A program made the position numbers and the translations under genes. A stretch of 64,000 nucleotides of DNA, taken from NCBI GenBank assembly GCA_038063455.1, contig JBBTVB010000003.1, positions 1,714 to 65,713 of the forward strand, read 5' to 3'. This document shows, piece after piece, positions 1-64,000 of this stretch. The number at the start of each line of letters is the position of its first letter. Position 1 is the first letter of the stretch. The notes beneath the pieces are model-generated. The model was given only the letters and a program-made list of their open reading frames with translations, was not told the origin of the DNA and made no database searches. The stretch comes from Patescibacteria group bacterium. Its GTDB lineage: Bacteria; Patescibacteriota; Patescibacteriia; PEXW01.

Positions 1-2
1 TA

Positions 3-236
3 CTCACGGGTATCGAGGCAAAGGAGCCTGTTCTGGAACCGAATGTTCGATCCCTCGAACAAGCCATCGCCGATATGGAGAAAATTGAGGATGAAGACGA
101 ACGCAACGCGACTCTAGCAGCATTGGCAGAGATTATTACAGAAAATGGCGGGTCTGGCGGCGGAGTTAAGCGCATCAACTTCAAAAAAGAACTGGATGCG
201 GCGCGAGCAAAAGCCTCACCGGAAAAGCCAGAGTAA
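3..236 (+). CDS. 3' end of an unidentified protein (partial, enters from the left edge)
   Basis: Frame 3 is open from the window edge to TAA 234-236 (hand translation ...AALAEIITENGGSGGGVKRINFKKELDAARAKASPEKPE*). Terminator 259-290 follows. No family recognised. Confidence 0.4.
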   Translation, partial: LTGIEAKEPVLEPNVRSLEQAIADMEKIEDEDERNATLAALAEIITENGGSGGGVKRINFKKELDAARAKASPEKPE

Positions 237-258
237 CCCAGGATTTTTTTCTACCGAC

Positions 259-290
259 AAAAGTGTCAGCCATACGGTTGACACTTTTTT
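259..290 (+). terminator. Rho-independent terminator
   Basis: Perfect 10-bp stem AAAAGTGTCA (259-268) / TGACACTTTT (279-288), 10-nt loop, T-run to 290. Confidence 0.8.
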
Positions 291-341
291 ATGTTCACGC
301 TTTCTCTAGCTAAAAGCCTTCCCTGCGCCTACACAGCTGCG

Positions 342-350
342 TGCTACAAT
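342..350 (+). promoter_or_regulatory. Extended -10 box TGcTACAAT, 6 nt before ATG 357 (leaderless-type)
   Basis: TG 342-343, TACAAT 345-350, ATG 357. No SD in between. Confidence 0.5.
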
Positions 351-356
351 CAGGCC

Positions 357-1643
357 ATGCGCTTGATTGCCGACCTCCACGTCCACTCGCGTTTTTCCCG
401 CGCCGTGTCCAAAGACATGACCCTGCCGGTAATGCACCGCTGGACCGACTACAAAGGCATTGGCCTGGTGGGTACGGGCGACTTTACCCACCCCACCTGG
501 TTTGCCGAGCTGCGCGACCAGCTGGTCCAGACGGACGGCGGCTTTCTGGAATTGAAAAAATTGTTGCGTGATCCGGCGACGCAAACGAATCCCCTGTTCG
601 TGCCCACCACGGAACTCTCGTGCATCTACAGCGAGCAGGATAAGACGCGGCGCATTCACATCGTGGTGGTCGCACCGAGCCTGCAAGCCGTGGACAAAAT
701 TAACAAGAACCTAGACAAAGAATTTAACCTCCGCAGCGACGGCCGGCCGATTCTTGGCTGCACGGCGCACGACCTGACGGCCCGCCTCCTCTCTATTGAG
801 CCGAATCTCCTGATAATTCCTGCGCACATCTGGACACCGTGGTTTGCCCTGTTCGGCTCCGCCTCCGGCTACGATAGCGCCGACGACTGCTTCCGCGAGC
901 TCATCAAGCACATCCCGGCCATTGAAACCGGCCTTTCCTCTAATCCGACGATGAACTGGCAGTGGAGTCACTTGGACCGCTTTAATATCGTGTCGTTCGG
1001 CGACGCCCACTCGCCGCGCAAGTTCGGGCGCGAGGGCACGGTGTTTGAACTGGAACGGCCAGGATATAAGGAGCTCTTGGCCGCGCTGTGGAACAATCCC
1101 GTCACGGGCACGGGCAAAAGCCCCAACCACATTGTGGAAACGCTGGAATTCTTCCCCGAAGAAGGCAAATACCATTTGGACGGCCACGCCAAGTGCAAGC
1201 AGCGCCTGACCCCGGCGCAGAGCAAGAAGGCCGGCGGCCTGTGCCCGGTATGCAAGAAGCCCCTGACTATTGGCGTGCTTAACCGTGTGGAAAAACTCGC
1301 CGACCGACCCGAGGGTTTTATTGACTCCAAGCGTCCCCCATTCCGCACGCTTATCCCTCTGGAAGAAACCATTGGCGAGGCTATGGATGTGGGGCCGGCC
1401 AGTAAAAAGGTGCAGGCAGTTTATATGACGTTGGTAAAAAAATTTGCCGGCGAGTTTAATGTGCTGCTGGAAACGCCGATCAAAGACATTGCTGCGGTAG
1501 CCGGGGAAACCGTGGCCGATGCCATCCAGCGCGTGCGTAACGGCAAAGTGCACATTGACGCTGGCTATGACGGCATCTTCGGCACCGTCAAAATCTTCTC
1601 CGCCGCCGACCGCAAGAAGCAGGAACAGGCCGCGCTGTTTTAA
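357..1643 (+). CDS. Endonuclease Q-like (EndoQ / TIGR00375-type) PHP-domain nuclease
   Basis: Track ORF 291-1643. MRLIADLHVHSRFSRAVSKDM, GTGDFTHP, GKYHLDGH, Zn-ribbon CPVCKKPLTIGV and C-terminal DAGYDGIFGTVKIF match my memory of archaeal EndoQ. Start moved to M23 (357) because a -10 box lies at 345-350; 291 remains possible. Confidence 0.8.
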   Translation: MRLIADLHVHSRFSRAVSKDMTLPVMHRWTDYKGIGLVGTGDFTHPTWFAELRDQLVQTDGGFLELKKLLRDPATQTNPLFVPTTELSCIYSEQDKTRRIHIVVVAPSLQAVDKINKNLDKEFNLRSDGRPILGCTAHDLTARLLSIEPNLLIIPAHIWTPWFALFGSASGYDSADDCFRELIKHIPAIETGLSSNPTMNWQWSHLDRFNIVSFGDAHSPRKFGREGTVFELERPGYKELLAALWNNPVTGTGKSPNHIVETLEFFPEEGKYHLDGHAKCKQRLTPAQSKKAGGLCPVCKKPLTIGVLNRVEKLADRPEGFIDSKRPPFRTLIPLEETIGEAMDVGPASKKVQAVYMTLVKKFAGEFNVLLETPIKDIAAVAGETVADAIQRVRNGKVHIDAGYDGIFGTVKIFSAADRKKQEQAALF

Positions 1644-1656
1644 GCTTTTTCTCGCC

Positions 1657-1707
1657 GCGTAGGCAGGGATCCCTATCCCTGCCGGGGTTGGGGAACCCCG
1701 GCTACGC
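1657..1707. other. Two abutting GC hairpins closed by an outer stem
   Basis: GGCAGGGAT (1662-1670) / ATCCCTGCC (1675-1683); GGGGTT (1684-1689) / AACCCC (1694-1699); outer GCGTA (1657-1661) / TACGC (1703-1707). No U-run, so not a classic terminator. Confidence 0.5.
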
Positions 1708-1715
1708 ATATGTTA

Positions 1716-1721
1716 TACAAT
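1716..1721 (+). promoter_or_regulatory. -10 box TACAAT, 6 nt before ATG 1728 (leaderless-type)
   Basis: TACAAT 1716-1721, ACTGCC, ATG 1728. The box lies inside the track start at 1710. Confidence 0.45.
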
Positions 1722-1727
1722 ACTGCC

Positions 1728-2279
1728 ATGCTTACCTCGCTCCTCATCATCCTTTACGTCATCATTGGCCTTCTCGGCCTGTTACTCTTGGCCTTGCTCA
1801 TGAGCTTTGTAGTGCTGCTCATTATCCGCGTGCCATTCGTGCGCACGCCCAAACGCGCTACCCAGGCGCTCATTGACGCCAAGCTCATCCAACCAACCGA
1901 CCTGGTCTACGACCTGGGTGCAGGCGACGGCAAATTCTTGCATGACATTGTGAAAGCCACGGGCTGCCGCGGCGAAGGTTTTGAAATCTCCCCTTTTGTC
2001 TGGCTACTCGGCGAGCTGCGCGCGGCCACGTCCAAAAGGTGGAAAATGCACCTACAAAATTTCCTCAACGTGGACTTGAGCGAACCGACGATAATTTTTA
2101 ATTTCCTGGCCCCTGCCGGCATCCCCGGCCTGGCCCAAAAACTCAACACCGAAGTCAAAACTGGCCAAACGGTGATTAGTTACGGCTTCGAGCTCCCTGG
2201 CTGGACACCGATGCAAACCATAGACCCTCAACCCGAGCGGCCTACGGGGTCAAAATTTTACGTGTATAAGAAAGCGTAA
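1728..2279 (+). CDS. Class I SAM-dependent methyltransferase with N-terminal TM helix
   Basis: Track ORF 1710-2279. Hydrophobic N-terminus, SAM motif VYDLGAGDGKFL. Start 1728 preferred over 1710 because of the -10 box. Confidence 0.75.
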   Translation: MLTSLLIILYVIIGLLGLLLLALLMSFVVLLIIRVPFVRTPKRATQALIDAKLIQPTDLVYDLGAGDGKFLHDIVKATGCRGEGFEISPFVWLLGELRAATSKRWKMHLQNFLNVDLSEPTIIFNFLAPAGIPGLAQKLNTEVKTGQTVISYGFELPGWTPMQTIDPQPERPTGSKFYVYKKA

Positions 2280-2311
2280 ACTGGAAAATACAACCGACGG
2301 AACGTCGCCTA

Positions 2312-2340
2312 TTGACGAATAAGGCGATCAATGTTAACAT
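2312..2340 (+). promoter_or_regulatory. Sigma70-type promoter TTGACG-17-TAACAT
   Basis: TTGACG 2312-2317, 17-nt spacer, TAACAT 2335-2340. Lies upstream of the 2404 gene. Confidence 0.5.
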
Positions 2341-2403
2341 CGACTGCAATACATTCGCACATTCCCAAACTAAATTAGAACCCTGAAAGGAGGGTCTGTA
2401 CAA

Positions 2404-2931
2404 ATGACTGGATGGAAACAGACAATTTTGACACTGAAGTACCTCATTAGTAAATCAAAGGATGGGGACGACATTGCCAAGCGCATCCTTTTCTTTCTCA
2501 TTGATAACTCAAATGGACTGACTGAGCAGGTATCAATGACACTCACGCAAGACCATGATGGATACACGAAAGACGAAATCCACACCGCTGCGCACAAGCT
2601 TGATTATATGCGTAGCTCGAATGGCACAACCCACCTGAGCGAAATAATGCTTATCATGGGCGCTGAACTCGGGTTCAGTACGCACTATGGCCACTACAAT
2701 GAGATGGGCAAGTTGGACACTGAAGGCATGTTTCCTGGTTGTGGAGAGCTTGCGCCTGGTCACGAAAATGACCGAGAAGATATGCCGCTTCGATACACCT
2801 TCTGGTTGGCTGAAAAGGACTACGGCCACTCAGGACAAGGAAGGTCATTAGTCACGCCGCCAAAGCAAGAACTCATGAAAATCGACATGTCGAATTCGGA
2901 ACTGTATCCCCACCTCCAAAGAGTCGCGTAA
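2404..2931 (+). CDS. Hypothetical protein (175 aa)
   Basis: Strong SD AAGGAGGG (2387-2394) before ATG 2404. Visibly AT-richer than flanks. No family recognised. Confidence 0.6.
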   Translation: MTGWKQTILTLKYLISKSKDGDDIAKRILFFLIDNSNGLTEQVSMTLTQDHDGYTKDEIHTAAHKLDYMRSSNGTTHLSEIMLIMGAELGFSTHYGHYNEMGKLDTEGMFPGCGELAPGHENDREDMPLRYTFWLAEKDYGHSGQGRSLVTPPKQELMKIDMSNSELYPHLQRVA

Positions 2932-3041
2932 ACAGCTAGGTCCCATATTCAGATAAGGTCTCACCCATATCTTCTTGTGTGGGGCCTTTTTCATTTTGTC
3001 GACTATCTAAATAGGCTAAAGCTTTGCTTCTATAAAAAGAC

Positions 3042-3070
3042 TTGATTTAAGGGTACAATCTGGCTAGAGT
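3042..3070 (+). promoter_or_regulatory. Promoter of tRNA-Ser: TTGATT-17-TAGAGT
   Basis: TTGATT 3042-3047, 17-nt spacer, TAGAGT 3065-3070. The tRNA 5' end is 10 nt downstream. Confidence 0.55.
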
Positions 3071-3080
3071 ACCCACTCAC

Positions 3081-3170
3081 GGAAGGGTGGCTGAGTGGTC
3101 GAAAGCGCCGCACTCGAAATGCGGTATACCCGTAAGGGTATCGAGGGTTCGAATCCTTCCCCTTCCGCCA
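3081..3170 (+). tRNA. tRNA-Ser (anticodon CGA), CCA encoded
   Basis: Acceptor GGAAGGG / CCCTTCC, anticodon stem CCGCA / TGCGG with loop CTCGAAA (anticodon CGA). Long variable arm TACCC-GTAA-GGGTA, T-loop GGTTCGAATCC, 3' GCCA. Confidence 0.95.
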
Positions 3171-3437
3171 TGCACCACTCGCTACGCTCGGATGCATGGC
3201 AAGCCAGCTCTTGGTGCATGCCCTGTACCCGAACGCAGTGAGTGGTTCAGGGCAGCTCGTTTCGCCTTTCGAGCTTCGCGTGACTCGCATTTGCGAATCC
3301 CGCTCCGCCCTCAAGGCGAAGCCTCACTTTACCCCACGCACGCGTGCTCACTGCGTTCCGCGCCACGCGCGTGGGGACCCCGTCGGGCGCAGGCGCAGTT
3401 CGGCGTGCTGGCCACTGAATTCCTGCTGGTGACGTAT
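3171..3437. other. GC-rich non-coding spacer with long-range inverted repeats
   Basis: No credible ORF; track ORFs here overlap the tRNA or each other. Perfect 12-bp inverted repeat GAACGCAGTGAG (3231-3242) / CTCACTGCGTTC (3347-3358). 8-bp CCCCACGC (3332-3339) / GCGTGGGG (3368-3375), plus several 5-6-bp local hairpins. Confidence 0.5.
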
Positions 3438-3438
3438 T

Positions 3439-3472
3439 AAAAAACTGGCTCAGGAATTTATTCCTGAGCCAG
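3439..3472 (-). terminator. Rho-independent terminator of the sigma-like gene
   Basis: 12-bp perfect stem CTGGCTCAGGAA (3445-3456) / TTCCTGAGCCAG (3461-3472), loop TTTA. A6 at 3439-3444 gives a U-run on the minus strand. Confidence 0.8.
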
Positions 3473-3486
3473 CGATAAAAACACAA

Positions 3487-4986
3487 TTACGCGGCAATAC
3501 GTAGCCGAGTAAGGGCTTTAACTTCAAGCTGCTGCACACGTTGACGGGTGACACTCATTTTGTCAGCAACTTGCTGCAAGGTACGGTACACACCAGCGTC
3601 GGACATGTCGAGACCGAAACGTAGGATCAGCACCTGCGAGAGACGCGGATCGCTTTGCTGCATCTTCTCGAGCTGCCCACGTCGTCTGGCCGAAAGGATC
3701 TTTCGGAAGGTACCGAGACGACAAATGGGAAACTTCTGGGGAAGAGCAGACACCTGTAGCGCACGGCTCAAGCGGGCGTGATTTTGAAGTTCGCGCTGAC
3801 GCATGGCCTTTTTACGTTCCTGCTTCTCATACGCTTTCACCTGCGAGTGAACTCTCTTGACGTATGCGTACACGCTAGGTGCGGGGTGAAAATCTCTAGC
3901 ACCATAGCGCAGGTACAAGAGCACGGCATTCACCTGAACAGAAACGTAGCTATTGCACCGTTCAGAAAACCCAAACTGCATGCCAACAGCTGACTGCGTT
4001 ATGAACTCCTCACCCTGCAGGCAGAAGTACCGCGCAGTCATCCGGGCACAATGGAGATTGTAGCGGAGCAATTTTTCGAACTGCTTGCGTCGCAAACCTT
4101 GTAACTGCAGGAGAAATGTCCGCTGCCCCGCATAGGCGCGTGAACGGTTCTCTCCTGCTGACCAGCAACTGTCGGGCTGCTCATAGCCGAAGACGATTGC
4201 CACGTCTCGTGCTGTGCACAGCGCACGATAGTGTCCACTGATGATGCGCTCGCTCCCTGGTGGAATCCGAACGATCTTCAGGTTAGGGGCTTTTCGAAGC
4301 ACGCGCTTGAGTGCCCACAAAAAAGGATGGCCGTCAAAGTGCACCATTGTGGTTTCCGAACTGAGCTGTTCAAAACCCCGATGGCCATGCGAATAGCTAA
4401 TACCTACTATCTGCTTGACGAAAATGTCTGGCAGCTCACCAATTCCGGGCACGTAGACGGGCCCTGCAGCTTCTTGATACGCCACCTTCGAATCCGCCAG
4501 TTCCTCGTGGAGCGTGCGACCATCTTCAAAGCGTTCAGCATCCAACGACCTGGGCAGACCGGCCATACGTACTGACTCCACGATCCGCTTAACAGACCGT
4601 TCGGTTACATCAAGGTATTCAGCGACTTCCTGTTCTGTTGGCTTCCTGTGAAGATTGCTAGTGAGCTCTGCTTCCGCCTTTCGAAACGACCGAACCCAGC
4701 GTGCCTGAGACTGAGAAAGAGCCCCCACTCGATCAGCTTCACTCTGAAGGATACCTCGAATGCAGACGCGAAGGTATGCGTCGAGGTTCAAAATGTTCAC
4801 CAACTCCTTTCCCTTGGCGTCGAGAATCTTTGCAATCTCGACCACGCAGGCATTGATGAGATCATCTGGATCGGCCAAACCATTGCATTGCTGCAACCAT
4901 GGTTGGCGCCTGAGGAAGGCCCTAACACACGAACGAATGAGCGGCAACTTTTCTTCCAGAATGCAATTGCGCCTGGCTATTGTCAT
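3487..4986 (-). CDS. Sigma-70 family protein with a ~270-aa insertion between region 3/4.1 and region 4.2
   Basis: Residues 1-167 look like sigma regions 2-3 plus the start of region 4 (PTEQEVAEYLDVTERSVKRIVE; RSLDAERFEDGRTLHEELADS). The region 4.2 HTH (VLILRFGLDMSDAGVYRTLQQVADKMSVTRQRVQQLEVKALTRLR) appears only in the last ~60 aa. SD GGGAGA lies 8 nt before the ATG. Confidence 0.7.
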   Translation of the reverse strand: MTIARRNCILEEKLPLIRSCVRAFLRRQPWLQQCNGLADPDDLINACVVEIAKILDAKGKELVNILNLDAYLRVCIRGILQSEADRVGALSQSQARWVRSFRKAEAELTSNLHRKPTEQEVAEYLDVTERSVKRIVESVRMAGLPRSLDAERFEDGRTLHEELADSKVAYQEAAGPVYVPGIGELPDIFVKQIVGISYSHGHRGFEQLSSETTMVHFDGHPFLWALKRVLRKAPNLKIVRIPPGSERIISGHYRALCTARDVAIVFGYEQPDSCWSAGENRSRAYAGQRTFLLQLQGLRRKQFEKLLRYNLHCARMTARYFCLQGEEFITQSAVGMQFGFSERCNSYVSVQVNAVLLYLRYGARDFHPAPSVYAYVKRVHSQVKAYEKQERKKAMRQRELQNHARLSRALQVSALPQKFPICRLGTFRKILSARRRGQLEKMQQSDPRLSQVLILRFGLDMSDAGVYRTLQQVADKMSVTRQRVQQLEVKALTRLRIAA

Positions 4987-5166
4987 AATCTACGTCTCCC
5001 AGATTTTCAATTTTTACGATTTTCATTTTCATAACAAACTACCACTAAAAACGCCGTTTGTCAAGCCCAAAGAAACAACTACGCTCTCTATACAAACAGC
5101 TCCTTCCCTAACCAACGAAAAGGCCTCGTCGTAACTTCCCGCTCATGACATACTAAAGACGAACGA

Positions 5167-5514
5167 ATGCCCAAACTCATCCTCAAACTCGAAGGCCTGG
5201 CCATACTCGTCACGGCCATATACATGTACCACCTAAGTGGCGCGAGCTGGGTACTTTTCGCCCTGCTTATTTTGGTACCGGACATTTCTATGATCGGCTA
5301 CCTTAAGGATACTAAACTAGGCGCAATTACCTACAACTTAATGCACAATTACGTCCTCGCCATTATCCTGCTTATGGCGGGGGTGGTTATGAAAAATGTC
5401 ACCCTCGTTTCCCTGGGTCTTATCCTGGCCGCACATATTGGCATGGATCGGTTCCTAGGATTTGGACTCAAATATCCAACCAATTTTAAAGACACACACT
5501 TACAGAAAGTGTAG
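5167..5514 (+). CDS. DUF4260-family small membrane protein
   Basis: 115 aa, 3-4 TM segments. LVPDISMIGYL and C-terminal MDRFLGFGLKYPTNFKDTHL match my memory of DUF4260. Confidence 0.7.
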   Translation: MPKLILKLEGLAILVTAIYMYHLSGASWVLFALLILVPDISMIGYLKDTKLGAITYNLMHNYVLAIILLMAGVVMKNVTLVSLGLILAAHIGMDRFLGFGLKYPTNFKDTHLQKV

Positions 5515-5744
5515 TGCCACCCTAGAACAACTGTAAAAATCGGTACTTATAAAGGCTCTGCCGAGGTGAATTATAGGGTATATAGAGGCCTGTCCAGACA
5601 TTGGACAGGTACCTGCTGATATGTACAGTATTTTTTAAAATTTGGACACATACGCATAGGCCCTAAATAATCCTACGACCAGTTGCCTTCTTAAAATACG
5701 TACGAATACAGCAACCCAGCAAAATACATAAACATTTTGGAGTG

Positions 5745-5753
5745 TGCTAGTCT
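5745..5753 (+). promoter_or_regulatory. Extended -10 TGcTAGTCT, 6 nt before ATG 5760 (leaderless-type)
   Basis: TG 5745-5746, TAGTCT 5748-5753, ATG 5760. Confidence 0.4.
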
Positions 5754-5759
5754 ACGCCC

Positions 5760-7481
5760 ATGACCCAAGCAACCGCCCTAGCAATTCTCCAAACCGGCGT
5801 GAATGTCTTTCTTACCGGTGAACCGGGCAGCGGCAAAACCCATACGGTAAACAGTTACGTGCGCTGGCTGCGCAGTCACGGCATACCACCCGCGATAACC
5901 GCCTCCACCGGCATTGCGGCCACCCACATTAGCGGGATGACTATCCATTCCTGGTGCGGCATTGGCATAAAAAAATCCCTTTCAACACACGACCTCAACG
6001 CCCTGGCGGCAAACGAACGCGTGGCCCGACGGGTTCGGAACACGAGCGTGCTGATTATTGACGAAGTGTCTATGCTCTCGGCACAGACGCTCGCCATGGC
6101 GGATGCGGTGTGCCGTAAAATCCGGCAGGATACTGCGCCTTTCGGCGGCCTGCAGGTTGTTGTGGTCGGTGACTTTTTCCAATTGCCGCCCGTGGTCCCC
6201 CAGGAAAACCGTGACAGTGCCCAACTCGGCTTTGGCGAAGACGCGGTGGACAGTGCGCCCTTCGCCTTCCGTTCCCCCGCGTGGGACTCCGCCCAGCCGG
6301 TGGTCTGCTATCTCACCGAACAGCACCGCCAGGAAGATGCCGAATTTCTTTCACTTCTTTCGGCTGTACGCTCGGGTACCGCCGATGAAGACACGCACAG
6401 TGCCCTGGCAGCGCGGCGCGCTGATGTAGAACGTACACCGCAAGATCTGCCTCGGCTCTACGCGCACAATGCCGACGTGGACCGCGTGAACGAAACACGC
6501 CTGGCCGCTATTCCTGGCATTGCAAAACACTATACGATGATTTCGCACGGCAAAGAAGGCTTGGTGGCTACGTTACAGCGCGGCTGCCTTTCGCCGGAAA
6601 CCCTCTCACTAAAAGTCGGTGCCCGCGTCATGTTTACCAAGAATAATCCTGACGGCAGTTTTGTAAATGGCACGGTGGGCGAAGTGCAAGGCTTTGGTGA
6701 TGAAGACCAACCGGTAGTACGAACCCTGCGCGGTCGGCGCATAGAAGTGGAGCCAATGGAATGGACGATTACTGACGGCACCCGCACGCTGGCACGCATT
6801 ACGCAGCTCCCCCTCCGGCTTGCCTGGGCAATAACTATTCACAAGAGCCAGGGCATGACCCTGGATGCAGCGGTTATGGACCTTTCGCAGGCCTTTGAGT
6901 ATGGCCAAGGCTACGTTGCGCTCTCGCGAGTGCGCTCGCTCACGGGGCTGCACCTGCTGGGCTGGAACGAGCGCTCACTGGAGGTGCATCCTGAAGTTAT
7001 TGCGCAGGATCAAAATTTTCAACAAAGCTCAATTACGGCGGAAACTACATGTGCCGCTAGGTCAAAAAAAGAACAGGCTGCGCTTGTCCACGCATTTATT
7101 GTAAGCTCCGGTGGCAAACCGGCAGGTGGGGTGGTGATGAGCACCCGGAAAAATACATCCCGCGGCTCAACCTACGATGTGACGCTCGAGCTGGTACACA
7201 GCGGCGCATCTATTCACAAAATTGCCAAAGCCCGTTCGCTCACCGAAGGGACAATTATCTCGCATATGCTCAAGCTCTTTACCGACGGCCGCCTGACCCG
7301 TGCCGAATTAGAACCGCTCATCTCCCCAGCGCTACAAAAGTCGTTACCAAAAATCCAGGCGGTATTTAAAACGCTTGACGTTGAGCACCTCTCACCAATC
7401 TTCGAAAAGTTGGGTGGCGCGTATTCCTATGATGATTTACGCATCGCCCGGGCACTGCTGGAAACAAGCACTCCTGAATAA
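5760..7481 (+). CDS. Pif1/RecD-like ATP-dependent DNA helicase with C-terminal HTH
   Basis: Walker A GEPGSGKTH, Walker B VLIIDEVSML, VVGDFFQLPPV, ITIHKSQG. The C-terminal ~90 aa resembles the helicase-associated HTH (HTH_40-like). Confidence 0.85.
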   Translation: MTQATALAILQTGVNVFLTGEPGSGKTHTVNSYVRWLRSHGIPPAITASTGIAATHISGMTIHSWCGIGIKKSLSTHDLNALAANERVARRVRNTSVLIIDEVSMLSAQTLAMADAVCRKIRQDTAPFGGLQVVVVGDFFQLPPVVPQENRDSAQLGFGEDAVDSAPFAFRSPAWDSAQPVVCYLTEQHRQEDAEFLSLLSAVRSGTADEDTHSALAARRADVERTPQDLPRLYAHNADVDRVNETRLAAIPGIAKHYTMISHGKEGLVATLQRGCLSPETLSLKVGARVMFTKNNPDGSFVNGTVGEVQGFGDEDQPVVRTLRGRRIEVEPMEWTITDGTRTLARITQLPLRLAWAITIHKSQGMTLDAAVMDLSQAFEYGQGYVALSRVRSLTGLHLLGWNERSLEVHPEVIAQDQNFQQSSITAETTCAARSKKEQAALVHAFIVSSGGKPAGGVVMSTRKNTSRGSTYDVTLELVHSGASIHKIAKARSLTEGTIISHMLKLFTDGRLTRAELEPLISPALQKSLPKIQAVFKTLDVEHLSPIFEKLGGAYSYDDLRIARALLETSTPE

Positions 7482-7503
7482 AAATAGTGCAGACTAATCC
7501 CCT

Positions 7504-8130
7504 ATGGCCATCACCGAATCCATCATCCACATTGCGACGACGTTTATTGAGACTGCCGGCTACCCGGGCATTGGGGTGCTCATGATTATGGAAAGCATGA
7601 TTCTGCCGGTGCCGAGCGAAGCGGTGATGCCGTTTGCTGGTTTCCTCATTTTCGACGGCACGCTTACCTGGGCGGGCGTGATTATTGTCAGCACCATTGG
7701 CAGCATTCTCGGCTCCCTGCTCTCGTACTGGATTGGCGCCAAGGGCGGCCGACCACTGGTGGAACGCTGGGGCAAGTACGTGCTGGTAAGCCACCATGAC
7801 TTGGATATTACGGACCGCTTCTTTGCGCGGCGCGGAAGTTGGGCGGTGCTTATCAGCCGCTTTATTCCGGTTATCCGGCATATCATTTCTATCCCTGCGG
7901 GGGTGGCAAAAATGCCGCTGAAAAAATTTCTGGTCATGACCATTCTCGGTGCCACCCTGTGGAACACCTTCTTAACCTGGGTGGGCTTTAAGCTGGGCGA
8001 GAACTGGGAGAATCTGCACAAGTACAGTGAAAAAATTGATATCGTTATCGTAGCGATCCTCATCCTGCTGGTGGCAGCCTTTGTCTATCGTCACTGGCGC
8101 ACGCGAGACCGCGGGGTGGCCACCGGCTGA
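7504..8130 (+). CDS. DedA/SNARE-associated family membrane protein
   Basis: GYPGIGVLMIMESMILPVPSEAVMPFAGFL and FIPVIRHIISIPAGVAKMPLKKF are typical DedA motifs. Confidence 0.85.
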   Translation: MAITESIIHIATTFIETAGYPGIGVLMIMESMILPVPSEAVMPFAGFLIFDGTLTWAGVIIVSTIGSILGSLLSYWIGAKGGRPLVERWGKYVLVSHHDLDITDRFFARRGSWAVLISRFIPVIRHIISIPAGVAKMPLKKFLVMTILGATLWNTFLTWVGFKLGENWENLHKYSEKIDIVIVAILILLVAAFVYRHWRTRDRGVATG

Positions 8131-8146
8131 CCATTTTTAAAGCCTG

Positions 8147-8155
8147 TGGTATCAT
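8147..8155 (+). promoter_or_regulatory. Extended -10 TGgTATCAT
   Basis: TG 8147-8148, TATCAT 8150-8155. It contains the track start ATG 8154, which argues for the downstream start at 8190. Confidence 0.45.
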
Positions 8156-8189
8156 GTACCACGTCCTTTCTCGTCTTAGAAAAAAATGT

Positions 8190-8555
8190 ATGGCGAAAAA
8201 AATTCACAAAAAAGCATCGGCAAAGCCAGTGGTTGCCACACCAATGAATTGGGGAACGAAGGCATTCTTCCATTCGCTTGGCGTGGTGGCGTACATTAGT
8301 TTTGTTTCTTTCTTGATGTTCAATGCGGAGAGACTCTTTGGGGGAAAACCAGATACCGTCCTGGCACCTGTGGCCTTCTTACTGCTCCTTACCCTCTCGG
8401 CGGCCGTTGTGGGATTGCTGGTCTTGGGCCGACCGATAATGTTGTACCTGGATGGTAAGAAAAAAGAAGCAGTCCATTTTGCGGCAACCACGATTGGATT
8501 TCTATTCGTGGAAGCAGTTTTCATTATAATCATCTTGGCGCTCGCCAACTTGTAG
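8190..8555 (+). CDS. Hypothetical membrane protein
   Basis: Track ORF 8154-8555. Basic N-terminus MAKKIHKKASAK followed by 3 hydrophobic segments. Start 8190 preferred (see -10 box). Confidence 0.6.
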   Translation: MAKKIHKKASAKPVVATPMNWGTKAFFHSLGVVAYISFVSFLMFNAERLFGGKPDTVLAPVAFLLLLTLSAAVVGLLVLGRPIMLYLDGKKKEAVHFAATTIGFLFVEAVFIIIILALANL

Positions 8556-8827
8556 CATGCCAACAGCAACTTTCGATTTAAGTTAGCTCTACTATATAGG
8601 GTCGAAGAACACCCGCGGACGCAAGAATAATGAATTATTACTACTTAGAGAAGCGGCGCGACTAATAAGAGTGCTGGGGAACCTTAGCGCACTATAAAAA
8701 TATGCCTAAGAATAACCTTGACTAAATTTGCTTAATAGTCTAGGCTCACTCAAAATGTGCTTACAATAAAAAACTTACGGAGGTGAATATTGAATAGTAA
8801 AAAACAGCAGAAAATCACGATGGCAAC

Positions 8828-9094
8828 TTGGAAGTACCTAGTGACTCAAGCAGGTATACTCGTTACCATAAGCAATGGCGCAAAAGGAACCCGGAACTGT
8901 GGATTGCATGCAAAAAACGCAACTATGCTAAAAATCGATCGGATCCAAGGGCGGTTCGAAACACTGGTGAAGCCTGGAGCCAATCGGAAGACCGCGCAAT
9001 CCTTGCAGCTAACCGTCCAACTGACAGACAGCTTAGTATTCAATTAGGCAGGTCGGTACAAGCAATACAAATACGGCGCAGCCGTATTAGATAA
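8828..9094 (+). CDS. Small basic protein with Myb/SANT-like HTH (start unresolved)
   Basis: Frame with YHKQWRKRNPE..KKRNYAKNR and WSQSEDRAILAANRPTDRQLSIQLGRSVQAIQIRRSRI looks like a DNA-binding protein. It has only a TTG start without SD. The fully overlapping ORF 8790-9047 in another frame owns the SD (see finding). Confidence 0.45.
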   Translation: MEVPSDSSRYTRYHKQWRKRNPELWIACKKRNYAKNRSDPRAVRNTGEAWSQSEDRAILAANRPTDRQLSIQLGRSVQAIQIRRSRIR

Positions 9095-9117
9095 AAACAT
9101 TTGATGGTAATTGCCTG

Positions 9118-9151
9118 TATGGGTCCTCTTAAAGGATCCATATTCTTTTTT
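9118..9151 (+). terminator. Rho-independent terminator
   Basis: TATGGGTCC (9118-9126) / GGATCCATA (9134-9142), 9 bp with one G-U, then TTCTTTTTT. Confidence 0.75.
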
Positions 9152-9207
9152 GGATGGACTGGGCGTACCGAGTACATTCACGCCTTGCGACATTCGTTTA
9201 ATCGCCG

Positions 9208-9213
9208 TAGGAT
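9208..9213 (+). promoter_or_regulatory. -10 box TAGGAT, 6 nt before ATG 9220 (leaderless-type)
   Basis: TAGGAT 9208-9213, CAGCCT, ATG 9220. Confidence 0.4.
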
Positions 9214-9219
9214 CAGCCT

Positions 9220-9765
9220 ATGGGTAAAATAGGAGCGAACAATGCAACTTTCGGTTCTGGTTGTTTCTGGTGCACAGAAACAATTTTTTTGAGTCTCAAG
9301 GGCGTTACCAGTGTCATGCCGGGATATTCCGGCGGTAGAACCAAAAACCCCACCGACATGCAAGTGTACACGGGGAGAACCGGTCATGTTGAGGTTGCTA
9401 GGATTGAATTCGATCCAAGTATTATCACCTACGAACAACTAATCGAAGTGTTTTTTGGCTCGCATAACCCCACCACCCTCAACCGCCAAGGGAATGACGT
9501 GGGCGAGCAGTATCGATCCGTCATCTTTTTTCACGACGATGAGCAGAAGCAGGTTGCGGAAAAAGTAAAAGCAAAAATAGAGGCGGAAAAAACCTTTGAC
9601 GCCCCAATTGTGACGACCATTGAACCGCTGACGAGTTTCTACCCGGCCGAAGACTACCACCGCAACTACTACGCCAACAACCAAGACCAGCCCTATTGCC
9701 AGGCTGTGATTAGCCCCAAGCTGGCGAAGTTCCGGCAGCATTACAAAGCCCTACTCAAAGAATAA
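9220..9765 (+). CDS. msrA: Peptide-methionine (S)-S-oxide reductase
   Basis: GSGCFWCTE active site, GYSGG, GHVEVARIEFDP, QGNDVGEQYRS. Confidence 0.95.
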   Translation: MGKIGANNATFGSGCFWCTETIFLSLKGVTSVMPGYSGGRTKNPTDMQVYTGRTGHVEVARIEFDPSIITYEQLIEVFFGSHNPTTLNRQGNDVGEQYRSVIFFHDDEQKQVAEKVKAKIEAEKTFDAPIVTTIEPLTSFYPAEDYHRNYYANNQDQPYCQAVISPKLAKFRQHYKALLKE

Positions 9766-9771
9766 AGCCAC

Positions 9772-10185
9772 ATGGCCCGCCCAACAACGGCATTAGAAAA
9801 AGTCAGCGCGTCAGGAGTCAATGCGACGGCCGTCTTTGCGCTAACTACACCGGTTCTCCTCATGCAGGGCCCCAGCACATCCTGGCGAATACTAACAATT
9901 GGGCTCTTCTTTGTGTATACAATAGCCTGCCTACTGCTGCCTGAACGACGTGACCTAGGTATGTTCGTGGTTCGGTCAAAATATGCGCACGACTATCCTC
10001 TCTGGCAGCTAACCATATACAATCTGCTCTACACTGCCAGTTTTGCTACACTGTTCATACACCTGTGGTTCCCATTTGATGTCTTCCTCATCAACATCTT
10101 CATCATCCAACTACCAGTGGTCATATGGAAACAGACCACACTTCATGGCTATCTTGCTGGAAATATTCTCACCATAAAAAAATAG
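9772..10185 (+). CDS. Hypothetical membrane protein (137 aa)
   Basis: 4 hydrophobic segments. Starts 6 nt after the msrA stop. No family recognised. Confidence 0.55.
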   Translation: MARPTTALEKVSASGVNATAVFALTTPVLLMQGPSTSWRILTIGLFFVYTIACLLLPERRDLGMFVVRSKYAHDYPLWQLTIYNLLYTASFATLFIHLWFPFDVFLINIFIIQLPVVIWKQTTLHGYLAGNILTIKK

Positions 10186-10243
10186 AGGGGAGACCGCGCC
10201 GTACGAGCATGCCGAGATGTCTAGCATTTCTGCCCTGTTTTAA

Positions 10244-10252
10244 TGGTATACT
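10244..10252 (+). promoter_or_regulatory. Extended -10 TGgTATACT
   Basis: TG 10244-10245, TATACT 10247-10252. It overlaps the track start ATG 10243, favouring the start at 10282. Confidence 0.45.
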
Positions 10253-10281
10253 CAGGCTATCTCATTTCTCACTCTAGCCAT

Positions 10282-11040
10282 ATGGACCAGCCCACAAGTG
10301 CGCCAGCCACCGTGTACCTCACCCAGCCAAAACTGCTTGGGGAACTTTTTCAAGATGCCTGGAAAATCTTTCGCAAGCACTGGAAAAACATTGTGCTACT
10401 GACTCTCGCCATTACCCTGCCACTAAATCTACTTTCGGCAATACTGTCGACCATGAGCCCAGAAAGCGCATCTGGCGTATTCAGCGCAGGCTACGTGCTT
10501 AGTGCTGGAGTTGGCATCATCCTGTTGGTGCTTGTGGGCTTCCTCGTCCCCCTGGGTATTGTCGCAATCGTGCAAGCTGACGCAAAAAACCAAACCCTAG
10601 ACGTGCATGGCGCGCTTAAGGCCGCGACCTCCCGCTGGGCTGCAGGCGTTAGCACGTCGGTGCTCATGGGCATCCTGCTGTTGGGGCTTACCATCTTGCT
10701 GGTGGTACCGGCCATCTACTTCGGCATTTTTTGGTCGTTTGCCTTGTATGCGGTGATGCACGACAAACTGCAAGGCAAGGCTGCGCTCAATGAGAGCAAA
10801 CGCGTGGTTACCGGATTCTGGTGGAAAGTGTTAGGCAATCTATTTGTCTTCAGCTTGGTGACGAGCATCATCGGCGGCATTATCAGCGGCCTCTTCTCCG
10901 TCCTGCCAGACGGCATCGTCGAGTCCACAGTAAAAGCATGCATCTCGAGCGCGATTGGCTCATTTGCCTATGTTGCCGGCTACCTGCTCTACCGCAACCT
11001 CAAAGCCGTGCACGACCCCAAGACCGAAAGCGCTGCATAA
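10282..11040 (+). CDS. Hypothetical polytopic membrane protein
   Basis: Track ORF 10243-11040. About 6 TM segments. No family recognised. Confidence 0.55.
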   Translation: MDQPTSAPATVYLTQPKLLGELFQDAWKIFRKHWKNIVLLTLAITLPLNLLSAILSTMSPESASGVFSAGYVLSAGVGIILLVLVGFLVPLGIVAIVQADAKNQTLDVHGALKAATSRWAAGVSTSVLMGILLLGLTILLVVPAIYFGIFWSFALYAVMHDKLQGKAALNESKRVVTGFWWKVLGNLFVFSLVTSIIGGIISGLFSVLPDGIVESTVKACISSAIGSFAYVAGYLLYRNLKAVHDPKTESAA

Positions 11041-11162
11041 TGGCCGAGACGCCACAGAACCCAAACCTCACCCCCGAGCAGTACAACGTTTGCCCCGCAT
11101 CAGTCACACGGCTCCGGTGCGGGACTACACTCATTGGTGTAGAAGTCATGTATGGAAGATAA
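11040..11162 (+). pseudogene. Decayed 5' fragment of a second msrB copy
   Basis: MAETPQNPNLTPEQYNVC aligns with the MsrB N-terminus MEDNQQRNPNLTDEQMNVC (11 of 15 aligned residues). After VC the similarity continues only in the +1 frame (HGSGAGLHS vs PGSGKFLHN). Confidence 0.55.
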
Positions 11163-11535
11163 CCAACAGCGCAATCCGAACCTCACGGACGAACAGATGA
11201 ATGTTTGCTTCCGCAAAGGCACCGAGCCGCCAGGCAGCGGAAAATTCCTGCACAACGATGCGGCGGGTATGTACGTCTGCGTCAACTGCGGGCAGGAGCT
11301 GTTCAAATCTGACACGAAGTTTGACAGCGGCACCGGCTGGCCCAGTTTTTGGGACCCGACAGCTGGGGCAAATGTAAAGACGCAGGATGACATGGAAATG
11401 GGCGTGCGGCGCGTGGAAGTGCTGTGCAGCCGGTGCGATGCACACCTCGGACATGTGTTTGACGACGGGCCAGAACCGACGGGGAAGCGTTACTGCATAA
11501 ATTCGTTAGCCTTAGACTTTAAACCAAAGAACTAA
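11152..11535 (+). CDS. msrB: Peptide-methionine (R)-S-oxide reductase
   Basis: GxYxCxxCG, SGTGWPSF, CSRCDAHLGHVFDDGP, RYCINS. Confidence 0.95.
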   Translation: MEDNQQRNPNLTDEQMNVCFRKGTEPPGSGKFLHNDAAGMYVCVNCGQELFKSDTKFDSGTGWPSFWDPTAGANVKTQDDMEMGVRRVEVLCSRCDAHLGHVFDDGPEPTGKRYCINSLALDFKPKN

Positions 11536-11540
11536 AAGCG

Positions 11541-11546
11541 TATACT
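11541..11546 (+). promoter_or_regulatory. -10 box TATACT, 9 nt before ATG 11556
   Basis: TATACT 11541-11546, AAGGGTCCT, ATG 11556. Confidence 0.4.
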
Positions 11547-11555
11547 AAGGGTCCT

Positions 11556-12569
11556 ATGCAAGCACTCGTCTTTGAGGGGAAAGGCAAGCTTAACCTGCGC
11601 CACCTGCCGCGGCCAGAAATTGGGCCCAACGAAATATTGATGCGGGTGCGCGCCGTTGGCATTTGCGGTACCGACCTGCACATCTACAATGGCGGCACGC
11701 GAACCAAACCGGGTACGGTTATTGGCCATGAATTTTCTGGCGAGGTGGCTGCCGTTGGCAAAGCGGTAGACAACCTTACCGTTGGTGACCACATAGTGGG
11801 CGAACACGTGGTGGCCTGCAAGCAGTGCCTGTATTGCCGCACAGGGCGGCCCAACCTGTGCAACCGCGCCAGCGTGCTTGGTATAGATCGCAACGGCGCG
11901 CTCGCAGAGTATGTAGCGATTCCGGCGGACTTGGTCTACATCGTCCCCAAAAAAATACCTTTTGAAGAAGCCGCGCTCATTGAACCGCTGTCTATTGCCG
12001 TGTACGCCGCTCGCGAGGTGGGCTTCCTGTTGGAAAAACGGGTCGGCGTCATTGGCCAGGGGCCCATTGGCTTATTCCTGGACCAGGTGATGCATGCGGC
12101 TGGCGCGCAAGTAATCGGCATCGACACGCTCGACCACCGACTACGCTTTGCCAAAAAGCAGGGCTGGGTTGACTACACAATCAATCCAAAAACGGATGAC
12201 GTGCAGCGCTCGGTCGATGCTATTACCAAGCACGGCTTGGATATTGCCTTTGAAGCAGTGGGGAAGGAGCAAACCATGGACCTGGCGCTCCAAGTAGTGC
12301 GGCGCGGCGCGAAGGTGCTGGTATTGGGGGTGTTCGAGACGCCTGCCAAAATTGACATGATGCAAGTGGTGAAGAAGGAACTCTCGCTCGTGGGTTCGTG
12401 GACCTGCGCGCACGCCTTCCCAGCCAGTATCCGCCTAGTGGAAGAAGAGAAAGTGGAGCTGGGCAAACTCATTACACACCGATACCTCTTTACAGAGGCG
12501 GCTCGAGCATTTGCCGAAGCGTCCACCTACAACGAGAACCGCATCAAAAGCGTGATCACGTTTGAGTAA
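11556..12569 (+). CDS. Zn-dependent medium-chain dehydrogenase (sorbitol/threonine dehydrogenase-like)
   Basis: GICGTDLHIY, GHEFSGEV, CxxCxxCxxG structural-Zn motif (CKQCLYCRTGRPNLC), Rossmann GVIGQGPIG. Confidence 0.9.
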   Translation: MQALVFEGKGKLNLRHLPRPEIGPNEILMRVRAVGICGTDLHIYNGGTRTKPGTVIGHEFSGEVAAVGKAVDNLTVGDHIVGEHVVACKQCLYCRTGRPNLCNRASVLGIDRNGALAEYVAIPADLVYIVPKKIPFEEAALIEPLSIAVYAAREVGFLLEKRVGVIGQGPIGLFLDQVMHAAGAQVIGIDTLDHRLRFAKKQGWVDYTINPKTDDVQRSVDAITKHGLDIAFEAVGKEQTMDLALQVVRRGAKVLVLGVFETPAKIDMMQVVKKELSLVGSWTCAHAFPASIRLVEEEKVELGKLITHRYLFTEAARAFAEASTYNENRIKSVITFE

Positions 12570-12624
12570 GCGGATTTCTCGGTAACCCCTCACCTGCCTT
12601 TCGACTCACCCTACTCGCTCAAGG

Positions 12625-12655
12625 CATCCTCTCCCAGTGGAGAGGATGGGTTTTA
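12625..12655 (+). terminator. Rho-independent terminator
   Basis: CATCCTCTCC (12625-12634) / GGAGAGGATG (12639-12648), loop CAGT, then GGTTTT. Confidence 0.8.
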
Positions 12656-12722
12656 TGCGATAAGAGTTTCTCCAAGAGCCCTGCGCAGTCCCGTCATCAG
12701 ACGGGACGGAGCAGTCGTGGCC

Positions 12723-12879
12723 GGGGTAGGGGGTGTCGGGGGCATAGGGGGCGGCCTTCGAAACTCTGAGCCCCCTGGCCCCTGACAAAGAAACGTGATT
12801 GACCAGCAGCAACTGAACAAACACAAGTTCGTCGTTTCGAACACATGCAGGATTGCCACGCCCCTCGCCGAGCTCGGGG
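12723..12879 (+). repeat. Structured intergenic element, copy A (paralogue of 28692-28902)
   Basis: G-tract block. Stem AGGGGGC (12746-12752) / GCCCCCT (12770-12776). Conserved core 12791-12850 including the 12-mer TTCGTCGTTTCG (12828-12839). CCCC(12861-12864)...GGGG(12876-12879) hairpin. Confidence 0.6.
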
Positions 12880-12902
12880 CTCGCAATGACAGAAGGCTCA
12901 GG

Positions 12903-12931
12903 ATGACAATACAGATGAAACTTAGTATAAT
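12903..12931 (+). promoter_or_regulatory. galU promoter ATGACA-17-TATAAT
   Basis: ATGACA 12903-12908, 17-nt spacer, TATAAT 12926-12931. ATG is 27 nt downstream. Confidence 0.65.
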
Positions 12932-12958
12932 CACTACACTCACGTTGAACTTTTTGGT

Positions 12959-13834
12959 ATGCAAAAAATCCGCAAAGCCGTTATTCCCGCCGCAGGATTA
13001 GGCACGCGCTTCCTGCCCGCCACCAAGGCGATGCCCAAAGAAATGCTCCCCATCGTGGACAAGCCCATTATTCAGTACGTGGTAGAAGAGGCCGTGGCCA
13101 GCGGCATTGAAGATATCATCATTGTAACCAGCAGCAACAAGCGCTCGCTGGAAGACCACTTTGATTACCCATACGAACTCGAAAAAAAATTGGAAGAAGC
13201 TGGTAAACATGAACTCTTGCAGGAAATCCGTCGCATTGCCGGGCTAGCCAACTTCATTTACGTGCGCCAACGCGGGCCCTACGGCAACGCCTCCCCCGTC
13301 CTGACCGCCAAGCACATCGTGGGCGACGAACCCTTTGCCGTGCTGTGGGGCGACGAATTCATTCATGCCGAGCCACCACGACTCAAACAAATGGTGGACG
13401 TGTACAACGAATACGGAAAATCCGTGATTAGTGCGGTACGCATTCCTAACCCCCAAGATGTGAGCAAGTACGGCATTGCCGATGTCGAAACCGTGAAAGG
13501 CACGGTCCATCGGATTAAACAGATTGTCGAAAAGCCCAAGCCCGAAGAAGCACCCAGTAACCTGGCGGCGCATGGGGCGTATATCCTGACGCCAAAAATC
13601 TTCGAGCACCTCAAAGCACTTAAGCCCGGCAAAGGTGGGGAGCTGTGGCTGGTGGATGCCATTAATGCCCTGGCCAAAGCGGACGACGTGTACGCCAAGG
13701 AAATTGAAAATGGCGACTACTATGACACGGGCAACAAATTTGACTACTTGCGCGCGAACATTGAGTTTGCCTTGCAACGGGATGACCTGCGCGACAAACT
13801 GCTGGCCTACCTGCGCACCAAACTCCAAGACTAA
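12959..13834 (+). CDS. galU: UTP--glucose-1-phosphate uridylyltransferase
   Basis: KAVIPAAGLGTRFLPATKAMPKEMLPIVDKP, VLWGDEF and the overall GalU pattern. Confidence 0.95.
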   Translation: MQKIRKAVIPAAGLGTRFLPATKAMPKEMLPIVDKPIIQYVVEEAVASGIEDIIIVTSSNKRSLEDHFDYPYELEKKLEEAGKHELLQEIRRIAGLANFIYVRQRGPYGNASPVLTAKHIVGDEPFAVLWGDEFIHAEPPRLKQMVDVYNEYGKSVISAVRIPNPQDVSKYGIADVETVKGTVHRIKQIVEKPKPEEAPSNLAAHGAYILTPKIFEHLKALKPGKGGELWLVDAINALAKADDVYAKEIENGDYYDTGNKFDYLRANIEFALQRDDLRDKLLAYLRTKLQD

Positions 13835-13837
13835 CGT

Positions 13838-15235
13838 ATGGACCCATTTAAGAAGCGACTCATCATCCTCGGCGGCGTACTTATACTAACGGTCGCCGGC
13901 ATTATTGCGTACCGACTGCTTACTGGCGGCGGCGGCACGGCGGATTCCACCATCGTGAAAACTCCACCCAAAGCCGTGAAGTTAGCCTGGTGGGGTGATT
14001 TACCGACCGCACAAGCTCAGCCGATTATTTCAGCTTATACGGCGACCCGACCGTACGTAACTATTACCTACACCCAACTCGATGCAGCAACCGGCGAGCA
14101 GCAACTCATCGAGGCCTGGGCGCGCGATGCTGGGCCGGATATTTACGCGCTCCGCAACGAGGAGCTGCGCCATTTTGCCAGCTCCGGGCTGGTCACGCCC
14201 ATGCCCGCCACGACGGTAAGCTACACCTACACCAAAAAAAAGTCGTTGGGCATTAAAGAAACTATCGAAATCCGCAAAGCCGAACGCGCGGCACCATCAC
14301 GGGAAACCCTGCAAAGCAGTTTCGTGGCCGGGGCATTTAAAGACCTGTACCAAAACGGCCAAATTCTTGGGTTCCCCTTGCAATTCGACAGCGTGGCCAT
14401 GTTCTACAACCAGCAGCTCCTCGATGAGGCGGGCATCCTGACCCCCATGCAAAACTGGGACAGCTTCGTGCAACTGATTCCAAAACTTACCTTGGAAGAT
14501 GACAAAGGCGACCTGGTGCGGGCGGGCGTGGCGCTGGGACGGAGCACCAACGTGCTGCGGACCCCAGAAATTTTTACCGCGCTGTTCCGCAGCTACGGCA
14601 TTGAGCTCACGGATGCGACCAACACCCAGGTCACTTTTGCCAGCGATAAGAATGCAGCCGGCGCGCTGGCACTGCTGACGAGCTTTGCCACCCCGACAAA
14701 AAAGACCTACACCTGGAACGAAACGTTCCCCGCTGCACTAGATGCGCTGGCACAAGGGAAGGTTGCGATTGCCTTTGGTACAGCCGCAGATTATGCCGAT
14801 GTCACCAACCGCACCACCGGGGCGGACATTCGCGTGGCGGCATTCCCCCAAGGCTTCCAGAAGAGCTACGTGGCAGACTACAAGGTGCAGACGGTGGCAA
14901 AAAAAGTGAAGGATGCCAACGTCGCTTGGGACTTCTTGCGCTTTGCCGCCGACCCAGCCCAAGCCAAGACACTGGCCACCACCAGCGGCCGCACCCCGGC
15001 AATTCGCACGCTCGTAGACGAAATTGTTGCCAGCGAAACTGACGTCGCGGGGGCCAAGGTGTTTGCCCAGCAGGCCGCCACGGCCAGCGGCTGGTTTAGC
15101 GGCATCGACCCCGAGCAAGGCCGCAAAGCCCTAAATGAGCTCGTGGATGATGTGGCGAGCGGCAAAGCCACAGCCGCTGATGCCTTCACCCGCGCCGCAC
15201 AGCTCTTCACCCTCGCGCTGGGCAGCAAGAAATAA
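13838..15235 (+). CDS. TM-anchored extracellular solute-binding protein (ABC SBP family 1-like), orphan
   Basis: N-terminal TM helix, then an SBP_bac_1-like pattern (LAWWGD..., GPDIYAL, FPLQFDSVAMFYN). No permease or ATPase gene in the window. Confidence 0.65.
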   Translation: MDPFKKRLIILGGVLILTVAGIIAYRLLTGGGGTADSTIVKTPPKAVKLAWWGDLPTAQAQPIISAYTATRPYVTITYTQLDAATGEQQLIEAWARDAGPDIYALRNEELRHFASSGLVTPMPATTVSYTYTKKKSLGIKETIEIRKAERAAPSRETLQSSFVAGAFKDLYQNGQILGFPLQFDSVAMFYNQQLLDEAGILTPMQNWDSFVQLIPKLTLEDDKGDLVRAGVALGRSTNVLRTPEIFTALFRSYGIELTDATNTQVTFASDKNAAGALALLTSFATPTKKTYTWNETFPAALDALAQGKVAIAFGTAADYADVTNRTTGADIRVAAFPQGFQKSYVADYKVQTVAKKVKDANVAWDFLRFAADPAQAKTLATTSGRTPAIRTLVDEIVASETDVAGAKVFAQQAATASGWFSGIDPEQGRKALNELVDDVASGKATAADAFTRAAQLFTLALGSKK

Positions 15236-15238
15236 ATT

Positions 15239-16096
15239 ATGCGCAAGTCTTTCCTGGTCACGCTACTTATACTCGGCGCATGTGCAGCCTTCCCGCGGCC
15301 CACGCACGCGCTGGCAAATTTGCCGCCGATTATCCCCGACTGCGACCAGACTCGATACATTGTACAAGCCAAAGATGGCGTGGTGAGCAGCCCAAGTGGT
15401 CCAATCCCACCCAGGTTCAAAGAAACTATTTCACCTGACGTTTACGGTGAGGATAAGCCCTATCCAGATTCACAATGGAACCTGGTCGGCTACACCACCA
15501 GTGGCAACTGCACGCTTAACGACTTCCTGCAGCTGTTCATCAACTTGTTTGGCTGGATGCTGTACATCATCTCCATCCTGGCTGTTGTTATGTTCTTTAT
15601 CGGTGGGGGCACGCTGCTTACCTCTGCGGGCAGCGAAGAGCGGGTGCGCACCGGCAAGGCTATTCTCACCAATACCGTTATTGGCATTGCCATTGCCTTG
15701 GGCAGCTGGCTGATTATTAACACGGTGTACATTGCACTGCTGCCCGACGACAATACAAAAAATGGAATTGCATACATCATAAAAAACCAGCAACCGTGGT
15801 TTCGGACATCAGCTTCCAAGACCACGGCCGCGTGTTCTGAGCCACCCCAGTACCCATGTAAGGGCGGGGCTGGTGCCGGGGCCGTTCGGCAGGCGCAGGA
15901 CCTACTGTATACCAATGGCTGCTACGTCAGTGCCGGAACCCGTGAGCAAGAAGTGGACGGGAGTTTTGGTCAGAAGACCTTGGCCGCCTGGAAACTCTGG
16001 CAGCAAATAAATGGGCGTCCCACAACTGAAACTCTAACGGGCTATGAGGAGTTCGCTATAAGTTGCAGCACATTTTTTAACAACCTCACCCCATGA
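15239..16096 (+). CDS. TrbC/VirB2-like pilin domain fused to a C-terminal peptidoglycan-binding domain
   Basis: Signal peptide. Two-TM core LFGWMLYIISILAVVMFFIGGGTLLTSAGSEERVRTGKAIL..IGIAIALGSWLIIN resembles the two downstream paralogues. C-terminus VRQAQDLL..NGCY...VDGSFGQKTLAAWKLWQ resembles PG_binding_1. Confidence 0.6.
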   Translation: MRKSFLVTLLILGACAAFPRPTHALANLPPIIPDCDQTRYIVQAKDGVVSSPSGPIPPRFKETISPDVYGEDKPYPDSQWNLVGYTTSGNCTLNDFLQLFINLFGWMLYIISILAVVMFFIGGGTLLTSAGSEERVRTGKAILTNTVIGIAIALGSWLIINTVYIALLPDDNTKNGIAYIIKNQQPWFRTSASKTTAACSEPPQYPCKGGAGAGAVRQAQDLLYTNGCYVSAGTREQEVDGSFGQKTLAAWKLWQQINGRPTTETLTGYEEFAISCSTFFNNLTP

Positions 16097-16467
16097 AGCC
16101 ACAAAACTCCCCCGTGCACACCCAACATCGCATTGGTCTTGCGCTTACCACCGTCGGTCTCTGGCTTATGCCCCTGGCGGCGTTTGCCGATGGTACCGAT
16201 ACGCAACTCACGAATCCCCTTGGCGTCGATGACCCGAAGCTCTTCATTATCCGCATCCTGCGGTACGCCCTGGGTTTTCTGGGTATTGTTGCCCTGATTA
16301 TGATTATCTACGGAGGTTTCCTCATGCTCACGTCGGGCGGGAATGCGGATACGGTCAAACGTGCAAAATCCACACTTATCTGGGCAGCAGCGGGCATGGC
16401 GGTTATATTGGGTAGCTGGTCGATTATTAGCTTTATCTTCAATACTGCAAACGAAGTGGCTAAATAG
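16093..16467 (+). CDS. TrbC/VirB2-like (T4SS-pilin-like) small membrane protein
   Basis: Signal peptide, NPLG, LGFLGIVALIMIIYGGFLMLTSGGNADTVKRAKS, AAAGMAVILGSWSII. This family is common in CPR genomes (from memory). ATGA overlap with the upstream gene. Confidence 0.65.
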   Translation: MKPQNSPVHTQHRIGLALTTVGLWLMPLAAFADGTDTQLTNPLGVDDPKLFIIRILRYALGFLGIVALIMIIYGGFLMLTSGGNADTVKRAKSTLIWAAAGMAVILGSWSIISFIFNTANEVAK

Positions 16468-16469
16468 CG

Positions 16470-16499
16470 TTGACAGTGAGACGAAAATAGTGGTATAGT
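16470..16499 (+). promoter_or_regulatory. Promoter TTGACA-18-TGgTATAGT
   Basis: TTGACA 16470-16475, TG 16491-16492, TATAGT 16494-16499. About 85-nt leader with SD AAGGGGGTG before ATG 16592. Confidence 0.65.
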
Positions 16500-16591
16500 C
16501 TTGGTGTTCCGCAAGGGACAAAATATATACAATCTTGCGCTCGCTCACCTTCGGTGGGCACTGCACAACATTCGAAAGGGGGTGAAACAAC

Positions 16592-16951
16592 ATGAAATTA
16601 AACCGCAAATTGGTCGCTGGTCTCATTTCGGTAGGTGCGTTGGCACTGCCGTTTGCCGCATCGGCACTTAGTTTTGAGGATCCAAGCCTGACGATAGGCG
16701 TCGGTTCTGCTGACCTCAAAGAGACCGTTCTTAATATCATCACTTTCGTGCTCGGCCTGTTAGGCCTCATCGCTGTCATCATGATCCTCTACGGTGGATT
16801 CATCTGGCTGACAGCCGGTGGCAACGAAGACAAGGTTGGTTCTGCCAAGAAGATCATCTCGGCCGCTATCGTGGGCCTCATCGTGATCCTCCTGTCATGG
16901 GCAATCGTCAACTTCGTGGTCAAGAGCACCGTCAACGTGACGGGTGGCTAG
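16592..16951 (+). CDS. TrbC/VirB2-like (T4SS-pilin-like) small membrane protein, third paralogue
   Basis: Signal peptide, LGLLGLIAVIMILYGGFIWLTAGGNEDKVGSAKK, IVGLIVILLSWAIVNF. Confidence 0.65.
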   Translation: MKLNRKLVAGLISVGALALPFAASALSFEDPSLTIGVGSADLKETVLNIITFVLGLLGLIAVIMILYGGFIWLTAGGNEDKVGSAKKIISAAIVGLIVILLSWAIVNFVVKSTVNVTGG

Positions 16952-16975
16952 TTTTACTGACTTTCGAAACCAATG

Positions 16976-17005
16976 AGTCCTGCCATATGGCGGGACTTTT
17001 GGTTT
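16976..17005 (+). terminator. Rho-independent terminator
   Basis: AGTCCTGCC (16976-16984) / GGCGGGACT (16989-16997) with one G-U, loop ATAT, then TTTGGTTT. Confidence 0.65.
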
Positions 17006-17011
17006 ATCCAG

Positions 17012-17017
17012 TACACT
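17012..17017 (+). promoter_or_regulatory. -10 box TACACT, 7 nt before ATG 17025 (leaderless-type)
   Basis: TACACT 17012-17017, TAGCTCC, ATG 17025. Confidence 0.45.
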
Positions 17018-17024
17018 TAGCTCC

Positions 17025-18935
17025 ATGAACCGACGTACTGCTTACCTGACCATTAGTGCCCTTGGTCTAGTCGTCACCGGCTGGACGCTAACACTGGCAA
17101 TCGCAAAAATGCATGCGGGGGCAATGTCCGCGCTCGACCTAGGCATTTACACGCAGGTGGCCTGGCTTACCGCGCATGGCCACTGGTTTGGGCTCACTAT
17201 CCACCCCCACCTCTACCTGGGCGACCATGTGGAGCTCCTGTATGCGGTTGCCGCAATCCCCTTTCGGTTTGGCGCTGGGTCGTTGACGCTCATTGGCCTG
17301 CAGTGCCTTGCTGCCGTTGGCGCAGCGTTTGCGCTTTTTGGTTTTGCACGGCGTTGCCTTTCCGCTGCGATGGCCTGTGGCGTAGCCGCGCTCTTCTTGC
17401 TCAACCCGTTCACGCTTAATGCGCTCAACTTTGAATTCCATGCTGTCTGGTTTGGACTACCCTTTGCCTTCCTCGCTGCCACCGCGTTCGCGGACAAGCG
17501 CATGGGTAAATTCTGGCTCTGGGCGGGTATCATGTTGTTGGCGCGAGAAGACCTGACGCTGCTCTTGGCTGGCTTTGCGCTGCTTGCACTTTTAGAAAAA
17601 CGCGGTCGGGCCTGGTGGCTGTGGCCCGGGCTGGCAGCCATCATTTGGTATGTGGGTGCGGGCTTACTTGCAGGAGCAATGAACGGCGAAGGTTATAAGT
17701 TCCTCAGCTTCTTCCATCCCAGCACGCTCGGTGCTGGTACGGTGTCGAGTGGCCTACTGGGTATCCTCCAGCTTGGTAACCTCCTCGTGCTGGTAGCGCT
17801 CCTACTTTCTGTCCTCCTGCTGCCGCTGCTCGCCTGGCGCTGGCTCGTCTTGCTCGTCCTGCCACTTATTGGCATTGGTCTTGCTGGTATTAGCTCTGGC
17901 GATCTCATTTTGCAAACCCACTACGCCACTTTTTTCTTACCCGGATTATTCTGCGGCGCAGTGGTAGGGTGGCAAACATTATGGCAGCGTCCGCCACAGT
18001 GGCTTGCCAGCCTAGGTAACCACAGCCTGCCCCTTACGCTTGCGCTGATCGGTGTAGTAAGCCTCTACAGCGCGTTAACCTTTGGCCCCACCATTGGGGC
18101 AGTGCGCGCGTGGCAACAGGTTAGCCCTGCCGAAAAATACAAGGCGCGCGAAGCGGTGCGGAATATCTGGGAATACTCACCGCGTGACGCCTCGGTGCTA
18201 GCCGGTTATGCTACTCTGCCCTACTTTGCTGCACGACCGCAGGTGTATGCAGCGCACTATGCTTTCTTGGGCAAGCGCCAATTTAGTGAAAAACCATATC
18301 CTGTGCCTGAAAACTTAGACATGGTAGTTATGGACGCGCAAGATTTTGTAACCTATCAACTACAGTATAGCGACGGCAAGCACCAAGCCGCCTACCAAAG
18401 CGGCGCCGAGCGGTTTCGCGAACTCCTAGCAGCACGAAATTTACGCTTAACAAGTACTTTCGACACGCTGCTGCACTTCACGCGCTTTACAGGTGAAGAC
18501 AAACTCTTACAACTGGTTACCAGCACAACCGGCTCACCATTGAGCGGCGTAGAATTTTCTTTACAGAGCGTTTCGACAACGCTAGTGGTAGACCCAGACA
18601 CGCAACTTGCCACACTCCAACTCCGCGGCCAGGTTGGCAACCCAGCACTTCCAAACGTGCAGGCCCGGCTTCGCTGGCTAGATGCAAAAGGCAGAACGCT
18701 GGAAACGCGGCTGCTACCGCTTGGCTACGGACTCATGCCGACAACAAGCTGGAAAACGGATGAGGTGGTAACGACCATCTTCACCCTCATGACGCCAAAA
18801 AATGCGGCGAGTGCTAAGGTGGAGGCAATTGTGCCACACGGCCACCTGCAGCTTAACGGCTGGCGCGTACCGATGATGGTGCTTGATGAAGAGACGCGGG
18901 TGGTAAGCCAGCGTTTGAGCTTACCGCTGCAGTAG
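17025..18935 (+). CDS. DUF2079-family polytopic membrane protein (GT-C-like)
   Basis: N-terminal SALDLGIYTQVAWLTAHGHWFGLTIHPHLYLGDHVEL resembles the DUF2079 signature. About 12 TM segments plus a soluble C-terminal domain. Confidence 0.65.
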   Translation: MNRRTAYLTISALGLVVTGWTLTLAIAKMHAGAMSALDLGIYTQVAWLTAHGHWFGLTIHPHLYLGDHVELLYAVAAIPFRFGAGSLTLIGLQCLAAVGAAFALFGFARRCLSAAMACGVAALFLLNPFTLNALNFEFHAVWFGLPFAFLAATAFADKRMGKFWLWAGIMLLAREDLTLLLAGFALLALLEKRGRAWWLWPGLAAIIWYVGAGLLAGAMNGEGYKFLSFFHPSTLGAGTVSSGLLGILQLGNLLVLVALLLSVLLLPLLAWRWLVLLVLPLIGIGLAGISSGDLILQTHYATFFLPGLFCGAVVGWQTLWQRPPQWLASLGNHSLPLTLALIGVVSLYSALTFGPTIGAVRAWQQVSPAEKYKAREAVRNIWEYSPRDASVLAGYATLPYFAARPQVYAAHYAFLGKRQFSEKPYPVPENLDMVVMDAQDFVTYQLQYSDGKHQAAYQSGAERFRELLAARNLRLTSTFDTLLHFTRFTGEDKLLQLVTSTTGSPLSGVEFSLQSVSTTLVVDPDTQLATLQLRGQVGNPALPNVQARLRWLDAKGRTLETRLLPLGYGLMPTTSWKTDEVVTTIFTLMTPKNAASAKVEAIVPHGHLQLNGWRVPMMVLDEETRVVSQRLSLPLQ

Positions 18936-18936
18936 C

Positions 18937-20571
18937 CTACTGGCCGGACCCTGCCACTACGTATACCAGCGCATCAGTATTTTTGTAGGCTACGCGGAGC
19001 GGGAGAGAAAATGTTTGTAGCATTGCAAATGCGGCAACATCATCCTGCCGAATGACAACATGGGTAATGCGACTTTCACGTAAGAATGCTAGTCGATCGA
19101 TAGCAGCATTTGGGGTAAAAAATGCTTGTACCGAAACGGTTTTCGCCTTGCTCTTCGCCGTAAGATCAGCGTGGCCGAGAAAAACAGTCCGGCCAGCCCA
19201 ACCTGGGAGCAGGTTGCTGTCGTTGGGGCGCGCAAGCACTACCGCCTCGACATCGGAAGTATCGCGCACCCACTGGAATGCTTGTACAACGCCAGTGGGC
19301 ATGGAAACTGGTTCGCGGCCAAAGGCTGCATAGTACGCATCTTTTACCAGATGTGTCAGGCTTGTGATGCCCATGAGAATAATGACGAGTGTTATGCCGG
19401 TTGCAATTACTGCGCCTTCAACCAGCGCGCCGCGCTTTCGTGCCCGCTGCCAAAAAGCTTGCACGGCAACCGCACCCAGTACCACCAGGGCAATGAACCA
19501 ACCTTCCATCATCCGGCGCTGGTATGGAAAATAGGGCAAGTACAGCAGGAGTGGCACTACTCCCGCCCACGTAACCACTACAAAAGTGCGAGTGGTTCCG
19601 GTGCGGAGAGCTCGTGGAAAAGCCATAAAGGCCAAAACGCAAGGAATGAGATACGCTGGCAAGTACCACCACACGGCCGGGGATAATGTTACATTTTGCG
19701 CGGCCCAGCCAGCCAGGCCAGGCTGTATCGCAAAAATCGTTCGGAGGGTTCCCAAGGCCAAAACCGCAGGTAGCAACACCAGTACGAGTAGCCTGAGGTA
19801 GGAGCGAGCCCGTTGTACAGACCACGTGCGATCTCCCAGCACGCGGACAAAAAAATGCCCCGCGAGTACCGCGGCAATAAGGAACACATCATACGGATGG
19901 ATGATAGCAAGGATAAGCAGCAGGCCGCTGGCAAACCATGCCGCCACAGTATCTTGCTGGTCATAGGCGCGCTCAACGAGCATGAAAACCGCAAGAATAC
20001 CGCACAAACCCATGAGAAACAGCGGATTATGATACAACGATAAGAATGGAAATGCCTCGGGTACCCACAAGTCAATGGGGATAGCCAGGGTACGTACCGC
20101 ATGCGCTATATCCCCTATTGGCACAAATGCACCAAAACCCGTACCAAAACTTAGCACGGTCATGGCCACCATACGCACACGGTGGGCGGGGAGCATCCCG
20201 GCAATAAAATGGTACGCCAAGATTAAAAAAAGGATGCTAAAACCAACGCGCGTAAGTTGATACGCAACAATATTGGATACATGAAAAAGCTTTGCGAATT
20301 GACCAACCGCATACCATTGTGGGGTAAGCACTGCGGCAACCGGTTGGGCTTCGCTAGAAAATAGATTACGGCTAAAAACCTGCCCTTGACGGCCCTGTTC
20401 AATGAAAGAGTAGTACACAGAAATATCACCAGGCGTGAGCCGGTGAATGCCGGTGTACGTTCGATGCGCCGGGGTTGCAAGCCAGCCAAAAACGTAGGGC
20501 GCACTGGTAACCAAAACTACTGCGGTTATAAGCCAAATCAAAAACCTGACCTCCGCGCGCTGCAACTTCAT
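18937..20571 (-). CDS. Polytopic membrane protein, GT-C-fold glycosyltransferase-like
   Basis: 544 aa, more than 10 TM segments plus a C-terminal soluble domain. 4-nt start/stop overlap with the upstream GT2. Family not recognised precisely. Confidence 0.5.
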   Translation of the reverse strand: MKLQRAEVRFLIWLITAVVLVTSAPYVFGWLATPAHRTYTGIHRLTPGDISVYYSFIEQGRQGQVFSRNLFSSEAQPVAAVLTPQWYAVGQFAKLFHVSNIVAYQLTRVGFSILFLILAYHFIAGMLPAHRVRMVAMTVLSFGTGFGAFVPIGDIAHAVRTLAIPIDLWVPEAFPFLSLYHNPLFLMGLCGILAVFMLVERAYDQQDTVAAWFASGLLLILAIIHPYDVFLIAAVLAGHFFVRVLGDRTWSVQRARSYLRLLVLVLLPAVLALGTLRTIFAIQPGLAGWAAQNVTLSPAVWWYLPAYLIPCVLAFMAFPRALRTGTTRTFVVVTWAGVVPLLLYLPYFPYQRRMMEGWFIALVVLGAVAVQAFWQRARKRGALVEGAVIATGITLVIILMGITSLTHLVKDAYYAAFGREPVSMPTGVVQAFQWVRDTSDVEAVVLARPNDSNLLPGWAGRTVFLGHADLTAKSKAKTVSVQAFFTPNAAIDRLAFLRESRITHVVIRQDDVAAFAMLQTFSLPLRVAYKNTDALVYVVAGSGQ

Positions 20572-21299
20572 AAACGACCTCGCAGCATTGCTACCCGCAA
20601 ACGAAAAAGCTGGATAAGGTAATGCGTAATGGTCCGCAACACATGCACTTTACTTTTTCGCAATGCTGGCCGCGTTTCTACCCACGAAACAGGCAGCGCA
20701 CGTACCCGGAAACCCCGTCGTTCAGCCTGCAGCAGTAGCTCGGTATCGAAAAACCAGCCGTCGTCACGGACGGACGGCAACAATTGTACGGCGACTGCTT
20801 TTCGAATCGCCTTAAAACCACACTGTGCATCGCGCGTTTTCAATTGTATGCAAAGCCTAGTAAGAAAATTATAGCCCACCGACGTCACGCTGCGCATGAA
20901 TGAGCGTTGAATCTTTGCGCCAGTAGCATACCGCGAGCCTACCGCGATGTCCGCCGCCCCACTGGCAATCATGTCAACCAATGGGGCAACGGCATCAAGC
21001 GCAACCGCCAAATCTACATCCATGTACAAGCTAATATCAAAATCCATTGTATTCCAAGCAGTACGCAAAGCTATGCCGCGACCTTTCTGAGGAATCCGCA
21101 GGTACTGCAAGCCGGGCAGCTCTTGCTGGAGAGCCACGACCACGGCAGAAGTATTATCTGTTGAAGCATTATCAACAACCACTAACGACCAATCAAATGC
21201 CTGCAGAGCTGCCGATGCATAGCCCATTACCGTGCGCACGCTCCAGGGTAAGATGGTCGCTTCGTTGTATGCGGGAAGTATAAGCGTGAGTTTGGTCAT
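20568..21299 (-). CDS. GT2 glycosyltransferase (polyprenyl-phosphate sugar synthase-like)
   Basis: LILPAYNEA, VVVDNASTDNT, DVDLA (DxD), CGFKA, FFDTELL. Confidence 0.85.
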   Translation of the reverse strand: MTKLTLILPAYNEATILPWSVRTVMGYASAALQAFDWSLVVVDNASTDNTSAVVVALQQELPGLQYLRIPQKGRGIALRTAWNTMDFDISLYMDVDLAVALDAVAPLVDMIASGAADIAVGSRYATGAKIQRSFMRSVTSVGYNFLTRLCIQLKTRDAQCGFKAIRKAVAVQLLPSVRDDGWFFDTELLLQAERRGFRVRALPVSWVETRPALRKSKVHVLRTITHYLIQLFRLRVAMLRGRL

Positions 21300-22564
21300 G
21301 TAACAGCGCGTCGACGAGCCATCCGAGTGTACCAGAAAACTGTGGCAGCAAAAATGGCTACGTTAAGCATAGCGACTATGAGTGACCCGCCCCAAAAGTT
21401 ATCCAGGCGCGTACCCTCATGTTGCGTGAGAATAATAAACACCACCACAAGATTCCAAAGAAATGTACATGAAAGTGCTACGTACAGCCAGCGGGCGGGA
21501 CGAAAAGCCGGCAGCGCAGGGATGAGTAGTGCAAAAAATGGAAAGAGGTAGCGCTCGTGCATCTGGGTTGGAAGCATAAAAAATGCAAAGGCGAGAAATG
21601 CCGCGGCTAGCCACAGCCCTTCAGTGGCCTTTGCTCGTGATCGAAACCAAACTGCAAAAGCCACGGCACTAAAAAATAGCCCTGCCCCAATAAGCACCAT
21701 GGGCATACCGAAGAGTGAGGCAACATCGGTACGGTACGTCCAATACCCGCCAGAAAAAAACCACCAAAGATTAAATGCGTTCGCCGACGGCACAGGGTTG
21801 GTATCTTTTGCCTGAGCAATAACCTGGAATACTTGGTTGGTCTTACCAGTTAAAACAAAAGGCAAACATAACATGAACGCCGTCCCTAGCCCGGCTCCAA
21901 GACTCCGTATGAGGGTTCGCCAATATGGCCAACGATGAAATATGGCATACGCCAAAAGTGGAGCGAGTGCTAGGCTTTGTAATTTAATAAAAAATGCAGC
22001 TGTAAATGCCACCACCGCCCATGTTAACTTACGTTGCGTCAGCAGCCAGACACATAACACCATGAAGAAGGTATTAATGGCATCTACTTGGCCCCAAGCC
22101 GCAGTCGTAAACAACATTGCGGGGTTGGCTGCATACAGTACCGCGGCCCCCAGTGCCCAACTTTCGCCCCAGCGCCTTCGAACAATGTGGGCTAGGAGAA
22201 GTATTGTTGCCAGCTCAAAGAGTATTGCGGGTGTTTTAAAAATAATTGAGGATAAAGGGGTGCCTACCGCGGTTGCTGGTTCAAACAACGCATGTACTTG
22301 TGCAAGGACGTGCAACGTCATCAAGTAAGGCGGAAGGTAGTTAGGGAGCGCAATAATTCTATAGTCAGGATGTTCAATCGGGTGCTCGTATACCTTGGTT
22401 AGGCCGTACGTGCTTGCGCTATAGCCCCATAACTGGAAAAGTAATGTGTCGCCACGCGACTCGATGGATGTTTGTGGGGCGATGACAAAACGAATTGCGG
22501 CCGCCCCAAAAATAATGAAGGTGAGAATGCGGCGGTAGTTTAGCACTACTGAGGGTTTAGTCAT
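21296..22564 (-). CDS. GT-C-like membrane mannosyltransferase-type protein (DUF2029/PMT_2-like)
   Basis: 422 aa, about 11 TM segments. The first loop contains D/E residues and NYLPPYLM. Translationally coupled within the operon. Confidence 0.5.
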   Translation of the reverse strand: MTKPSVVLNYRRILTFIIFGAAAIRFVIAPQTSIESRGDTLLFQLWGYSASTYGLTKVYEHPIEHPDYRIIALPNYLPPYLMTLHVLAQVHALFEPATAVGTPLSSIIFKTPAILFELATILLLAHIVRRRWGESWALGAAVLYAANPAMLFTTAAWGQVDAINTFFMVLCVWLLTQRKLTWAVVAFTAAFFIKLQSLALAPLLAYAIFHRWPYWRTLIRSLGAGLGTAFMLCLPFVLTGKTNQVFQVIAQAKDTNPVPSANAFNLWWFFSGGYWTYRTDVASLFGMPMVLIGAGLFFSAVAFAVWFRSRAKATEGLWLAAAFLAFAFFMLPTQMHERYLFPFFALLIPALPAFRPARWLYVALSCTFLWNLVVVFIILTQHEGTRLDNFWGGSLIVAMLNVAIFAATVFWYTRMARRRAVT

Positions 22565-24116
22565 TGCGAGAGATTACCCAAGCCTTATGGGGATTTGAAA
22601 AGCCGCGAAGAGGTATGCGGCCCAATACATTGGTCCCAATATACTGGCCTGTAGATACTTCGGCGAAGACGGCGCCCGCCCGCGACGAGGGACACTGGGC
22701 TCGCTTGCAAAAGTGGTAACGGCCAAGACGCGTAGTACGGTACCAATTGATGCTCGTAATTTCGAAATCATGATCTTTCGCAAGTGTGGTTGGATTCCAT
22801 GGGCGCAAAAGCATGAAGAATATTTGCGGCTGATTCAAACCGTCGTCAACAATCCACACCTCATTTGCGGGCGTACGCTCTAGCCGCGCAACCAATGTGT
22901 GAATCTCCGGGGCAAAAAAAATATTTGCCTGCCCAAAACCTAAGCCAAAAAAATTCGATGGCTGAACAAATACTACCAAGCCAGCGGCTCCAAGGGCAAG
23001 CCCTACCGCAGCAGCACTAATTTGCTGCCACCGGAAACGCAACCACGTAGTCACTAGCGATTTGCTGCTGCGCACAATGCTCCAGGTACCTACGATAAAT
23101 AGTACGCTTAAAAGCCCACTTGGTCGTATTTGGTGAGGATTTGCATCGGTAAGCATGGCGGGTAAAAGCGCCGCCACCAACCAACTCAGAAGCATGACGT
23201 GAAACCAGCGCTCCGTGCCAGCTGGGCGGGCGGAGAAAAAGAAAAGGGGTATGCCAAAAAAGAAGAGCAAAAAATCAATGGGTCCAACGGAAATTTGTCC
23301 TAGGCCCCAATGCAAAAGATTGAAGTAGGCTAAAAAATTATTGCCAAGCTGACGCAGGCCCGGCACAACGCCGTTTTGAAAAATTGAAATCTCCTGAAAA
23401 TGTCCTGCCCCCAATTGGTTGGCAGAAAGTGAAAGCAGTGGAATAAGTAACACGGCAACAACCCCAAGCGCAACCCAAGTTGAGGGGTGGCGCCAGTGGA
23501 TGCGTCGAAAAGTGAGGCTAACTGTCAGAATCGATGCGAGTGGAAAAAACAACCTGCCTGCGCCGTAGCCAAAAAAACCCGCGCCCCAGGCCAGCACCGC
23601 CAGCGGCATAAGCCACGGGCGTCGGTCCACTGCAGAAAAGTATGCCACGGCACCTAGGCTAAACAGCGTTGGGAGCCACACCGCTTCGTGGCCCAGACGG
23701 CTTAGTGTAAGGTGCCAAGGCGAAACTGCAAGTGCAGCGCCCGCAAGTAAGCCAATATTCCAACTGCCACAAAGTCGCTTGCCCAAAAGAATCGTTGCCC
23801 AGACCAGCAGCACCCCGGCGAGGGCGGAAGGCAAACGAGTTGCAACTAGCCCGGGGCCAAAAATTGCCGTTGTTGGTATTGCGGCATATGCAGAAATAGC
23901 CGAAGCGTTATCATTTTCATGGCTAAATGCTTCTAGGGTAAGTGGCCACGGGTGGCCATGCTGGTCACGCCCGGTGGTAAGCAAACTATACGCTTCGTAG
24001 CCGCGCTCGGCTTCGTCTTGATTTATGCCGTACGGCACGCGCTCTAGGGCAACAATGCGCAACAGGCTTGCAATAAAGAGTACCGCAATAAAAAAAATAC
24101 GCTGGCGCGGTGTCAT
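22557..24116 (-). CDS. ArnT/PMT-like (GT39/GT83-type) membrane glycosyltransferase
   Basis: Track ORF 22557-24191. LLRIVALERVPYGINQDEAERGYEAYSLLTTGRDQHGHPWPL is the typical first-loop motif. Start set at ATG 24116, which forms an ATGA overlap with the upstream GT2 stop. Confidence 0.7.
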   Translation of the reverse strand: MTPRQRIFFIAVLFIASLLRIVALERVPYGINQDEAERGYEAYSLLTTGRDQHGHPWPLTLEAFSHENDNASAISAYAAIPTTAIFGPGLVATRLPSALAGVLLVWATILLGKRLCGSWNIGLLAGAALAVSPWHLTLSRLGHEAVWLPTLFSLGAVAYFSAVDRRPWLMPLAVLAWGAGFFGYGAGRLFFPLASILTVSLTFRRIHWRHPSTWVALGVVAVLLIPLLSLSANQLGAGHFQEISIFQNGVVPGLRQLGNNFLAYFNLLHWGLGQISVGPIDFLLFFFGIPLFFFSARPAGTERWFHVMLLSWLVAALLPAMLTDANPHQIRPSGLLSVLFIVGTWSIVRSSKSLVTTWLRFRWQQISAAAVGLALGAAGLVVFVQPSNFFGLGFGQANIFFAPEIHTLVARLERTPANEVWIVDDGLNQPQIFFMLLRPWNPTTLAKDHDFEITSINWYRTTRLGRYHFCKRAQCPSSRAGAVFAEVSTGQYIGTNVLGRIPLRGFSNPHKAWVISRND

Positions 24117-24910
24117 ACTGTCGCCGAAACAGTCGAACGTGAGAACTTTTGACTCTTGCGTAGCTTTACCCGCGACATAAGGTATTCGCACAATGCAAAA
24201 ATGATACTTATACCGTAGCGTACGCCAGCCCGAAAACCAACAGTATGCGCGTCTTTAAAGTACCGCGTGGGTATAGGAATTTCACGTATGCGGAAGCCGT
24301 GGACTTTACATTGGATAATAAACTCCGTGTCAAAAACAAAACTATTGCTATTGTGCTGAAATGGTAAAGTTTGTAGCACCTGGCGGCTGTAGGCGCGGAA
24401 GCCTGAATGGTACTCACTCAAGCGCAGCCCGAGAACGCTGTTCTCTAGTAACGTAAGTCCAATATTTGCAACCTGCTTCCACCACGGCATGCCGCCGCGG
24501 CGCGCACCACCTTTCCATAACATGCGTGAGCCAAAAACTACATCGGCCTCACCACGTAAAATCGGTAAAACCATTTCTGGCACCAGGACGGGGTCGTACT
24601 GGTGGTCGGGGTGAATCATGATGACCACATCGGCCTCTCGCCGCAACGCCTCGGTGTAGCACGTTTTTTGGTTGCCACCATAGCCGGTATTGTGTGCGTG
24701 GACGATAGGCGTTAGTCCCAAGCGTCGAGCCTCTGCGACAGTACCGTCGGGGCTCGCATCGTCCACCAAAACCACTTCGTCTACCCAGTCGCTCGGAATG
24801 TCATTTAAGGTTTTCTCAAGTGTGCGCTCTGCCTCGTATGCAGGTAAAACCGCAATGATTCGGTACTTTTTTCGGACTTCTTGAAGGTTCCACATGTTCT
24901 TAGGGTACAC
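24113..24910 (-). CDS. GT2 glycosyltransferase (polyprenyl-phosphate sugar synthase-like)
   Basis: AVLPAYEAE, VLVDDASPDGT, HPDHQYDP, SGFRAY, FDTEFI. GTG at 24910 is preceded by TACAAT (minus, 24919-24924) 8 nt upstream. ATG 24895 is an alternative start. Confidence 0.85.
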   Translation of the reverse strand: MYPKNMWNLQEVRKKYRIIAVLPAYEAERTLEKTLNDIPSDWVDEVVLVDDASPDGTVAEARRLGLTPIVHAHNTGYGGNQKTCYTEALRREADVVIMIHPDHQYDPVLVPEMVLPILRGEADVVFGSRMLWKGGARRGGMPWWKQVANIGLTLLENSVLGLRLSEYHSGFRAYSRQVLQTLPFQHNSNSFVFDTEFIIQCKVHGFRIREIPIPTRYFKDAHTVGFRAGVRYGISIIFALCEYLMSRVKLRKSQKFSRSTVSATV

Positions 24911-25071
24911 TACTCAACATTGTATGGGCAACGCGTTTGGCAACATTACTGCGAGCATCGCTGCCAGGCGGCCTCAACACTTTTTTGATCTAACGTACTA
25001 AAAAAATACAAATATTCTGTACCTGATTTTTTTAGCTACCAGTATCGAGCATCGAGAAGGTGCGGAACGCA

Positions 25072-25707
25072 TTATTGAATATTGACAGTTTTCAATTGTG
25101 TCTTTTCCAGCAGCAGCATGGTCCACGGGATTGGCTGCTTACCCGTCTGCACCACAAATGCCTGGCTTACAAACCGCCGAAAGCCCCAGGGCGTCCAGTG
25201 GTTAATGTGGCCTGGTGTATTGCCCCAGCCCCGCACGTACGTGCCCCGCGCCAGGTTCATAACCCGCCAGAGCGGCTCGTTGGGCACGCTAATTATGGCC
25301 CATTTCTTCGTGACGCGTGCCAATTCTTTCAGGGCGTCCAACGGGCGGTCCAAGTGCTCCAGCACTTCCAGAGCAAAAACAAGATCCACACTCGCGGCTT
25401 TGCGCTGCAAATCATAAATGGACTCGACGCTGCACTGCACCGTGGGGTTGCCCTGCTTCGTAAGTTCAACCAATGCCGGGGTGACATCGGAGGCGTGGAG
25501 CTGCGCGCTTGGCAAAAATGTTCGCAGTTTCTGGGTGGAATAGCCTTCACCACACCCAACTTCTAAGGCGCTCGTGACGTCGGCGGGAATCAGGTGGTGC
25601 AAGGTCGCAAAAAAATTCCGCAAGAACATTTGCATAATTGGGTTCTTCGATTCGTACTTGCCGCGGAAGTCTTCTTCCGGTTTGGTTATGTGGGGCGCGT
25701 GCATCAT
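25072..25707 (-). CDS. Class I SAM-dependent methyltransferase
   Basis: ALEVGCGEGYST, DLVFALEVLEHL. 4-nt overlap with the upstream membrane-protein gene. Confidence 0.85.
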   Translation of the reverse strand: MMHAPHITKPEEDFRGKYESKNPIMQMFLRNFFATLHHLIPADVTSALEVGCGEGYSTQKLRTFLPSAQLHASDVTPALVELTKQGNPTVQCSVESIYDLQRKAASVDLVFALEVLEHLDRPLDALKELARVTKKWAIISVPNEPLWRVMNLARGTYVRGWGNTPGHINHWTPWGFRRFVSQAFVVQTGKQPIPWTMLLLEKTQLKTVNIQ

Positions 25708-27308
25708 TGGGCAGCGGGGTTATGCCACGAGTAAATCCAAACTTCGGTGTCTTCGTAGGCCAGCATGACGCCAGGGACGGTGCGGACATTCACGTTCATG
25801 GCCGTGTGATCTTTCTCAACCAGAATCCACTTTGTTTTGAAGAGGTCAAAGGCTTCGGCCAGATTTTCCCGCCGCTCGCCCAGGGTGGTCTTGGCCCAAG
25901 CCCAGTAGCGCTCTTGGTCTTGGCGGTAGAGGAACGTGGGGTCCAAGCCGGCAATGTAGGCGTTGGTCGTGTCGTAGTAGAAGAGTACCGGAAAGTCGTC
26001 CCAGTCGCTATGGAACACCACGTCACCTTTTTGCGAGTGCTCGGCCAGCCACGTCGCGGAGGCCTGGAAGTGCGTGGCATTCACGCCCGACGTTAAGTTG
26101 CGGTAATTGGTCCGCTGGTCGCGGGCGATAATGTACGGCACGCTCACGATGACGTAGAGCGCAACCAACACCGTGACGCTGCGTCGACGCTGCCAAGCTT
26201 CCCGCAGAAAACTCTTGATGGTTTGCCAGTCGTGCCGGTCAAGCACGTCGGCCAGGAGCGTTGCGGCTGCCAGGGCAATGAACGGCACGGCGTACTCCAC
26301 GTAGCGTCGTGACTTCAGGGTGAAGGCGGTAAAAAATGCTGCCAGCACAACCATGGTCCAGCTGCGGCTGGTGGTCCGCCGCACGCGCACCAACGCCAGG
26401 ACAAAAGCGATAACAAACGGCACAATAACCACAACATTATTCCCAATAAACTCCGCGACTTTATACGGGTACCACTCCCCGCCCACGCCAATGACGTTAC
26501 GGTAATTGACCACGCCAATCTGGATGGCCTGCTCCCACAAAAAATTGAAGGTGTTGGGGAAGAATGGATTGGCAACCGTGCCCACGCCCACGCCAGCCAG
26601 CACGCACAAGAACATCTGAAGCGGTCGGTACTTTTTTAAACCTCGCCATTTCCACCATGGCGCGTGCAGGGCGTCGGTCATCCGAGTGCGCCAATTCCAC
26701 CAGTGCTGGATGAGATCAAAAGCCATGCTCACGGCCAGGTAGATGCCGGCGGCGGCAACCAGCACGAAAAAACCACCGTAGAGCAACACGAAAAACCAGG
26801 CGAGAAAGAAGCTGGCGATACGCTTCCCGTTGAAAATCAAAAATATGCCAAGAATAAGTGTGGCCAAGGAAAGGCTGGGCGCTTTAGCCAAACTCATCCG
26901 AAAGGTAAACGGCGTGGCTGCCAGCAAGACCAGGCCCCACGCCCAGGCATGTTTGACGCCATACCGTATGAGGAACCACACCGCGGTAGTAATAAGCAAG
27001 GCGGCAAAAAAGACGGTGGCGAGCTTGATACCCACCAAGGGATCCATGAGGGTCACAAATGGCACGAGCAGAGCATGATACAGCCAGTGCTGATCAATGT
27101 AGTGTTGGCCGAGCGTCGTATAGGGTAGCCAGGGAAATTCCCGCACTGCGCCCTGTTCCGCCGTCAGCACGCCGAGCCGCGCATGGTAGAACGAGTCGGG
27201 ATCGGCAAAAATCGGATTTGACTGCAAGGCAAAAAACACGCCGAAAGCAACGATGAAGGTGGCAAACAACGTAAGGACGGTGGCGTGCTCACGCCAGGGG
27301 TTGGTCAT
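25704..27308 (-). CDS. Polytopic membrane protein, GT-C-fold glycosyltransferase-like
   Basis: 534 aa, more than 10 TM segments. First-loop motif ADPDSFYHARL resembles the acidic loop of GT-C enzymes. C-terminal soluble domain. Confidence 0.5.
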   Translation of the reverse strand: MTNPWREHATVLTLFATFIVAFGVFFALQSNPIFADPDSFYHARLGVLTAEQGAVREFPWLPYTTLGQHYIDQHWLYHALLVPFVTLMDPLVGIKLATVFFAALLITTAVWFLIRYGVKHAWAWGLVLLAATPFTFRMSLAKAPSLSLATLILGIFLIFNGKRIASFFLAWFFVLLYGGFFVLVAAAGIYLAVSMAFDLIQHWWNWRTRMTDALHAPWWKWRGLKKYRPLQMFLCVLAGVGVGTVANPFFPNTFNFLWEQAIQIGVVNYRNVIGVGGEWYPYKVAEFIGNNVVVIVPFVIAFVLALVRVRRTTSRSWTMVVLAAFFTAFTLKSRRYVEYAVPFIALAAATLLADVLDRHDWQTIKSFLREAWQRRRSVTVLVALYVIVSVPYIIARDQRTNYRNLTSGVNATHFQASATWLAEHSQKGDVVFHSDWDDFPVLFYYDTTNAYIAGLDPTFLYRQDQERYWAWAKTTLGERRENLAEAFDLFKTKWILVEKDHTAMNVNVRTVPGVMLAYEDTEVWIYSWHNPAAQ

Positions 27309-27314
27309 GTAGGT

Positions 27315-27320
27315 AGTATA
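27315..27320 (-). promoter_or_regulatory. -10 box TATACT, 6 nt before ATG 27308 (leaderless-type)
   Basis: Forward AGTATA 27315-27320 reads TATACT on the minus strand. ACCTAC, then ATG (A at 27308). Confidence 0.45.
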
Positions 27321-27334
27321 GCGGTTTTCATGCG

Positions 27335-27500
27335 ACTCCTCCTCTCCTGCGAGAGGAGAGGAGAGGACGTTCTAAAATCCCCCTCTCCCCTTGCGGGAGA
27401 GGGTCTCGGGGAGAGGGGTTAAAAAACTGTTCCCCCTCTCGGAGCGAGAAACGAGAACGAAGCACCTCCGGACCAAGCATGGGCATCCGGAGGCGCATTC
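27335..27500. repeat. Cluster of four polypyrimidine/polypurine (CTCC/GGAG) hairpins
   Basis: TCCTCTCCT/AGGAGAGGA (27339-27361 region); CCCTCTCCC (27381-27389) / GGGAGAGGG (27395-27403); CCCCTCTC/GAGAGGGG alternatives around 27411-27440; GCACCTCCGGA/TCCGGAGGCGC (27461-27495 region). Confidence 0.6.
27373..27403 (-). terminator. Probable terminator of the PGI/PMI gene
   Basis: On the minus strand CCCTCTCCC-GCAA-GGGAGAGGG is followed by GGATTTT (forward AAAA 27374-27377). Confidence 0.55.
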
Positions 27501-27517
27501 GTTTTTGTATTGTGAGG

Positions 27518-28579
27518 TTATGTTCCGAGCTTCTGCTTGAAGTAGTTTACCCAGTGAATCTCGGAGGGGTTTACATGATGGCGTAAGCCTACACCCAGCG
27601 TCAGCGCGCCGCCAAGCACCAACGCTTCAATGGCTTGCGCTAAGGCTGTGCGGCCAGTGAGCCGGATCGAGATGACCTTAGCGCCATTCTTCTGGACCAC
27701 ATCCGCAGTGAGACGGAAACGTTTTTGAATGCGCGGACTGTAGAGCGCGGATTGCAACATGAGGAAGGTTGTCTGCTTAACGTTCGCTTTGGGGTTACCC
27801 AAACCTTCCATCAGGTGGTGGTTGAGTTCGGGAATGGCAAAAAATATTGCAACTGATTTCGCAGTTTCGTTAAACTGGTTGGCCATCGCATGCGCGGCGC
27901 CCACCAAGTGCTCGGCCGCAGTGACATAGACTGCGCGGCCTTGCAGTGCAGCACTCAAACCGACAATTGGACTTGTAGCTGACCGCAAGTCGGTGCGGCG
28001 GATAGTCCGCTCAGCAACTTTCAGGGCGTCATCCAAAATTGTTGGTGATATATCGAGTAGGCCCATCTTGCGGAGCATGCCCAGCAACCCAAACACCGCG
28101 TACCCTAAGCCAAGGCGCGGCTGCTTGGAGGGGTTTTCAATAGGGTTAAAGATATAGGCCGGGAGCTTATTCGTCTTTGCAATGCGTCCCAGCTGCCCAC
28201 CCGCAGCAATCACTGCCACGCGCGCACCAGATTTCTTGGCCGGCTGCCAGGCGGCAATGGTCTCTTCTGTGGTGCCAGAATAGCTAGCTAAAATAACCAG
28301 GGTCCGCTTGCCGACCCAGGCTGGCAATTGATAGTCGTTGATAATAACCAAGGGTACACGAAGTTCCTGACTGCAGGCCGCTTGAATAATGTGCGCGCCC
28401 AAAGCGCTCCCGCCCATGCCGGCCAGGAGAATCGTATCTACTTTGCCGCGCAATGCTGGGAACTTCAACGCGCGAATGTCACTAACCGCCTGGTGCCCTT
28501 GGCGCGCAAAACGCTCCACCGACCCGAACACATCTTGCGGGTCGAGCTGTTTGAGTAACGCAGGGAAGGGTGTAGGCAT
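27518..28579 (-). CDS. Bifunctional phosphoglucose/phosphomannose isomerase (SIS-domain, archaeal-type PGI/PMI)
   Basis: LLAGMGGSALGA, ILASYSGTTEET, second SIS half, C-terminal LGVGLRHHVNP. Confidence 0.75.
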   Translation of the reverse strand: MPTPFPALLKQLDPQDVFGSVERFARQGHQAVSDIRALKFPALRGKVDTILLAGMGGSALGAHIIQAACSQELRVPLVIINDYQLPAWVGKRTLVILASYSGTTEETIAAWQPAKKSGARVAVIAAGGQLGRIAKTNKLPAYIFNPIENPSKQPRLGLGYAVFGLLGMLRKMGLLDISPTILDDALKVAERTIRRTDLRSATSPIVGLSAALQGRAVYVTAAEHLVGAAHAMANQFNETAKSVAIFFAIPELNHHLMEGLGNPKANVKQTTFLMLQSALYSPRIQKRFRLTADVVQKNGAKVISIRLTGRTALAQAIEALVLGGALTLGVGLRHHVNPSEIHWVNYFKQKLGT

Positions 28580-28691
28580 TTCGGTTAGATTTTTTGTCTG
28601 CTCCCACCCTAGCGCGGGTTAAAAAATTATGCAAGTAGATAAGTTGTTTATTTTTTAAAATATTACAGAGTCCATATCCTATAAACAGATT

Positions 28692-28902
28692 TTGGGGGTC
28701 TGGGGGTTCGAAAAGCGGACCTTTGGTAGACGAAGTTTAGCCTACCTACTCTGGGCACGCGTTTGAGAACCCCCAGCGGTCTTTAGGCGCCACCCTTTCT
28801 GACGGCAGAAAGGGTGGCATAAACGTGACCGACCGATAGAAACAGAACAAAAATCCCTTCGTCGTTTCGTACAAACATGTAAATCCCCAAACGAGTTCGG
28901 GG
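28692..28902 (+). repeat. Structured intergenic element, copy B (paralogue of 12723-12879)
   Basis: Stem CTGGGGGTTC (28700-28709) / GAACCCCCAG (28767-28776). Copy-specific perfect 13-bp hairpin 28789-28818. Conserved core 28821-28885 with TTCGTCGTTTCG (28858-28869). CCCC(28885-28888)...GGGG(28899-28902). Confidence 0.6.
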
Positions 28903-28919
28903 TAACAGCGCAGAATGCA

Positions 28920-28948
28920 TTGACCAATGCGCCTTCATATTTTATAAT
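28920..28948 (+). promoter_or_regulatory. yebC promoter TTGACC-17-TATAAT
   Basis: TTGACC 28920-28925, 17-nt spacer, TATAAT 28943-28948. SD GGGAGGA at 28960-28966. Confidence 0.65.
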
Positions 28949-28981
28949 TCATGCACTTTGGGAGGAATTTTTGCTGTTGTT

Positions 28982-29704
28982 ATGTCCGGACATTCCAAGT
29001 GGTCAGTTATCAAACGCGCGAAAGGGGTTACGGATGCGCGGCGCAGCCAGGTCTTTACCAAACTCGGCCACGCCATTACGGTCGCCGCGCGCTTAGGTGG
29101 GGCCGACCCCACCATGAACTTCCGTTTGCGCTTGGCCATTGAAAAAGCCAAAGCCGCCAGCCTGCCCAAAGACAATATTGACCGGGCCATTGCCAAAGGC
29201 TCGGGTACGGATGGCAAACAAATTGAGGAAGTAACGTACGAAGGCTTTGGCCCGGGCGGCGCCAGCCTGGTTATCCAAACCATGACCGATAACCGCAATC
29301 GGACCGTAACCGAATTGCGGACGTTACTCGGCAAAAAAGGCGGGAACCTCGGCAATGAAAACAGTGTCGCCTGGCAGTTCAGCAGCAAAGGTGTTCTCCG
29401 CATCTCGGCTGACCAACTGACGGGCAAAGATAAAGACGCGTTGGAACTCGGCTGCATTGATGCCGGCGCGGATGACGTGCAAGACGATCCGGAAGGCATA
29501 ACGACTCTGTGCCCACCAACCGACCTCCCGAAACTGCAAACCTATATTGAAACGCAAAAGTTGACCCCTGCCTCGGCCGATGTTGAACTCGTACCGAACA
29601 CTCCCCTCGCTCTTGCTGAAGACGAAAATACAAAACTTCACAACCTCATCGAAGCCCTTGAAGAACACGACGATGTCACCGCAGTCTGGACGAACGCGAA
29701 GTAA
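28982..29704 (+). CDS. yebC: YebC/PmpR-family transcriptional regulator
   Basis: MSGHSKWSVIKRAKGVTDARRSQVFTKL is the canonical N-terminus. The track ORF starts at TTG 28958; ATG 28982 preferred. Confidence 0.9.
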   Translation: MSGHSKWSVIKRAKGVTDARRSQVFTKLGHAITVAARLGGADPTMNFRLRLAIEKAKAASLPKDNIDRAIAKGSGTDGKQIEEVTYEGFGPGGASLVIQTMTDNRNRTVTELRTLLGKKGGNLGNENSVAWQFSSKGVLRISADQLTGKDKDALELGCIDAGADDVQDDPEGITTLCPPTDLPKLQTYIETQKLTPASADVELVPNTPLALAEDENTKLHNLIEALEEHDDVTAVWTNAK

Positions 29705-30224
29705 ATCCCGCCCGGCATCGCCTGCGGCTTCAGCCGTTGGCGGACGGGCGCGAACGATCCTGGGTATTGACCCGGGCTTTGGTCGGGTTGGCTGGGGCGT
29801 TATCCGTGAGACCAATGGGAAGCTGTCGGCCGTAGACTACGGCATCATCGAAACCCCAGCCGGCACGCCGTTTGCAGAGCGGATTCAGAAAATTTTCACA
29901 AAAATCTGCCAACTTATAGCGCGGCACCAGCCAGACCTGGGCGGCGTGGAGCGGCTCTTCTTCTCTAGCAACACCACCACAGCCATGAAAGTGAGCGAGG
30001 CCCGCGGGGTTATCCTGCTTGCACTGGCTCAGGCAAAAATTCCCGTGCACGAATGCACCCCGCAAGCCGTCAAACAAACCCTCTCCAGTTACGGCCGCGC
30101 CGACAAAGCCCAAGTCCAACGTATGGTTAAAGTCCTACTCAACCTCAAAGACATTCCCAAGCCCGACGACATTGCGGATGCGCTGGCGATTGCAGTGACT
30201 GCCGCGGTAAGCGAAAAACTATGA
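29673..30224 (+). CDS. ruvC: Crossover junction endodeoxyribonuclease RuvC (start uncertain)
   Basis: ILGIDPGFGRVGWGVI, VERLFF, ADALAIA. The nearest canonical start is ATG 29673, 32 nt inside yebC. There is no ATG/GTG/TTG between it and the ILGIDPG motif. Confidence 0.85.
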   Translation: MSPQSGRTRSKSRPASPAASAVGGRARTILGIDPGFGRVGWGVIRETNGKLSAVDYGIIETPAGTPFAERIQKIFTKICQLIARHQPDLGGVERLFFSSNTTTAMKVSEARGVILLALAQAKIPVHECTPQAVKQTLSSYGRADKAQVQRMVKVLLNLKDIPKPDDIADALAIAVTAAVSEKL

Positions 30225-31498
30225 AACGTATTGCTTTAGTGAACGTCCACTGCGACCCCCTGGAACAGCTCGGCTCGGCCGAAGCGGGTGGCCAGAATGT
30301 CTACGTCTTCCACCTGGCCAAAGCACTCGGCAAACTTGGCTACCAAGTCGATGTTTTTTCCCGTTTAAACTCCCGGCTCAAAAAAGAACGCGTACGGCTT
30401 ACCAAGCAAGTCCAATTTATCCGCTTGCGCGCTGGGCACCGCCAATTTATTCCCAAGAACCAGCTCGGCCCCCTGCTGCCAGAATTCATTAGCAACTTTT
30501 TAGCTTGGCAGAAAAAAGAACATGCCCACTACGACGTGCTGCACTCGCACTACTGGGAAGCCGGCTGGGTTACCACGCAGCTCAAGTACATTCTCAAGGT
30601 GCCGCAGCTCCACACCTTCCACTCCCTGGGCATCATGCGCTACAACGCGCTCAAGGGTTTTCGCGAGCAAAGCATGAACACCAAAGAGATGAAGCACCGC
30701 ATTGCCATTGAACGGGACATTGTGAAAAAAGCGGACTGCATTGTTAGCACCAGCACGTACGAACGGGAATATTTGGAGAAACACTACGATGCTCGGCCGG
30801 ATAAAATTCGCGTCGTGCCCGCCGGCGTAGACCTGCTGCGCTTCCGCCCGGTGGACCGCCAGCTTGCCCGCAAGAAAATTGGCGCGCCAGTGAATGACAA
30901 AATCATTCTCTACACTGGCCGCATTGAATGGCGCAAAGGCGTGGGCACGCTAGCCATTGCCGTGGCCAAACTATTCAAGCACCATCCAGAACTCCGAGAA
31001 AAGACCTGGCTCTACATCGTGGGCGGCAACCTGGGCCGCCGCGCCGAGCCCGAAGTGCGGGATGAAATCCGACGCCTAAAGGATGTGTGTCGCGAGTACG
31101 GCATTCGGGACCGGGCCATTTTCACCGGCGCCGTGCAGCAAGAACAGCTGCACTACTACTACTCGGCCGCCAACGCCTGCGTTATTCCCAGCTATTACGA
31201 GCCCTTTGGCATGGTGCCGCTCGAGGCCATGGCCAGCAAAGTCCCGGTTATTGCCAGCAACACCGGCGGACTGCCGTACAGCGTACGGGATGGGAAGAGC
31301 GGCACCTTGGTGCCAGTGCGCAACCCGGCCGCCATCGCTAACCAACTCTATGACATCTTGACGAACCATGAGCTCGCCGACAAGCTCATCCGCGGTGGGC
31401 GGGAGCTAGTGAAATCAACCTTTAGCTGGAAGATTATTGCCAAGCAAGTGGCCCACGCCTACGAGCGGACGATTGAGAAGACGACGGGGAAAAAATAA
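30221..31498 (+). CDS. GT4 glycosyltransferase, sucrose-phosphate-synthase-like
   Basis: VHCDPLEQLGSAEAGGQNVYVFHLAKALGKLGYQVDVFSR resembles the SPS/MshA-type N-terminus. C-terminal EPFGMVPLEAMASKVPVIASNTGG. ATGA overlap with ruvC. Confidence 0.7.
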   Translation: MKRIALVNVHCDPLEQLGSAEAGGQNVYVFHLAKALGKLGYQVDVFSRLNSRLKKERVRLTKQVQFIRLRAGHRQFIPKNQLGPLLPEFISNFLAWQKKEHAHYDVLHSHYWEAGWVTTQLKYILKVPQLHTFHSLGIMRYNALKGFREQSMNTKEMKHRIAIERDIVKKADCIVSTSTYEREYLEKHYDARPDKIRVVPAGVDLLRFRPVDRQLARKKIGAPVNDKIILYTGRIEWRKGVGTLAIAVAKLFKHHPELREKTWLYIVGGNLGRRAEPEVRDEIRRLKDVCREYGIRDRAIFTGAVQQEQLHYYYSAANACVIPSYYEPFGMVPLEAMASKVPVIASNTGGLPYSVRDGKSGTLVPVRNPAAIANQLYDILTNHELADKLIRGGRELVKSTFSWKIIAKQVAHAYERTIEKTTGKK

Positions 31499-32596
31499 CT
31501 ACGCCGCCTTATCCCGTTCCTCGCGAATCTTCTTGATGTTGTCCGCGCGTTGCAAAACTTCCCCGGCATAGTTAATGCTCTCGGGCCCTTTGCGGTCGCC
31601 GCGCTCCACGTACATTGCTTTGAGCGTTCCATCTTCGCCCACTACTCGGCGGAAGCTGCTCTTGCCGGGTTTTTCTACTGCCGTAGCATCAACCGCAGAC
31701 GTAAGCTCTGACTTTGCGCCGCCGACAATAACTGCCTGCAGCTTGCCAGATTTCATGAGCATGTCCGTATCGTTGCCGCTGTCTCCAGCGACCAGGCCTT
31801 TTTTCACTTCGGTACGTTTGACGACGTACTCTACAGCTCCAGCTTTGGTTATTGGTACTACATCCAAACAGTACTTCTTCCGTTGCGCTTCTGGTGATAA
31901 TTGGTTGTTGTAATTGATCTCTTCACAAATAACCAGCTCTTGGCCAGGAAACCGCTGTTCGGCTTCACGCGCAATGGTCTCCACGCCTTCGGGTGAATCG
32001 GCGAAGAAGTGGAAGCTGACCTTGAACTCTTGCACGCTCTCTTTGTTCGCTTCGGGATCTTTCACGTATGCCTCTTCGGCCTGACGGTACGGCGACAGCT
32101 CGGTGCCTTGGTAATTAAGTTCGGCTTCGGGAATGTGCTCGGCAAGGTCGGCAATTAACTCGGCAGCAGCACGCGCTATGGTCGGCCGGTCAAAGTGCTT
32201 TTCTTTAAGGAGCATTTCTCGAAATTCTTCATCCCGATGGTACGTACCATCGGGTTGCAGGACATGAATTTCCGTACCCACAGAACCTATGAGTACGGGA
32301 AACTTTGGCAACTCATTAGTGGCCTGCCGCTTTTCGATGCCAGCCAGATCGTTACCGGTTACGGCCACTAGTGGTATCTGCTCGCGTTCGGCTTGCTCGG
32401 CGAGCGCATCAGACGCTGTCTGCCGGTCTTTGCGATGGAAGGTATTATCAACATCTGTAAAAGCTGCCGTAAAATCCTGCCCCCGCTCGGCCTGGGCGGC
32501 ACGCATTTGAGCAAAGGGAGAATGCGCGTAGACGTCCTCAGCCTGTTGCTCCCGCAGTTCTGGGTTGGTGCGTGGACCCTCAAGATTCTCTGTCAT
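31499..32596 (-). CDS. HAD-IIB phosphatase, sucrose-phosphate-phosphatase-like
   Basis: Motif I FTDVDNTF, motif II VAVTGN, motif IV VAGDSGNDTDML (GDSGND is typical of the SPP family). The ~45-aa N-terminal extension leaves the start uncertain. Confidence 0.7.
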   Translation of the reverse strand: MTENLEGPRTNPELREQQAEDVYAHSPFAQMRAAQAERGQDFTAAFTDVDNTFHRKDRQTASDALAEQAEREQIPLVAVTGNDLAGIEKRQATNELPKFPVLIGSVGTEIHVLQPDGTYHRDEEFREMLLKEKHFDRPTIARAAAELIADLAEHIPEAELNYQGTELSPYRQAEEAYVKDPEANKESVQEFKVSFHFFADSPEGVETIAREAEQRFPGQELVICEEINYNNQLSPEAQRKKYCLDVVPITKAGAVEYVVKRTEVKKGLVAGDSGNDTDMLMKSGKLQAVIVGGAKSELTSAVDATAVEKPGKSSFRRVVGEDGTLKAMYVERGDRKGPESINYAGEVLQRADNIKKIREERDKAA

Positions 32597-32637
32597 ATAC
32601 GTAAGTGATTACGAAAAAATATAGCGGGCGCGCTTTC

Positions 32638-33912
32638 TTATTTTTTATTTGCGTTAACCGCACGCAATGCATACAAGTACATCCCGGCAGACCACGCTTG
32701 GCGTGGCATACCCAAGGGCTTTTTCGTTTTGCCGTGGAACCATTCATTAAATTCCCAAGCTTCTTTTTTACCCAGGCGATTGGCTTTGGCTAAGGCGAGG
32801 AGCGCAGTCTTTGCATCGGCACGACGGCCGACTTTCACCAGTGCCGCAACGTATAACCCGCCCAAGTACGGCCAGTAGCCGCCGTTGTGGTACTGGTCAG
32901 GTAAATTGAGTTTATTGAGCGTGTAGTAATGCTGCCAGTCTTTCATCCCCGGCTTGCGTGCTGGCCAAGTGGCTTTGATGGCAAACGGCTGAGCAAGTTT
33001 ATGCTTCTCAATAAATGTAACGATCGTCTGGGCTTGAGCCGAAGTAGCGGCGCCGGTAATGATGGCCAGTAAATTTCCCAAGCTATCAAACCACTCACCG
33101 AAGTTAAGGAAAGTAATATAGGGCAGGAAAAAGGAATTGGCGCTCATGAACTTTGCGTCCTGGATAAACTGCTTGCGACCATGGCCCCGGATCTGCCTGC
33201 GCCGCTCCGGGCCCTTGCTGCCAAAGCTATCTTGGATTATTTGGAATACGTCGCGGCTGGGCGTGTACCAAAAGCGGTCGCGGATCATCGCCTGCAACTG
33301 CCGCGCTTGCGCTGTCCACTCCTTAGCGAGACTGGGTTTGCTGAATTTCTTCGCCAAGCCACCGGCGGTGCGGAGCGCGTGGGCATATAAAACATTGACG
33401 GTCAGGCCTTTGCCGCGGACGCCAAAAATATCTTCCCAGTCTGCAGCTTCATCCATAGTTATGAACCCGCTTCGGTCCGGCGACTGGGTTGCGTACCAGG
33501 CCAACACGCGCTGGAGGTTCGGGAAGATTTTCCGGACAAAGGCCCAGTCTTTGGTCTGCCGGCCGTAGGCGGCGGCACCGATAACAAACCACAGGCCACC
33601 GTCGGCATACGCGCGGAACGTGGCCTTGCCCGTCACCGTATCCACGTAATTCGGAATTTGGCCCAGCGGTGCCTGGAAACGGACAAGGGTGTGCAGGCTT
33701 TGGCGGAATGCGCGGCGCAGTTTGGCATCGGCAAATGGCAAAGTGCCGAGCAGCGTGATCATGCTATCCCGCGCCCACACCTTCTTATACAACGCGGAAC
33801 TGGCCGAGGCCTGGATACCGAGCGGGTGGATGCAGCGCCGAAGCACCTCGAGCGCGTGACGTTTGGCTTCGGCAAGAAATTGGTCAGCGGCAGGAAGAGT
33901 GGAATGAGACAT
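32638..33912 (-). CDS. (alpha/alpha)6 glycoside hydrolase, GDE_C / GH100 neutral-invertase-like
   Basis: Track ORF 32638-34068 overlaps the divergent GT4 by 110 nt. Start moved to ATG 33912 (MSHSTLPAADQF). VWARDSMITLLG, GQIPNYVD, DGGLWFVIGAAAY, ADWEDIFGVRGKGLTVNVLYAHAL. Confidence 0.65.
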   Translation of the reverse strand: MSHSTLPAADQFLAEAKRHALEVLRRCIHPLGIQASASSALYKKVWARDSMITLLGTLPFADAKLRRAFRQSLHTLVRFQAPLGQIPNYVDTVTGKATFRAYADGGLWFVIGAAAYGRQTKDWAFVRKIFPNLQRVLAWYATQSPDRSGFITMDEAADWEDIFGVRGKGLTVNVLYAHALRTAGGLAKKFSKPSLAKEWTAQARQLQAMIRDRFWYTPSRDVFQIIQDSFGSKGPERRRQIRGHGRKQFIQDAKFMSANSFFLPYITFLNFGEWFDSLGNLLAIITGAATSAQAQTIVTFIEKHKLAQPFAIKATWPARKPGMKDWQHYYTLNKLNLPDQYHNGGYWPYLGGLYVAALVKVGRRADAKTALLALAKANRLGKKEAWEFNEWFHGKTKKPLGMPRQAWSAGMYLYALRAVNANKK

Positions 33913-33920
33913 GTGAGTAC

Positions 33921-33928
33921 AGTATACT
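33921..33928. promoter_or_regulatory. Palindromic AGTATACT giving a TATACT -10 box on both strands
   Basis: Plus-strand TATACT 33923-33928 (ATG 33959, 30 nt downstream). Minus-strand TATACT from 33921-33926 (ATG 33912, 8 nt downstream). Confidence 0.45.
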
Positions 33929-33958
33929 ACCAGCATCTCACCTTGGGACACCAACTGT

Positions 33959-35008
33959 ATGAAGAAGCTCCGCATTGCCCAACTCGTGCCGTTTGAAGAA
34001 ACCGTGCCGCCCACCAAGTACGGCGGGACGGAACTCGTCGCCTCCAACTTGTCCGACGGCTTGGTCAAGCAAGGCTACGATGTCACGCTCTTCTCCGTGG
34101 GCGGCTCCAAAACCACGGCCAAGCTGGTCAAAGTCTTTCCTGGTCCCCTACGCGCCCATACCGGTTCGGAACTCAAAGCGCGAGAAGCTCTTAAATTTAT
34201 GGGCGTGGGCAAGGTGCTGACCGCGGTGGTGAAAGGCAAATTTGACGTCGTACACAACCACATTGGCTGGCGCGTGCTACCGTTCTTAGAAATTATCCCG
34301 GCCCCGACGGTAACCACCTTGCACGGCCCGCTCGACATTGCGTACCAGCGCATGGTGTACAAACCGTTTGCCCGCACGCCGTTTGTTTCGATCTCCAACA
34401 ACCAACGCAAGCCGCTCAAGCTCAACTATGCGGCCACGGTGTACAACGGCATCCGCGTGGACCGCTTCGACTACTTAGAAAAGAAAGATGATTACCTGGC
34501 CTTCCTCGGCCGGATGAGCCCGGAGAAGGGGCCGGTGCAGGCAATCCAGGTGGCAAAAAAAACCAAGCGCCGTTTAATTATGGCCGCCAAGGTCGACCAA
34601 GTCGACATAAAATTTTTTAACGAGAAGGTGAAGCCGCTCATCGATGGCAAGCAAATCAAATTTCTTGGCGAAGTCGGCCACGAAGGGAAATCGAAGCTGC
34701 TGGCCCATGCGGCCGGGCTGCTGGCGCTTATCCAGTGGGAAGAGCCGTTTGGCTTGTTCATGGCCGAAGCCAACGCTTGCGGCACGCCGGTTATCGCCAT
34801 GGCTCGCGGTGCTGCGCCAGAAGTCATTGCGCACAAGAAGACTGGCTACCTGGTGCATTCCACTGCGGAAGCTGCCAGCATGGTGAGTAAACTCGGCATG
34901 ATCAAACCCAAGGACTGCCGGACGCGCGCCCAAGCGCACTTCTCGGTGGAAGCCATGGTGGCGGGCTACGTGAAGGTGTACGAAAGACTCATCCGCCAGT
35001 GGCGCTGA
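33959..35008 (+). CDS. GT4 glycosyltransferase, paralogue 1 of 3
   Basis: VPPTKYGGTELV, YLAFLGRMSPEKGPVQAIQ, WEEPFGLFMAEANACGTPVIA. Confidence 0.8.
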   Translation: MKKLRIAQLVPFEETVPPTKYGGTELVASNLSDGLVKQGYDVTLFSVGGSKTTAKLVKVFPGPLRAHTGSELKAREALKFMGVGKVLTAVVKGKFDVVHNHIGWRVLPFLEIIPAPTVTTLHGPLDIAYQRMVYKPFARTPFVSISNNQRKPLKLNYAATVYNGIRVDRFDYLEKKDDYLAFLGRMSPEKGPVQAIQVAKKTKRRLIMAAKVDQVDIKFFNEKVKPLIDGKQIKFLGEVGHEGKSKLLAHAAGLLALIQWEEPFGLFMAEANACGTPVIAMARGAAPEVIAHKKTGYLVHSTAEAASMVSKLGMIKPKDCRTRAQAHFSVEAMVAGYVKVYERLIRQWR

Positions 35009-35121
35009 GTCCCGCTTAAACTCGTCATGTCACACGCGTTGCAATTATCTTGTGGGACGAAACCCCGCACCGGAGCCACACAGCAGTGTGACGACTGGTG
35101 CGCGGGTAACCACCTAAAACT

Positions 35122-36105
35122 ATGACCCGAGCGGCCTTGCTCAAACACGTCCGCTCCCTCCTAGCCAAGCGCGGACTCACGCCGGACGCTGACGTCAAAG
35201 AAATCCTCAACCACCAGCGGCGGTTTTTCCGCACGCGCTGCATCGATGCGAAAGGCAAGCAGTACACCTTTAAAGTGTACCTCCTTACCGTCCCCACCAC
35301 GCGCCACGACTTCCAGCACGAAATTGCCTTCTACCATTTTGCCGCCCAAGGCCGACTAACGCAATTTCCCCGCTGGATAGCGGGTGAACGCAATCGCGCC
35401 CATCCCTGGATTCTCTACACCTACATCCCCGGCGTACCGTTTACTACCTACCTCCGCCGCAAACGGAACCATGTGCCGCCACGGCTGCTGAACACGCTCG
35501 CGCGCGTGCTCGCGCACTACACCCACCTCCGCATTCCCGAGCCCACCCGACGCCTGCTCCACCTCCACGCCCATCGAGCCAGCGATTTTAGCAAACGTTT
35601 CACCCAGTACACGCGCGGCCGCAACCGCAAAATGATCCTGCAGCACCTGACGGAAACCGAGCTGGAGGCTGCCGCCCGGATTATTGCTTTCCACCAAACC
35701 GAGAAGCGCTTGCCACGCCAGCTGGGGCTGAGCCACGGCGACTTGAGTACGGCCAACTTGCTGGTGGATGGCGAGAGCTTTGCAGTGCTGGACTGGGAGC
35801 ACATTCAAATTGCCTCCCCCGCCTACGACATTGCCGAACTGTGGGTCAAAGAATTCAGCCGCGCGCCCTGGCGCAACAAGCTGGCGCTGCAGGTGGGCGC
35901 GCTGCAACCGCAGCCGGAACTCTTCGGCGCCCTCTTTAGTATCGAAGTCCTACTCTTCTGCCTGCGGGATATTCTTTTGCACGACCGGATCGTGCACGAA
36001 CTCAAGCATCGCCGGAGCAAAGCAATTATTCGGCGAGTGCTCAGCTACTACAGCCGCACCTTCCGCGCCGCGCTCCGCGGTTTTCCAGTTCTGCTAAAAA
36101 CCTAA
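35122..36105 (+). CDS. APH-fold (aminoglycoside phosphotransferase/choline-kinase family) small-molecule kinase
   Basis: Catalytic loop LSHGDLSTANLLVD and DWEHIQIASPAYDIAELW (HGDxxxxN ... DWE). Confidence 0.7.
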   Translation: MTRAALLKHVRSLLAKRGLTPDADVKEILNHQRRFFRTRCIDAKGKQYTFKVYLLTVPTTRHDFQHEIAFYHFAAQGRLTQFPRWIAGERNRAHPWILYTYIPGVPFTTYLRRKRNHVPPRLLNTLARVLAHYTHLRIPEPTRRLLHLHAHRASDFSKRFTQYTRGRNRKMILQHLTETELEAAARIIAFHQTEKRLPRQLGLSHGDLSTANLLVDGESFAVLDWEHIQIASPAYDIAELWVKEFSRAPWRNKLALQVGALQPQPELFGALFSIEVLLFCLRDILLHDRIVHELKHRRSKAIIRRVLSYYSRTFRAALRGFPVLLKT

Positions 36106-36108
36106 CCT

Positions 36109-37161
36109 ATGAAAAGACTCCGCATTGCCCTGGTTGCGCCGCTGGCCGAGCGCGTCCCGCCCCGCAAGTACGGTGGCACCGAACTGGTCATTGGCAACTT
36201 GGCCAACGGTCTAGTAGCGCGCGGCCACAAGGTAACGCTGCTGGCCCGCTCGGATTCCAAAACCAAAGCCAAGCTCGTCTCCTTCTACCATCCCGACCCG
36301 CGGGCCCGCTCCCGCTACGCTTCTCGTGGCTACATGGTGCCCAACTACTGGCAGACCTTGGAGTTGGGTTGGGCTTTTGAACGGGCTAGGCAATTTGACG
36401 TGATGCACTTTCACATTGGCTCGACCTTCTTCCCCTACACCCGGCTAGTACAAACGCCGTGCGTACTCACGCTGCACGGCCGCTTGAATACCACAGAAGC
36501 AAAAAAGGTGCACACGGCGTACAAAGAGGTGCCCCTGGTTTCCATCTCGAACAACCAGCGCACGCCCATCCCGAAACTCAACTTCATTCGGACAGTGTAC
36601 AACGGCATTGATATGGCGGCGCATCGCATGGGTACGGGCAAGGGGAATTACCTCGCTTTCCTGGGCCGCATGAGCCCGGAGAAAGGGCCGGTGCAGGCTA
36701 TCCAGGCCGCCAAGCGCGCTGGGATGAAACTCGTGATGGCTGCCAAGGTAGATACCGTTGACGCTGGCTACTTTACCAAAAAGGTGAAGCCGTTCATCGA
36801 TGGCAAGCAAATTCGATTTATCGGCGAAGTTGACCACGCGGGCAAAGTAAAACTCCTCCAGGGTGCCGTTGGTCTGCTTGCGCTCATCCAGTGGGAAGAG
36901 CCCTTCGGCTTGTTCATGACCGAGGCCATGGCCAGCGGCACACCGGTTATTGCCACCCATCGCGGCTCGGTGCCAGAAATTGTCGCGGATGGCAAAACCG
37001 GCTTTGTGGTGGGTGACGTGACCGACGCCGTTCGGGCCATTAAAAGTCTGCACACCATCAACCGCCAAGCCTGCCGTGCGCGCGTGGAAAAATACTTTTC
37101 CATCGAGGCAATGGTCAACGGGTACGAAGCTGTGTACGCTAAGCTTACGCACAAAAGATGA
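36109..37161 (+). CDS. GT4 glycosyltransferase, paralogue 2 of 3
   Basis: VPPRKYGGTELV, YLAFLGRMSPEKGPVQAIQ, WEEPFGLFMTEAMASGTPVIA. Confidence 0.8.
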   Translation: MKRLRIALVAPLAERVPPRKYGGTELVIGNLANGLVARGHKVTLLARSDSKTKAKLVSFYHPDPRARSRYASRGYMVPNYWQTLELGWAFERARQFDVMHFHIGSTFFPYTRLVQTPCVLTLHGRLNTTEAKKVHTAYKEVPLVSISNNQRTPIPKLNFIRTVYNGIDMAAHRMGTGKGNYLAFLGRMSPEKGPVQAIQAAKRAGMKLVMAAKVDTVDAGYFTKKVKPFIDGKQIRFIGEVDHAGKVKLLQGAVGLLALIQWEEPFGLFMTEAMASGTPVIATHRGSVPEIVADGKTGFVVGDVTDAVRAIKSLHTINRQACRARVEKYFSIEAMVNGYEAVYAKLTHKR

Positions 37162-38186
37162 AACCCAAAATCGCCATTCTCGCCTCCAACCTCTACCCCA
37201 TCCCGCCGCAGCGTACGTCGGCGGCCGAACTTATTGTGTCAGAAATTACCGAGGGGTTAGTAAGGCGCGGTTTCCCGGTGACGCTCTACGCCGCAGGGGA
37301 CACCAAAACTCGCGCACGCTTGGTAAGCGTGACAAAACGCGCATCCATTCGCGATCCCAAAATCGGCCAGCCAAACCACAAAGCCTACGAATTTATGCTG
37401 GCTAGCCGAGCCTACAAAGATGCCCAAACCTGGGGCGCAAAAATTATACTCTCGCATATTCCCATGGTGAGCGCACACTTTGCCGCGTTTGCAAAGTTCC
37501 CCACCGTTGCCCTGCTGCACAGCCCGCCCACGCCGACGGATGCCGCAGTCATGGCCAGCGCGCCGAACCAAAAGTACATCTCCATCTCTAACAACCAACG
37601 CAAAACCGCAGCCGGTTCAAAGTTTGTTACTACCATCTACCACGGCGTCAACACGAAACAGCTAAAATTCCAAGCGCAACCAGGCAACTACCTAGCCTTC
37701 CTGGGGCGCATCCGCGAGTACAAAGGGGTAAAGGAAGCAATTGCGGTTTCCGGCGCAACGAAAATCCCGCTGCGCATTGCCGGCCCCATCGGCGACCCGG
37801 CGTACTTTGCAAAATTCGTGAAGCCAGCGCTGTCAAAAACCATTCGCTACGTCGGTGAAATTACCCATAGCCAAAAGTCTGCATTCCTCGGCGGCGCGCT
37901 GGCCACACTCTTCCCCATTGGTTGGGAAGAGCCGTTTGGTTTGGTTATCCCCGAATCCCTGGCCTGCGGCACGCCGGTGATTGCCTTCAAGCGCGGCTCG
38001 GTGCCTGAACTGCTGCGGGACAAAAAGACGGGCTACATTGTAAAAACCGTCCCACAGATGATTACCGCGGTACAAAAAATTGAACACATCAAACGTTCTG
38101 CCTGCCGCGCGGAAGCCGTGCGCCGCTTCTCGCTCGACCGGATGGTGGATGACTACGCAACGCTACTGACCAAACTCGCGAGGTAA
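37158..38186 (+). CDS. GT4 glycosyltransferase, paralogue 3 of 3 (more divergent)
   Basis: YLAFLGRIREYKG, WEEPFGLVIPESLACGTPVIA. ATGA overlap with paralogue 2. Confidence 0.8.
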   Translation: MKPKIAILASNLYPIPPQRTSAAELIVSEITEGLVRRGFPVTLYAAGDTKTRARLVSVTKRASIRDPKIGQPNHKAYEFMLASRAYKDAQTWGAKIILSHIPMVSAHFAAFAKFPTVALLHSPPTPTDAAVMASAPNQKYISISNNQRKTAAGSKFVTTIYHGVNTKQLKFQAQPGNYLAFLGRIREYKGVKEAIAVSGATKIPLRIAGPIGDPAYFAKFVKPALSKTIRYVGEITHSQKSAFLGGALATLFPIGWEEPFGLVIPESLACGTPVIAFKRGSVPELLRDKKTGYIVKTVPQMITAVQKIEHIKRSACRAEAVRRFSLDRMVDDYATLLTKLAR

Positions 38187-38188
38187 CT

Positions 38189-39103
38189 ATGCAAGGCTCC
38201 GAACTCCGCATTGACCCCATCCACGACCGCGCGGTTATTGTGGCGCCCAAACGCGGCGCTCGTCCGCACGACATTCCAGAAGAAACCCTCAGTGTGGTCC
38301 CGCGCGATTGCCCATTTTGCCTAGAGGCACTCAAGAAGAAGGGCATTGTCCATACCAGCGGCAAAGGCGCCACTGCCATTCGGGTTATTAAGAATGGGTT
38401 CCCTGCCGTGTCGCTGGATAACCCCAAAGCCCACGGCTACCAAGAAGTGCTTATCGAGACGCCCGCCCACAGCGTGGAGCTGGCCGAGCTCCCGGTACAA
38501 AAAATTGACCACTTGCTGCACGTCTACCAGCACCGCACCCGAGCCATAGCCAAGAAACGCGGCATCGAGTACATTCTCATTTTTAAGAACCACGGCGGCA
38601 AAGCCGGGGCCAGCCTGGTGCACGCCCACTCGCAAATTTTTGCAACCGGGTTTGTGCCGCCGCATATCATTCAAAAGCTCACCAATGTCCGCGCGTACAG
38701 CATTGCAAAGGGCCACTGCTACTACTGCGACACGCTGGCCAAAGAACAGCGCGGCCCGCGGCGCATTCTGGCCAACAAACATGTCGTGGCCTTTGCCCCC
38801 TACGTCTCGGCCTACCCATACGAGGCGTGGATCTTCCCGCGTCGCCACGTCGACAACCTGACGCGCCTTTCGCATGCAGAACGACGCGCCTTTGCCGTGG
38901 CCATGCGCACCATCTTGGGCAAGCTCAATGGCATTAACGTGCCGTACAACTACTACCTGCACCAAACCCTTACGGACAAAGACGAACACTTCTACCTGCG
39001 CATTGCCCCCCGCCAATCAACCTGGGGTGGGCTGGAAGTCGGCTCGCGGCTAATTATCAACCAAGTCGCGCCCGAGGATGCGGCAAAGTTTTATCGGAAG
39101 TAA
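38189..39103 (+). CDS. GalT-type hexose-1-phosphate nucleotidyltransferase (HIT superfamily)
   Basis: CPFC Zn motif, FKNHGGKAGASLVHAHSQIFA (HxHxQ). A second half-domain follows. Confidence 0.75.
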   Translation: MQGSELRIDPIHDRAVIVAPKRGARPHDIPEETLSVVPRDCPFCLEALKKKGIVHTSGKGATAIRVIKNGFPAVSLDNPKAHGYQEVLIETPAHSVELAELPVQKIDHLLHVYQHRTRAIAKKRGIEYILIFKNHGGKAGASLVHAHSQIFATGFVPPHIIQKLTNVRAYSIAKGHCYYCDTLAKEQRGPRRILANKHVVAFAPYVSAYPYEAWIFPRRHVDNLTRLSHAERRAFAVAMRTILGKLNGINVPYNYYLHQTLTDKDEHFYLRIAPRQSTWGGLEVGSRLIINQVAPEDAAKFYRK

Positions 39104-39119
39104 CTGCTACCTAAGTGAA

Positions 39120-40184
39120 CTATATGAGGATACGTCCCTGCTTACCTGTCGGGCGCGCTCTTTGAATCATAAACTCAACGTTCTCGTTCATATTAGTCGG
39201 GTCGATTCTAATGTCTGTATGATGGTTTTGCCATACTCGAAAAATCTCATCGGCAAAAGCTTGGCCAATGGTGTCTACTCCCGAAAAGTCCAACTCAACA
39301 ACTTTAAAATTCTCCAAATTCATGGTTACTCGTTTTGCCTCAGATCGAGAAGGTAAGTCGCGGCCAAATTGAAAGAGCTTTACAGTCACGCGCGTCTTGT
39401 CAAACAAATATTCATCCTCTCCGTTCCCCGTAAAAGCATTAAATATACCTCTAAGATCTCGCTGGGATGTGAGATGAATACTAAAACTTACGCGCGTACC
39501 CCTAAGCGATTTTCGATCAGAAATGAATATGTCAGGCAATAAGTTATTCACCGTCAACCGTTTCTCATAACTATCAATAACGAACACATCGCCCATTTTT
39601 GAAGTAAAAAATACTCCTTCGCCTGTGTGCTGTTTTGGGTCCGTAGTCGCTTTACCTTTTAAAATTTCCTGAATGGCAGCAAGTGTCCCCGGTAAACGAA
39701 ATTTGTCACGAACATTATTAAAAATACCGATACCAAAATCACGAACGACAAAAGTTATGGCTGTATCTGTTTTGCGGCAATCAATCTCAATACGCCCCGA
39801 TTGTGAATGATCAATGGCGTTATTAACCATTTCGGTAAAACCATGACGAATAATTTTATGAATATTTTCTTTCGCATCCAAAAAGATGCCCGTTTCTTGC
39901 TCGATTCTTTTAAATACTGTGTCTTCATCAAGATTAGCATTTTTTAGACGAAAAAATATATGACGAATTGCCCGTTTTACGTTACGAACGGCTGTCGTGT
40001 CTGAGGCTAAAACGTACCTAGCTTGATTGGACTTCCCAATGAGAAGTACCGTTCCCTCTTCGCGGAGCTCTTGTAAAAGAAGGTGTGCGTAGTTCCTACT
40101 GACGCTTAAGTCATCACCAATTTGGCGGGTGGTAACCGACCCCTTCTTATGTAGTACAGATAAAATATGGTCTTTTGATTGCAT
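39120..40184 (-). CDS. wHTH - GHKL ATPase (HATPase_c) - STAS-like (DUF4325) protein, low-GC
   Basis: N-terminal winged-helix-like ILSVLHKKGSVTTRQIGDDLSVSRNYAHLLLQEL. N-box MVNNAIDHS, G1 VRDFGIGI, GEGVFF. C-terminal VELDFSGVDTIGQAFADEIFRVW. Visibly AT-richer than both neighbours. Confidence 0.6.
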   Translation of the reverse strand: MQSKDHILSVLHKKGSVTTRQIGDDLSVSRNYAHLLLQELREEGTVLLIGKSNQARYVLASDTTAVRNVKRAIRHIFFRLKNANLDEDTVFKRIEQETGIFLDAKENIHKIIRHGFTEMVNNAIDHSQSGRIEIDCRKTDTAITFVVRDFGIGIFNNVRDKFRLPGTLAAIQEILKGKATTDPKQHTGEGVFFTSKMGDVFVIDSYEKRLTVNNLLPDIFISDRKSLRGTRVSFSIHLTSQRDLRGIFNAFTGNGEDEYLFDKTRVTVKLFQFGRDLPSRSEAKRVTMNLENFKVVELDFSGVDTIGQAFADEIFRVWQNHHTDIRIDPTNMNENVEFMIQRARPTGKQGRILI

Positions 40185-40205
40185 AATAATTTACTTTACA
40201 ACTCT

Positions 40206-40234
40206 ATTATAGAGTAAAGTATAAAAGTTGTCAA
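40206..40234 (-). promoter_or_regulatory. Consensus promoter TTGACA-17-TATAAT with overlapping inverted repeat
   Basis: Minus strand: TTGACA from 40229-40234, TATAAT from 40206-40211. Imperfect inverted repeat TACTTTAC-AA-CTCTAT (40192-40207) / ATAGAG-TAAAGTA (40209-40221) spans the -10 box. Confidence 0.7.
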
Positions 40235-40295
40235 CTAGTCATACTATATATTCACCTTCGGGTTAAATACATACAAATAACTGAATACTTGTGAG

Positions 40296-40304
40296 TGCTA
40301 TCAT
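40296..40304 (+). promoter_or_regulatory. Extended -10 TGcTATCAT, 6 nt before ATG 40311 (leaderless-type)
   Basis: TG 40296-40297, TATCAT 40299-40304, GTACCT, ATG 40311. Confidence 0.5.
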
Positions 40305-40310
40305 GTACCT

Positions 40311-42173
40311 ATGCCCCAGTTGGAACCCAACCTCTGGATCGAAGGCGGCTATTACATCGACTTCGACCAGCTCGACCAGTTTCGCATCCTCGGCCCCAAC
40401 AACCACTTGTACTGTGGGTTTATTGACGCGCCGCGGCACCGGCTGGCCATTGATAAACTGGAAACCACGCCGGAGCAGAAGCTGGTGGTCACGGGCCGGT
40501 TCCTGAAGTCCACCTTCAACCTCTACAACCCGGTCATGGGCGATATGCGCACGATGCGCGGCTTAGTAGTGGAAGAGCAGACGAACAAGCTGGTTACCTT
40601 TTTAGAACTCCGCAAGCGCGAGACCAGCCAGTCCGTACCCATGTGGATCCACCGCAGCCAAGGCCGGGACGGCAAGGCGCTGCTTTTCCGGCGCTCGTAC
40701 GGCGACAAGTGGTACGGCACCACCTTCCACTTCCCTACCTGGGTCAACATCACGGCCATCCAGCGGCCGTTCGGCGGGTTCAAGCTGGAGGCGCGCGGCA
40801 AGAAGCACATTCCCTTCACTATTACCGCCGACACCAACGACCTCACCGAGCGCACGTACCGCAGCTCGGTAATGCCGGACGAAGCTATTGAGTGGAAAAC
40901 CTTTGGTAAAGAAGCGGCGGTCATAAAAAAGTTCTGGCAGCGGTCAAAGATTGAAGCCGACCACCTGATTACCTGGGGCAAAACCTCGGGCGACCGGTTT
41001 GGCACAGTCTTCCCGCGGGACTGGATGGAATCCGTACTCCTCGGCGCGGGCGACATCCCCTCCGAGACGATCGATGCCATGATTATCCAGTGCTTGGCAA
41101 ACGTGGATGGCCGTGGCCGCATGTGGCACGAGGACGTCGTGGGCGAGTACCGCTACCGCCACCAACTCTCTGGGCGGGATTTGTTCGACCGCAAAATGAT
41201 TGATATTGAGCCGCTGGTGATTCTGGCCTTGCGCTACACCTCGGCAAACTTTTGGACCAACACCGACGCGCTGACCAAGCTGCGCCGGATGGCAAAATAC
41301 GTAGTGGCCAACGCCCACAAGAAGCACTGGATTGCCTTCAAGCGCAAACCCAAATCTCATCAAACTGCCGATGAGCAATACTACCTGGTGGGCAACTGGC
41401 GGGACAGCACCTGGGCCTTTAAAAAAGTGCACCCCCACCTAGCGCCGTTTGACGTGAATGCTGTGCTTTACCCCGAAGCACTACGCGAGCTCCAGCTGCT
41501 GAGTAGTAAATTGCAATTGACCAATGCCGCCGCGCTGGCGACGCTCCGGAAACGTTGGGACAAGCAGAGCGAGCACTTTGCAATAACCAACCCGGATACA
41601 TTGCCTGCCTACGCCCTGGCCGTGTACGGCATGAACAGCAACGTGTACAGCGCGGGCCGCAAGGTAAAGTTCCAACAATATAAAGTGAACCACCTGGACG
41701 AGTGCTATCGCTACGCGCTCAGCGAAGGCACAGAAACCGAACTCGCCAGCTACTGCAAGCGCCTGGCCGACAAAAAGTACTTCTGGACCGCCAGCGGCCC
41801 TTTGCTGGTCGCGGCCAACAACAGCATGGGCTACACCTCGCAGGAGTACCATGGCCTGGTTATCTGGACCAAGCAGGTGGCCTTTGCGCTACTGGGCCTA
41901 ACGCGCCATTTGGAACAAGCCAAAAGCCGCACGTGGAGCCTGAGCACGCAAAAACTCTTGCGTGCCACGGCGCTCGACATCTGCCGCCGAATGGTTAGCA
42001 CGTTTGCCAAACTCAATGCGATTCCGGAGCTGCACTTTGACGACCGCAACACCCCACGGCTGTTCACCGACCAGCAAGCCACGGGCGAGCACATGAGCAA
42101 GGTACAGCTGTGGTCAGCAATCGGCGCGCGTCGGATTTTCCGCGAGTACTACAAGCTGCTGAAGCAAAAATAG
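40311..42173 (+). CDS. Large uncharacterised protein, C-terminal part GDE_C-like (alpha/alpha)6 glycosidase fold
   Basis: 620 aa. GTVFPRDWMESVLLG, GRGRMWHEDVVGEY and MIDIEPLVILALRY resemble the FGRD / G-IPHE / VDATPL pattern of amylo-alpha-1,6-glucosidase-type domains. The N-terminal ~200 aa are unrecognised. Confidence 0.4.
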   Translation: MPQLEPNLWIEGGYYIDFDQLDQFRILGPNNHLYCGFIDAPRHRLAIDKLETTPEQKLVVTGRFLKSTFNLYNPVMGDMRTMRGLVVEEQTNKLVTFLELRKRETSQSVPMWIHRSQGRDGKALLFRRSYGDKWYGTTFHFPTWVNITAIQRPFGGFKLEARGKKHIPFTITADTNDLTERTYRSSVMPDEAIEWKTFGKEAAVIKKFWQRSKIEADHLITWGKTSGDRFGTVFPRDWMESVLLGAGDIPSETIDAMIIQCLANVDGRGRMWHEDVVGEYRYRHQLSGRDLFDRKMIDIEPLVILALRYTSANFWTNTDALTKLRRMAKYVVANAHKKHWIAFKRKPKSHQTADEQYYLVGNWRDSTWAFKKVHPHLAPFDVNAVLYPEALRELQLLSSKLQLTNAAALATLRKRWDKQSEHFAITNPDTLPAYALAVYGMNSNVYSAGRKVKFQQYKVNHLDECYRYALSEGTETELASYCKRLADKKYFWTASGPLLVAANNSMGYTSQEYHGLVIWTKQVAFALLGLTRHLEQAKSRTWSLSTQKLLRATALDICRRMVSTFAKLNAIPELHFDDRNTPRLFTDQQATGEHMSKVQLWSAIGARRIFREYYKLLKQK

Positions 42174-42347
42174 TCCGCATCTCGACGAAAATGCCGGTCC
42201 CGTGTAAAGTATTGAACTGATTATAGGTAATGGGTGTTGAGGCTGGTTAGGATGTCGGCTAGTGGGAGTGGGGAATGTGAGCCCTCCTTCTATGCCCTTC
42301 GCACTACACTTGCTTCTACACCTTTACCCGCCCTCTACCCCACCCAC

Positions 42348-44885
42348 ATGCCCCTACCCATCCTGCACAAAGTCCACCGCCGGCCAGTCCGTGACGATGA
42401 GTCGCACGACCATAAACGCCGCTGGGATCGTCGACGCATCCTGCGCCTGGTTGGTATTATCGCCGGCTTTGGCATACTCGCGGGCATCATCTTGGCCATT
42501 GGTGCGTTTGCCTGGATCAGCCGGGACTTGCCCGACCCAAATCGGATTAAAGACCGCGTCGTGGCGCAGAGCACAAAAATTTACGCCCGCGACGGCACCA
42601 CGCTGCTCTACGACGTGCACGGCGACCAAAAACGCACGCTGGTAAAACTGCAGGATATCCCCGAGCACGTGCGCCAGGCCACTATTGCCCTGGAAGACCG
42701 CGACTTCTACAAGCACAACGGCGTGAGCATCCGCGGTCTGCTCCGCGGCGTCATTCTGGACACGCTGCGCGGCCGGGCCACGGGCGGCTCCACCATTACC
42801 CAGCAGTTTGTCAAAAATTCCATCCTCACCTCGGAGCGGAAAATTTCGCGCAAGCTCAAAGAGATAATTCTAGCGTACGAACTGGAGCGGAAATTTAGCA
42901 AGGACGACATTCTGCAACTCTACTTCAACGAAATTCCGTACGGCAGCACCATCTACGGCATCGAAGCGGCCAGCCAGAGCTTCTTCGGCAAATCGGTAAA
43001 AGATTTGAGCATTGCCGAGGGCGCACTGCTGGCTTCCATCCCCCAGCGGCCAACCTACTTGAGCCCGTACGGCAACCACACCGAAGACTTGGTCGGCCGC
43101 CAACGCTACGCGCTGGAGCAAATGCACGCCCAGAACTACATTACCCAGCAGCAACTCGACGATGCGCTCAAGATAGACATTCTCAAAAAGGTCCAGACCA
43201 AGCGCGAAGAAATCAAAGCCCCCCACTTTGTGCTCATGGTCAAAGAGCAGCTGGCCGACCGCTATGGCGAGAACGTCCTGGAGCGCGGCGGCTTGAAGGT
43301 GATTACGACGCTGGACTGGCACGTGCAGGGCATTGCGGAAAAAGCCATTACCGACGGCGTGAAAAAGAATGAGAAAAAGTACAAGGCCGAAAACATGGCC
43401 ATGTCCGCTATCGACCCCAAAACCGGCCAGGTGGTGGCCTTGGTTGGCTCGCGGGACTACTTTGACACGGCCCACGACGGCAACGTCAACGTTACCATCC
43501 GCGAACGCAACCCGGGTTCCTCATTCAAGCCCATTATCTACCTTACGGCTTTCACCAAAGGCTACTCGCCAGACACGCTCATGTTCGACCTGCGCACCAA
43601 CTTCGGCGGGCGGCCAGCGTACGTGCCCAACAACTACGACGGTAAAGACCATGGCCCGCTGACCATGCGGCAGACGTTGGCTGGTTCGCTCAATATTCCC
43701 GCGGTCAAAACGCTGTACCTGGCCGGTATTCCTAGCGCCATCGATATGGCGCGCAAGCTTGGCTACACCACCCTCACCGAGCCAGACAAGTATGGCCTGG
43801 CCCTGGCGCTCGGCGCGGGCGGCACCAAACTCATCGAGCACACCAATGCCTTTGCGACCATTGCTGCAAACGGCCAACACCGACCGATTGTTACCATCTT
43901 GAAAGTGCAGGATAAAAATGGCAAAACCTTGGAGCAATTCCGCGATCAACCCGAACAGGTGGTGGACAAAGACGCCGTGGCAAAACTCCTCAGCATCCTG
44001 ACGGACAACCAAGCACGGAGTTTCGTGTTCGGCTCCCGCTCGCCACTGATTCTGCCCGACCGCACGCTCTTTGCCAAAACCGGCACCACCAACGACTGGC
44101 GCGACGGCTGGACTATGGGCGGCACGCCCTCACTCGTGGCCGGTTTCTGGGCGGGCAACAATGACAACTCCACCATGGCCAAAGGCGCAGACGGCGTGCT
44201 GGTGGCCGCCCCGGCCTGGAACCAATTCCTGAAAGAAGCCTTAAAGGGCAGCAAGCGGGAAAACTATCCGGCGCTGCCCAAGAATACCGCCACCAAGCCT
44301 GTGCTGCTCGGACAGTTAACGGCCGACACACCTATTCCCGTCGACCGCGTCACCGGCAAGCGCATTCCTGACGCGTGCGTCGCCACCTACCCTGCGGCCT
44401 ACGTGAGCTCGGTCACGGTAAAAACCGTGCACGACATTTTATTCTACGTGCAGAAAGAAGACCCCCAAGGCGACGCGCCGACAAACCCTGCCGCCGACCC
44501 ACAGTACACGCGCTGGGAAGAACCGGTGCAAAAATGGGCAAAGTCTAAAGGTTACCTAGCGCAGGAGCCTGAACTGGGAGATTGTAATCTGCGCGACCCC
44601 GGGGCTGCGCCGACCGTGAGTATTACCAACCCGACGCTCAACCAAACCATTAGCTCAACCTCGCTGGCCGTAAGCACAGCCACCGGTGGTCCCCGGCCAA
44701 TTGTAAAAGTAGTCTACACCGTGGACGACAAGATTGTCGGTGAGTCTGCGGTGGGCCCAGACTTTGCTGCCATGCTGGGTCTCACTGGCTTTGAGAGCGG
44801 CTTCCACACCCTAGCCGCCCAAGTGGTGGACGCCGTGGAAAACACCAGCAGCACGAACATTACGTTTAACTACTTAGTACCCTAA
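42348..44885 (+). CDS. Class A penicillin-binding protein (PBP1A: GT51 transglycosylase + transpeptidase)
   Basis: EDRDFYKHNGV, GGSTITQQFVKN, RKLKEIILAYELE, SSFKP, KTGTT. The track ORF starts at GTG 42234; ATG 42348 (MPLPILHK...) just precedes the TM anchor. Start uncertain. Confidence 0.9.
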   Translation: MPLPILHKVHRRPVRDDESHDHKRRWDRRRILRLVGIIAGFGILAGIILAIGAFAWISRDLPDPNRIKDRVVAQSTKIYARDGTTLLYDVHGDQKRTLVKLQDIPEHVRQATIALEDRDFYKHNGVSIRGLLRGVILDTLRGRATGGSTITQQFVKNSILTSERKISRKLKEIILAYELERKFSKDDILQLYFNEIPYGSTIYGIEAASQSFFGKSVKDLSIAEGALLASIPQRPTYLSPYGNHTEDLVGRQRYALEQMHAQNYITQQQLDDALKIDILKKVQTKREEIKAPHFVLMVKEQLADRYGENVLERGGLKVITTLDWHVQGIAEKAITDGVKKNEKKYKAENMAMSAIDPKTGQVVALVGSRDYFDTAHDGNVNVTIRERNPGSSFKPIIYLTAFTKGYSPDTLMFDLRTNFGGRPAYVPNNYDGKDHGPLTMRQTLAGSLNIPAVKTLYLAGIPSAIDMARKLGYTTLTEPDKYGLALALGAGGTKLIEHTNAFATIAANGQHRPIVTILKVQDKNGKTLEQFRDQPEQVVDKDAVAKLLSILTDNQARSFVFGSRSPLILPDRTLFAKTGTTNDWRDGWTMGGTPSLVAGFWAGNNDNSTMAKGADGVLVAAPAWNQFLKEALKGSKRENYPALPKNTATKPVLLGQLTADTPIPVDRVTGKRIPDACVATYPAAYVSSVTVKTVHDILFYVQKEDPQGDAPTNPAADPQYTRWEEPVQKWAKSKGYLAQEPELGDCNLRDPGAAPTVSITNPTLNQTISSTSLAVSTATGGPRPIVKVVYTVDDKIVGESAVGPDFAAMLGLTGFESGFHTLAAQVVDAVENTSSTNITFNYLVP

Positions 44886-44978
44886 GTCTTGGGGCCTTGG
44901 TCGTCACTGTTGACGGGTACGTAGGTTTTGTCGTAGGGTAAGCCAAAATAACAACTCAAGCTTTCCAAGGAGGAAAAA

Positions 44979-45347
44979 GTGTACGTTTGTATTATTATTG
45001 TACAAAAGGAATTGCGCGAGCAACTGCACCAGGTCGTGAAAAAGAATTTTCCAAACAGCACTCACCCTGCGTTTGCTAACTTGACTGCCCTTGAGGATGT
45101 TCGTTTCAAGAAACAGCTGCTGCAAGTAGACCTAGCCATCGTCCACACCGCCGATGCCTCTAGAAATCTTGGTATCTACATAAGTAGAATTCAATCAACG
45201 ACGGGCTGCGGCAAGGTACTGCTCATGCGCCGGCCAAATGAATCAATGGAGCTGCACGAGTCTAGCTGCGGCGTTGTTACTTTGGTCGAGCCACTCAATG
45301 AGAGCTTGCTTGCTGTTAAGGTGGGGTATGTGTTAGCACTTCCGTAA
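44979..45347 (+). CDS. Hypothetical protein (122 aa), possibly a degenerate receiver-like fold
   Basis: SD AAGGAGG (44967-44973) before GTG 44979. AT-richer. No confident family. Confidence 0.5.
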   Translation: MYVCIIIVQKELREQLHQVVKKNFPNSTHPAFANLTALEDVRFKKQLLQVDLAIVHTADASRNLGIYISRIQSTTGCGKVLLMRRPNESMELHESSCGVVTLVEPLNESLLAVKVGYVLALP

Positions 45348-45363
45348 ACACCCAAATATGCTT

Positions 45364-45391
45364 ATCTCGAGACCACTCTCGGGATTTTTTT
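45364..45391 (+). terminator. Rho-independent terminator
   Basis: ATCTCGAGA (45364-45372) / TCTCGGGAT (45377-45385) with one G-U, loop CCAC, T6 at 45386-45391 (overlaps the dnaN stop codon). Confidence 0.75.
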
Positions 45392-46499
45392 ATTGCCGAA
45401 TGGGCATGACCAAGTAGCGGAACATGGGCTGCAGCTTGTCTGGCGCTTTGGGCACGAGCAGGCCCGGCCCTTTTTCGTCGTTGAGCCGCAGCTCCACCTC
45501 GTCGCTACCCATAGCTTGCAGGCCATCCAATAAGAAGCGCCAGTTAAATACAATGCGCACCTCACCCCCGGTCACGCTCGCCGGAAAATGTGCCTCACCA
45601 GTACCAACCTGGGCATTAGCGGCGTTCACGGTCACTGCATCTGCGCTCGCCGCAGCGCTCAACGTCACGTCGTTGACGCCCGAGCGGCAGAACAAACTCA
45701 CCTGCCGCACCGTCTTGGCAAAGCTCTCAACCCCGGCGGTTACCTGGGTGGTAAAGGCCACTGGAATAATTTGCTCGTAGTCGGGGAACTGGCCTTCGAT
45801 GAGGCGTGAAACAATGTCGAGCTCGTCCGTGGTAAAACCCACCTGATTCTCACCCACCACCACACCCACCTCGCCACTCTCGGGCAGAATGCGGATAAGC
45901 TCCAGCAAGCTGCGGCTCGGCACAATTACCCGCTGCTCGTCTTTTGCTGTGGCGAGGGGCACTTGGGCCTCAGCCAAGCGGTAACTATCTGTGGCGGCAA
46001 ACGTAAGATGTTGGTTGTGGAGGTGGAGCAGCACGCCGCTGATTTCTGGGCGCGACTCGTCCGTAGCCACCGCAAACACCGTTTTACTCAAAGCGGCCTT
46101 TAGTGTTGCTACGGGCAGGCTAAAACGCGTGCCGTCTTGGACCTTCGGGATAACTGGAAAATCCTCTGCCGCCAAGCCTTTCAGGCTCGTCCTTGCGCCG
46201 CCGCCGGCTACCCGCAGCTCATTATTCTCCAGCTCAACAGTCACATTTCCAGTGGGCAGCAAGCTAGCGTAGTCCAGCAGCACCCGCGCCTGCACCGTAA
46301 AGCTACCAGTGGTATCAACCTTACCCCGAACTTTAGCGGTAATCCCAAGCTCTAAATTCGTCGAGATGAGGGTGATACCATCCTTCTCGGCGACCATAAG
46401 AATATTTTTCAAAATCGGCAGCGTGCTCGTGCGGCCAGTGATGTGACTCACACTCTGCAACCCTCGAACGAAGTTTTCTTGCGTGCAAGTGAATTTCAT
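45390..46499 (-). CDS. dnaN: DNA polymerase III beta sliding clamp
   Basis: MKFTCTQENFVRGLQSVSHITGRTSTLPILKNILM. Three-domain length. Immediately downstream of dnaA. Confidence 0.95.
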   Translation of the reverse strand: MKFTCTQENFVRGLQSVSHITGRTSTLPILKNILMVAEKDGITLISTNLELGITAKVRGKVDTTGSFTVQARVLLDYASLLPTGNVTVELENNELRVAGGGARTSLKGLAAEDFPVIPKVQDGTRFSLPVATLKAALSKTVFAVATDESRPEISGVLLHLHNQHLTFAATDSYRLAEAQVPLATAKDEQRVIVPSRSLLELIRILPESGEVGVVVGENQVGFTTDELDIVSRLIEGQFPDYEQIIPVAFTTQVTAGVESFAKTVRQVSLFCRSGVNDVTLSAAASADAVTVNAANAQVGTGEAHFPASVTGGEVRIVFNWRFLLDGLQAMGSDEVELRLNDEKGPGLLVPKAPDKLQPMFRYLVMPIRQ

Positions 46500-46500
46500 A

Positions 46501-46727
46501 TTTTATATAGATAGAGTTAGAAGTAGTTAGTAGGGGATGTGGACGGTGGGGAAAAATATTTTTGTGCTAGTAGGTATTGGTGTTTAGATGCTTTTTTGGC
46601 GCGCAACCTGCGGAGAGAATTGTGTGTAGGGTGGTGGTGAAATTTTGGGTTTTTACGTAGTGTGTTTTACGCGCAGTTTGTACACACTTCTTCCTAATAC
46701 TTTCCCACAACATAACCCACACGTTGC
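46501..46727. other. dnaA-dnaN intergenic region: AT-rich tract, TAG-rich run, weak DnaA-box-like sites
   Basis: TTTTATATAG (46501-46510). Six TAG triplets between 46508 and 46533, followed by GGGG and ATGTGGAC (46535-46543). TTTCCCACA (46701-46709) and TAACCCACA (46713-46721) each have 2 mismatches to TTATCCACA. Confidence 0.4.
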
Positions 46728-48098
46728 TCACATGTAGAGCCGCTGCTTGATGAGGGTGAGGTCTTGCTGGAGTTTAAGATCTTCTTTAAGTTGCCTCGTC
46801 ATTTTTTCGATTGCGTGCATAGCGGTGGAGTGGTCCCGGCCACCGAGCTCTTCGCCGATGGTTGGGAACGACGCTTGAATCTCTTCCCGCATGAGGTACA
46901 TAACTATTTGCCGCGGTTTTACCAGCTCTTGGCGGCGGCTCTGGCCCAGCACCTCAGAGACTTTTACGTCGTAGTACTGGCACACCGCCCCAATAATTTG
47001 CTTCGGCGTGACCGCGTGTTGCCGTTTGGTGTGCGTGGCTTGTGTAATGGAAGAGAGAATGTCTTTAATAGAGTCTACGGTGGGCGCGGTGTGGCTTAGG
47101 TTGTGTACCGCGACAATCCGGTTGAGCGCGCCTTCCAGCTCCCGGACGCTATTCTGGATGACGTTGGCAATGTATACCAGCGCGTCGTCACTCATGTGGA
47201 GTTTACGCTCGCTGCATTTGGCCCGCAGGATAGCAATGCGCGTTTCCAGGTCGGGTTCCTGCACGTCGGCGATCATCCCCCACTCAAAACGAGTAAGCAG
47301 CCGAGCTTCCAGCGCCGCAATGGCCTTGGGCGGCCGATCGGACGACAAGATGATTTGCTTATTTTCTTGGTGGAGCGTGTTGAAGGTGTGGAAGAACTCT
47401 TCTTGCGTTCCTTCTTTGCCAGTGAGGAACTGCACGTCGTCCACGAGCAGCACGTCGACCGACCGCCAGCGTTCGCGGAATTTTGCCATTGTCCCTTTGT
47501 AAATAGCCTGTACGAATTCGTTGGTGAATTGCTCGCAACTCACGTACAGGACACGAGCTTTTGGGCTGTGCGCCAGAATGCCGTGGCCAATGGCCTGCAT
47601 CAGGTGGGTCTTGCCCAAGCCCGCACCGCCGTAGATGAAGAGTGGATTGTAGATGTCGCCCGGCTTCTCGGCGCAAGCTTTGGCCGCGGCCTGGGCCAGC
47701 TCGTTGCCCTTACCAACGATAAAGGTGCCAAAGGTGTAGCGCGGGTTGAGGCCGCCCTTGCCCCCCATGGCCTTCAGCAAAGGGGCGGCTTCCTCGACCA
47801 CCTCGGGTGGGGCACTGGTTACCGCATCCACCGAGGCTTTTGGGCTTTCTACTCGGTAGGCAACGCTTGCTATCTCTTTCTCGGTTAGGTGTTGCAGGGC
47901 GTTGAGGATGTGAGAGTGGTATTTGGTCTCCAGCCAGGACTTTACGAAGTCCGTGGGCACGCCAATAACCGCCTGGTCGCCCTCAATGGTGCTGATGAAG
48001 GTGTTTTTGAACCAGGTCGTGAAGTTGGCTTTGCTCAAATGCAGCTCTAATTCGCCTAGTGTGGCTTCCCAGAGCTTATCATTTGGTAATTTCGGCAT
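46728..48098 (-). CDS. dnaA: Chromosomal replication initiator DnaA
   Basis: YTFGTFIVGKGNELA, NPLFIYGGAGLGKTHL, LLVDDVQFL, C-terminal DNA-binding domain HSTAMHAIEK. Confidence 0.97.
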   Translation of the reverse strand: MPKLPNDKLWEATLGELELHLSKANFTTWFKNTFISTIEGDQAVIGVPTDFVKSWLETKYHSHILNALQHLTEKEIASVAYRVESPKASVDAVTSAPPEVVEEAAPLLKAMGGKGGLNPRYTFGTFIVGKGNELAQAAAKACAEKPGDIYNPLFIYGGAGLGKTHLMQAIGHGILAHSPKARVLYVSCEQFTNEFVQAIYKGTMAKFRERWRSVDVLLVDDVQFLTGKEGTQEEFFHTFNTLHQENKQIILSSDRPPKAIAALEARLLTRFEWGMIADVQEPDLETRIAILRAKCSERKLHMSDDALVYIANVIQNSVRELEGALNRIVAVHNLSHTAPTVDSIKDILSSITQATHTKRQHAVTPKQIIGAVCQYYDVKVSEVLGQSRRQELVKPRQIVMYLMREEIQASFPTIGEELGGRDHSTAMHAIEKMTRQLKEDLKLQQDLTLIKQRLYM

Positions 48099-48150
48099 GG
48101 TCGAAATTTGGCTAACCTAAGCGATTTTCTGATAATACCACAGAACCCAC

Positions 48151-48221
48151 TGTGGAAAAATACCTCAAAAGTGTATAGCTGGGGAATAACCTGTGGATAG
48201 TGTATGGATAACTGTGGCGCA
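48151..48221. promoter_or_regulatory. Cluster of DnaA boxes (probable oriC core)
   Basis: TGTGGAAAA (48151-48159), TGTGGATAG (48192-48200) and TATGGATAA (48203-48211) each differ by 1 nt from TGTGGATAA. Weaker TGTGGCGCA at 48213-48221. Lies between divergent dnaA and rpmH. Confidence 0.6.
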
Positions 48222-48237
48222 TGCACCAAGCACACCT

Positions 48238-48266
48238 TTGACGTGAGCGATTATGATTGGTACACT
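48238..48266 (+). promoter_or_regulatory. rpmH promoter TTGACG-17-TACACT
   Basis: TTGACG 48238-48243, 17-nt spacer, TACACT 48261-48266, ATG 13 nt downstream. Confidence 0.5.
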
Positions 48267-48279
48267 CCCCCTACTCTTT

Positions 48280-48420
48280 ATGCCAAAGCGAACCTACCAA
48301 CCCAAGAAACGTCGCCGCGCCCGCGTGCACGGTTTTCGTGCGCGTAAAGCCCACCCCAACGGTCGGGCCGTGCTCACGCGCCGCCGCCGCAAGGGCCGCA
48401 AGCGCGTTACTGTCCAGTAG
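48280..48420 (+). CDS. rpmH: 50S ribosomal protein L34
   Basis: Hand translation [46 protein letters not shown]. Below the 60-aa track cutoff. Confidence 0.95.
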
Positions 48421-48421
48421 C

Positions 48422-48787
48422 ATGCTGCCCCGGAGTGCCCGCTTGCATGCCGACCGGGACATTGCCCGCGTGCTGAAGCACGGCTACCGTAGCAGGCATG
48501 CGCTACTCCAAGTGCTGCTCGCCGCCGGGACAGGCATGCGTAGTCGGGCCACCGTTGTGGTGTCTAAGCAAGTGTCCAAGCACGCGACCGATCGTAACCG
48601 CCTTCGCCGTCAGGTGCAGGCGGTGCTGCCCAAGGCGCTGGCCCTACTCCCCGGGCCCGTGGACGCGCTCGTTCGGCTCTTCCCGCCTGCGGCTCGCGCC
48701 ACGCGCAACGAGCTCATCGCGGCGCTTCGCACTACCTGGCCGACCCATGTCCCCACTTACACTTCGCGCTCGCCACACCGTCGTTAG
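48422..48787 (+). CDS. rnpA: Ribonuclease P protein component
   Basis: In frame within track ORF 48257-48787. [42 protein letters not shown]. Starts 1 nt after the rpmH stop. Confidence 0.85.
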
Positions 48788-49088
48788 CCTCATTCGGCTC
48801 TACCAGCTCACGCTTTCGCCAGACCACAGCTGGGTGCGGCATCGGCGGGGTATTGGTGCCTGCCGGTTCTCCCCTACCTGCTCCGAGTATGGCATCGAGG
48901 CAGTTGAGCGCCACGGCGTGCTGCGCGGCGGCTGGCTCACCATCAAACGCATCCTGCGCTGCAACCCCTTTCACGCCATCGGCGTTGATCCCTGCCCGCC
49001 AGTGCCCCCGCCCGTTTCGACAAGCGAAGCGCGTCGGGCGGGTACTGCAGCAGGCGTTGGCAGGCGGGCTGTCCCTCCCTCAAACTAA
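48747..49088 (+). CDS. yidD: Membrane protein insertion efficiency factor YidD (with Pro/Ala-rich C-terminal extension)
   Basis: [38 protein letters not shown]. Start ATG 48747 is inside track ORF 48498-49088 and overlaps rnpA by 41 nt. Confidence 0.85.
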
Positions 49089-49091
49089 TTT

Positions 49092-49883
49092 ATGAATATC
49101 TTCACCATCGTTCTCTACGAGCCGCTCTACAACGCCCTCATGTTCCTGTACAAGAATGTGCCCGGGCAGGATTTAGGCGTGGCTATCATCCTCCTTACCC
49201 TACTTATTAAGGGTCTGCTCTTCTGGCCGTCACTCTCGGCTATTCATAGCCAGCAGAAGATGCAGGAAATCCAACCGAAGCTGAAAGAGCTGCAGGAGAA
49301 GTATAAAGATAAGAAGGAAGAGCTCTCCCGCCAGCTCATGGGTTTTTACAAACAGCACAAGGTCAATCCATTTTCCTCTTGCCTGCCGCTGCTGCTGCAA
49401 TTGCCCATTCTTATTGCGCTGTACCGCGTGTTTTTTACGGGGTTGGCGATCGACCCAGCCACCCACCTGCTCAATGCCACCCAGCTCGGGCACTTGTACA
49501 CCCCCCTGCGCGTCGCTTTTGAAACCCTGCAGGTCGACACCTTAAGCTTTAACTTCATCAACCTGGGTGCCAAGCATAACGTCATCCTGGCTTTGCTGGC
49601 TGGTGCCGCCCAATTTTGGCAGTCCAAGATGATGATGAGCCAGCGCCCACCCAAAGTACCCGGAGCGAAAGACGAGGACACCGCCGCACTGGTGAGCAAG
49701 CAAATGACCTACCTCTTGCCAGTCATGACCATTATTTTCGGCTACCAGTTCCCAGCCGGCCTCGCCTTGTACTGGCTGGTGTCCACCCTTTTTCAAGTCT
49801 TGCAGCAGTACTACTACTTCCGTTGGCACAAACCCAGGCAGACCCCGCCAGGCACGCCCGAGGTATTGCCAAAAGCTGCCTAA
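49092..49883 (+). CDS. yidC: YidC/Oxa1-family membrane protein insertase (short form)
   Basis: GVAIILLTLLIKGLLFWP, KMQEIQPKLKELQEKYKDK, KVNPFSSCLPLLLQLPILIALY. Confidence 0.9.
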   Translation: MNIFTIVLYEPLYNALMFLYKNVPGQDLGVAIILLTLLIKGLLFWPSLSAIHSQQKMQEIQPKLKELQEKYKDKKEELSRQLMGFYKQHKVNPFSSCLPLLLQLPILIALYRVFFTGLAIDPATHLLNATQLGHLYTPLRVAFETLQVDTLSFNFINLGAKHNVILALLAGAAQFWQSKMMMSQRPPKVPGAKDEDTAALVSKQMTYLLPVMTIIFGYQFPAGLALYWLVSTLFQVLQQYYYFRWHKPRQTPPGTPEVLPKAA

Positions 49884-49886
49884 CAT

Positions 49887-50192
49887 ATGCGCATGGCCTG
49901 GAGCCAACTCAAGAATCTTCCGGTCATTACCCGTGGCGGGCAGTCGTTGGGACAGGTCGAGGGTCTGCTTTTTGACCCCGAAACCCATGCGATTGTGCAG
50001 TATGAAGTCCGCCAAGGTCTGCCGCTCGCCCGTCGAACATTGTTGGTTGCCGCCAGTCAGGTGGTTAGCATCACTGCCGAGCAGATGATTGTGGAAGATC
50101 TGGTTGGTAAAACGGCCGACGAGCGAACCAGCGCGTTGCCGATAGCCGAAACGACCGCGAGCGGTTTGGCCACGACGCGGAAGATTGGCTGA
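49887..50192 (+). CDS. PRC-barrel-like small protein
   Basis: LKNLPVITRGGQSLGQVEGLLFDPETHAIVQYEV resembles a PRC-barrel/YlmC-like fold. It occupies the position usually held by jag after yidC. Confidence 0.45.
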   Translation: MRMAWSQLKNLPVITRGGQSLGQVEGLLFDPETHAIVQYEVRQGLPLARRTLLVAASQVVSITAEQMIVEDLVGKTADERTSALPIAETTASGLATTRKIG

Positions 50193-50209
50193 CTATTTTT
50201 GCACGGTGG

Positions 50210-50632
50210 TTACCGTACGGTTATCCGCCGGTTTTGATCCCCCACTACACTCAGTGTCACCCACATTACCTTTTTGTCCGAGAGGAAATTTTTTATACGT
50301 TCCGCCCATTCAATAACAATGAGCGCCTTTGGTTGTTGCAACCAGTGCGCCAGGTCCAGGGCGGGTAGTTCCCGGTCAGGGTTTTCTAGCCGGTAACAAT
50401 CCACATGCACCAGCGTGTCGTACGCCGCATGATGTGCTGGATAAATATGCTGCAAGCCAAAGCTGGGCGAGGTTATGCGTTCCCGCACCCCCAGATGCTT
50501 CCCCAGTTCTTGGGTAAGCGTCGTTTTGCCCGCCCCCAGCGGGCCGGTAAGGGCAACAATGCGCGGCTGGTCGCCGAGGATCTGCTTAGCTAGTGCGGGT
50601 AGCTCCGCCTGATTGTGGAGCGCGATCTGCAT
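50210..50632 (-). CDS. tsaE: tRNA t6A37 biosynthesis ATPase TsaE
   Basis: Track ORF 50210-50752. Start set at MQIALHN (50632). LTGPLGAGKTTLTQ, ITSPSFGL, HVDCYRL. Confidence 0.85.
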   Translation of the reverse strand: MQIALHNQAELPALAKQILGDQPRIVALTGPLGAGKTTLTQELGKHLGVRERITSPSFGLQHIYPAHHAAYDTLVHVDCYRLENPDRELPALDLAHWLQQPKALIVIEWAERIKNFLSDKKVMWVTLSVVGDQNRRITVR

Positions 50633-50747
50633 GTTTCCGAGTGTAGCATGAGTGACCCCGCCCAACCCTTGACGTGGGTGCCAGCACAAGGTATCTTCAC
50701 CAACTACCCGTCTCGCCGTGCGAGTCGAGGCAGGCCCTGGAGGGCGG

Positions 50748-50753
50748 TACACT
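50748..50753 (+). promoter_or_regulatory. -10 box TACACT, 7 nt before ATG 50761 (leaderless-type)
   Basis: TACACT 50748-50753, ATTACTT, ATG 50761. Confidence 0.45.
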
Positions 50754-50760
50754 ATTACTT

Positions 50761-51891
50761 ATGGACATGACCACTCTCCAGCAAGCCACCGAGCTGCTCA
50801 AAAAATCTAATTCCGTCCTCATCTGCCTGCCGCATATCCTTTCTACGGACGCGGTGGCAAGTGGCGTGGCGCTCAGCCTGGCTCTTAGCCAGCAGGGCAA
50901 GCAGGTTAAAGTTGTCGGTGCAAATTTTGCCCTGCCGCCGACCCACGCCTTCCTGCCCAAGACCGACGAAATCGGTAAGGACTTGCAGCACCTCAAGAAA
51001 TTTGTGATTAGCCTGGACACGCGCAACGCGCCGTTGGCCGAGTTGTCGTACGACACCACGGATGGCAAACTCAACATCCTCATCACCCCCAAGTCCGGCG
51101 GCTACGCGCCTGCAGATGTGAGCACGCGGACTACCGAACCAACTTTTGACTGCGTCATTACGTTGGATTGCCAAGACCTCGACCACCTGGGGCCGCTCTT
51201 CGCGCACAATGCCGAGTTTTTTTACGCCACGCCCATTATCAACATTGACCACAGCGCAGCTAACGAACACTTTGGCCAGGTGAATGTGGTAGACATGGTG
51301 GCGACATCCGTGGCCGAAATTGTTACCGAGCTGGTGCGCGGACTTGATCCCGCCCTGCTCACGGGCGAGCTTGCCACTGCCTTGCTGACCGGCATGATTG
51401 CCAAGACGAAGAGTTTCCAGACCTCGACGGTAACACCCAAGGTGCTCAGCATGGCCTCGGAGCTCGTGACAGCAGGCGCGCGCCGTGAGGATATTATTCG
51501 CAACCTTTTCCAAACCAAGTCTCTCTCAGTCCTCAAGTTGTGGGGTCGGGCTTTGGCCCGCCTACGCGCCACCGACGACGGCAAGTTGGTATGGGCGGTG
51601 CTCAACCGAGCAGACTTTGAACGGGCTGGCGCCTCGCCGATTTCGTTGCCCGGGGTGTTGGACGAGCTTATTGTGAACACGCCCGACGCGCTGGTGATGG
51701 CAGTGCTCTACGAAGACCCGGCCGGGGGCGTGCGCGCTTTGGTGCAGACGCATCGTTCGGTTAACGGGCTCAAGCTTTTTACTAGCTACAAGCCTGAGGG
51801 CACGGCGCATACTTTTTCGTGGCGTTTGCCCGCCGGCAGCACTACTGACCTGGAAACCCAGCTTCGAGCTGTCGTCGAACAACTGCCATAG
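50761..51891 (+). CDS. DHH-family phosphoesterase (NrnA-like)
   Basis: Track ORF 50674-51891. Start at MDMTT (50761). DHH-type layout with INIDHSAANEHFG and a DHHA1-like C-terminal domain. Confidence 0.75.
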   Translation: MDMTTLQQATELLKKSNSVLICLPHILSTDAVASGVALSLALSQQGKQVKVVGANFALPPTHAFLPKTDEIGKDLQHLKKFVISLDTRNAPLAELSYDTTDGKLNILITPKSGGYAPADVSTRTTEPTFDCVITLDCQDLDHLGPLFAHNAEFFYATPIINIDHSAANEHFGQVNVVDMVATSVAEIVTELVRGLDPALLTGELATALLTGMIAKTKSFQTSTVTPKVLSMASELVTAGARREDIIRNLFQTKSLSVLKLWGRALARLRATDDGKLVWAVLNRADFERAGASPISLPGVLDELIVNTPDALVMAVLYEDPAGGVRALVQTHRSVNGLKLFTSYKPEGTAHTFSWRLPAGSTTDLETQLRAVVEQLP

Positions 51892-52052
51892 GTGCAAGTG
51901 CTTTTATTAATCTAGTGCGGGCGGCTCTGCCCGCAGGCACAGCGGCCTGCGCTTGGATTTGTGGTGTCCCATATCCTTCCAGACCCCCGAAGACGCACTC
52001 ATTGTGCGCCACGCTTTATTTTGGGATGCTCGCTGCGCAGTCGGCACTCCGC

Positions 52053-52058
52053 TATACT
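52053..52058 (+). promoter_or_regulatory. -10 box TATACT, 8 nt before ATG 52067 (leaderless-type)
   Basis: TATACT 52053-52058, GTGTGCAT, ATG 52067. Confidence 0.45.
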
Positions 52059-52066
52059 GTGTGCAT

Positions 52067-53743
52067 ATGGCAGACGCCCACCTTCAAGTTGCACCCGAAG
52101 AAGCGCAGGAAAAATTTCGGGACAAGATGACGGAGATCACACTCAAAGAACAAGAGCAATCGGTGCAACGCCGGGCGCAGGAACTCGGTATTGGGTACAT
52201 TAACCTGAAGGGCTTTCCTATTGGCCCCGAAGTGCTTACCTTAGTACCAGAGAACGTGGCCCGCGACCTGCAGGCGCTCTGTTTTTTCCACCAAGACGGC
52301 CAAGCGCGCGTTGGTGCCACCGACCCGGCGAACGAGCATGTTCTGACGCTCATGGAGAACCTTACGGCTGACCTGCACGCGAATGTGGAGCCCTACATTA
52401 TTTCCCAGCACAGCTTTGACCAGGCCGCCAAACTCTACGCGGCCGTGCCAAAAATTAAAAAGTTTACGGCCGGCGTGCAAATTCGGCCCGAAGACATTAC
52501 CGACTTTCAAAAAGGCCTCACCTCTATCCGCGACCTGGACGCCAAGTTGAAGACGATCTCGCTGACCCAGGTTATTACCGCGCTCATTGCTGGGGCCATT
52601 GTTGGCCGGGCGTCGGACATCCACATCGAGGCCGAGGAGCACGATGTGAAAGTCCGCTACCGTATTGACGGTGTGCTGCACGAAGTGGCTCGCTTGCCCG
52701 CCGAGAGCTGGAAGAAAATTATTTCCCGCATCAAGCTGCTGGCGCACCTCAAGCTGAATATCACCACCAAGCCACAGGACGGCCGTTTTACCATCTACCT
52801 CGATAAAGAGACCGTAGAGGTCCGCGTCTCGGCATTGCCCACGGCCTATGGCGAGAGCGTGGTCATGCGGCTGCTCATGTCATCTTCGGTCGGGCTCAAG
52901 CTGGATGACCTGGGCATGCGTGGCAATGCGCTGGCCCTCATTAAGAAGCAGGTGCTGCGCCCCAACGGCATGATTCTAACCACTGGCCCCACCGGCTCCG
53001 GAAAAACGACCACACTCTACGCGTTCATGACCCAGCTCAATACGCCAGACACGAATATCATTACGTTAGAAAATCCGGTGGAATACCACCTAGCGGGCGT
53101 GAACCAGAGCCAGGTAGATGACGTGGGTGGCTACACTTTTGCCAAAGGCCTGCGCTCCGTGCTGCGCCAAGACCCCGACGTAGTTATGGTCGGCGAAATC
53201 CGCGACGGCGAGACTGCCGAGATTGCCACGAATGCCGCACTCACCGGCCACGTCGTGCTTTCCACCCTACATACGAATGATGCTGCCGGGGCGATCCCCC
53301 GCTTGCTCGCGCTGGGCGTTAAACCCTTTCTACTCGCCCCGGCCATGAATGCAATTATTGCCCAACGGCTGGTGCGTCGCATTTGCCAAGACTGCAAAGC
53401 GCCAACCGAGCTGGATGATGAAACGCGTGATCGGGTGGTCACGGCGCTGCGCGAGATTGCCCCAGCCAGCGGCGAGAATGTTGACCTGGAAAAGCTGACC
53501 TTCTACAAAGGCCAAGGTTGCGAGCAGTGCCAGCACATTGGTTACAAGGGTCGGATTGGGATTTACGAAGTGCTGACCATGAACGAAGAAATTGAAAAAA
53601 TCGTCTTATCGAATCAGGTGTCGGAGTACGACATTCGGGCCATTGCCAAAAAAGCCGGCATGGTGACCATGGTGCAAGATGGGTTGCTCAAGGCGCTCGA
53701 AGGCATTACGACGGTAAACGAGGTGTTTGAGGTGGCGGAATAA
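52067..53743 (+). CDS. pilB: PilB/GspE-family type IV pilus / type II secretion assembly ATPase
   Basis: Track ORF 51953-53743. Start at MADAHLQV (52067). T2SSE N-domain, ASDIHIE, GPTGSGKTTTLYA, VMVGEIRD, tetracysteine CQDC...CEQC. Confidence 0.9.
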   Translation: MADAHLQVAPEEAQEKFRDKMTEITLKEQEQSVQRRAQELGIGYINLKGFPIGPEVLTLVPENVARDLQALCFFHQDGQARVGATDPANEHVLTLMENLTADLHANVEPYIISQHSFDQAAKLYAAVPKIKKFTAGVQIRPEDITDFQKGLTSIRDLDAKLKTISLTQVITALIAGAIVGRASDIHIEAEEHDVKVRYRIDGVLHEVARLPAESWKKIISRIKLLAHLKLNITTKPQDGRFTIYLDKETVEVRVSALPTAYGESVVMRLLMSSSVGLKLDDLGMRGNALALIKKQVLRPNGMILTTGPTGSGKTTTLYAFMTQLNTPDTNIITLENPVEYHLAGVNQSQVDDVGGYTFAKGLRSVLRQDPDVVMVGEIRDGETAEIATNAALTGHVVLSTLHTNDAAGAIPRLLALGVKPFLLAPAMNAIIAQRLVRRICQDCKAPTELDDETRDRVVTALREIAPASGENVDLEKLTFYKGQGCEQCQHIGYKGRIGIYEVLTMNEEIEKIVLSNQVSEYDIRAIAKKAGMVTMVQDGLLKALEGITTVNEVFEVAE

Positions 53744-53748
53744 AAAGA

Positions 53749-53780
53749 GGCAGGCGCTATGATATACGCCTGCTTGTCTT
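53749..53780. terminator. Shared hairpin between the convergent pilB-type gene and the 76-aa gene
   Basis: GCAGGCG (53750-53756) / CGCCTGC (53767-53773). The T-run is better on the minus strand (forward AAAAA at 53742-53746). Confidence 0.55.
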
Positions 53781-54010
53781 TAGTTCGCTTCCGGCTTGAA
53801 GTTAACATCGAGCATGAAGCAAACGTTTTCCTTCGTGTTGCTTAGCATCTCGATTTCGACGCCTGGAATGTTCAGCTTCTGTTTTTGGCCCGTACGGAGG
53901 GCGAGGACGAATGGCAGCGAAAGCTCGAATGCTTGTCGCAAAAGCGCTGCGCGTGGGTCTGGCGCGACGGCTTCGGTTTCGGTTGCCTGAGGAGCGATTT
54001 GAGGCTGCAT
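53780..54010 (-). CDS. Hypothetical small protein (76 aa)
   Basis: SD AAAGGGGG (forward 54018-54025) 7 nt before the ATG. Upstream promoter-like TTGACA (54084-54089) and TATACT (54063-54068) on the minus strand, with only a 15-nt spacer. Confidence 0.55.
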   Translation of the reverse strand: MQPQIAPQATETEAVAPDPRAALLRQAFELSLPFVLALRTGQKQKLNIPGVEIEMLSNTKENVCFMLDVNFKPEAN

Positions 54011-54097
54011 TCGCTAACCCCCTTTGGTTTTCCGGGGGCGGCATGCCCCCAGGTTTGCCCCTAGTATAGCGCGTCTGTGGTGGTGTCAAGGCTTGAT

Positions 54098-54131
54098 CCC
54101 GCACCACTTTTACTCTGAAAAGTGGTGCGGG
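54098..54131. promoter_or_regulatory. Perfect 14-bp-arm palindrome between two divergent promoters
   Basis: CCCGCACCACTTTT (54098-54111) / AAAAGTGGTGCGGG (54118-54131), 6-nt spacer. Flanked by the minus-strand -35 (54084-54089) and the plus-strand promoter TTGACA (54133-54138)-17-TATGAT (54156-54161). Confidence 0.55.
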
Positions 54132-54196
54132 GTTGACATGCGGCGACAGCAATGATATGATGCACGGCCATAAACACACAACAAAAGAGGCGCCCG

Positions 54197-54358
54197 ATGC
54201 AGGATAAGAACCGCAAGGACGCGGGCGCTAAAAAAACGCCCGCAAAAATAGTGCCCGTACAAACCCCCACGGGCTCAAAAGTAAATTTTCACTCCACGGA
54301 TGCGCCCCGCCGTCGTCGGAAGCAACGAAAGACTATGCTGCCCGTCGATGATGACTAA
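54197..54358 (+). CDS. Candidate small basic protein (53 aa), not in the ORF track
   Basis: Hand translation MQDKNRKDAGAKKTPAKIVPVQTPTGSKVNFHSTDAPRRRRKQRKTMLPVDDD*. SD AAGAGG (54185-54190) 6 nt before the ATG, with its own TTGACA-17-TATGAT promoter. The 3' end overlaps the convergent 349-aa gene by 26 nt. Confidence 0.35.
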   Translation: MQDKNRKDAGAKKTPAKIVPVQTPTGSKVNFHSTDAPRRRRKQRKTMLPVDDD

Positions 54359-55382
54359 GTGTCTGGACTGTGCGATCAGCTATCAAGGTGTCTGGATTTT
54401 CCCCGGCACCTTTTTCATTGCGGACCGAAACAATTTGGGCTAGCGTTTCGTTTAGCACTTCTACATTTTTCCCCCAGTCACCATCTACCTGCTCCAGGCG
54501 CGCGTGGTCTTGCTGCAACACCTCTTGGAGCGCAGCAATGTGCTCACGGGATAGTCCGGTATCTTCGCTTTCGTTGGGCAAGCGCTGTTCCCAATCAGCA
54601 AAAGCCTCGAGAATTTTTGGCGGATCGTGTCGAACGTCAAAACGTTTCCCCAGCGCTTCAACAGCAGCCGCAAGTTGCTCGCGCAGTTGCCCCTCAATTT
54701 CAGTCAGGAGTGCGTGCTGCAAGTGGTGCTCCCCTAAACCGCGTTTGCCACCCTTTTCAAAGACGGTAGCAAAGGCTTCGGTGAGTTGCTTTGCGTTTTC
54801 CGCATTAGCCCCAATGACCACGCGCGGCATGCTGGTCATGCCACGCTTTTGTACTTGCCCATCCAATTTGCCTGGGGTGTCGAAATACTTCAGCGTTGCA
54901 AGCTTCCCGTGCTTTATGTCCTGGCGCGAGCGTTCAGTTTTATGGTCCAGCGCCGCCGCGTCTTCCGTGGTAGTCGCATCTACAGCTAGGATAATTGACT
55001 CGGCATCTTCCCGTGTGAACACCACCACAAAGTCAACGCCATGTCGGATATCATCGTAGCGAGATGCAGGGATAACCTCTGCATCAGGGCCTAGCCAGTC
55101 GTATGCGACAATACCTTCCATGGTGCCGTAGTACATGCCGGTCGCCGCTTCGCCTTCTCGGGCGCTATCAAACTGTTGTTCTTCTTTTTCGCGGACGTAG
55201 GCAAGATCAGCTTCCACTTCTTCCGTGCTGTAGGGTTTGCGGTTACCAAAGCTTGCTTCACGGATGCGCGCCTTTCGCCAGGGCGCTACAATTTCTCGAT
55301 CAAAGGTTTCGTTACCACTCGTCTCGCGGTGTTTGAGCAACATGGTCTCGGGCGTGGCACCGCGTTGGTAGAAGTCCCGCAT
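54333..55382 (-). CDS. Hypothetical protein (349 aa), co-transcribed with valS
   Basis: Starts 2 nt after the valS stop. Acidic, helical C-terminal half. No family recognised. Confidence 0.6.
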   Translation of the reverse strand: MRDFYQRGATPETMLLKHRETSGNETFDREIVAPWRKARIREASFGNRKPYSTEEVEADLAYVREKEEQQFDSAREGEAATGMYYGTMEGIVAYDWLGPDAEVIPASRYDDIRHGVDFVVVFTREDAESIILAVDATTTEDAAALDHKTERSRQDIKHGKLATLKYFDTPGKLDGQVQKRGMTSMPRVVIGANAENAKQLTEAFATVFEKGGKRGLGEHHLQHALLTEIEGQLREQLAAAVEALGKRFDVRHDPPKILEAFADWEQRLPNESEDTGLSREHIAALQEVLQQDHARLEQVDGDWGKNVEVLNETLAQIVSVRNEKGAGENPDTLIADRTVQTLSHHRRAA

Positions 55383-55384
55383 AG

Positions 55385-57970
55385 CTAGCTGGTTAGTTGC
55401 CGAAGCTTCGCTTTTGCCTCATCCAGTTTTTTTTGCTCCCCCGCCACGACGCTCGTTGGCGCGTTTTTGGCGAACGCTTGGTTAGCGAGCTTACGCTCTA
55501 AAGCCTGGATGTACTGTTGCAGGCTGGCAGCCCCTTTTTGAACTTCCGCGGTATCTCTTTTCACTGCAAGGAAGAAGAAGTTGACTCCACTAATGTGACC
55601 ATCCGGTTTACTTGATGTTTGCCGCTCCGCTTCAATTTTTTCAGGAAAGATTACTCTTGCGAGCGCCTGGAAAGTCCCTGCGTGCTGCACGAACAAGGAC
55701 TTTATCTTCATTGAACCCTTAAGGACAACCGGTTCAATAATATGAGGTGGAATTTTTTTGATTGCCCGAATATTGCGCATTTGCGTAACTGCATCCTGAA
55801 TAATCTGAAATTCCTTCGTAGCTATGGTTTTTTGAGTTTTGGCTTTGGGCCAAGCCTGAATCATCAGCATATCCTCGTTGGCTTTTCCATGGCGTTTCTC
55901 CCACAAGGCTTCGGTCACGAACGGGGCAAAGGGGTGCAGCAGCTTGAGCACGGTTTCGTACGCCTCAATAAGCAGTACAGTATTTGGCTGGATTTTCTGG
56001 ATTTCCACGTACCAGTCGGCCAGTTCGTGCCACACAAAGTCATAGAGTGCTTGGCCAGCTTCGGAGAGTTTGTTGCGCTGGAGGTTTTTTGTTACCTCGG
56101 TAATCAGCCAGTTCGTCCGCTCCCTTATCCACTTGTCCGCGAGGGAAATTCGACTACCCCCCTGCCCCCCTCCTCGGACAGGAGGGGGTGTGCGCTGTAG
56201 ACTCTCCTGTCGCTCCACAAAGTTCCCAATGTTCCACAGCTTATTGATGAAGTTGCGGTAGCCGGCAATCTTTTCCTCGCTCAAGCGGAAGTCCTGGCCC
56301 GGCGTGGTGCCCAGAATCAACGACAAGCGGATAGCATCCGTACCGTACTTCTCGGCCATGGGCAGCGGATCAATGCCCGTGCCTTTGCTCTTGGACATTT
56401 TCTTGCCGTGCTTATCCAGCACCAAGCCGTGAATGTACACTGTCTTAAATGGTACCTGCTTGGTGAATTTAAGGGAGAGCATGATCATTCGTGCCACCCA
56501 GAAGAACAGAATATCCCAGCCGGTTTCCATGACATTCGTTGGGTGGAAGGTTTGTAGGTCCTTGGTGTTTTTTGGCCAGCCCAGTGTGGAGAAGGTCCAC
56601 AAGCCGGAACTGAACCACGTGTCGAGCGTGTCTTGGTCTTGCACGAAGTGGACGCCTTTGCAGGTGGCGCACTTCTTTGGTTCGGTTACCGAGGCAACGG
56701 GCTTGCAGTCCTTGTCCATTTCATTGCGGCAGTACCACACCGGAATCTGGTGGCCCCACCACAGCTGACGCGAGATGCACCAGTCGCGGATGTTATGCAT
56801 CCAGTGGAAGTACACTTTGTCGAAGCGCTTGGGAATAAGCTGGATTTTCCCAGACTTTACAGCTGTAATAGCCGGCTTGGCCAAGGGCTGCATGGACATA
56901 AACCACTGCTTGCTCAACAGCGGTTGCACCACGGAGTTGCAGCGCTCGCAGTGCGGCACGTTGGCGGTATGGGGTTCGGTCTTTACCAGCAGGCCTTTGG
57001 CTTGGAGGTCGGCTACAATACTATCCCGCGCCTCGGTCACCAGCATGCCGGCATACTTGCCCGCGAGTTTGGTCATGCGGTTGTCCTCACCAATCACCTG
57101 CTTGATTTCCAGGTGGTGGCGCTCACCCATTTCCCAATCGGCCGGGTCGTGCGCCGGCGTAACTTTCACCACACCCGTCCCAAATTTCGGGTCAACCAGT
57201 TTATCGGCAACTACGGGTAAGGTCAGCTCGCCAGTCTCGGTGGCAAAGGTTATTTTTTTGCCAATGTACTTGGCGTAGCGTTTATCCGTTGGGTGCACAG
57301 CAAGTGCTGTATCGCCCACCTTGGTTTCGGGGCGGGTGGTGGCCACGGTGAATGGGCCGTAGGTAAGGTAGTAGAGGTGGCCGGCTTCTTGCACGTGTTT
57401 CACTTCCAAATCCGAGAGGGCGGTTTGGCAGCGGCTGCACCAGTGAATCAGGCGTTCACCACGATAAATGAGTCCCTCATCAAAAAGTTGGATGAAGGCT
57501 TTTTGCACGGCCAAGGTTAGGGCCGGGTCCATGGTAAAGTGCTCGCGGCTCCAGTCGCAGCTGGCGCCCAGCGCGCGCACCTGGTCGGTAATGCGGTCAC
57601 CATGCTTTTGCTTCCAGGCCCAGACATGTTTCAAAAACGTTTCCCGGCCAATTTCATGGCGGCTTATCCCCTCCTTCTGCAGCAAACGTTCCACCATAAT
57701 TTGCGTGGCAATGCCGGCGTGGTCCGTGCCCGGCACCCACAAGGCCTTTTCGCCGAGCATGCGATGGAAGCGCGTGAGAATATCTTGCACGCTCACACCC
57801 ACGGCATGGCCCAGGTGCAGCTCGCCGGTCACGTTGGGCGGAGGCATGGCAATGCTAAAGGCGTTCGTTCTTTTTCCGGGCAGGTTATCCGGATTGAAAT
57901 AGCCGGACGCCTCCCACCGTTTGTAGATGGGCTGTTCAACGCCGAGTGGATTGTACGCTTCGGATGCCAT
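55385..57970 (-). CDS. valS: Valine--tRNA ligase
   Basis: PPPNVTGELHLGHA (HIGH), KMSKSKGT (KMSKS), editing-domain signature TRPETKVGDTA, C-terminal coiled coil. Confidence 0.97.
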   Translation of the reverse strand: MASEAYNPLGVEQPIYKRWEASGYFNPDNLPGKRTNAFSIAMPPPNVTGELHLGHAVGVSVQDILTRFHRMLGEKALWVPGTDHAGIATQIMVERLLQKEGISRHEIGRETFLKHVWAWKQKHGDRITDQVRALGASCDWSREHFTMDPALTLAVQKAFIQLFDEGLIYRGERLIHWCSRCQTALSDLEVKHVQEAGHLYYLTYGPFTVATTRPETKVGDTALAVHPTDKRYAKYIGKKITFATETGELTLPVVADKLVDPKFGTGVVKVTPAHDPADWEMGERHHLEIKQVIGEDNRMTKLAGKYAGMLVTEARDSIVADLQAKGLLVKTEPHTANVPHCERCNSVVQPLLSKQWFMSMQPLAKPAITAVKSGKIQLIPKRFDKVYFHWMHNIRDWCISRQLWWGHQIPVWYCRNEMDKDCKPVASVTEPKKCATCKGVHFVQDQDTLDTWFSSGLWTFSTLGWPKNTKDLQTFHPTNVMETGWDILFFWVARMIMLSLKFTKQVPFKTVYIHGLVLDKHGKKMSKSKGTGIDPLPMAEKYGTDAIRLSLILGTTPGQDFRLSEEKIAGYRNFINKLWNIGNFVERQESLQRTPPPVRGGGQGGSRISLADKWIRERTNWLITEVTKNLQRNKLSEAGQALYDFVWHELADWYVEIQKIQPNTVLLIEAYETVLKLLHPFAPFVTEALWEKRHGKANEDMLMIQAWPKAKTQKTIATKEFQIIQDAVTQMRNIRAIKKIPPHIIEPVVLKGSMKIKSLFVQHAGTFQALARVIFPEKIEAERQTSSKPDGHISGVNFFFLAVKRDTAEVQKGAASLQQYIQALERKLANQAFAKNAPTSVVAGEQKKLDEAKAKLRQLTS

Positions 57971-57979
57971 AGTGCACTC

Positions 57980-57985
57980 ATCCTA
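57980..57985 (-). promoter_or_regulatory. -10-like TAGGAT, 9 nt before valS ATG
   Basis: Forward ATCCTA 57980-57985. ATG A at 57970. Confidence 0.35.
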
Positions 57986-57996
57986 GCAGCGTCTGG

Positions 57997-58025
57997 TTGA
58001 CATTTCCAGTGGTTTTTCGTACAAT
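57997..58025 (+). promoter_or_regulatory. Near-consensus promoter TTGACA-17-TACAAT
   Basis: TTGACA 57997-58002, 17-nt spacer, TACAAT 58020-58025. About 80-nt leader to the SD-led gene at 58112. Confidence 0.7.
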
Positions 58026-58111
58026 AATCCATTCTTTGAAAAATGCCCAAACATGGGACCGACCCTTACCGGATGTGAGGAAAAAAACAAAGCGAAAGGA
58101 GGGTGATAACA

Positions 58112-58729
58112 ATGGGCGCATTGATTACACCCGGACAGGAAAAACAACTGCGACGAATGCTAGTGGATGCAGTGGAAAATGGCGTAACGGAAGCCATTGA
58201 AAGTATCCCATTGGACCACTACATGGCGCAGACATTTCTGGAACAAGGAGACATGCTAACGAAAGCGTTGCTGAGCGATCTGCTAAAGCACGCCAAGCTG
58301 CTTGCGATGACGAGCAAGCATCGTGTCGATCTGAATGTTGATCCCATTGTGCCTGAGGGGTATACAGTAAAAGTACATCGCAAAGGTGGTATTTTTTACT
58401 ACGACAAGGAAAGGGTTGCGATCTACTATGCACCTGTACAAGCAATAGGCCGATCGGTTGGCGGCGCGGTATTTCTTGAAGCGTTCGCTGGTAAGGAGCC
58501 ATTTAATGCATGCCTCTTCGACTATTTGCTCTTGCATCCTGAGTTACCACGACCTATTGGACTCAACCTAGTGTTCTTGGGGACAGTGTTTCTAGACAAA
58601 TGGCGGAAAGAACATGTTCGTTTTTTACGCGTTGACCAATATGCATACGTGCATTATGGGATGCTACCATTCGATTTCAATTTTTTACATGATTGCCCAG
58701 CACTCATAAAAAAAGCATCGCCACATTGA
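58112..58729 (+). CDS. Hypothetical protein (205 aa)
   Basis: SD AAAGGAGGG (58095-58103) before ATG 58112 (the track starts at GTG 58103). AT-richer. No family recognised. Confidence 0.55.
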   Translation: MGALITPGQEKQLRRMLVDAVENGVTEAIESIPLDHYMAQTFLEQGDMLTKALLSDLLKHAKLLAMTSKHRVDLNVDPIVPEGYTVKVHRKGGIFYYDKERVAIYYAPVQAIGRSVGGAVFLEAFAGKEPFNACLFDYLLLHPELPRPIGLNLVFLGTVFLDKWRKEHVRFLRVDQYAYVHYGMLPFDFNFLHDCPALIKKASPH

Positions 58730-58741
58730 CATTGCTCGTTT

Positions 58742-58775
58742 ACCCAGCATTTCATCTGAGATGCTGGGTTTTTAT
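58742..58775 (+). terminator. Rho-independent terminator
   Basis: ACCCAGCAT (58742-58750) / ATGCTGGGT (58761-58769), then TTTTT. Confidence 0.8.
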
Positions 58776-58830
58776 TATCTTCCCATTTCCCACACCGGGT
58801 TCACGTCGAGCTTTTTACTTGGGCTAGATG
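58775..58830 (-). pseudogene. Remnant copy of the tsaD 3' end
   Basis: The minus-strand translation SPSKKLDVNPVWEMGR* matches the TsaD C-terminus TPWQKLDVNPVWEVGR*. About 32 of 39 nt are identical to 59565-59603 by hand alignment. Confidence 0.6.
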
Positions 58831-58841
58831 CCGCGCGTCTC

Positions 58842-59366
58842 CTATTCAACTCTGTCGACGTACTTGCTCAGATCTTTTGTCAGTGCCCACCAAAGCGATG
58901 TCTTGGTCGTGCTGGGTAGAGGTGCTGCGGGTATGGTCAACGTGTCGTCCTGCAACTCCGCATAGGTAAATTTTCCCGGGGCGAAAAGGTATACGTACGC
59001 TGGGTAGTCTGGATTCGGGTGTTTGAGGAAGTTAATGGCACCATCCTTGTTTACAACCTCTCGTAGAAACAGCGCTTGTCGGTAGTCATTGTTTGGCGTC
59101 TGGAATGGGTCGCTAGCCGGCGCGAGTGCGCTGTAGGCGTAGAAGCGGAACGTGCCCGCGAATGTCGGGCTGGCCTTGTAGTAGACGCACAGGGTGGCTC
59201 CGTAGAAACCCAGAAGTGCGAAGAGCCCAGCAATCGCAAGACCAGTTTTTTTCCAGGCGGTCACGCGCACCTTCACAATCATCCAAACAACACCCGCAAA
59301 CGCAAGAATGAATATTGGGAGGAGGACGTATAGGAAGAAGGTGTTCGTGCCGAGATTTGGGTCCAT
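58842..59366 (-). CDS. Hypothetical membrane protein (174 aa)
   Basis: Two N-terminal TM segments, then a soluble domain. No family recognised. Confidence 0.55.
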   Translation of the reverse strand: MDPNLGTNTFFLYVLLPIFILAFAGVVWMIVKVRVTAWKKTGLAIAGLFALLGFYGATLCVYYKASPTFAGTFRFYAYSALAPASDPFQTPNNDYRQALFLREVVNKDGAINFLKHPNPDYPAYVYLFAPGKFTYAELQDDTLTIPAAPLPSTTKTSLWWALTKDLSKYVDRVE

Positions 59367-59456
59367 ATGTTTTGGTGATTAGTGATGAATGACGTAGTAG
59401 TGCGGCTGTGTATAGTATACGTCTCTGCTTCCCTATCTCCCACTTTGGTTATTTAT

Positions 59457-59560
59457 TTGTCATCCCGAGCCCCGCACATGCGGGACGAGGGATCTCGCAT
59501 TTTGGAGAGTCATAAATTCGAGATTCCTCCCCCTCGATAAACTCGGGGTCGGAATGACAA
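59457..59560. repeat. 104-nt inverted-repeat / nested-stem element
   Basis: Terminal arms TTGTCAT+CCCGAG (59457-59469) vs CTCGGG...ATGACAA (59542-59560). Inner 11-bp stem GAGGGATCTCG (59487-59497) / CGAGATTCCTC (59519-59529) with one G-U. Small hairpin CCCGC-ACAT-GCGGG (59471-59484). Confidence 0.5.
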
Positions 59561-59564
59561 GAGG

Positions 59565-60590
59565 CTACCTTCCCACTTCCCACACTGGGTTCACATCCAG
59601 TTTCTGCCAAGGCGTCGAATGTCCACGTGCAAGCTCCATTGCGCCAGCCACAGCGATCATGGCGCCGTTGTCTGTGGTGTACTGCAGTGGAGCGACGCTG
59701 AAGTGAAAGCCGGCAGCTTGTGACTCTTTCGCCAGGCGCTCACGCAGTACGCTATTTGCCGCGACGCCACCCCCAAGGAGAATGCACTTGGGTTTTTTTG
59801 TTTGTGCGGCGCGGAGTGTTTTACCCACCAGCACATCCACAATTGCGGTTTGTACCGAGGCGGCCAAGTCGGCTTTGCCTTGCGGGTTCAGGCGCGGGTG
59901 TTTTTGCACAAATGTTGCGACGGCAGTTTTGAGGCCGGCAAAGCTAAACTCAAAGTTTTGTTCTTTCAGCATTGGCCGTGGCAGTGGGATAATTGCCCTG
60001 CCCTTGAGTGCCAGTTGCCCAATAGCTGGGCCGCCAGGGTAGGGCAAGCCCATGAGCTTGGCGGCTTTATCAAAACATTCGCCTGCTGCGTCGTCGCGGG
60101 TTTTGCCGATGAGTTTCACTTTGTCTTTTTCCAGCCACAACAGTTCTGTGTGGCCGCCAGAAACAACCAGCGCCAGCGCGGGGAGTTGCGGTTGCGTATC
60201 GTTGAGCCAGCAACTCGCCAAATGGCCGGCAATATGGTTTACGCCGATGAGCGGCTTGTTGAGCGCAAAGCTCAGCGTGCGTGCGGTTTCGACGCCCACC
60301 AGTAGCGCGGTGCTTAAGCCCGGGCCACTCGTCACGGCAATCGCATCAATGCCCGCCAGCTTGGTGTGGGCTTTTCGGAGCGCGGCTTCCAACGTCGGCA
60401 TGATAGTGGCCGCGTGTTCCCGCGCCGCAACCTCCGGCACCACGCCGCCGGTCTTGCGGTGGGCCAGGACTTGCGATGCTGTGACCATACTGATCACGCG
60501 ATAGCACCCGCGGTGCGTTTCCACCACGGCAATAGACGTGTCGTCGCAGGATGTCTCGATGCCGAGGATGGTGTGGTATGGGGCTGACAT
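59565..60590 (-). CDS. tsaD: tRNA N6-adenosine threonylcarbamoyltransferase TsaD
   Basis: ILGIETSCDDTS, GVVPEVAAREH, VTSGPGLSTALLVG, VNHIAGH, GGGVAAN. Confidence 0.95.
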   Translation of the reverse strand: MSAPYHTILGIETSCDDTSIAVVETHRGCYRVISMVTASQVLAHRKTGGVVPEVAAREHAATIMPTLEAALRKAHTKLAGIDAIAVTSGPGLSTALLVGVETARTLSFALNKPLIGVNHIAGHLASCWLNDTQPQLPALALVVSGGHTELLWLEKDKVKLIGKTRDDAAGECFDKAAKLMGLPYPGGPAIGQLALKGRAIIPLPRPMLKEQNFEFSFAGLKTAVATFVQKHPRLNPQGKADLAASVQTAIVDVLVGKTLRAAQTKKPKCILLGGGVAANSVLRERLAKESQAAGFHFSVAPLQYTTDNGAMIAVAGAMELARGHSTPWQKLDVNPVWEVGR

Positions 60591-60848
60591 GTGGGCTAGT
60601 GAAGAGTAGTATTATGTAGTTGAAAAGGAAAATATACAAACCCCAAAAGGAGTATTGTCGTGAATAAGGTCGGCAGTGATCGTGTAAAAGAAATTGTACG
60701 CAGCGTCATTGTGCACTAACGGAGTGACGGTGAGCTTGAGTATTTGCTATTTCCAAAGAACAAAGCATGTCAGGCGTTACGCGCGAAAGTTTGAATGCGT
60801 AAGAGGCACAGTTTTTCCCGGAGAAGGAAAAAACCGGTAGGAGGAATT

Positions 60849-61169
60849 GTGCGTGAAACTGCAGAAGAATATGGCATCACTGTGATCCGTGTGGGTCGAG
60901 TCATCTACGAGGAAGAACGAGAATGGATTGCGTTTCCGGATGATACGGAATTTTACGATCTATATCGTGCGCGCTACTATGAAGTGGAAACTGAACCAAT
61001 TACGAATGTTCGCTTGAGTTGTGAGCATAGTGGTTCAATCTGGCTGACAATACCAGAAATTGCACGGATTTCTGCTTGCATTCGGCCTAGATGCTTTGCG
61101 GCTCTTCAGCAATTCCACATTAGCGTTAAAAGCGCAGAGATTACAGTTGTACAAGAGTGTTTAGTTTAG
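60849..61169 (+). CDS. Hypothetical protein (106 aa from GTG 60849; 124 aa if ATG 60795)
   Basis: Track ORF 60795-61169. The strong SD TAGGAGGA (60838-60845) precedes the in-frame GTG 60849. No family recognised. Confidence 0.45.
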   Translation: MRETAEEYGITVIRVGRVIYEEEREWIAFPDDTEFYDLYRARYYEVETEPITNVRLSCEHSGSIWLTIPEIARISACIRPRCFAALQQFHISVKSAEITVVQECLV

Positions 61170-61210
61170 CGCGTTTAGTTGCGACCCCTACGGGTGCGAT
61201 TTTTATGTAT

Positions 61211-61250
61211 GTCAAGTTAACTTGACACGCTCATCCCCATCCCTTATGCT
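61211..61250 (+). promoter_or_regulatory. Promoter TTGACA-17-TATGCT with a perfect 16-bp palindrome over the -35
   Basis: GTCAAGTTAACTTGAC (61211-61226). TTGACA 61222-61227, TATGCT 61245-61250, ATG 61257 only 6 nt downstream. Confidence 0.6.
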
Positions 61251-61256
61251 TTGTTT

Positions 61257-61460
61257 ATGCCCAAGCAGCTCATGAACCATGTACGGGACTGTCGGGAAAA
61301 AATTGGTTTGACCCAGCAGGATGTGGCCGGCCGCGTACGCGTCAGTCGTCAAACCATTGTGGCCATTGAGAAAGGCAATTACACCCCCTCAGTTGCACTA
61401 GCGCTTGAGCTTGCCCGCCTGTTACGCTGTTCGGTAGAGCAACTCTTTTTTTGGCAGTGA
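61257..61460 (+). CDS. XRE/Cro-family HTH transcriptional regulator
   Basis: IGLTQQDVAGRVRVSRQTIVAIEKGNYTPSVALALELARLL. The track starts at TTG 61251; ATG 61257 preferred. Confidence 0.85.
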   Translation: MPKQLMNHVRDCREKIGLTQQDVAGRVRVSRQTIVAIEKGNYTPSVALALELARLLRCSVEQLFFWQ

Positions 61461-61467
61461 AGGCTTT

Positions 61468-61812
61468 ATGAAAAAACTTCTCATCATCACCGTTGCCGCA
61501 GTTATTCTGGAGCTTATTGCTATGGAAGCAGAGCTGATGCAGTTGCCCGCGGGGCTAGGCATGGGCTTGGGTATAACGGGTATTCTTGGTTTGGTGCTGG
61601 CACTCTTCGATAAAGCGCGCCCAGACGAACGTGAGCAAGTGCTTACATACGAGTCGAGCCATGTTGCCTTCTTGACGGTGGCGGCGGTATTGCTGGGCAT
61701 ATTACTGTACCAAACGTTGCAGCGCAGCGTTGAGGCGTGGCTTGTGGTTACCATTTTGGCGCTGGTTATCGGCAAAGTAGGCGGCCGCTGGTATATTCAA
61801 CGTAAGAAATAA
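61468..61812 (+). CDS. Small membrane protein partnered with the XRE regulator
   Basis: 114 aa, 4 TM segments. Starts 7 nt after the regulator stop. Confidence 0.55.
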   Translation: MKKLLIITVAAVILELIAMEAELMQLPAGLGMGLGITGILGLVLALFDKARPDEREQVLTYESSHVAFLTVAAVLLGILLYQTLQRSVEAWLVVTILALVIGKVGGRWYIQRKK

Positions 61813-61840
61813 TTTTTCTCTTTTTTCATCATACACACGT

Positions 61841-62512
61841 ATGCAGAAGAAATTTCTCCTCATTGCCCTAGCGGTGATTATCGTTGTCGGCGGCGGTATA
61901 GCTCTGTACATGGCAGACACCGATGATGTAGTGAACACTAATGGTGCGACGCAGAACGTGAATGCGAGCACGACCACCACCGACCGGGTGGAAGCCGATG
62001 GAACGGTAATTAAGCCTGACGGTACTATGGTTAAGCCTGATGGCACTATGATTGGGCCGGACGGCAAGGAAATAGTCGAAACCAATACCAATACGAATAG
62101 CGCAAACGCCAATTCCTCGAGCAGCAATACGAATGCGGCAACAGCAAATACGAACAGCGTCAAGAATAGCAACACGAATGCCACCGCAGCCGCGGCTCCT
62201 GCTGCGCTTGTGGACTACTCAGCGGCTGCACTAGCAGCAGCACAGGCCGGGACAGGTGCAACCGTGCTGTACTTCCATGCGGACTGGTGCCCCACCTGCC
62301 GCGTGCTGGAGCCCGATATTCAGAAGAACTTGAGCAACCTGCCGAAGAACCTAACCATCTTAAAAGTAAACTACGATAAAGAAACCATGCTCAAGAAACA
62401 GCATGGCGTAACGTACCAGCACACCTTCGTGCAGGTAGATGATAGCGGCAACAAGCTAAAACTTTGGAGCGGCAGCACGAACGCCTTGGATATTTCTGCT
62501 GAGCTGATTTAG
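61841..62512 (+). CDS. Membrane-anchored thioredoxin-family protein
   Basis: N-terminal TM. Low-complexity Thr/Asn-rich linker with KPDGTM repeats. WCPTC active site in the C-terminal thioredoxin fold. Confidence 0.75.
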   Translation: MQKKFLLIALAVIIVVGGGIALYMADTDDVVNTNGATQNVNASTTTTDRVEADGTVIKPDGTMVKPDGTMIGPDGKEIVETNTNTNSANANSSSSNTNAATANTNSVKNSNTNATAAAAPAALVDYSAAALAAAQAGTGATVLYFHADWCPTCRVLEPDIQKNLSNLPKNLTILKVNYDKETMLKKQHGVTYQHTFVQVDDSGNKLKLWSGSTNALDISAELI

Positions 62513-62520
62513 CCATACCG

Positions 62521-64000
62521 ATGCTTACCCTTCTTCTCGCCTTTGCTGCGGGCTTGGTCACGGTGCTGGCACCGTGCATCCTACCAATTTTGCCTATAGT
62601 GCTATCGGGCGGGTCAGCCAAGGGGCGGTTGCGCCCGTGGGGTATTATTGTCGGCGTAGTTATTTCATTCTCGGTGTTCACCCTCGCCCTTTCGTGGGCA
62701 GTGCAGCGCCTGGGGCTCTCGCCGAACTTTTCGCGCAACTTGGGCATCTTTATGCTAGCTGCTCTGGGCGCCTTATTTTTGGTGCCGCGCATGCTAGAAC
62801 GATTGGAAGCGTGGGTAAGCAGTCGTGTGGGTGGCAGCGTGAATGGCGAGCGGCATGGTTTTGGCGGCGGTTTGCTTATTGGCATTAGCCTGGGTGCAGT
62901 GTGGACGCCTTGCGCCGGCCCGATTTTGGCCAGCGTTGTGGCCGCGGCCCAGACCGGCACCGTTACGGGCGAGACCATTGGGGTGACCATTGCCTACGCC
63001 ATTGGGGCTGCGCTGCCCATGGGCCTTATTGCCGCACTCGGCCAGCGGATTACTACCCGGGTTCGGTGGCTTAGCCAGCGGGCCGGTACGGTCCAGAAAG
63101 TGTTTGGCATTGTGCTTATTCTGGTTGCCTCGCTCATGTTCACCGGGCTGGATCGGCGCGTGCAAAGCTGGATTATTACGGTTACACCCAACTGGCTGCC
63201 TCAGTTACAAAAATTTGAAGAACGCACCATGGATTCACCAACACCTATCCCAACTTCTGATACGTTGCCAAATTTGGGCCAAGCCGCAGAGCTTATAGAC
63301 ATTACCGGTTGGATCAACAGTGAGCCGAAAACTCTTGCCGAACTTCGCGGCAAGGTTGTTTTGGTAAAGTTTTGGACATATACATGCATTAACTGCATTC
63401 GTACCCTGCCATATGTTCAAGCTTGGTACGATAAGTACCAGGACAAAGGGTTTACTATTCTGGCAGTGCACACACCAGAGTTCGCTTTTGAAAAAATTCC
63501 GGCGAACGTCGAGGACGCGGTGAAAGATTTTAACATTACCTATCCGGTGGCGCTCGACCCGGCTTACGCAACCTGGACTGCCTATCGAAATCGCTACTGG
63601 CCGGCCGCGTACTTAGTGGATGCCCAAGGCCGACTACGCTACACCCATTTTGGTGAGGGTGACTACGATATCACCGAAGGCGCAATTCAAACTTTGCTGG
63701 CAGAGGCCGGTCAGGATGTAGCTGACATGCAAAAATCGCTACCCACCGCGAAGCTAGCATTCAACCAAACCCCGGAGACATATTTTGGTACCGCCCGAGC
63801 CGAACGCATGGGTCACACGCCGGAGTTGGCACGCGGCACGCAGACGTACACCCCGATTGCAAGCCTGCCGTTGCATGCGTGGGCGTTTGGCGGCAGCTGG
63901 ATTGTGGGCGAAGAAGATACGCAAGCGACGAAAGGCAGCACGTTGGATTTTCGTGTTCGGGCCAAAGAAGTGTACCTGGTGCTTGGCAACCAGCGTGGTG
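62521..64000 (+). CDS. dipZ: DipZ-like protein: CcdA/DsbD membrane domain + thioredoxin-like (redoxin) domain (partial, runs off the right edge)
   Basis: Absent from the ORF track because no stop occurs in the window. Hand translation MLTLLLAFAAGLVTVLAPCILPILP..., second TM Cys motif WTPCAGPIL, then KFWTYTCINCIRTLPYV and YWPAAYLVDAQG. Confidence 0.8.
   Translation, partial: MLTLLLAFAAGLVTVLAPCILPILPIVLSGGSAKGRLRPWGIIVGVVISFSVFTLALSWAVQRLGLSPNFSRNLGIFMLAALGALFLVPRMLERLEAWVSSRVGGSVNGERHGFGGGLLIGISLGAVWTPCAGPILASVVAAAQTGTVTGETIGVTIAYAIGAALPMGLIAALGQRITTRVRWLSQRAGTVQKVFGIVLILVASLMFTGLDRRVQSWIITVTPNWLPQLQKFEERTMDSPTPIPTSDTLPNLGQAAELIDITGWINSEPKTLAELRGKVVLVKFWTYTCINCIRTLPYVQAWYDKYQDKGFTILAVHTPEFAFEKIPANVEDAVKDFNITYPVALDPAYATWTAYRNRYWPAAYLVDAQGRLRYTHFGEGDYDITEGAIQTLLAEAGQDVADMQKSLPTAKLAFNQTPETYFGTARAERMGHTPELARGTQTYTPIASLPLHAWAFGGSWIVGEEDTQATKGSTLDFRVRAKEVYLVLGNQRG

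Follow-up and report, generated by a model that had tools for sequence, protein, structure and literature searches.

Promoter-like hexamers abutting start codons suggest leaderless mRNAs in a Patescibacteria contig

Hexamers 6–9 nt before start codons

How are genes transcribed and translated when a TANNNT hexamer ends 6–9 nt before their ATG and no Shine-Dalgarno (SD) sequence precedes it? The question was raised by 13 such gene starts listed in an original prediction for the window, the whole 64,000-nt stretch of DNA analysed here, which comes from an ultrasmall Patescibacteria/CPR bacterium (Kerfeldbacteria-like MAG). All 13 hexamer-spacer-ATG strings were found in the sequence exactly as predicted, and two further sites in the window, tsaE at 50632 (minus strand) and perhaps a GT2 gene at 24910 (minus strand), bring the total to 15.

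ORFs were called greedily (n = 55) and enrichment was measured at the first ATG of each, a non-circular rule that makes no use of the start choices in the original prediction. TANNNT ended 6–9 nt upstream in 14/55 ORFs versus 3.77 ± 1.88 after shuffling these upstream regions 2000 times, a loose-motif count slightly inflated at spacings 6 and 9 because the TAG that opens the hexamers at 5760, 9220 and 57970 is in frame and coincides with the ORF boundary. No shuffle (0/2000) reached 14 sites. At other 4-nt offsets in the same real upstream regions, 4–6 hexamers were counted. The stricter TA[CT]A[AC]T was observed 6 times at 6–9 nt before the 55 ORFs and 0.30 times in the shuffles. Centred on the promoter motif instead, 9 of the 82 TA[CT]A[AC]T sites in the window (both strands) had, 6–9 nt downstream, an ATG that opens an ORF of 100 aa or more, where other spacings would predict 1.9 (Poisson p = 1.8e-4). 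The box-to-ATG spacing peaked at 6–7 nt. Counted likewise on 42 annotated starts of E. coli K-12, TANNNT appeared at 2/42 and the strict motif at 0/42. In 8.5 kb of the same contig held out beyond the window (L085 12161–20672), the ATG of 3 of ~6 operon-first genes was preceded at exactly 6 nt by a box (two TATACT, one TGaTAGGCT).

Similar signals were found in 1.4 Mb of relatives, where loci with GC of at least 0.47 gave 15 sites versus 4.1 expected (p = 3e-5) and low-GC loci showed a peak at spacing 6. Across the relatives the strict motif stood at 6–9 nt before 5.4% of genes versus 2.7% at a control offset, so the box density of the window is not general.

The sites and their reading as promoters

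TGcTACAAT-6-ATG357 (342–359, plus strand) precedes an endonuclease Q family gene, whose protein has 428 aa in PGAP (MEK7570194.1) and 450 aa, from ATG291, in another pipeline; position 2 of the TIGR00375 profile aligns to residue 5. The methyltransferase-like protein behind TACAAT-6-ATG1728 (1713–1730, plus) has 183 aa in PGAP (MEK7570195.1) and 189 aa in the other pipeline. At TGcTAGTCT-6-ATG5760 (5745–5762, plus), a loose hexamer with an extended TGn, position 6 of the AAA_30 profile aligns to residue 3 of a PIF1/RecD-type helicase. The weakest hexamer of the set, TAGGAT-6-ATG9220 (9205–9222, plus), has TTGCGA 17 nt upstream and belongs to msrA, where PMSR profile position 2 aligns to residue 9. 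TATACT-9-ATG11556 (11538–11558, plus), before a Zn alcohol dehydrogenase gene, lies 20 nt past the msrB stop and is the sole site not clearly operon-first; a leader of 1–3 nt is possible there. TACACT-7-ATG17025 (17009–17027, plus) opens a DUF2079 membrane protein gene. The ORFs at 5760, 9220 and 17025, like those at 27308 and 57970 below, hold no alternative start upstream of the ATG.

On the minus strand, the uncertain added candidate TACAAT-8-GTG24910 (24908–24927) stands before the first GT2 gene of a glycosylation operon, with GTG as start codon and ATG24895 as alternative start. TATACT-6-ATG27308 (27306–27323, minus) precedes a 534-aa hypothetical protein whose orthologue alignments start at residue 2. 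TATACT-8-ATG33912 (33910–33929, minus) precedes a GH100-type glycoside hydrolase gene (424 aa in PGAP); the gene at 33959 is divergent from it, and the −10 boxes of the two overlap inside the palindrome AGTATACT. TGcTATCAT-6-ATG40311 (40296–40313, plus; hypothetical protein, 620 aa) recurs identically in relative L002. The tsaE site absent from the original list, TGcTACACT-7-ATG50632 (50630–50648, minus), has counterparts with TGn −10 boxes 5–10 nt from the ATG in L002, L003 and L006, and position 2 of the TsaE profile aligns to residue 6. Alignments with over 20 orthologues begin at residue 1 of the DHH-family protein at TACACT-7-ATG50761 (50745–50763, plus), and the four closest relatives do not share its box. 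For the pilB-type ATPase at TATACT-8-ATG52067 (52050–52069, plus), a TATACT/TATAAT box lies 6–13 nt from the ATG in 14/17 relatives with a readable start. For valS at TGcTAGGAT-9-ATG57970 (57968–57988, minus), TACAAT lies 6–11 nt from the ATG in L016, L009, L017 and L007. TTGACA-17-TATGCT-6-ATG61257 (61222–61259, plus) leads an XRE-family regulator, with HTH_3 profile position 1 aligned to residue 9. Three hexamers are weak matches (TAGTCT, and TAGGAT twice), and in these the TAG doubles as the in-frame ORF boundary.

We consider it probable that these hexamers are −10 promoter elements abutting the start codon, yielding leaderless or near-leaderless mRNAs. Positions T1, A2 and T6 are invariant in 15/15 aligned sites, a TGn extension is present at 5/15, and a perfect TTGACA stands 17 nt away at one site. 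With the 6–7 nt of the peak, the A of the ATG falls where transcription canonically starts (+1) relative to a −10 box; at spacings of 8–9 nt (5/15 sites) there may be a leader of 1–3 nt. TATAAT, TATACT and TACACT with good −35 boxes also stand 15–85 nt upstream of the leadered genes rpmH, dnaA, YebC, 12959 and 40184, and this varied distance identifies the motif as the organism's promoter and not a fixed-distance RNA signal. The box precedes operon-first genes at 14/15 sites, and position −1 is a pyrimidine at 14/15 versus 44% of all ATGs. With SD strength scored as duplex dG against the CCUCC tail (random 1% tail = −11.9), no SD was found at any of the 15 sites, every dG lying above −7.4.

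From these observations we infer transcription start positions, ribosome loading and reinitiation as follows. With the consensus TA[T/C]A[C/A]T and a TGn in front of one third of them, the hexamers would be sigma-70-type −10 elements placed so that RNA polymerase could start at the A of the ATG or within 1–3 nt of it. Such mRNAs would have neither 5' UTR nor SD and would be translated through direct recognition of the 5'-terminal AUG, and downstream genes of the operon would be reached by termination-reinitiation at starts that overlap the prior stop (ATGA) or lie 2–3 nt past it. The leaderless route may serve ~15/59 genes, or ~37% of ~38 transcription units; the remaining operon-first genes would have leaders of 15–85 nt, mostly without SD, and a strong SD is present before seven genes only, mostly small, GC-poor and lineage-restricted.

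For operon-internal genes, no SD was detected (0/19), and the stop-start distance at 15 of ~21 internal junctions was −8 to +3 nt, including −4 (ATGA) and +2/+3. Such spacing and lack of SD resemble systems of termination-reinitiation coupling with 70S re-use in tightly packed operons, reportedly described by Huber et al. in 2019 and Yamamoto et al. in 2016, and suggest that most internal junctions here may be coupled in the same way.

SD-led genes and the question of two classes

Seven of the eight SD sites in the original prediction proved strong (dG −11 to −21), and the eighth did not: at YebC (28982) GGGAGGA stands 15 nt from the ATG with a dG of −5.6. The eight coordinates given there are start-codon positions, not SD positions. 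Of ~24 leadered first genes, 7 have an SD. The 3' end of the 16S rRNA of relative L043 keeps CCUCC, so the anti-SD is probably retained in this organism.

The SD AAAGGAGGG lies 9 nt before ATG2404 (2382–2406, plus; 175 aa, GC 0.48, dG −16.2), whose protein belongs to a small family of ~25 metagenomic homologues. GGAGGTGA precedes TTG8790 (8768–8792, plus; dG −15.4), the start of an 85-aa ORF, a putative gene, that has a TACAAT box 20 nt upstream and is missing from the PGAP protein numbering. AAAGGGGGTGA stands before ATG16592 (16570–16594, plus; GC 0.53, dG −20.8) of a T4SS_pilin-domain protein, with a TTGACA-18-TATAGT promoter ~85 nt upstream. AAGGAGG, 5 nt before GTG44979 (44957–44981, plus; GC 0.48, dG −11.2), leads a 122-aa orphan with no real homologue among 1.84 billion representatives. 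AAAGGGGGT before ATG54010 (54008–54032, minus; 76 aa, dG −12.4) and TAGGAGGA before GTG60849 (60827–60851, plus; 106 aa, GC 0.45, dG −11.5) mark starts that are called in the public gene set. AAAGGAGGGTGAT, 4 nt before ATG58112 (58090–58114, plus; GC 0.46, dG −19.3), leads a 205-aa orphan, which has a TTGACA-17-TACAAT promoter at 57997–58025; a search of 5.8 billion protein clusters gave no real homologue and left it alone in its family. A Pfam domain is absent in 6/7 SD-led genes.

We asked whether the native core is leaderless and the SD-led genes horizontally acquired, as the original prediction had suggested, and regard this two-class division as possible but rather doubtful. The SD-led genes are indeed compositionally atypical, with a mean GC of 0.485, when leaderless genes average 0.554 (Mann-Whitney p = 0.0009) and all genes outside the SD-led set 0.544 (p = 0.003); they are orphans or members of small families, and some have full-consensus TTGACA/TAnAAT promoters with long leaders. 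Between PBP1 and dnaN, gene 44979 is part of an insertion of 504 nt; four close relatives (L002–L005) have only 24–83 nt there. However, the genome does not fall into two groups: 37/59 genes (63%) lack both an SD and a −10 box at the ATG, and the most conserved genes (dnaA, dnaN, rpmH, yidC, tsaD, PBP1, YebC) are among them. GC does not set leaderless genes apart from these neither-signal genes (p = 0.26), and the leaderless set comprises accessory genes (XRE, PIF1-type helicase, alcohol dehydrogenase) as well as housekeeping ones (valS, tsaE). Among the SD-led genes, 16592 has a native-like composition and homologues in four more distant CPR relatives, and sister MAG L082 has kept the SD of the 2404 family, so 2404 is no recent arrival. 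No donor lineage, phage family or plasmid link of the SD-led genes was found, and their acquisition is thus at most presumptive.

Alternative readings of the hexamer and related systems

The hexamer might instead act in RNA, as a U/A-rich ribosome-binding element within a longer 5' UTR transcribed from promoters further upstream (compare GeneMarkS-2 group B). SD sequences are rare in the clade (8.6% of genes in the 1.4 Mb of relatives with dG at or below −10), so translation must rely on another initiation signal as well; only 48% of Parcubacteria were found to carry the anti-SD motif (PMC9297842), and non-leaderless starts here are A-rich at −3 to −5. Such an element would be expected before operon-internal genes too, yet only 1/19 has one, after a 20-nt gap. 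The same hexamers 15–85 nt from other genes have proper −35 boxes at 16–18 nt, TGn is a contact of RNA polymerase with DNA, and spacing in orthologues drifts over 6–13 nt. We find this reading improbable.

Slightly less credible still is that the promoters are real and drive leadered mRNAs, whose translation begins not at the adjacent ATG but at a start downstream of it. Other candidate starts exist in 5/15 ORFs, and some N-termini (pilB) are poorly conserved. Against this, ATG is over-represented 6–9 nt past the strict motif (12/82 versus ~1.3 per spacing elsewhere), family profiles and orthologues align from residues 1–9 of the proposed proteins, and no SD occurs downstream within these genes. 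Chance combined with free choice among start codons, for which it can be said that TANNNT is loose (expected in ~5% of 4-nt spacing windows) and not significant when every ATG that opens a long ORF is counted (22 versus 16.6), is already contradicted by the fixed-start-rule shuffles, the strict motif, the held-out and orthologous sequences, the flat E. coli control and the position of the ATG as the 5'-most possible start at 7/13 sites of the original prediction and 8/15 listed here.

Promoters abutting the start codon are known in bacteria, although the arrangement seems not to have been described before in Patescibacteria/CPR. In GeneMarkS-2 group C (e.g. Mycobacterium tuberculosis, Streptomyces), a Pribnow box lies 6–8 nt from the start in 25–50% of operons (PMC6028130). 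The window agrees in having a Pribnow-type −10 box near the start codon of operon-first genes, in the fraction affected (~37%), in the weak −35 element and in the consequence that longest-ORF rules mis-call starts. It differs in that the remaining genes of group C, including operon-internal ones, are reported to use SD sequences, against 0/19 internal and 7 of ~24 leadered first genes here, and in that Patescibacteria are not among the group C phyla named in PMC6028130. The organism is a group C type genome with unusually little SD use. In Deinococcus deserti, transcription starts at or very near the AUG/GUG for 47–60% of mRNAs (PMC4007540), with a TAnnnT −10 motif just upstream and a similar need for start re-annotation; that fraction, higher than ours, was obtained by dRNA-seq and proteogenomics, whereas ours is deduced from sequence. 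The anti-SD motif is reported lacking in about half of Parcubacteria (PMC9297842), and like these and other SD-poor bacteria (group B, Bacteroidetes), most genes here and in relatives have no SD and the regions upstream of non-leaderless genes are A-rich. Unlike in SD-poor bacteria, a few very strong SD sites remain, and group B genomes are not described as leaderless-rich.

The claim that the 13 listed genes lack an SD held, but start calls do not need changing throughout, as the PGAP record already uses these starts. The revised starts match profile and orthologue N-termini as well as NCBI PGAP protein lengths, the latter agreement being partly circular because GeneMarkS-2 models the same signal. 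As predicted, the longest ORF starts upstream of the ATG at 357 (ATG 291), 1728 (ATG 1710), 33912, 50761 and 52067, and calls differ only in the other gene-call set (450, 189 and 432 aa).

Probable −10 boxes at start codons

All 13 gene starts listed in the original prediction, at which a TANNNT hexamer (loose motif) precedes the ATG by 6–9 nt, were found exactly as hexamer-spacer-ATG strings in the window sequence, and the recurrence of −10 boxes at start codons was confirmed by enrichment tests. When start codons were assigned by a rule independent of that prediction (first ATG per greedily called ORF, n = 55), TANNNT was present 6–9 nt before the ATG in 14 ORFs; the excess expected over shuffled upstream regions was borne out (3.8 ± 1.9 in shuffles, 0/2000 of which reached 14), and other offsets in the same 55 upstream regions gave 4–6. 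The strict motif TA[CT]A[AC]T was observed at this position six times vs 0.30 in shuffles, and 42 annotated E. coli starts, used as a control, gave two loose and no strict matches. Testing from the promoter side, we found that 9 of the 82 strict hexamers in the window (both strands together) had, 6–9 nt downstream, the ATG of an ORF ≥100 aa long (1.9 expected, p = 1.8e-4), and the spacing distribution peaked at 6–7 nt. When every ATG followed by a long ORF was included, the loose motif was not significantly enriched (22 vs 16.6) because internal methionines swamp the signal, and the fixed-start and strict-motif tests were therefore used instead.

One additional site was found, upstream of tsaE on the minus strand (TGcTACACT-7-ATG50632), and the first GT2 gene (TACAAT-8-GTG24910) is possibly another. 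Over the resulting 15 sites, the spacing is 6 nt in 7–8 cases, 7 nt in three, 8 nt in three and 9 nt in two. The ATG is the 5′-most possible start of its ORF in 7 of the 13 original cases and 8 of the 15, so no start choice was made at these eight; the sites carry the bias that three hexamers open with an in-frame TAG that doubles as the ORF boundary. About 37% of the ~38 transcription units in the 64-kb window have a box at the start codon, the signal in relatives being weaker. In the 8.5 kb beyond the window on the same contig, a box stands at a spacing of exactly 6 nt in three of ~6 operon-first genes (TATACT at two, TGaTAGGCT at one) and two small ORFs are preceded by Shine-Dalgarno (SD) sites, a successful prediction for unseen sequence of the same genome.

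As judged from sequence, the hexamers are best read as promoter −10 elements, because they are conserved (T1, A2 and T6 invariant over the 15 sites, position 4 A in 10), carry a TGn directly upstream in 5 of 15 cases, stand before operon-first genes in 14 (the lone exception comes after a 20-nt gap), are followed by a pyrimidine at position −1 in 14, are never accompanied by an SD pairing with CCUCC (0/15), and occur elsewhere with a −35 box. These −35-equipped copies lie 15–85 nt upstream of leadered genes, as at rpmH (TTGACG-17-TACACT), YebC (TTGACC-17-TATAAT), 12959 (ATGACA-17-TATAAT) and 40184 (TTGACA-17-TATAAT); the −10 hexamer of the leadered dnaA promoter is TATTAT. From this geometry, with the A of the ATG 7–8 nt past the −10 box and a pyrimidine at −1, transcription would be predicted to begin on the start codon's first base. 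One of the 15 sites has a perfect TTGACA, 17 nt from its hexamer. A two-hexamer sigma-70 scan picked up the leaderless promoters at 11556 and 61257 but missed the other 13, because the leaderless promoters have no −35 match; it found the strong full promoters of leadered genes, and its totals over the window were no higher than in shuffles.

A divergent pair, 33912 (minus strand, GH100, leaderless) and 33959 (plus strand, GT4 operon), lies 46 nt apart. The −10 box of 33959 is 30 nt before its ATG, giving a predicted leader of about 23 nt, and the TATACT boxes of both genes overlap inside the palindrome AGTATACT (33921–33928), so that RNA polymerase would probably occupy one orientation at a time.

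Start-codon calls and conservation in relatives

The −10 boxes were originally expected to change start-codon calls. The starts they imply are right, as supported by profiles, orthologues and protein lengths, but they are not new, because the NCBI PGAP annotation (MEK75701xx–MEK75702xx, tags AAB515_) already matches, with identical lengths for 8 of 8 proteins tested. Profile positions fall near the predicted N-termini: TIGR00375 position 2 at residue 5 of the 428-aa Endonuclease Q (357), PMSR position 2 at residue 9 of MsrA (9220), AAA_30 position 6 at residue 3 of the helicase (5760), TsaE position 2 at residue 6 of TsaE (50632) and HTH_3 position 1 at residue 9 of the XRE protein (61257). 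Orthologue alignments of the DHH protein, the 620-aa protein and ValS start at residue 1. The agreement with PGAP is not fully independent, since the leaderless −10 signal is part of the GeneMarkS-2 gene model (PMC6028130). Three proteins that PGAP gives as 428, 183 and 424 aa are 450, 189 and 432 aa long in a second public gene set; both versions circulate in public protein sets. Callers that take the longest ORF or are trained on SD sites lengthen several proteins at the N-terminus, reading back through the promoter of the gene itself.

The window (54% GC) covers the dnaA-dnaN / rpmH-rnpA-yidC region with ~59 protein genes and one tRNA-Ser, and matches a 92-kb contig, CAYIMS010000004.1, of MAG GCA_964364675.1. 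The best 80 DnaA relatives among species-representative genomes all belong to Patescibacteria/CPR (Kerfeldbacteria, Buchananbacteria, Komeilibacteria, Falkowbacteria and "Parcubacteria"), the closest of these 80 having 70–74% DnaA identity.

In pilB orthologues, (T)GnTATACT or TATAAT was found 6–13 nt from the ATG in 14 of 17 relatives with a readable start. The TGcTATCAT-6-ATG of the 620-aa gene is identical in the close relative L002, valS has TACAAT at 6–11 nt in four relatives, and tsaE has TGn boxes at 5–10 nt in three; the box of the DHH gene was not conserved. The positional peak of the strict motif in the window recurred across 1.4 Mb of sequence from relatives: loci with GC of at least 0.47 gave 15 cases vs 4.1 (p = 3e-5), and low-GC loci spiked at a spacing of 6. 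In relatives, about 5% of genes have this strict-motif signal vs 16% in the window. A clade-wide profile of the loose motif was dropped as uninformative, because its background is too high in AT-rich relatives. No inverse relation of SD use to leaderless frequency was found across the relatives.

L084, an unrelated low-GC (0.39) metagenomic contig that carries a homologue of the 2404 protein, has an IS200-type Y1 transposase with TGcTAGAAT-6-ATG and, beside it, a metallo-beta-lactamase-fold gene with TATAAT-7-ATG (at L084 positions 3247 and 4602). These are further predicted starts of the leaderless type, away from dnaA neighbourhoods.

Shine-Dalgarno sites and genes with neither signal

The eight SD coordinates of the original prediction are start-codon positions. 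Pairing was scored as duplex energy (dG) with a CCUCC tail, for which the random 1% tail is −11.9 and the random median −3.2. Seven of the eight sites are strong (dG −11.2 to −20.8); at the eighth, YebC (28982), GGGAGGA is 15 nt away from the ATG with a dG of −5.6, and this site should be struck from the list. A purine-rich stretch 4–12 nt upstream of the start was likewise found in 7 of the 8 listed genes. The window contains no rRNA; of the fetched loci, just one includes a 16S 3′ end, that of a relative (L043, 55% DnaA identity), which reads GGATCACCTCCTTTCT and keeps CCUCC. A test combining SD-like 6-mers with ORFs could not discriminate coding from non-coding sequence (p = 0.54), its null having been badly chosen.

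The SD-led genes are atypical in base composition, with a mean GC of 0.485 vs 0.554 for leaderless genes (p = 0.0009) and vs 0.544 for all other genes (p = 0.003); the latter two groups did not differ (leaderless vs other genes, p = 0.26). A Pfam domain is present in just one of the seven. Among 5.8 billion clusters, the family of 58112 has no other member, and a search of 1.84 billion representatives gave no true homologue of 44979. For 2404, about 25 metagenomic homologues were found, on contigs of uncultured organisms of similar type, and its SD is kept in a sister MAG. The 122-aa orphan 44979, the only SD-led gene within the fetched loci, is absent from the syntenic position in relatives: it is held by a 504-nt insertion (44886–45389) between convergent PBP1 and dnaN, a spacer of 24–83 nt in four close relatives (L002–L005). 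Near-perfect TTGACA/TAnAAT promoters are present at several atypical genes. No PHROG family was significant for the SD-led proteins (one frame at 8828 gave E = 0.005), and PHROG and homologue searches found no donor or mobile-element link.

Two SD-bearing regions have features of their own. At 8762–9094 (plus strand), an unannotated small-ORF region has its own TACAAT box and the SD GGAGGTGA before TTG8790 (85 aa); an 88-aa frame from 8828 overlaps this ORF, and both the 8790 ORF and this frame lie outside the PGAP protein numbering. At 15239–16951 (plus strand), three T4SS_pilin (PF18895) genes are adjacent, the first with an added peptidoglycan-binding domain and the third preceded by a promoter of its own and by the window's strongest SD-like site.

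The proposed split between a leaderless core and SD-led acquired genes is half right: the SD-led genes are GC-poor, but 37 of the 59 genes have neither a −10 box at the ATG nor an SD. SD sites are present in 0 of 19 operon-internal genes and, at dG ≤ −11, in 7 of ~24 leadered first genes, the remaining values being no stronger than the random median. Leadered first genes such as dnaA, dnaN, rpmH, PGI and tsaD lack an SD, and their leaders are rich in A or in pyrimidines. Stop-start junctions lie at −8 to +3 nt in 15 of ~21 cases, as an ATGA overlap or as TAA followed by 2–3 nt and ATG. Since internal genes have no SD and junctions are tight, these data point to translation of operon-internal genes by reinitiation coupling. 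Relatives are equally SD-poor (8.6% of genes), which fits detection of an anti-SD motif in only 48% of Parcubacteria (PMC9297842).

Leaderless genes of this kind resemble group C of GeneMarkS-2, in which a Pribnow box lies 6–8 nt from the start in 25–50% of operons (PMC6028130): the box in the window is 6–9 nt upstream and nearly always at operon-first genes (14/15). In contrast to the window, with SD sites in 0/19 internal and 7/~24 leadered first genes, the other genes of group C are described as SD-led, and group C is typical of Actinobacteria and Deinococcus-Thermus, Patescibacteria not being among the phyla named for it (PMC6028130). In D. deserti the leaderless arrangement has been shown experimentally (PMC4007540). 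The kind of arrangement is thus known and the lineage is new; in the literature searched, no paper linked leaderless mRNAs to Patescibacteria/CPR. There is ample documentation of leaderless initiation for Actinobacteria, Deinococcus and archaea, and a transcription start site data set reportedly exists for Nanosynbacter lyticus.

CPR bacteria have pared-down ribosomes. Translation start is therefore a practical question in this group, where the anti-SD also goes undetected in about half of Parcubacteria (PMC9297842). The window offers a concrete, testable picture, with about one third of operons predicted to be leaderless, probable tight coupling within operons, and SD sites that are rare and mostly at atypical genes. 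A joint reading, which we put forward tentatively and consider rather unlikely, is that this Kerfeldbacteria-like lineage largely gave up SD initiation for native genes, ribosomes loading on 5′-terminal AUGs or unstructured A-rich leaders and then reinitiating at junctions of −4 to +3 nt. The retained anti-SD would then serve hardly any genes except young, GC-poor ones, orphan or incoming, that are equipped with a full-consensus promoter and a strong SD of their own. On this reading, the strength of its SD would indicate how old a gene of these genomes is or where it came from, and the reduced CPR ribosome would be adapted to initiation without an SD.

Further features of the window

The dnaA-rpmH spacer contains three DnaA-box-like 9-mers (48151–48211), each with one mismatch to TTATCCACA and at most 60 nt upstream of dnaA, and a TCCACA element that recurs in relatives lies upstream of dnaN in the dnaA-dnaN spacer (about 46500–46560). 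The motifs suggest that these spacers are probably the replication origin. Within dnaA, on the opposite strand, 47553–47633 (plus strand) matches the Rfam family AsdA, an antisense RNA of dnaA mRNA (57.7 bits vs a gathering score of 52); the match is most likely a by-product of dnaA being conserved as a coding sequence, not a real sRNA in a CPR bacterium.

A HATPase_c/DUF4325 (STAS-like) gene at 39120–40234 (minus strand) has a GC of 0.41, far under its neighbours, and stands behind a perfect TTGACA-17-TATAAT promoter. The spacer from GalT to the 620-aa gene is variable, at 1.2 kb in the window and 2.5 and 0.4 kb in the relatives L002 and L005, respectively. In a GC-poor stretch adjoining tRNA-Ser(CGA) (3081–3170), the gene at 3487–4986 (minus strand) encodes a 499-aa sigma-70-family protein with region 3 at residues 102–172 and region 4 at 446–496, separated by about 270 aa; no region 2 was found at E ≤ 0.001, and the protein falls under every NCBIfam cutoff. 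Finally, at 54133–54358 (plus strand), in the spacer from pilB to the valS operon, which is variable, a 53-aa ORF of the public gene set has a near-consensus promoter (TTGACA-17-TATGAT with TG) 35 nt before it.

Follow-up and report, generated by a model that had tools for sequence, protein, structure and literature searches.

A sigma70-family protein of a Patescibacteria bacterium that appears to join a group-3-like sigma N-terminus to a module of independent origin carrying sigma region 4

In group 1 sigma factors, the sigma70 non-conserved region is an insertion between regions 1.2 and 2.1, and sigma factors of the ECF41 and ECF42 types carry regulatory C-terminal extensions. In phage T4 (gp55 and gp33) and in B. 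subtilis (SigO and RsoA), sigma2-type and sigma4-type functions are located on separate polypeptides. Here we describe a 499-residue protein encoded in a 64,000-nucleotide window, the whole stretch of DNA analyzed, from a Patescibacteria group bacterium (contig JBBTVB010000003.1). A sequence-only reading of this DNA had recognized sigma-like sequence at both ends of the protein and a domain order of sigma2, sigma3, extra sequence and sigma4. Both observations hold: Pfam detects Sigma70_r3 at residues 102-172 (37.6 bits, cut-off 25.3) and Sigma70_r4 at residues 446-496 (44.1 bits, cut-off 24.1), the N-terminal profile is SigF-like, and the domain order is real. A separate module contributes approximately 250 residues (173-420) between region 3.2 and region 4.1, and the contiguous spacing of a canonical sigma70 factor is thus absent. 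The position of this extra sequence, between regions 3.2 and 4.1, rules out the known sigma70 non-conserved region.

The closest described counterparts of the N-terminal 170 residues are group 3 sigma factors, which align over sigma2, sigma3 and the 3.2 linker (FliA, 1rp3_A, and SigF, 1l0o_C; the SigF match, obtained with an N-terminal profile of the three closest proteins, has an E-value of 1.4e-8 and covers profile positions 7-189, from region 2.1 on). Like group 3 sigmas, the window protein has no region 1.1. However, it scores far under the cut-offs of the group 3 models (33.1 versus 189.6 bits for TIGR02479 and 27 versus 234 bits for TIGR02980, SigB/F/G), it carries about 250 residues of foreign module between region 3.2 and region 4, and its sigma4 resembles that of primary sigmas. 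Sigma factors with C-terminal extensions offer a second comparison, as their sigma core is likewise covalently joined to extra domains; besides the ECF41 and ECF42 types, these include a Saccharibacteria sigma that ends in a DnaA_C domain (locus L014) and a 763-residue Uhrbacteria sigma (locus L020). Extended sigmas keep their own region 4 and the extension follows it, whereas in the window protein the original region 4 appears to be gone and the sigma4 of the extension is the sole one. MzaA, the sigma70-family protein of the MZA anti-phage system, is similarly large, with region 4 at its extreme C-terminus, but the window protein is not a member of that family: it scores 42.6 bits against a cut-off of 800 (NF041931/PDLC02203), over the last ~55 residues only. 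A role as a defense-system component was rejected on the same grounds, as the PADLOC match (23.2 bits) covers only region 4 of MzaA.

The gene (P0001; 3487..4986, minus strand) is complete, and NCBI names its product "sigma factor-like helix-turn-helix DNA-binding protein" in a MAG labeled Patescibacteria group bacterium. As had been proposed, it has its own Shine-Dalgarno sequence (GGGAG, 4996..5000, minus strand, 9 nt 5' of the ATG) and a strong intrinsic terminator directly 3' of the stop codon (3473..3444, minus strand), with a 13-bp stem containing seven GC pairs, a 4-nt loop and a T-run. That the open reading frame is an artefact, two genes joined by misassembly or a sequencing frameshift, is hardly credible. 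No other protein with this layout occurs among the 157 retrieved for the module family described below, as might be expected of an artefact; however, the NCBI MAG and a Logan assembly made independently from run ERR3858126 encode an identical 499-residue protein, the contig of the latter is 100% identical in DNA to window positions 3141-7533, homologous fusions were found in three other samples, the frame is continuous, and both halves are conserved. The suggestion of an accessory-looking neighborhood next to a tRNA gene fared less well. A tRNA-Ser(cga) gene lies at 3081-3170 on the plus strand, but a tRNA-flanked integrated island was rejected: the 3' end of the tRNA is not repeated, and there is neither an integrase nor a compositional shift (GC content is 0.536 in the gene and 0.543 in the window). 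A neighboring 175-residue ORF matched neither phage proteins nor the module family.

The N-terminal half begins with a probable, divergent, group-3-like sigma region 2 (residues ~8-90; 4717..4965, minus strand) of four helices, indicated by TIGR02479, the SigF profile match and the modeled helices, which in the full-length structure model include those at residues 2-26, 40-62 and 68-88. Pfam Sigma70_r2 does not match the window protein itself, while its relative P0002 passes the threshold (26.1 versus 24 bits); the FliA/WhiG model TIGR02479 aligns with residues 35-157 of the window protein (4.4e-8). By eye, the tryptophan pair of region 2.3 (W433/W434 in E. coli sigma70) is missing. Sigma region 3 and the region 3.2 linker follow (residues ~92-172; 4471..4713, minus strand) and include the stretch RSLDAERFEDG...; this is the segment matched by Sigma70_r3. 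The motif RSLDAERFEDGRTLHEELADS, previously taken for the conserved start of region 4, is part of the sequence matched by Sigma70_r3 and corresponds in alignments to region 3.2 of both SigA and SigF; it belongs to the sigma3-sigma4 linker. Residues 141-183 have a pLDDT below 50 in the full-length model, consistent with a flexible linker. Across the three closest fused proteins, the sigma2-sigma3 part retains 43 invariant columns (alignment A5), and the window protein shares 36% identity with P0038 over this part. Searching for homologues with only the N-terminal 171 residues gave no match and missed the query protein itself, apparently a limit of word-index sensitivity; a metagenome scan with the N-terminal alignment found no relatives.

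Residues ~186-499 model as one autonomous module (pLDDT 92.4, pTM 0.79), indicating a single compact unit; the high pTM also suggests that sigma4 packs onto the other parts of the module and is not free. The first of its four parts is an alpha/beta domain (residues ~186-276; 4159..4431, minus strand; model pLDDT 92) with the order beta-alpha-beta-alpha-beta-alpha-alpha-beta, which is related to DUF1699_N. In the window protein, the match to DUF1699 (PF08004) reaches only 18.4 bits (E-value 0.0018), below the cut-off of 33.4, and covers only profile positions 12-72 of 130. However, DUF1699 was matched in 45 of the 125 family members scanned, with a best E-value of 1.7e-9, and therefore the homology is supported at the level of the family; matches to DUF1699_N (PF28505) are also precomputed for several members. 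This domain has no fold match in PDB or BFVD by Foldseek, which returned only weak matches of 60-84 columns to LRR-like viral proteins, and no sequence match in PDB. A literature search on DUF1699, Patescibacteria sigma factors and CPR sigma factors with DnaA found nothing relevant. Judged from titles, mentions of DUF1699 in the literature matches appear to be misprints of DUF1669, the FAM83 domain.

The second part is a helical domain (residues ~277-366; 3889..4158, minus strand) with the motif ARYFCLxGE...Q..G..FG......VS..VNAVL.YL, and it is a cryptic, degenerate sigma4-like helix-turn-helix (HTH). Aligned by hhalign with the family's own sigma4, it gives a probability of 86% and an E-value of 5.2e-6 over 60 columns, and the X-domain HMM produces secondary matches on the sigma4 of the same proteins. 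A resemblance of the helical half to DnaA_C was rejected (hhalign probability 3.7%). A single long alpha-helix (residues 370-409; 3760..3879, minus strand; H199-238 of the module model, block pLDDT 87-97) joins this domain to the second HTH domain, a canonical sigma region 4 comprising 4.1 and 4.2 (residues ~421-496; 3499..3726, minus strand). In addition to Pfam, profile, fold and hhalign comparisons identify it as group-1-like: it matches B. subtilis SigA (7ckq_F) at 6.3e-8 and domain 4 of S. aureus SigA (4g6d and 4g8x) by Foldseek with a TMt of 0.71-0.72 and 42-44% identity, and hhalign aligns it with a primary sigma at a probability of 98.6%. At the positions that contact the -35 element, the window protein has TRQRVQQ, versus TRERxRQ in the family consensus and in primary sigmas; two residues differ.

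When the module model was compared with PDB and BFVD by Foldseek, sigma4 was the only convincing match; sigma alignments of ~200 columns had an rmsd of 14-21 Å and a TM below 0.2. A profile of the module core found nothing below an E-value of 0.79 among PDB sequences. The middle of the protein had been described as a ~270-residue stretch without sigma features or recognizable relatives. Such a stretch is real, but it measures about 250 residues, as the canonical sigma4, including region 4.1, begins near residue 421. It matches nothing characterized, yet it is related to DUF1699_N and contains a sigma4-like HTH at residues ~277-366, so it is not devoid of sigma features. The absence of an intein was confirmed: there is no intein or Hint family among the Pfam matches, and the sequence between the two sigma parts is a conserved module that is not an intein.

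A profile of residues 186-383 identified at least 285 clusters at 50% identity, 154 of them with an E-value below 1e-30; the window protein matches it at 8.5e-76 over profile positions 5-194. The family comes from Patescibacteria genomes and phage-like contigs. Nearly all members are uncharacterized stand-alone proteins of ~300-365 residues (for example, P0003-P0009, P0041 and P0047) with the domain at ~50-250, and Sigma70_r4 was present in 103 of the 125 members scanned. Residues 186-499 of the window protein correspond to a full-length, well-conserved member. The stand-alone proteins often start with a CxH...CxxC motif (79 of the 157 proteins retrieved) at the place occupied by sigma2 and sigma3 in the window protein. 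Among the 56 columns with a conservation of 70% or more, the window module retains 46, against a family median of 48, and it therefore appears to be under purifying selection. Because most family members lack sigma2, the native job of the module need not be part of a sigma factor. The N-terminus of one member, P0103, was considered as an independent sigma2 fusion; this is unsupported, as it has no PDB match below an E-value of 1 and no Pfam sigma match.

Family genes sometimes adjoin sigma and SNF2/XPB-like helicase genes. In the Saccharibacteria MAG (L014), a stand-alone module gene lies next to the sigma gene ending in a DnaA_C domain and an XPB/SNF2-like helicase gene; in Uhrbacteria (L020), a related protein combining DnaA_C and sigma4 (P0010) is encoded 110 nt downstream of the gene for the 763-residue sigma, followed by two SNF2/ResIII helicases. 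In phage-like loci, genes for replication and recombination (SSB, ERF and UvrD, for example) accompany the module gene. A pattern scan of IMG/VR and a tblastn search of GenBank phages found no module homologues, and PHROGs matches covered region 4 only; thus the link to phages comes only from the genes carried by metagenomic contigs. Scanning metagenomes with the module alignment yielded only five short loci, all of the stand-alone type.

The closest relatives of the window protein, P0002 and P0038, are ~700 residues long. Pfam detects regions 2 and 3, an internal region 4 (residues 194-243) and a further HTH (residues 333-364) in P0002, whose residues 44-243 align with a primary sigma from region 2.2 to region 4.2 (E-value 1.4e-12). 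P0038 aligns in the same way, although Pfam detects no internal region 4 of its own. The middle domain of both proteins is DnaA_C-like (hhalign 89.5%, E-value 2e-6). The window protein matches both flanks of these relatives, with about 40% identity in the N-terminal part and in the module part, and lacks the middle ~200 residues (alignment A4), which hold the DnaA domain IV-like HTH in both relatives and the internal sigma4 in P0002. In neighbor-joining trees of the module region, 170 of 200 bootstraps group the four proteins with N-terminal extensions as a clade.

These relationships bear on how the protein arose. According to the sequence-only reading, a sigma factor had been split by an insert. 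We found instead that the "insert" and the C-terminal sigma4 constitute one pre-existing module, stand-alone in at least 285 clusters. The architecture is best explained by gene fusion and subsequent loss of the sigma's original region 4. Under this scenario, a sigma gene was fused to a stand-alone gene for a ~350-residue module, a stage represented by the ~700-residue relatives, and the window lineage would later have lost ~200 residues comprising the sigma's own region 4 and the DnaA_C-like HTH. The chimeric character is also suggested by the affinities of the two ends, the N-terminus being closest to group 3 sigmas (SigF and FliA) and sigma4 to primary sigmas. An ordinary sigma factor with a lineage-specific insertion of ~270 residues between regions 3 and 4, keeping its own region 4 in tethered form, would agree with the linear order of sigma2, sigma3, region 3.2, extra sequence and sigma4. 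We consider it extremely unlikely, since the "insert" occurs together with the C-terminal sigma4 as a single stand-alone protein family, P0002 has an additional, separate internal region 4, and a group-3-like N-terminus would have to be paired with a group-1-like sigma4.

The recurrent DnaA domains raise another alternative, namely that the module family binds DnaA-box-like DNA and regulates initiation of chromosomal or phage replication rather than transcription. Bac_DnaA_C is fused to members P0088, P0097 and P0111 (E-values 1e-17 to 1e-19) and is also present in P0010, the long relatives carry a DnaA_C-like domain, and the phage-like loci place the gene amid replication and recombination functions. 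On the other hand, the window protein has lost the DnaA_C-like domain and its helical domain is of another kind, the gene lies ~42 kb from dnaA-dnaN within the window, and the L014 protein is a bona fide sigma with DnaA_C, so in these bacteria this domain travels with transcription proteins. Taken together, a replication role appears very improbable.

We consider it rather probable, from the domain relationships, that the window protein is a chimeric sigma70-family protein, an alternative sigma or initiation factor with a borrowed module as its reader of the upstream promoter. In this mechanism, residues 1-172 would supply sigma2, sigma3 and the 3.2 linker of a group-3-like sigma, and residues ~186-499 the complete four-part module: the DUF1699_N-like alpha/beta domain, the degenerate sigma4-like HTH, the 40-residue helix and the canonical sigma4. 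The sigma2-sigma3 part would dock on core RNA polymerase and take charge of the -10 region, with the 3.2 linker threading the RNA exit channel, and the module would emerge at the flap side and recognize the upstream promoter through its canonical sigma4 and possibly also the degenerate HTH, with the long helix holding the two apart. A plausible role for the sigma4 of the module is that of a tethered reader of the -35 element on RNA polymerase.

A somewhat unlikely alternative is that the protein is a DNA-binding regulator or sigma decoy rather than an initiation factor. The multi-HTH module would then be the active part, and sigma2-sigma3 a tether to RNA polymerase or a vestige; competition between this protein and the housekeeping sigma, either for the beta-flap or for sites resembling a -35 element, would serve to repress transcription or redirect it. 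Several observations fit: almost all family members lack sigma2 and sigma3, the partner domains in the family are all DNA-binding HTHs (sigma4, degenerate sigma4 and DnaA_C), region 2 of the window protein is degenerate, the -35-reading motif kept in the family consensus would suit competition at host promoters, and the phage-like contexts would suit host-takeover factors. However, the three closest fused proteins share a conserved sigma2-sigma3 part that can still be recognized against SigF and FliA, which argues against a vestige.

A broader idea, which we put forward tentatively and regard as distinctly unlikely, is that proteins of the module family act in Patescibacteria and their phages as a new class of sigma4 subunits directed to RNA polymerase. 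In place of region 4 of the host sigma, or next to it, stand-alone members would occupy the beta-flap, and a bipartite upstream element would be read by two sigma4-type HTHs that the rigid 40-residue helix keeps apart; as the natural covalent version, the window protein would be a functional sigma factor with this tandem-HTH device in place of its -35 reader. By comparison with the T4 gp55-gp33 and SigO-RsoA pairs, stand-alone modules would be the sigma4-side partner and the fusions the "Rosetta stone". This comparison is an analogy only: gp33 and RsoA have no sequence relationship to the module, and in the loci examined, no gene next to a stand-alone module gene encoded a partner with sigma2 only.

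Patescibacteria (CPR) have small genomes with few recognizable regulators. The locus described here exposes an uncharacterized family of at least 285 clusters, built around sigma region 4 and linked through gene fusions, gene neighborhood and shared domains to sigma factors, DnaA-type HTHs and SNF2/XPB-like helicases. If the family does act as sigma4 subunits, a connection of transcription initiation with DnaA-box DNA in these reduced genomes could be tested experimentally through the recurrent fusions to DnaA domain IV. If the fused protein works as a sigma factor, the -35-reading domain would be swappable for a larger module with two HTHs at the boundary between regions 3.2 and 4.1, and the architectural range of sigma70-family factors would be wider. 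If it does not, it would exemplify a naturally occurring decoy or regulator derived from a sigma factor. In both cases, the family provides a testable entry point into transcription in CPR bacteria and their phages.

The 499-aa ORF (3487-4986, minus strand) is a real, intact and unusual gene. As the sequence-only reading had proposed, it has its own Shine-Dalgarno sequence (GGGAG, 9 nt 5' of the ATG) and a strong terminator, with a 13-bp stem, immediately 3' of the stop codon. The product is identical to P0001, a protein of a Patescibacteria MAG named by NCBI as "sigma factor-like HTH DNA-binding protein". The same reading had raised the possibility of two genes fused by an assembly error; however, a Logan contig of run ERR3858126, an independent assembly, is 100% identical to window 3141-7533, so the ORF cannot be an assembler-specific artefact; an artefact of any kind is unlikely.

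The N-terminal part, previously taken as sigma-like, is so by several comparisons: Pfam Sigma70_r3 matches residues 102-172 above the gathering cut-off, the NCBIfam FliA/WhiG model aligns with residues 35-157, and a profile built from the three nearest N-terminal sequences matches SigF (1l0o_C, 1.4e-8), FliA and SigA from region 2.1 to region 3.2. Region 2, however, is divergent and has no Pfam match. The motif RSLDAERFEDG..., proposed as the start of region 4, falls inside the r3 match and aligns with region 3.2 of SigA and SigF. Residues 141-183 are predicted to be disordered, the canonical continuity from 3.2 to 4.1 is absent, and Sigma70_r4 appears at residues 446-496, above its gathering cut-off. 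The recognition helix of this sigma4 is mostly that of primary sigmas, but its TRQRVQQ replaces the TRERxRQ found in the family and in primary sigmas, a change that hints at altered -35 specificity. The protein reaches the curated cut-off of none of the named sigma subfamilies tested (FliA/WhiG, SigB/F/G and RpoD models, MzaA). The joining of a group-3-like N-terminus to a primary-sigma-like sigma4 marks it as a chimera; it is best filed as sigma70-family-derived and outside the named groups.

The middle of the protein is part of an autonomous module. Whole-protein homologues are of two kinds: proteins of ~300-365 aa whose match is confined to residues ~186-499, and a single 692-aa protein (P0002) that matches over the full length. 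A profile of residues 186-383, run against 1.84 billion representative proteins, matched at least 285 clusters (154 with E < 1e-30), nearly all 300-365 aa long with the domain at ~50-250. The 499-aa layout is the sole example among 157 retrieved family proteins, about half of which have an N-terminal CxH...CxxC motif. Among 125 module proteins scanned, Pfam detected Sigma70_r4 in 103 and DUF1699 in 45 (best E 1.7e-9; the alpha/beta part is now labelled DUF1699_N, PF28505). No intein family is among the Pfam matches to the window protein, in line with the lack of intein-like splice motifs noted earlier.

In an AlphaFold model of residues 172-499, built with a 125-sequence alignment (pLDDT 92.4, pTM 0.79), a small alpha/beta domain is followed by a five-helix domain, one 40-residue helix and a four-helix sigma4. 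Foldseek searches against PDB and BFVD recognised sigma4 alone (TMt 0.71-0.72, 42-44% identity to domain 4 of S. aureus SigA). Neither structure nor sequence comparison with the PDB reveals a relative of the alpha/beta domain. The five-helix domain is a cryptic second sigma4-like HTH: the module HMM has secondary matches on the sigma4 of the very same proteins, and hhalign aligns the five-helix sub-alignment with the family sigma4 (probability 86%, E 5e-6, 60 columns), contrary to the view that the middle has no sigma features. A DnaA_C-like identity for this domain was rejected by comparison with DnaA_C. The module in the window protein still matches 46 of the 56 columns that are strongly conserved in the family (median 48) and so is not decaying.

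Aligned with P0002 (692 aa), P0038 (700 aa) and P0103 (592 aa), the window protein matches both flanks and lacks ~200 middle residues, which in P0002 include an internal Sigma70_r4 (194-243) and a further HTH domain; an alignment of this HTH and the equivalent part of P0038 is DnaA-domain-IV-like (hhalign 89.5%, E 2e-6). Residues 44-243 of P0002 align with a primary sigma from region 2.2 to region 4.2 (E 1.4e-12). In P0038 Pfam finds only r3 and the C-terminal r4, each weak; from the alignment we infer that this protein carries a complete sigma. Neighbour-joining analysis of the module region places the four proteins with N-terminal extensions in one clade (170 of 200 bootstraps). Both halves of the long architecture also exist separately: stand-alone modules are common, and a 779-aa rpoD-like sigma of a Saccharibacteria MAG (CAYOER010000009.1, L014 5521-7860, minus strand; r2 1.4e-19, r3, r4) has a genuine DnaA domain-IV HTH at its C-terminal end (Bac_DnaA_C at residues 677-744, 2.8e-15). 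Because each half occurs alone, the simplest history would be fusion of a sigma(-DnaA_C) gene with a module gene, after which the window lineage would have lost the sigma's own sigma4 together with the DnaA_C-like HTH. Such a history fits both the non-decaying module and the mix of group-3 and primary-sigma features. Pure insertion into an ordinary sigma factor, which the separation of r3 from r4 might suggest, is unlikely.

All nine matches in one-genome-per-species GTDB contigs come from MAGs, six labelled as Patescibacteria lineages (Parcubacteria, Kaiserbacteria, Saccharibacteria, "Patescibacteria group") and three just as "bacterium". Some members lie on phage-like contigs, in long arrays of small unknown ORFs that all run one way, together with ERF, SSB, UvrD-type helicase, methyltransferase, DUF5131 and Tad2-like genes; GenBank phages, PHROGs and the IMG/VR scan yielded no homologues. 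Others occupy ordinary chromosomal settings, adjoining GroEL and pilus genes or pyrH and tsf. Sigma and helicase genes recur as neighbours. The L014 sigma is divergent from an adjoining stand-alone module gene, after which comes an XPB/SNF2-like helicase carrying DUF4379 repeats, and in another MAG the module gene lies between two XPB/SNF2-like helicases. An Uhrbacteria MAG (JACPJN010000005.1, L020 3826-12698 and L021) has a gene row, conserved in 14 contigs, of RNase III, a 763-aa sigma with an unannotated C-terminal extension of ~440 aa, P0010 (DnaA_C, linker and sigma4; 110 nt downstream on the same strand) and two DEAD/ResIII/SNF2 helicases. Three module proteins (P0088, P0097, P0111) have an extra Bac_DnaA_C after sigma4 (E 1e-17 to 1e-19), so DnaA domain IV can precede or follow the module, depending on the protein. 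At locus L010, in a further MAG, a 348-aa protein (9165-10211, plus strand) with N-terminal Sigma70_r4 (2.1e-14) and HARE-HTH (1.3e-18) is encoded directly downstream of a stand-alone module gene; a TrwB/TraG-like coupling protein lies two genes beyond, and the locus may be a conjugative element.

The window is chromosomal, with dnaN (45390-46499) and dnaA (46728-48098), both on the minus strand, at 45.4-48.1 kb. An origin-related function, which the DnaA-type HTHs of relatives might bring to mind, is unlikely. The immediate neighbours of the sigma-like gene encode a DUF4260 membrane protein and a 573-aa PIF1-family helicase with a C-terminal HTH_40 (5760-7481, plus strand), the latter adjacent in the independent assembly too. 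In PADLOC this helicase weakly resembles RecD-like helicases associated with defence. An Rfam AsdA match (antisense RNA of dnaA mRNA; 47553-47633, plus strand, 57.7 bits against a gathering score of 52) lies antisense to dnaA and may simply mirror conservation of its coding sequence. The idea of an accessory island by tRNA-Ser(cga) (3081-3170) found no backing: neither an integrase nor an att-like copy of the tRNA end nor any compositional anomaly was found around the gene. The Logan contig stops at 3141, within this tRNA. Between it and the terminator, 273 non-coding nt (3171-3443; GC 0.63 against 0.54 for the window) fold into several long hairpins (MFE -120.5 kcal/mol, z = -3.27), with no Rfam match and no second copy in the window. 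Farther out lie a 450-aa TIGR00375-family protein (291-1643, plus strand; E 4e-49, under the curated cut-off) and a membrane-anchored methyltransferase-like protein (1710-2279, plus strand) weakly matching an archaeal protein-lysine N-methyltransferase; neither ORF has a Pfam match.

Domain content and order, the independence of the module, kinship with the long forms and a conserved, intact gene are shown by these results; the mechanism is a proposal. We lean modestly towards a sigma-like initiation factor, which would act on RNA polymerase. Its sigma2-sigma3 would dock on core, the predicted-disordered residues 141-183 would serve as the 3.2 linker, and the module would then sit on the flap side of the RNA exit channel, which in known holoenzyme structures is the one site that could sterically accommodate a large addition before region 4.1. 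Its degenerate second HTH and rigid helix hint that the upstream element recognised is extended or bipartite. In the main rival reading the protein, like the stand-alone family, would be a multi-HTH regulator or sigma4 decoy. In its favour are the weak region 2, the compactness of the modelled module and the lack of sigma2 in most family members; we rate it as distinctly less likely. The nearest functional analogies to the window protein, none a sequence relative, are sigmas with C-terminal extensions (ECF41/42-type), split sigma systems (T4 gp55/gp33, SigO-RsoA) and sigma4-like HTHs grafted on other domains (WhiA). In full-text literature searches neither the module family nor sigma-DnaA_C fusions in these bacteria proved to have been described. 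The main value of these findings lies in an uncharacterised module family more than in a single 499-aa protein, and in the links of this family to sigma factors, DnaA-type HTHs and helicases in Patescibacteria and their putative phages.

Follow-up and report, generated by a model that had tools for sequence, protein, structure and literature searches.

Two intergenic segments of the window, a term used here for the whole 64,000-nucleotide stretch of Patescibacteria DNA that was analysed, are best read as lineage-specific, hairpin-rich, non-coding interspersed repeats of about 200-220 nt, found in a clade of Patescibacteria (Parcubacteria-like groundwater MAGs). The repeat family has not been described before, while its kind is already known from BIME, BOX, ERIC, bcr1 and MITE-type repeats. 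This reading is preferred because the copies are dispersed beside unrelated genes, three sites are found both filled and empty, and the modules keep a fixed order, and also because the units are associated with foldback elements, decay locus by locus and keep their helices by compensatory changes on one strand.

Copies A (12723-12879) and B (28692-28902) lie in the same orientation, and all coordinates listed for them in the sequence-only reading match the sequence, including the stems AGGGGGC (12746-12752)/GCCCCCT (12770-12776) of copy A and CTGGGGGTTC (28700-28709)/GAACCCCCAG (28767-28776) of copy B. Copy A is located between a zinc alcohol dehydrogenase gene (ADH; 11556-12569, +) and galU (12959-13834, +), and copy B between a divergent PGI-like gene (27518-28579, -) and yebC (28982-29704, +). 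A shared core of about 60 nt had been proposed from hand alignment, and it withstands shuffled controls: local alignment of the whole intergenic regions of both copies scores 42, against 18.2±2.1 (maximum 28) for 500 dinucleotide shuffles, none of which (0/500) reaches 42, with an aligned core of about 57 nt. Each copy recovers the other with the search programs that had been suggested, with E≈1e-5 in blastn and 7.5e-6 to 2.3e-5 in nhmmer, varying with the query copy, and neither program finds a third copy within the 64-kb window. The 12-mer TTCGTCGTTTCG, which had been listed as an exact shared block, occurs in the window only at 12828-12839 and 28858-28869, and at least two matches are present in 0/100 shuffles. 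The core similarity of A and B is real homology and not chance. The heptamer TTCGAAA, which had been placed 3' of the G-run in both copies, is there in A (12757-12763) and B (28707-28713) and is not conserved in the other members.

The element had been described as having two copies; seven are found once related Patescibacteria contigs are included. The five copies outside the window (L005, L014, L017, L020 and L021) and the two inside it are 178-241 nt long and come from at least five contigs or genomes. Loci of relatives were reached by synteny, through galU and YebC homologues. L005, whose galU is 96% identical, carries an element at the place of copy A and orthologous to it, which resembles copy B in its CTGGGGGT…ACCCCCAG stem, its long interior and the same 13-bp hairpin, and the L014 copy is located between two glycosyltransferase (GT) genes. 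A metagenome scan with the 3' arm of P2 and the start of the core gave three real matches (L017, L020 and L021) and two chance matches, and the three-block core pattern gave 0 matches in metagenomes. Among species-representative genomes, the pattern AAACGTGA-N26-32-TTCGTCGTTTCG has two chance matches only, in Pyrinomonadaceae and Rickettsiales coding DNA; viral contigs gave 0 matches, and plasmid and phage collections gave none. The covariance model R1, for which all seven copies served as input, gives them 101-214 bits and finds no further copies in the 277 kb of sequence searched. Five of the seven copies were obtained by searching for the element itself, and unbiased sequence has a density of roughly one per 30 kb.

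The earlier remark that the element is not recognisable as a known RNA family agrees with Rfam 15, which at gathering threshold finds only a tRNA and AsdA (inside dnaA) in the whole window and leaves the element unmatched; permissive scans of both copies give noise only, at 10.8-23.4 bits, far under the gathering thresholds. Literature on CPR structured RNAs, MITEs, REPIN/RAYT and the TIR sequence contains nothing relevant among what was found. Several resemblances to other elements were considered and rejected. A guide RNA (bridge RNA, ωRNA) does not fit, as no recombinase or nuclease gene stands beside any copy and comparison of the P1 interior with the flanks gave nothing significant; copy A has a hammerhead-like CUGAUGA on its minus strand, which sits within the loop of a hairpin and is matched by no ribozyme model; and the bases that make AAACGTGA and GGTTCGAAA resemble parS, a T-loop or tmRNA are not conserved in other members.

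The full unit is composed, from 5' to 3', of GGGGG-TYT, the P1 rod with a G5:C5 base, the linker CRGTCTTTDGGC, the perfect 12-13-bp hairpin P2, an N6 spacer, P3 (CGTGAYYGAC/GTCGTYHCG) and a tail, and behind it there is often an end module (…ATGACA) that belongs to a separate inverted-repeat element. The coordinates of these parts are given in Table 1. The 5' motif GGGG(G)-TYT-GGGG(G) is common to six of the seven members.

Table 1. Parts of copies A and B and of a free-standing inverted-repeat element, in window coordinates
Feature	Position	Strand	Description
Copy B 5' G-run 1	28694-28698	+	GGGGG, then TCT
Copy B P1, long irregular rod	28700-28776	+	base CTGGGGGTTC/GAACCCCCAG, then tandem GA/AG internal loop, variable interior
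Copy B conserved linker	28777-28788	+	CGGTCTTTAGGC; family consensus CRGTCTTTDGGC
Copy B P2, perfect 13-bp hairpin	28789-28818	+	GCCACCCTTTCTG-ACGG-CAGAAAGGGTGGC
Copy B P3 core	28824-28869	+	CGTGACCGAC (28824-28833) pairs GTCGTTTCG (28861-28869), 27-nt loop
Copy B 3' tail	28870-28882	+	TACAAACATGTAA; family pattern ACAnAnGnAARAT
Copy B degenerate 3' module	28883-28908	+	ATCCCCAAACGAGTTCGGGGTAACAG; homologous to right end of inverted-repeat element
Copy A upstream hairpin module	12676-12714	+	CTGCGCAGTCCCGTC/GACGGGACGGAGCAG
Copy A G-tract, four G4-5 runs	12726-12752	+	last run = 5' strand of P1 remnant
Copy A P1 remnant	12745-12777	+	T·G, A-T, G5:C5, C-G; 17-nt loop
Copy A P3 core	12794-12839	+	CGTGATTGAC (12794-12803) pairs GTCGTTTCG (12831-12839); no P2
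Copy A 3' module	12850-12893	+	GGATTGCC...CTCGCAATGACA; matches right end of TGTCATTGCGAG...CTCGCAATGACA inverted-repeat element, L011 9806-9931
Copy A second partial end-module copy	12896-12911	+	GGCTCAGGATGACAAT; contains ATGACA -35 hexamer (12903-12908) of galU promoter
Free-standing ~105-nt inverted-repeat (MITE-like) element	59456-59561	.	TTGTCATCCCGAG...GTCGGAATGACAA; right half of the same family as the A and B 3' modules

The compensatory stem changes that had been noted between A and B are real, and the relatives contribute more covariation. P1, whose 40-65-nt interior divides into sub-families, is closed by C-G, T-A or T·G, has T-A, C-G or G-C after the G-run and shows three Watson-Crick types among its basal pairs; four copies have the tandem GA/AG internal loop, in place of which L021 has Watson-Crick pairs. 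Two pairs of P2 vary on both sides between copies (C-G to T-A and G-C to T-A), and its base is G·T in L014 and L020. The two arms of P3 pair around a 27-nt loop with 98% of cells paired and with G·U or U·G at two positions in 4/7 copies, and the small inner hairpin of P3 covaries in four copies (CAG/CTG, ACAG/CTGT, TCCG/CGGA and ATCA/TGAT). Paired cells make up 94.6% of the model alignment, against 35-65% with the partners slid. The formal covariation score is kept to a modest value by P1, which varies most among the helices and defies column-by-column alignment. By hand tally the helices have about 13 G·T wobbles and zero A·C, all on the + strand, and therefore the + strand is the folding strand, as RNA or as single-stranded DNA. 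The fold of copy B has z = -4.0; the MFE of the whole element is uninformative on strand choice, being better for + in four copies and for - in three. P2 and P3 sequences are conserved between genomes with about 80% nucleotide identity in adjacent coding DNA, and P2 and the junction are conserved though synonymous sites are near saturation, a pattern that selection for mobility and selection on function would both explain. An outer closing stem P0, between G-run 1 and the 3' C-run, was rejected as a family feature, since it is convincing in copy B alone; the 5' G-run and 3' C-run are complementary in only 5/7 copies. Across 24 nt, the P3 loop of copy B (28835-28858) shows 71% complementarity to the Shine-Dalgarno and start region of yebC (28963-28986), with CAAAAAUCCCU pairing AGGAAUUUUUG at 10/11 positions; this is probably chance because the promoter sits between the two.

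Comparison of the members identifies copy B as a standard, full-length member and copy A as a truncated, decayed derivative, in which P2 is absent, the P1 interior is deleted and extra G-runs have been gained. The perfect 13-bp hairpin and the 57-nt loop expansion, which had been taken as extras of copy B, are the family norm and were lost from copy A, and the list of shared parts was mis-parsed, as it compared a decayed member and counted a foreign end module as its third part. That third part, a CCCC...GGGG hairpin, was correctly placed (12861-12879 and 28885-28902) and is a separate module, the right end of an inverted-repeat element. The orthologous pair of copy A and the L005 element differ by the loss of P2 and the P1 interior in A; their spacers are unalignable, with the core still recognisable, because the adjacent coding DNA is only about 80% identical. 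The four G4-5 runs of copy A (12726-12752), spaced by 2-4 nt (GGGGTAGGGGGTGTCGGGGGCATAGGGGG) and present in this copy only, could form a G-quadruplex.

The right end of the inverted-repeat element has homologues in the 3' modules of A, L005 and L021 and, in degenerate form, of B; L014 and L020 are entirely without this MITE-end module. Its outer stem covaries between copies (ATCCC/GGGAT, ATTGC/GCAAT and ATTCC/GGAAT). An element of this type at L011 9806-9931 has perfect 12-nt TIRs, TGTCATTGCGAG/CTCGCAATGACA, and model R1 matches the free-standing one of the window at 59480-59566 with 28.8 bits. A lone half-site CTCGCAATGACT of the TIR family at 22559-22570 (-) may be a solo end or chance, and the CTCGCAATGACT-type TIR pattern at two mismatches is without enrichment in the window. 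Upstream of copy A, the module at 12676-12714 shares the 18-mer GAGCCCTGCGCAGTCCCG and a hairpin with L011 15696-15773, an insert at a glycosyltransferase junction, which is a different locus and the point where that contig ends; the shared module is another repeat and probably the cause of the L011 assembly break. A near-identical 22-nt stretch, ACC(T)CCTCTCTCGGCCTTC[C/G]GC, is found 5' of the elements in L005 (~4690-4712) and L017 (~12715-12740), just past the stop codons of the unrelated ADH and dnaE genes, and may be a further 5' module or a shared type of terminator.

The seven copies are found in six gene contexts: ADH→galU (copy A and L005), PGI↔yebC, GT→GT, dnaE→membrane protein, small membrane protein↔trigger factor, and a convergent pair with a DAGK-like gene. 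Insertion polymorphism is seen at three orthologous sites. The galU site is empty in L006, L007/L008, L022/L023 and L024, which have galU 90-92% identical and a spacer of 56-65 nt; SelR lies upstream in these relatives, except that L006 has a short MFS_1-type ORF instead and that the upstream gene of L024 is cut and unidentified. These empty sites lack the ADH gene and the element alike, yet share the AACTTAGTATAAT promoter, and the region upstream of galU is a variable insertion spot, where the element came together with, or beside, the ADH gene, so that the polymorphism is not a clean single-element insertion. The ADH gene and the 389-nt spacer behind it (11556-12958) are present only in the window and L005. 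At the yebC site, L016 has a 136-nt spacer with no insert, L014 has an extra gene, and L011, which is the same contig as L005, has a different TIR element of about 125 nt; all three keep the TTGAC -35 and TATAAT -10, and the L016 and L011 flanks are identical. At the GT352/GT343 junction the genes overlap by 4 nt in the window (37158-37161), a 273-nt insert with the element separates them in L014, and in L011 another repeat is present and the contig ends. When filled and empty sites are compared at the three loci, the flanks are too diverged to reveal a target-site duplication, with an unconfirmed GAAGAAA direct repeat in L014.

ATGACA-17-TATAAT (12903-12931) and TTGACC-17-TATAAT (28920-28948), which had been named as the promoters following A and B, are each the sole sigma-70-like site in their intergenic region, and copy A is preceded by a canonical terminator (12625-12655). 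In both the window and L005, the galU promoter takes its -35 hexamer from the ATGACA end of the 3' module, and relatives without the insert have no good -35 at galU; this predicted -35 contribution is the only demonstrable effect of the element on a neighbour. For the unit itself, neither a sigma-70 promoter nor an intrinsic terminator is predicted in the window, L014 or L017, and a weak -10-like TAGAAN/TAAAAN is seen by eye 3-8 nt upstream of the G-run in six copies. A riboswitch or 5' leader is not indicated, since the best promoters are downstream of the element, the neighbour genes are unrelated, and the L020 element faces the end of a convergent gene. The sequence CACTACACTC is present just upstream of the galU start (12932-12941), also in element-free relatives, and at L014 18864-18873, upstream of a glycosyltransferase start and downstream of the insert; its recurrence may reflect a common leader or promoter motif, or may be coincidental.

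The link to the galU and yebC promoters that had been implied would make the element dedicated upstream regulatory DNA or RNA (an operator, an UP-like element or a leader), which is very unlikely and already contradicted by the comparative data. Both window copies stop 18-24 nt before a -35 box in the orientation of the gene, the end module gives galU its ATGACA in the window and L005, and the P3 loop of copy B has the complementarity to the yebC ribosome-binding region noted above (71%, 24 nt); against these points, L006, L007, L022 and L024 keep the galU promoter AACTTAGTATAAT… and L016 and L011 keep the yebC promoter TTGACCAATGC…TATAAT with the element missing, the same element adjoins unrelated genes at the remaining sites, and, lying upstream of the promoter, it is outside the mRNA. 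In L020 the element is followed, about 30 nt past its 3' end, by the stop codon of a gene running towards it, and therefore no gene is left downstream to regulate. The position of the element upstream of promoters is best read as incidental. About equally unlikely is a small hydrophobic peptide on the minus strand, such as MFVRNDEGIFVLFLSVGHVYATLSAVRKGGA in copy B, which would make the locus a multicopy small-protein or type I toxin-like one with a structured mRNA. The statement that no reading frame is conserved holds as regards coding constraint and needs one qualification, that one minus-strand frame (…VRNDE-x8-VNH…) is open through the core in 7/7 copies; the sole L014 indel in this frame is of 3 nt, and variation in its Arg (CGA/CGT/CGG) and Val (GTT/GTG/GTC/GTA) codons is confined to the third position. 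Variable columns are nevertheless spread evenly over codon positions (11/10/11), the synonymous fraction of 0.20 is not above that of other frames (0.26 in + frame 2), ATG is present only in B and L005, a usable start is missing from A and L020, and the copies have three different stop positions. The 'hydrophobic' stretch of L020 contains three Arg residues, and the variable positions are also accounted for by bulged or wobble positions of P3. No called protein resembling concatenated translations of several copies and frames was found among 5.8 billion proteins, and the conserved ORF, start and stop and the codon-position bias of a small-protein or type I toxin gene are not seen. By these comparisons the element is judged not to be coding, which upholds its description as a repeated, structured, non-peptide element.

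The unit is fairly probably a mobile or selfish element of the non-autonomous kind; its conserved hairpins would be cis-sites, bound as folded single strands by a trans-encoded enzyme. Candidate enzymes would be an HUH/Y1 protein (RAYT/IS200-like), of the kind encoded by the L005 genome, or whichever transposase mobilises the TGTCAT…ATGACA elements. Copies would accumulate between the upstream terminator and the next promoter, where insertions may be tolerated in a compact genome, and effects on neighbours would be by-products, either the ATGACA end acting as the galU -35 or a stable structure in read-through transcripts. The L005 protein (1890-2336, 148 aa, MPNHVHVLV … YMHCNPV) is of RAYT/IS200 type with a faint PF01797 match, and its gene is wedged between housekeeping genes with no flanking repeats; the window is without a Y1/HUH gene and has an unrelated 137-aa membrane ORF (9772-10185) in its place. 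A tblastn search with the L005 protein finds no homologue in the window or in the loci then compared, no transposase is linked to any of the seven copies, and no terminal inverted repeats bound the P1-P2-P3 unit, perfect TIRs being present only in the TGTCAT…ATGACA elements. A less likely explanation, to be held tentatively, is a family of functional structured + strand RNAs, either paralogous small RNAs or cis-modules co-transcribed with neighbours, in which P1-P2-P3 would be a stabiliser, a processing site or a protein-binding scaffold, like transcribed REP/BIME, BOX and Correia repeats. All copies are sense to at least one neighbour, which fits a functional RNA equally well, and in 4/4 co-directional pairs the element is sense to both genes and never antisense to both neighbours, the L014 copy lying in sense inside an operon. 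The three helices, preserved through compensatory and wobble substitutions whose G·U pairs are all on the + strand, the z-score of copy B, the conservation of P2 and P3 and the weak -10-like motif in six copies point the same way. Against a functional RNA, no promoter or terminator of its own is predicted, though gene promoters of this genome are near-consensus; copy A, with a canonical terminator before it and the galU promoter after it, is possibly not transcribed at all, and it has persisted without P2 and most of P1; the minus strand folds equally well or better in 3/7 copies; Rfam has no match; and gain and loss at three sites, with a contig broken at a repeat, are traces that mobile DNA typically leaves. 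The mobile-element and sense-RNA readings are not exclusive, because such repeats often act on transcripts. It seems improbable that P1-P2-P3 is a new structured RNA class of about 200 nt, itself mobile or propagated via an RNA or single-strand intermediate; the + strand fold (G·U wobbles, tandem G·A loop, conserved P3 junction) would then be functional, a trans-encoded enzyme would recognise it and copy or insert it between genes of streamlined Patescibacteria genomes, and it might also serve the host as a module that stabilises or processes transcripts.

Patescibacteria genomes are about 1 Mb in size and tightly packed, and spacers of 200-400 nt full of structured repeats are unusual in them. 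The family, now defined by seven members and a covariance model, can mark intergenic turnover and hot spots of recombination in uncultured hosts, and it accounts for contig breaks in MAGs and for 'orphan' long spacers. Such elements should not be taken for gene-specific regulators, and the end module that donates a -35 box illustrates a route of promoter rewiring. If the sense-strand RNA is functional, it would be among very few structured RNAs from Patescibacteria beyond the universal ones.

The interspersed-repeat reading can be compared with known systems. Like BIME and REP sequences of enterobacteria, which have RAYT partners, the units are short, non-coding, hairpin-forming intergenic repeats with a fixed module order, located between genes or past gene ends, probably often co-transcribed and with strand-specific hairpins, and a RAYT/IS200-like Y1 gene is present in one genome of the clade (L005). 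REP sequences are 20-40 nt long, whereas the unit here is much longer, about 200 nt with three distinct helices, P2 being a 30-nt palindrome within a larger fixed unit; it has neither a GTAG-type 5' tetranucleotide nor inverted doublets (REPINs), and its copy number is apparently low. The RAYT-like gene of L005 has a 61-nt upstream spacer, 0 nt downstream and no P2-like hairpin. Pneumococcal BOX (boxA-B-C) and bcr1 of Bacillus cereus are modular repeats of 100-200 nt without coding capacity, which have a predicted RNA structure with compensatory changes, are intergenic near promoters or terminators and vary in presence between strains; bcr1 has target duplications (TTTAT) and BOX has variable numbers of modules, neither of which was recognised in the present unit. 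The present unit shares with them repeat size, structure with compensatory changes, intergenic dispersal, variable presence and lack of coding, but has no sequence relationship with them, and its host phylum is Patescibacteria instead of Firmicutes.

As MITEs are, including Correia elements, the unit is short, non-coding, multi-copy, dispersed, non-autonomous and insertion-polymorphic, and its outward -35-like end (ATGACA) makes a hybrid promoter. The TGTCAT…ATGACA elements (59456-59561 and L011 9806-9931) are classic MITE-like foldbacks, while the P1-P2-P3 unit differs from MITEs in having no TIRs and no recognisable target-site duplication. IS200/IS605 PATEs, which have neither TIRs nor TSDs, resemble it in lacking TIRs, in strand-specific subterminal hairpins with wobbles on one strand and in the presence of the Y1 family in the clade, but in the unit no conserved target tetranucleotide was identified, the two end hairpins are unrelated, and no TnpA/TnpB gene is adjacent. 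The folding strand in the window is probably the leading-strand template, opposite to the preference of IS608. In the window dnaA is located at 46.7-48.1 kb and the cumulative GC-skew minimum is near 54-56 kb; the replication origin is probably close to this minimum, and both copies would then be on the same replichore. The AsdA match of Rfam (57.7 bits, 47553-47633) is antisense inside a 456-aa ORF (46728-48098, -) with a DnaA-like Walker A region, and most likely reflects coding conservation of dnaA and not an sRNA.
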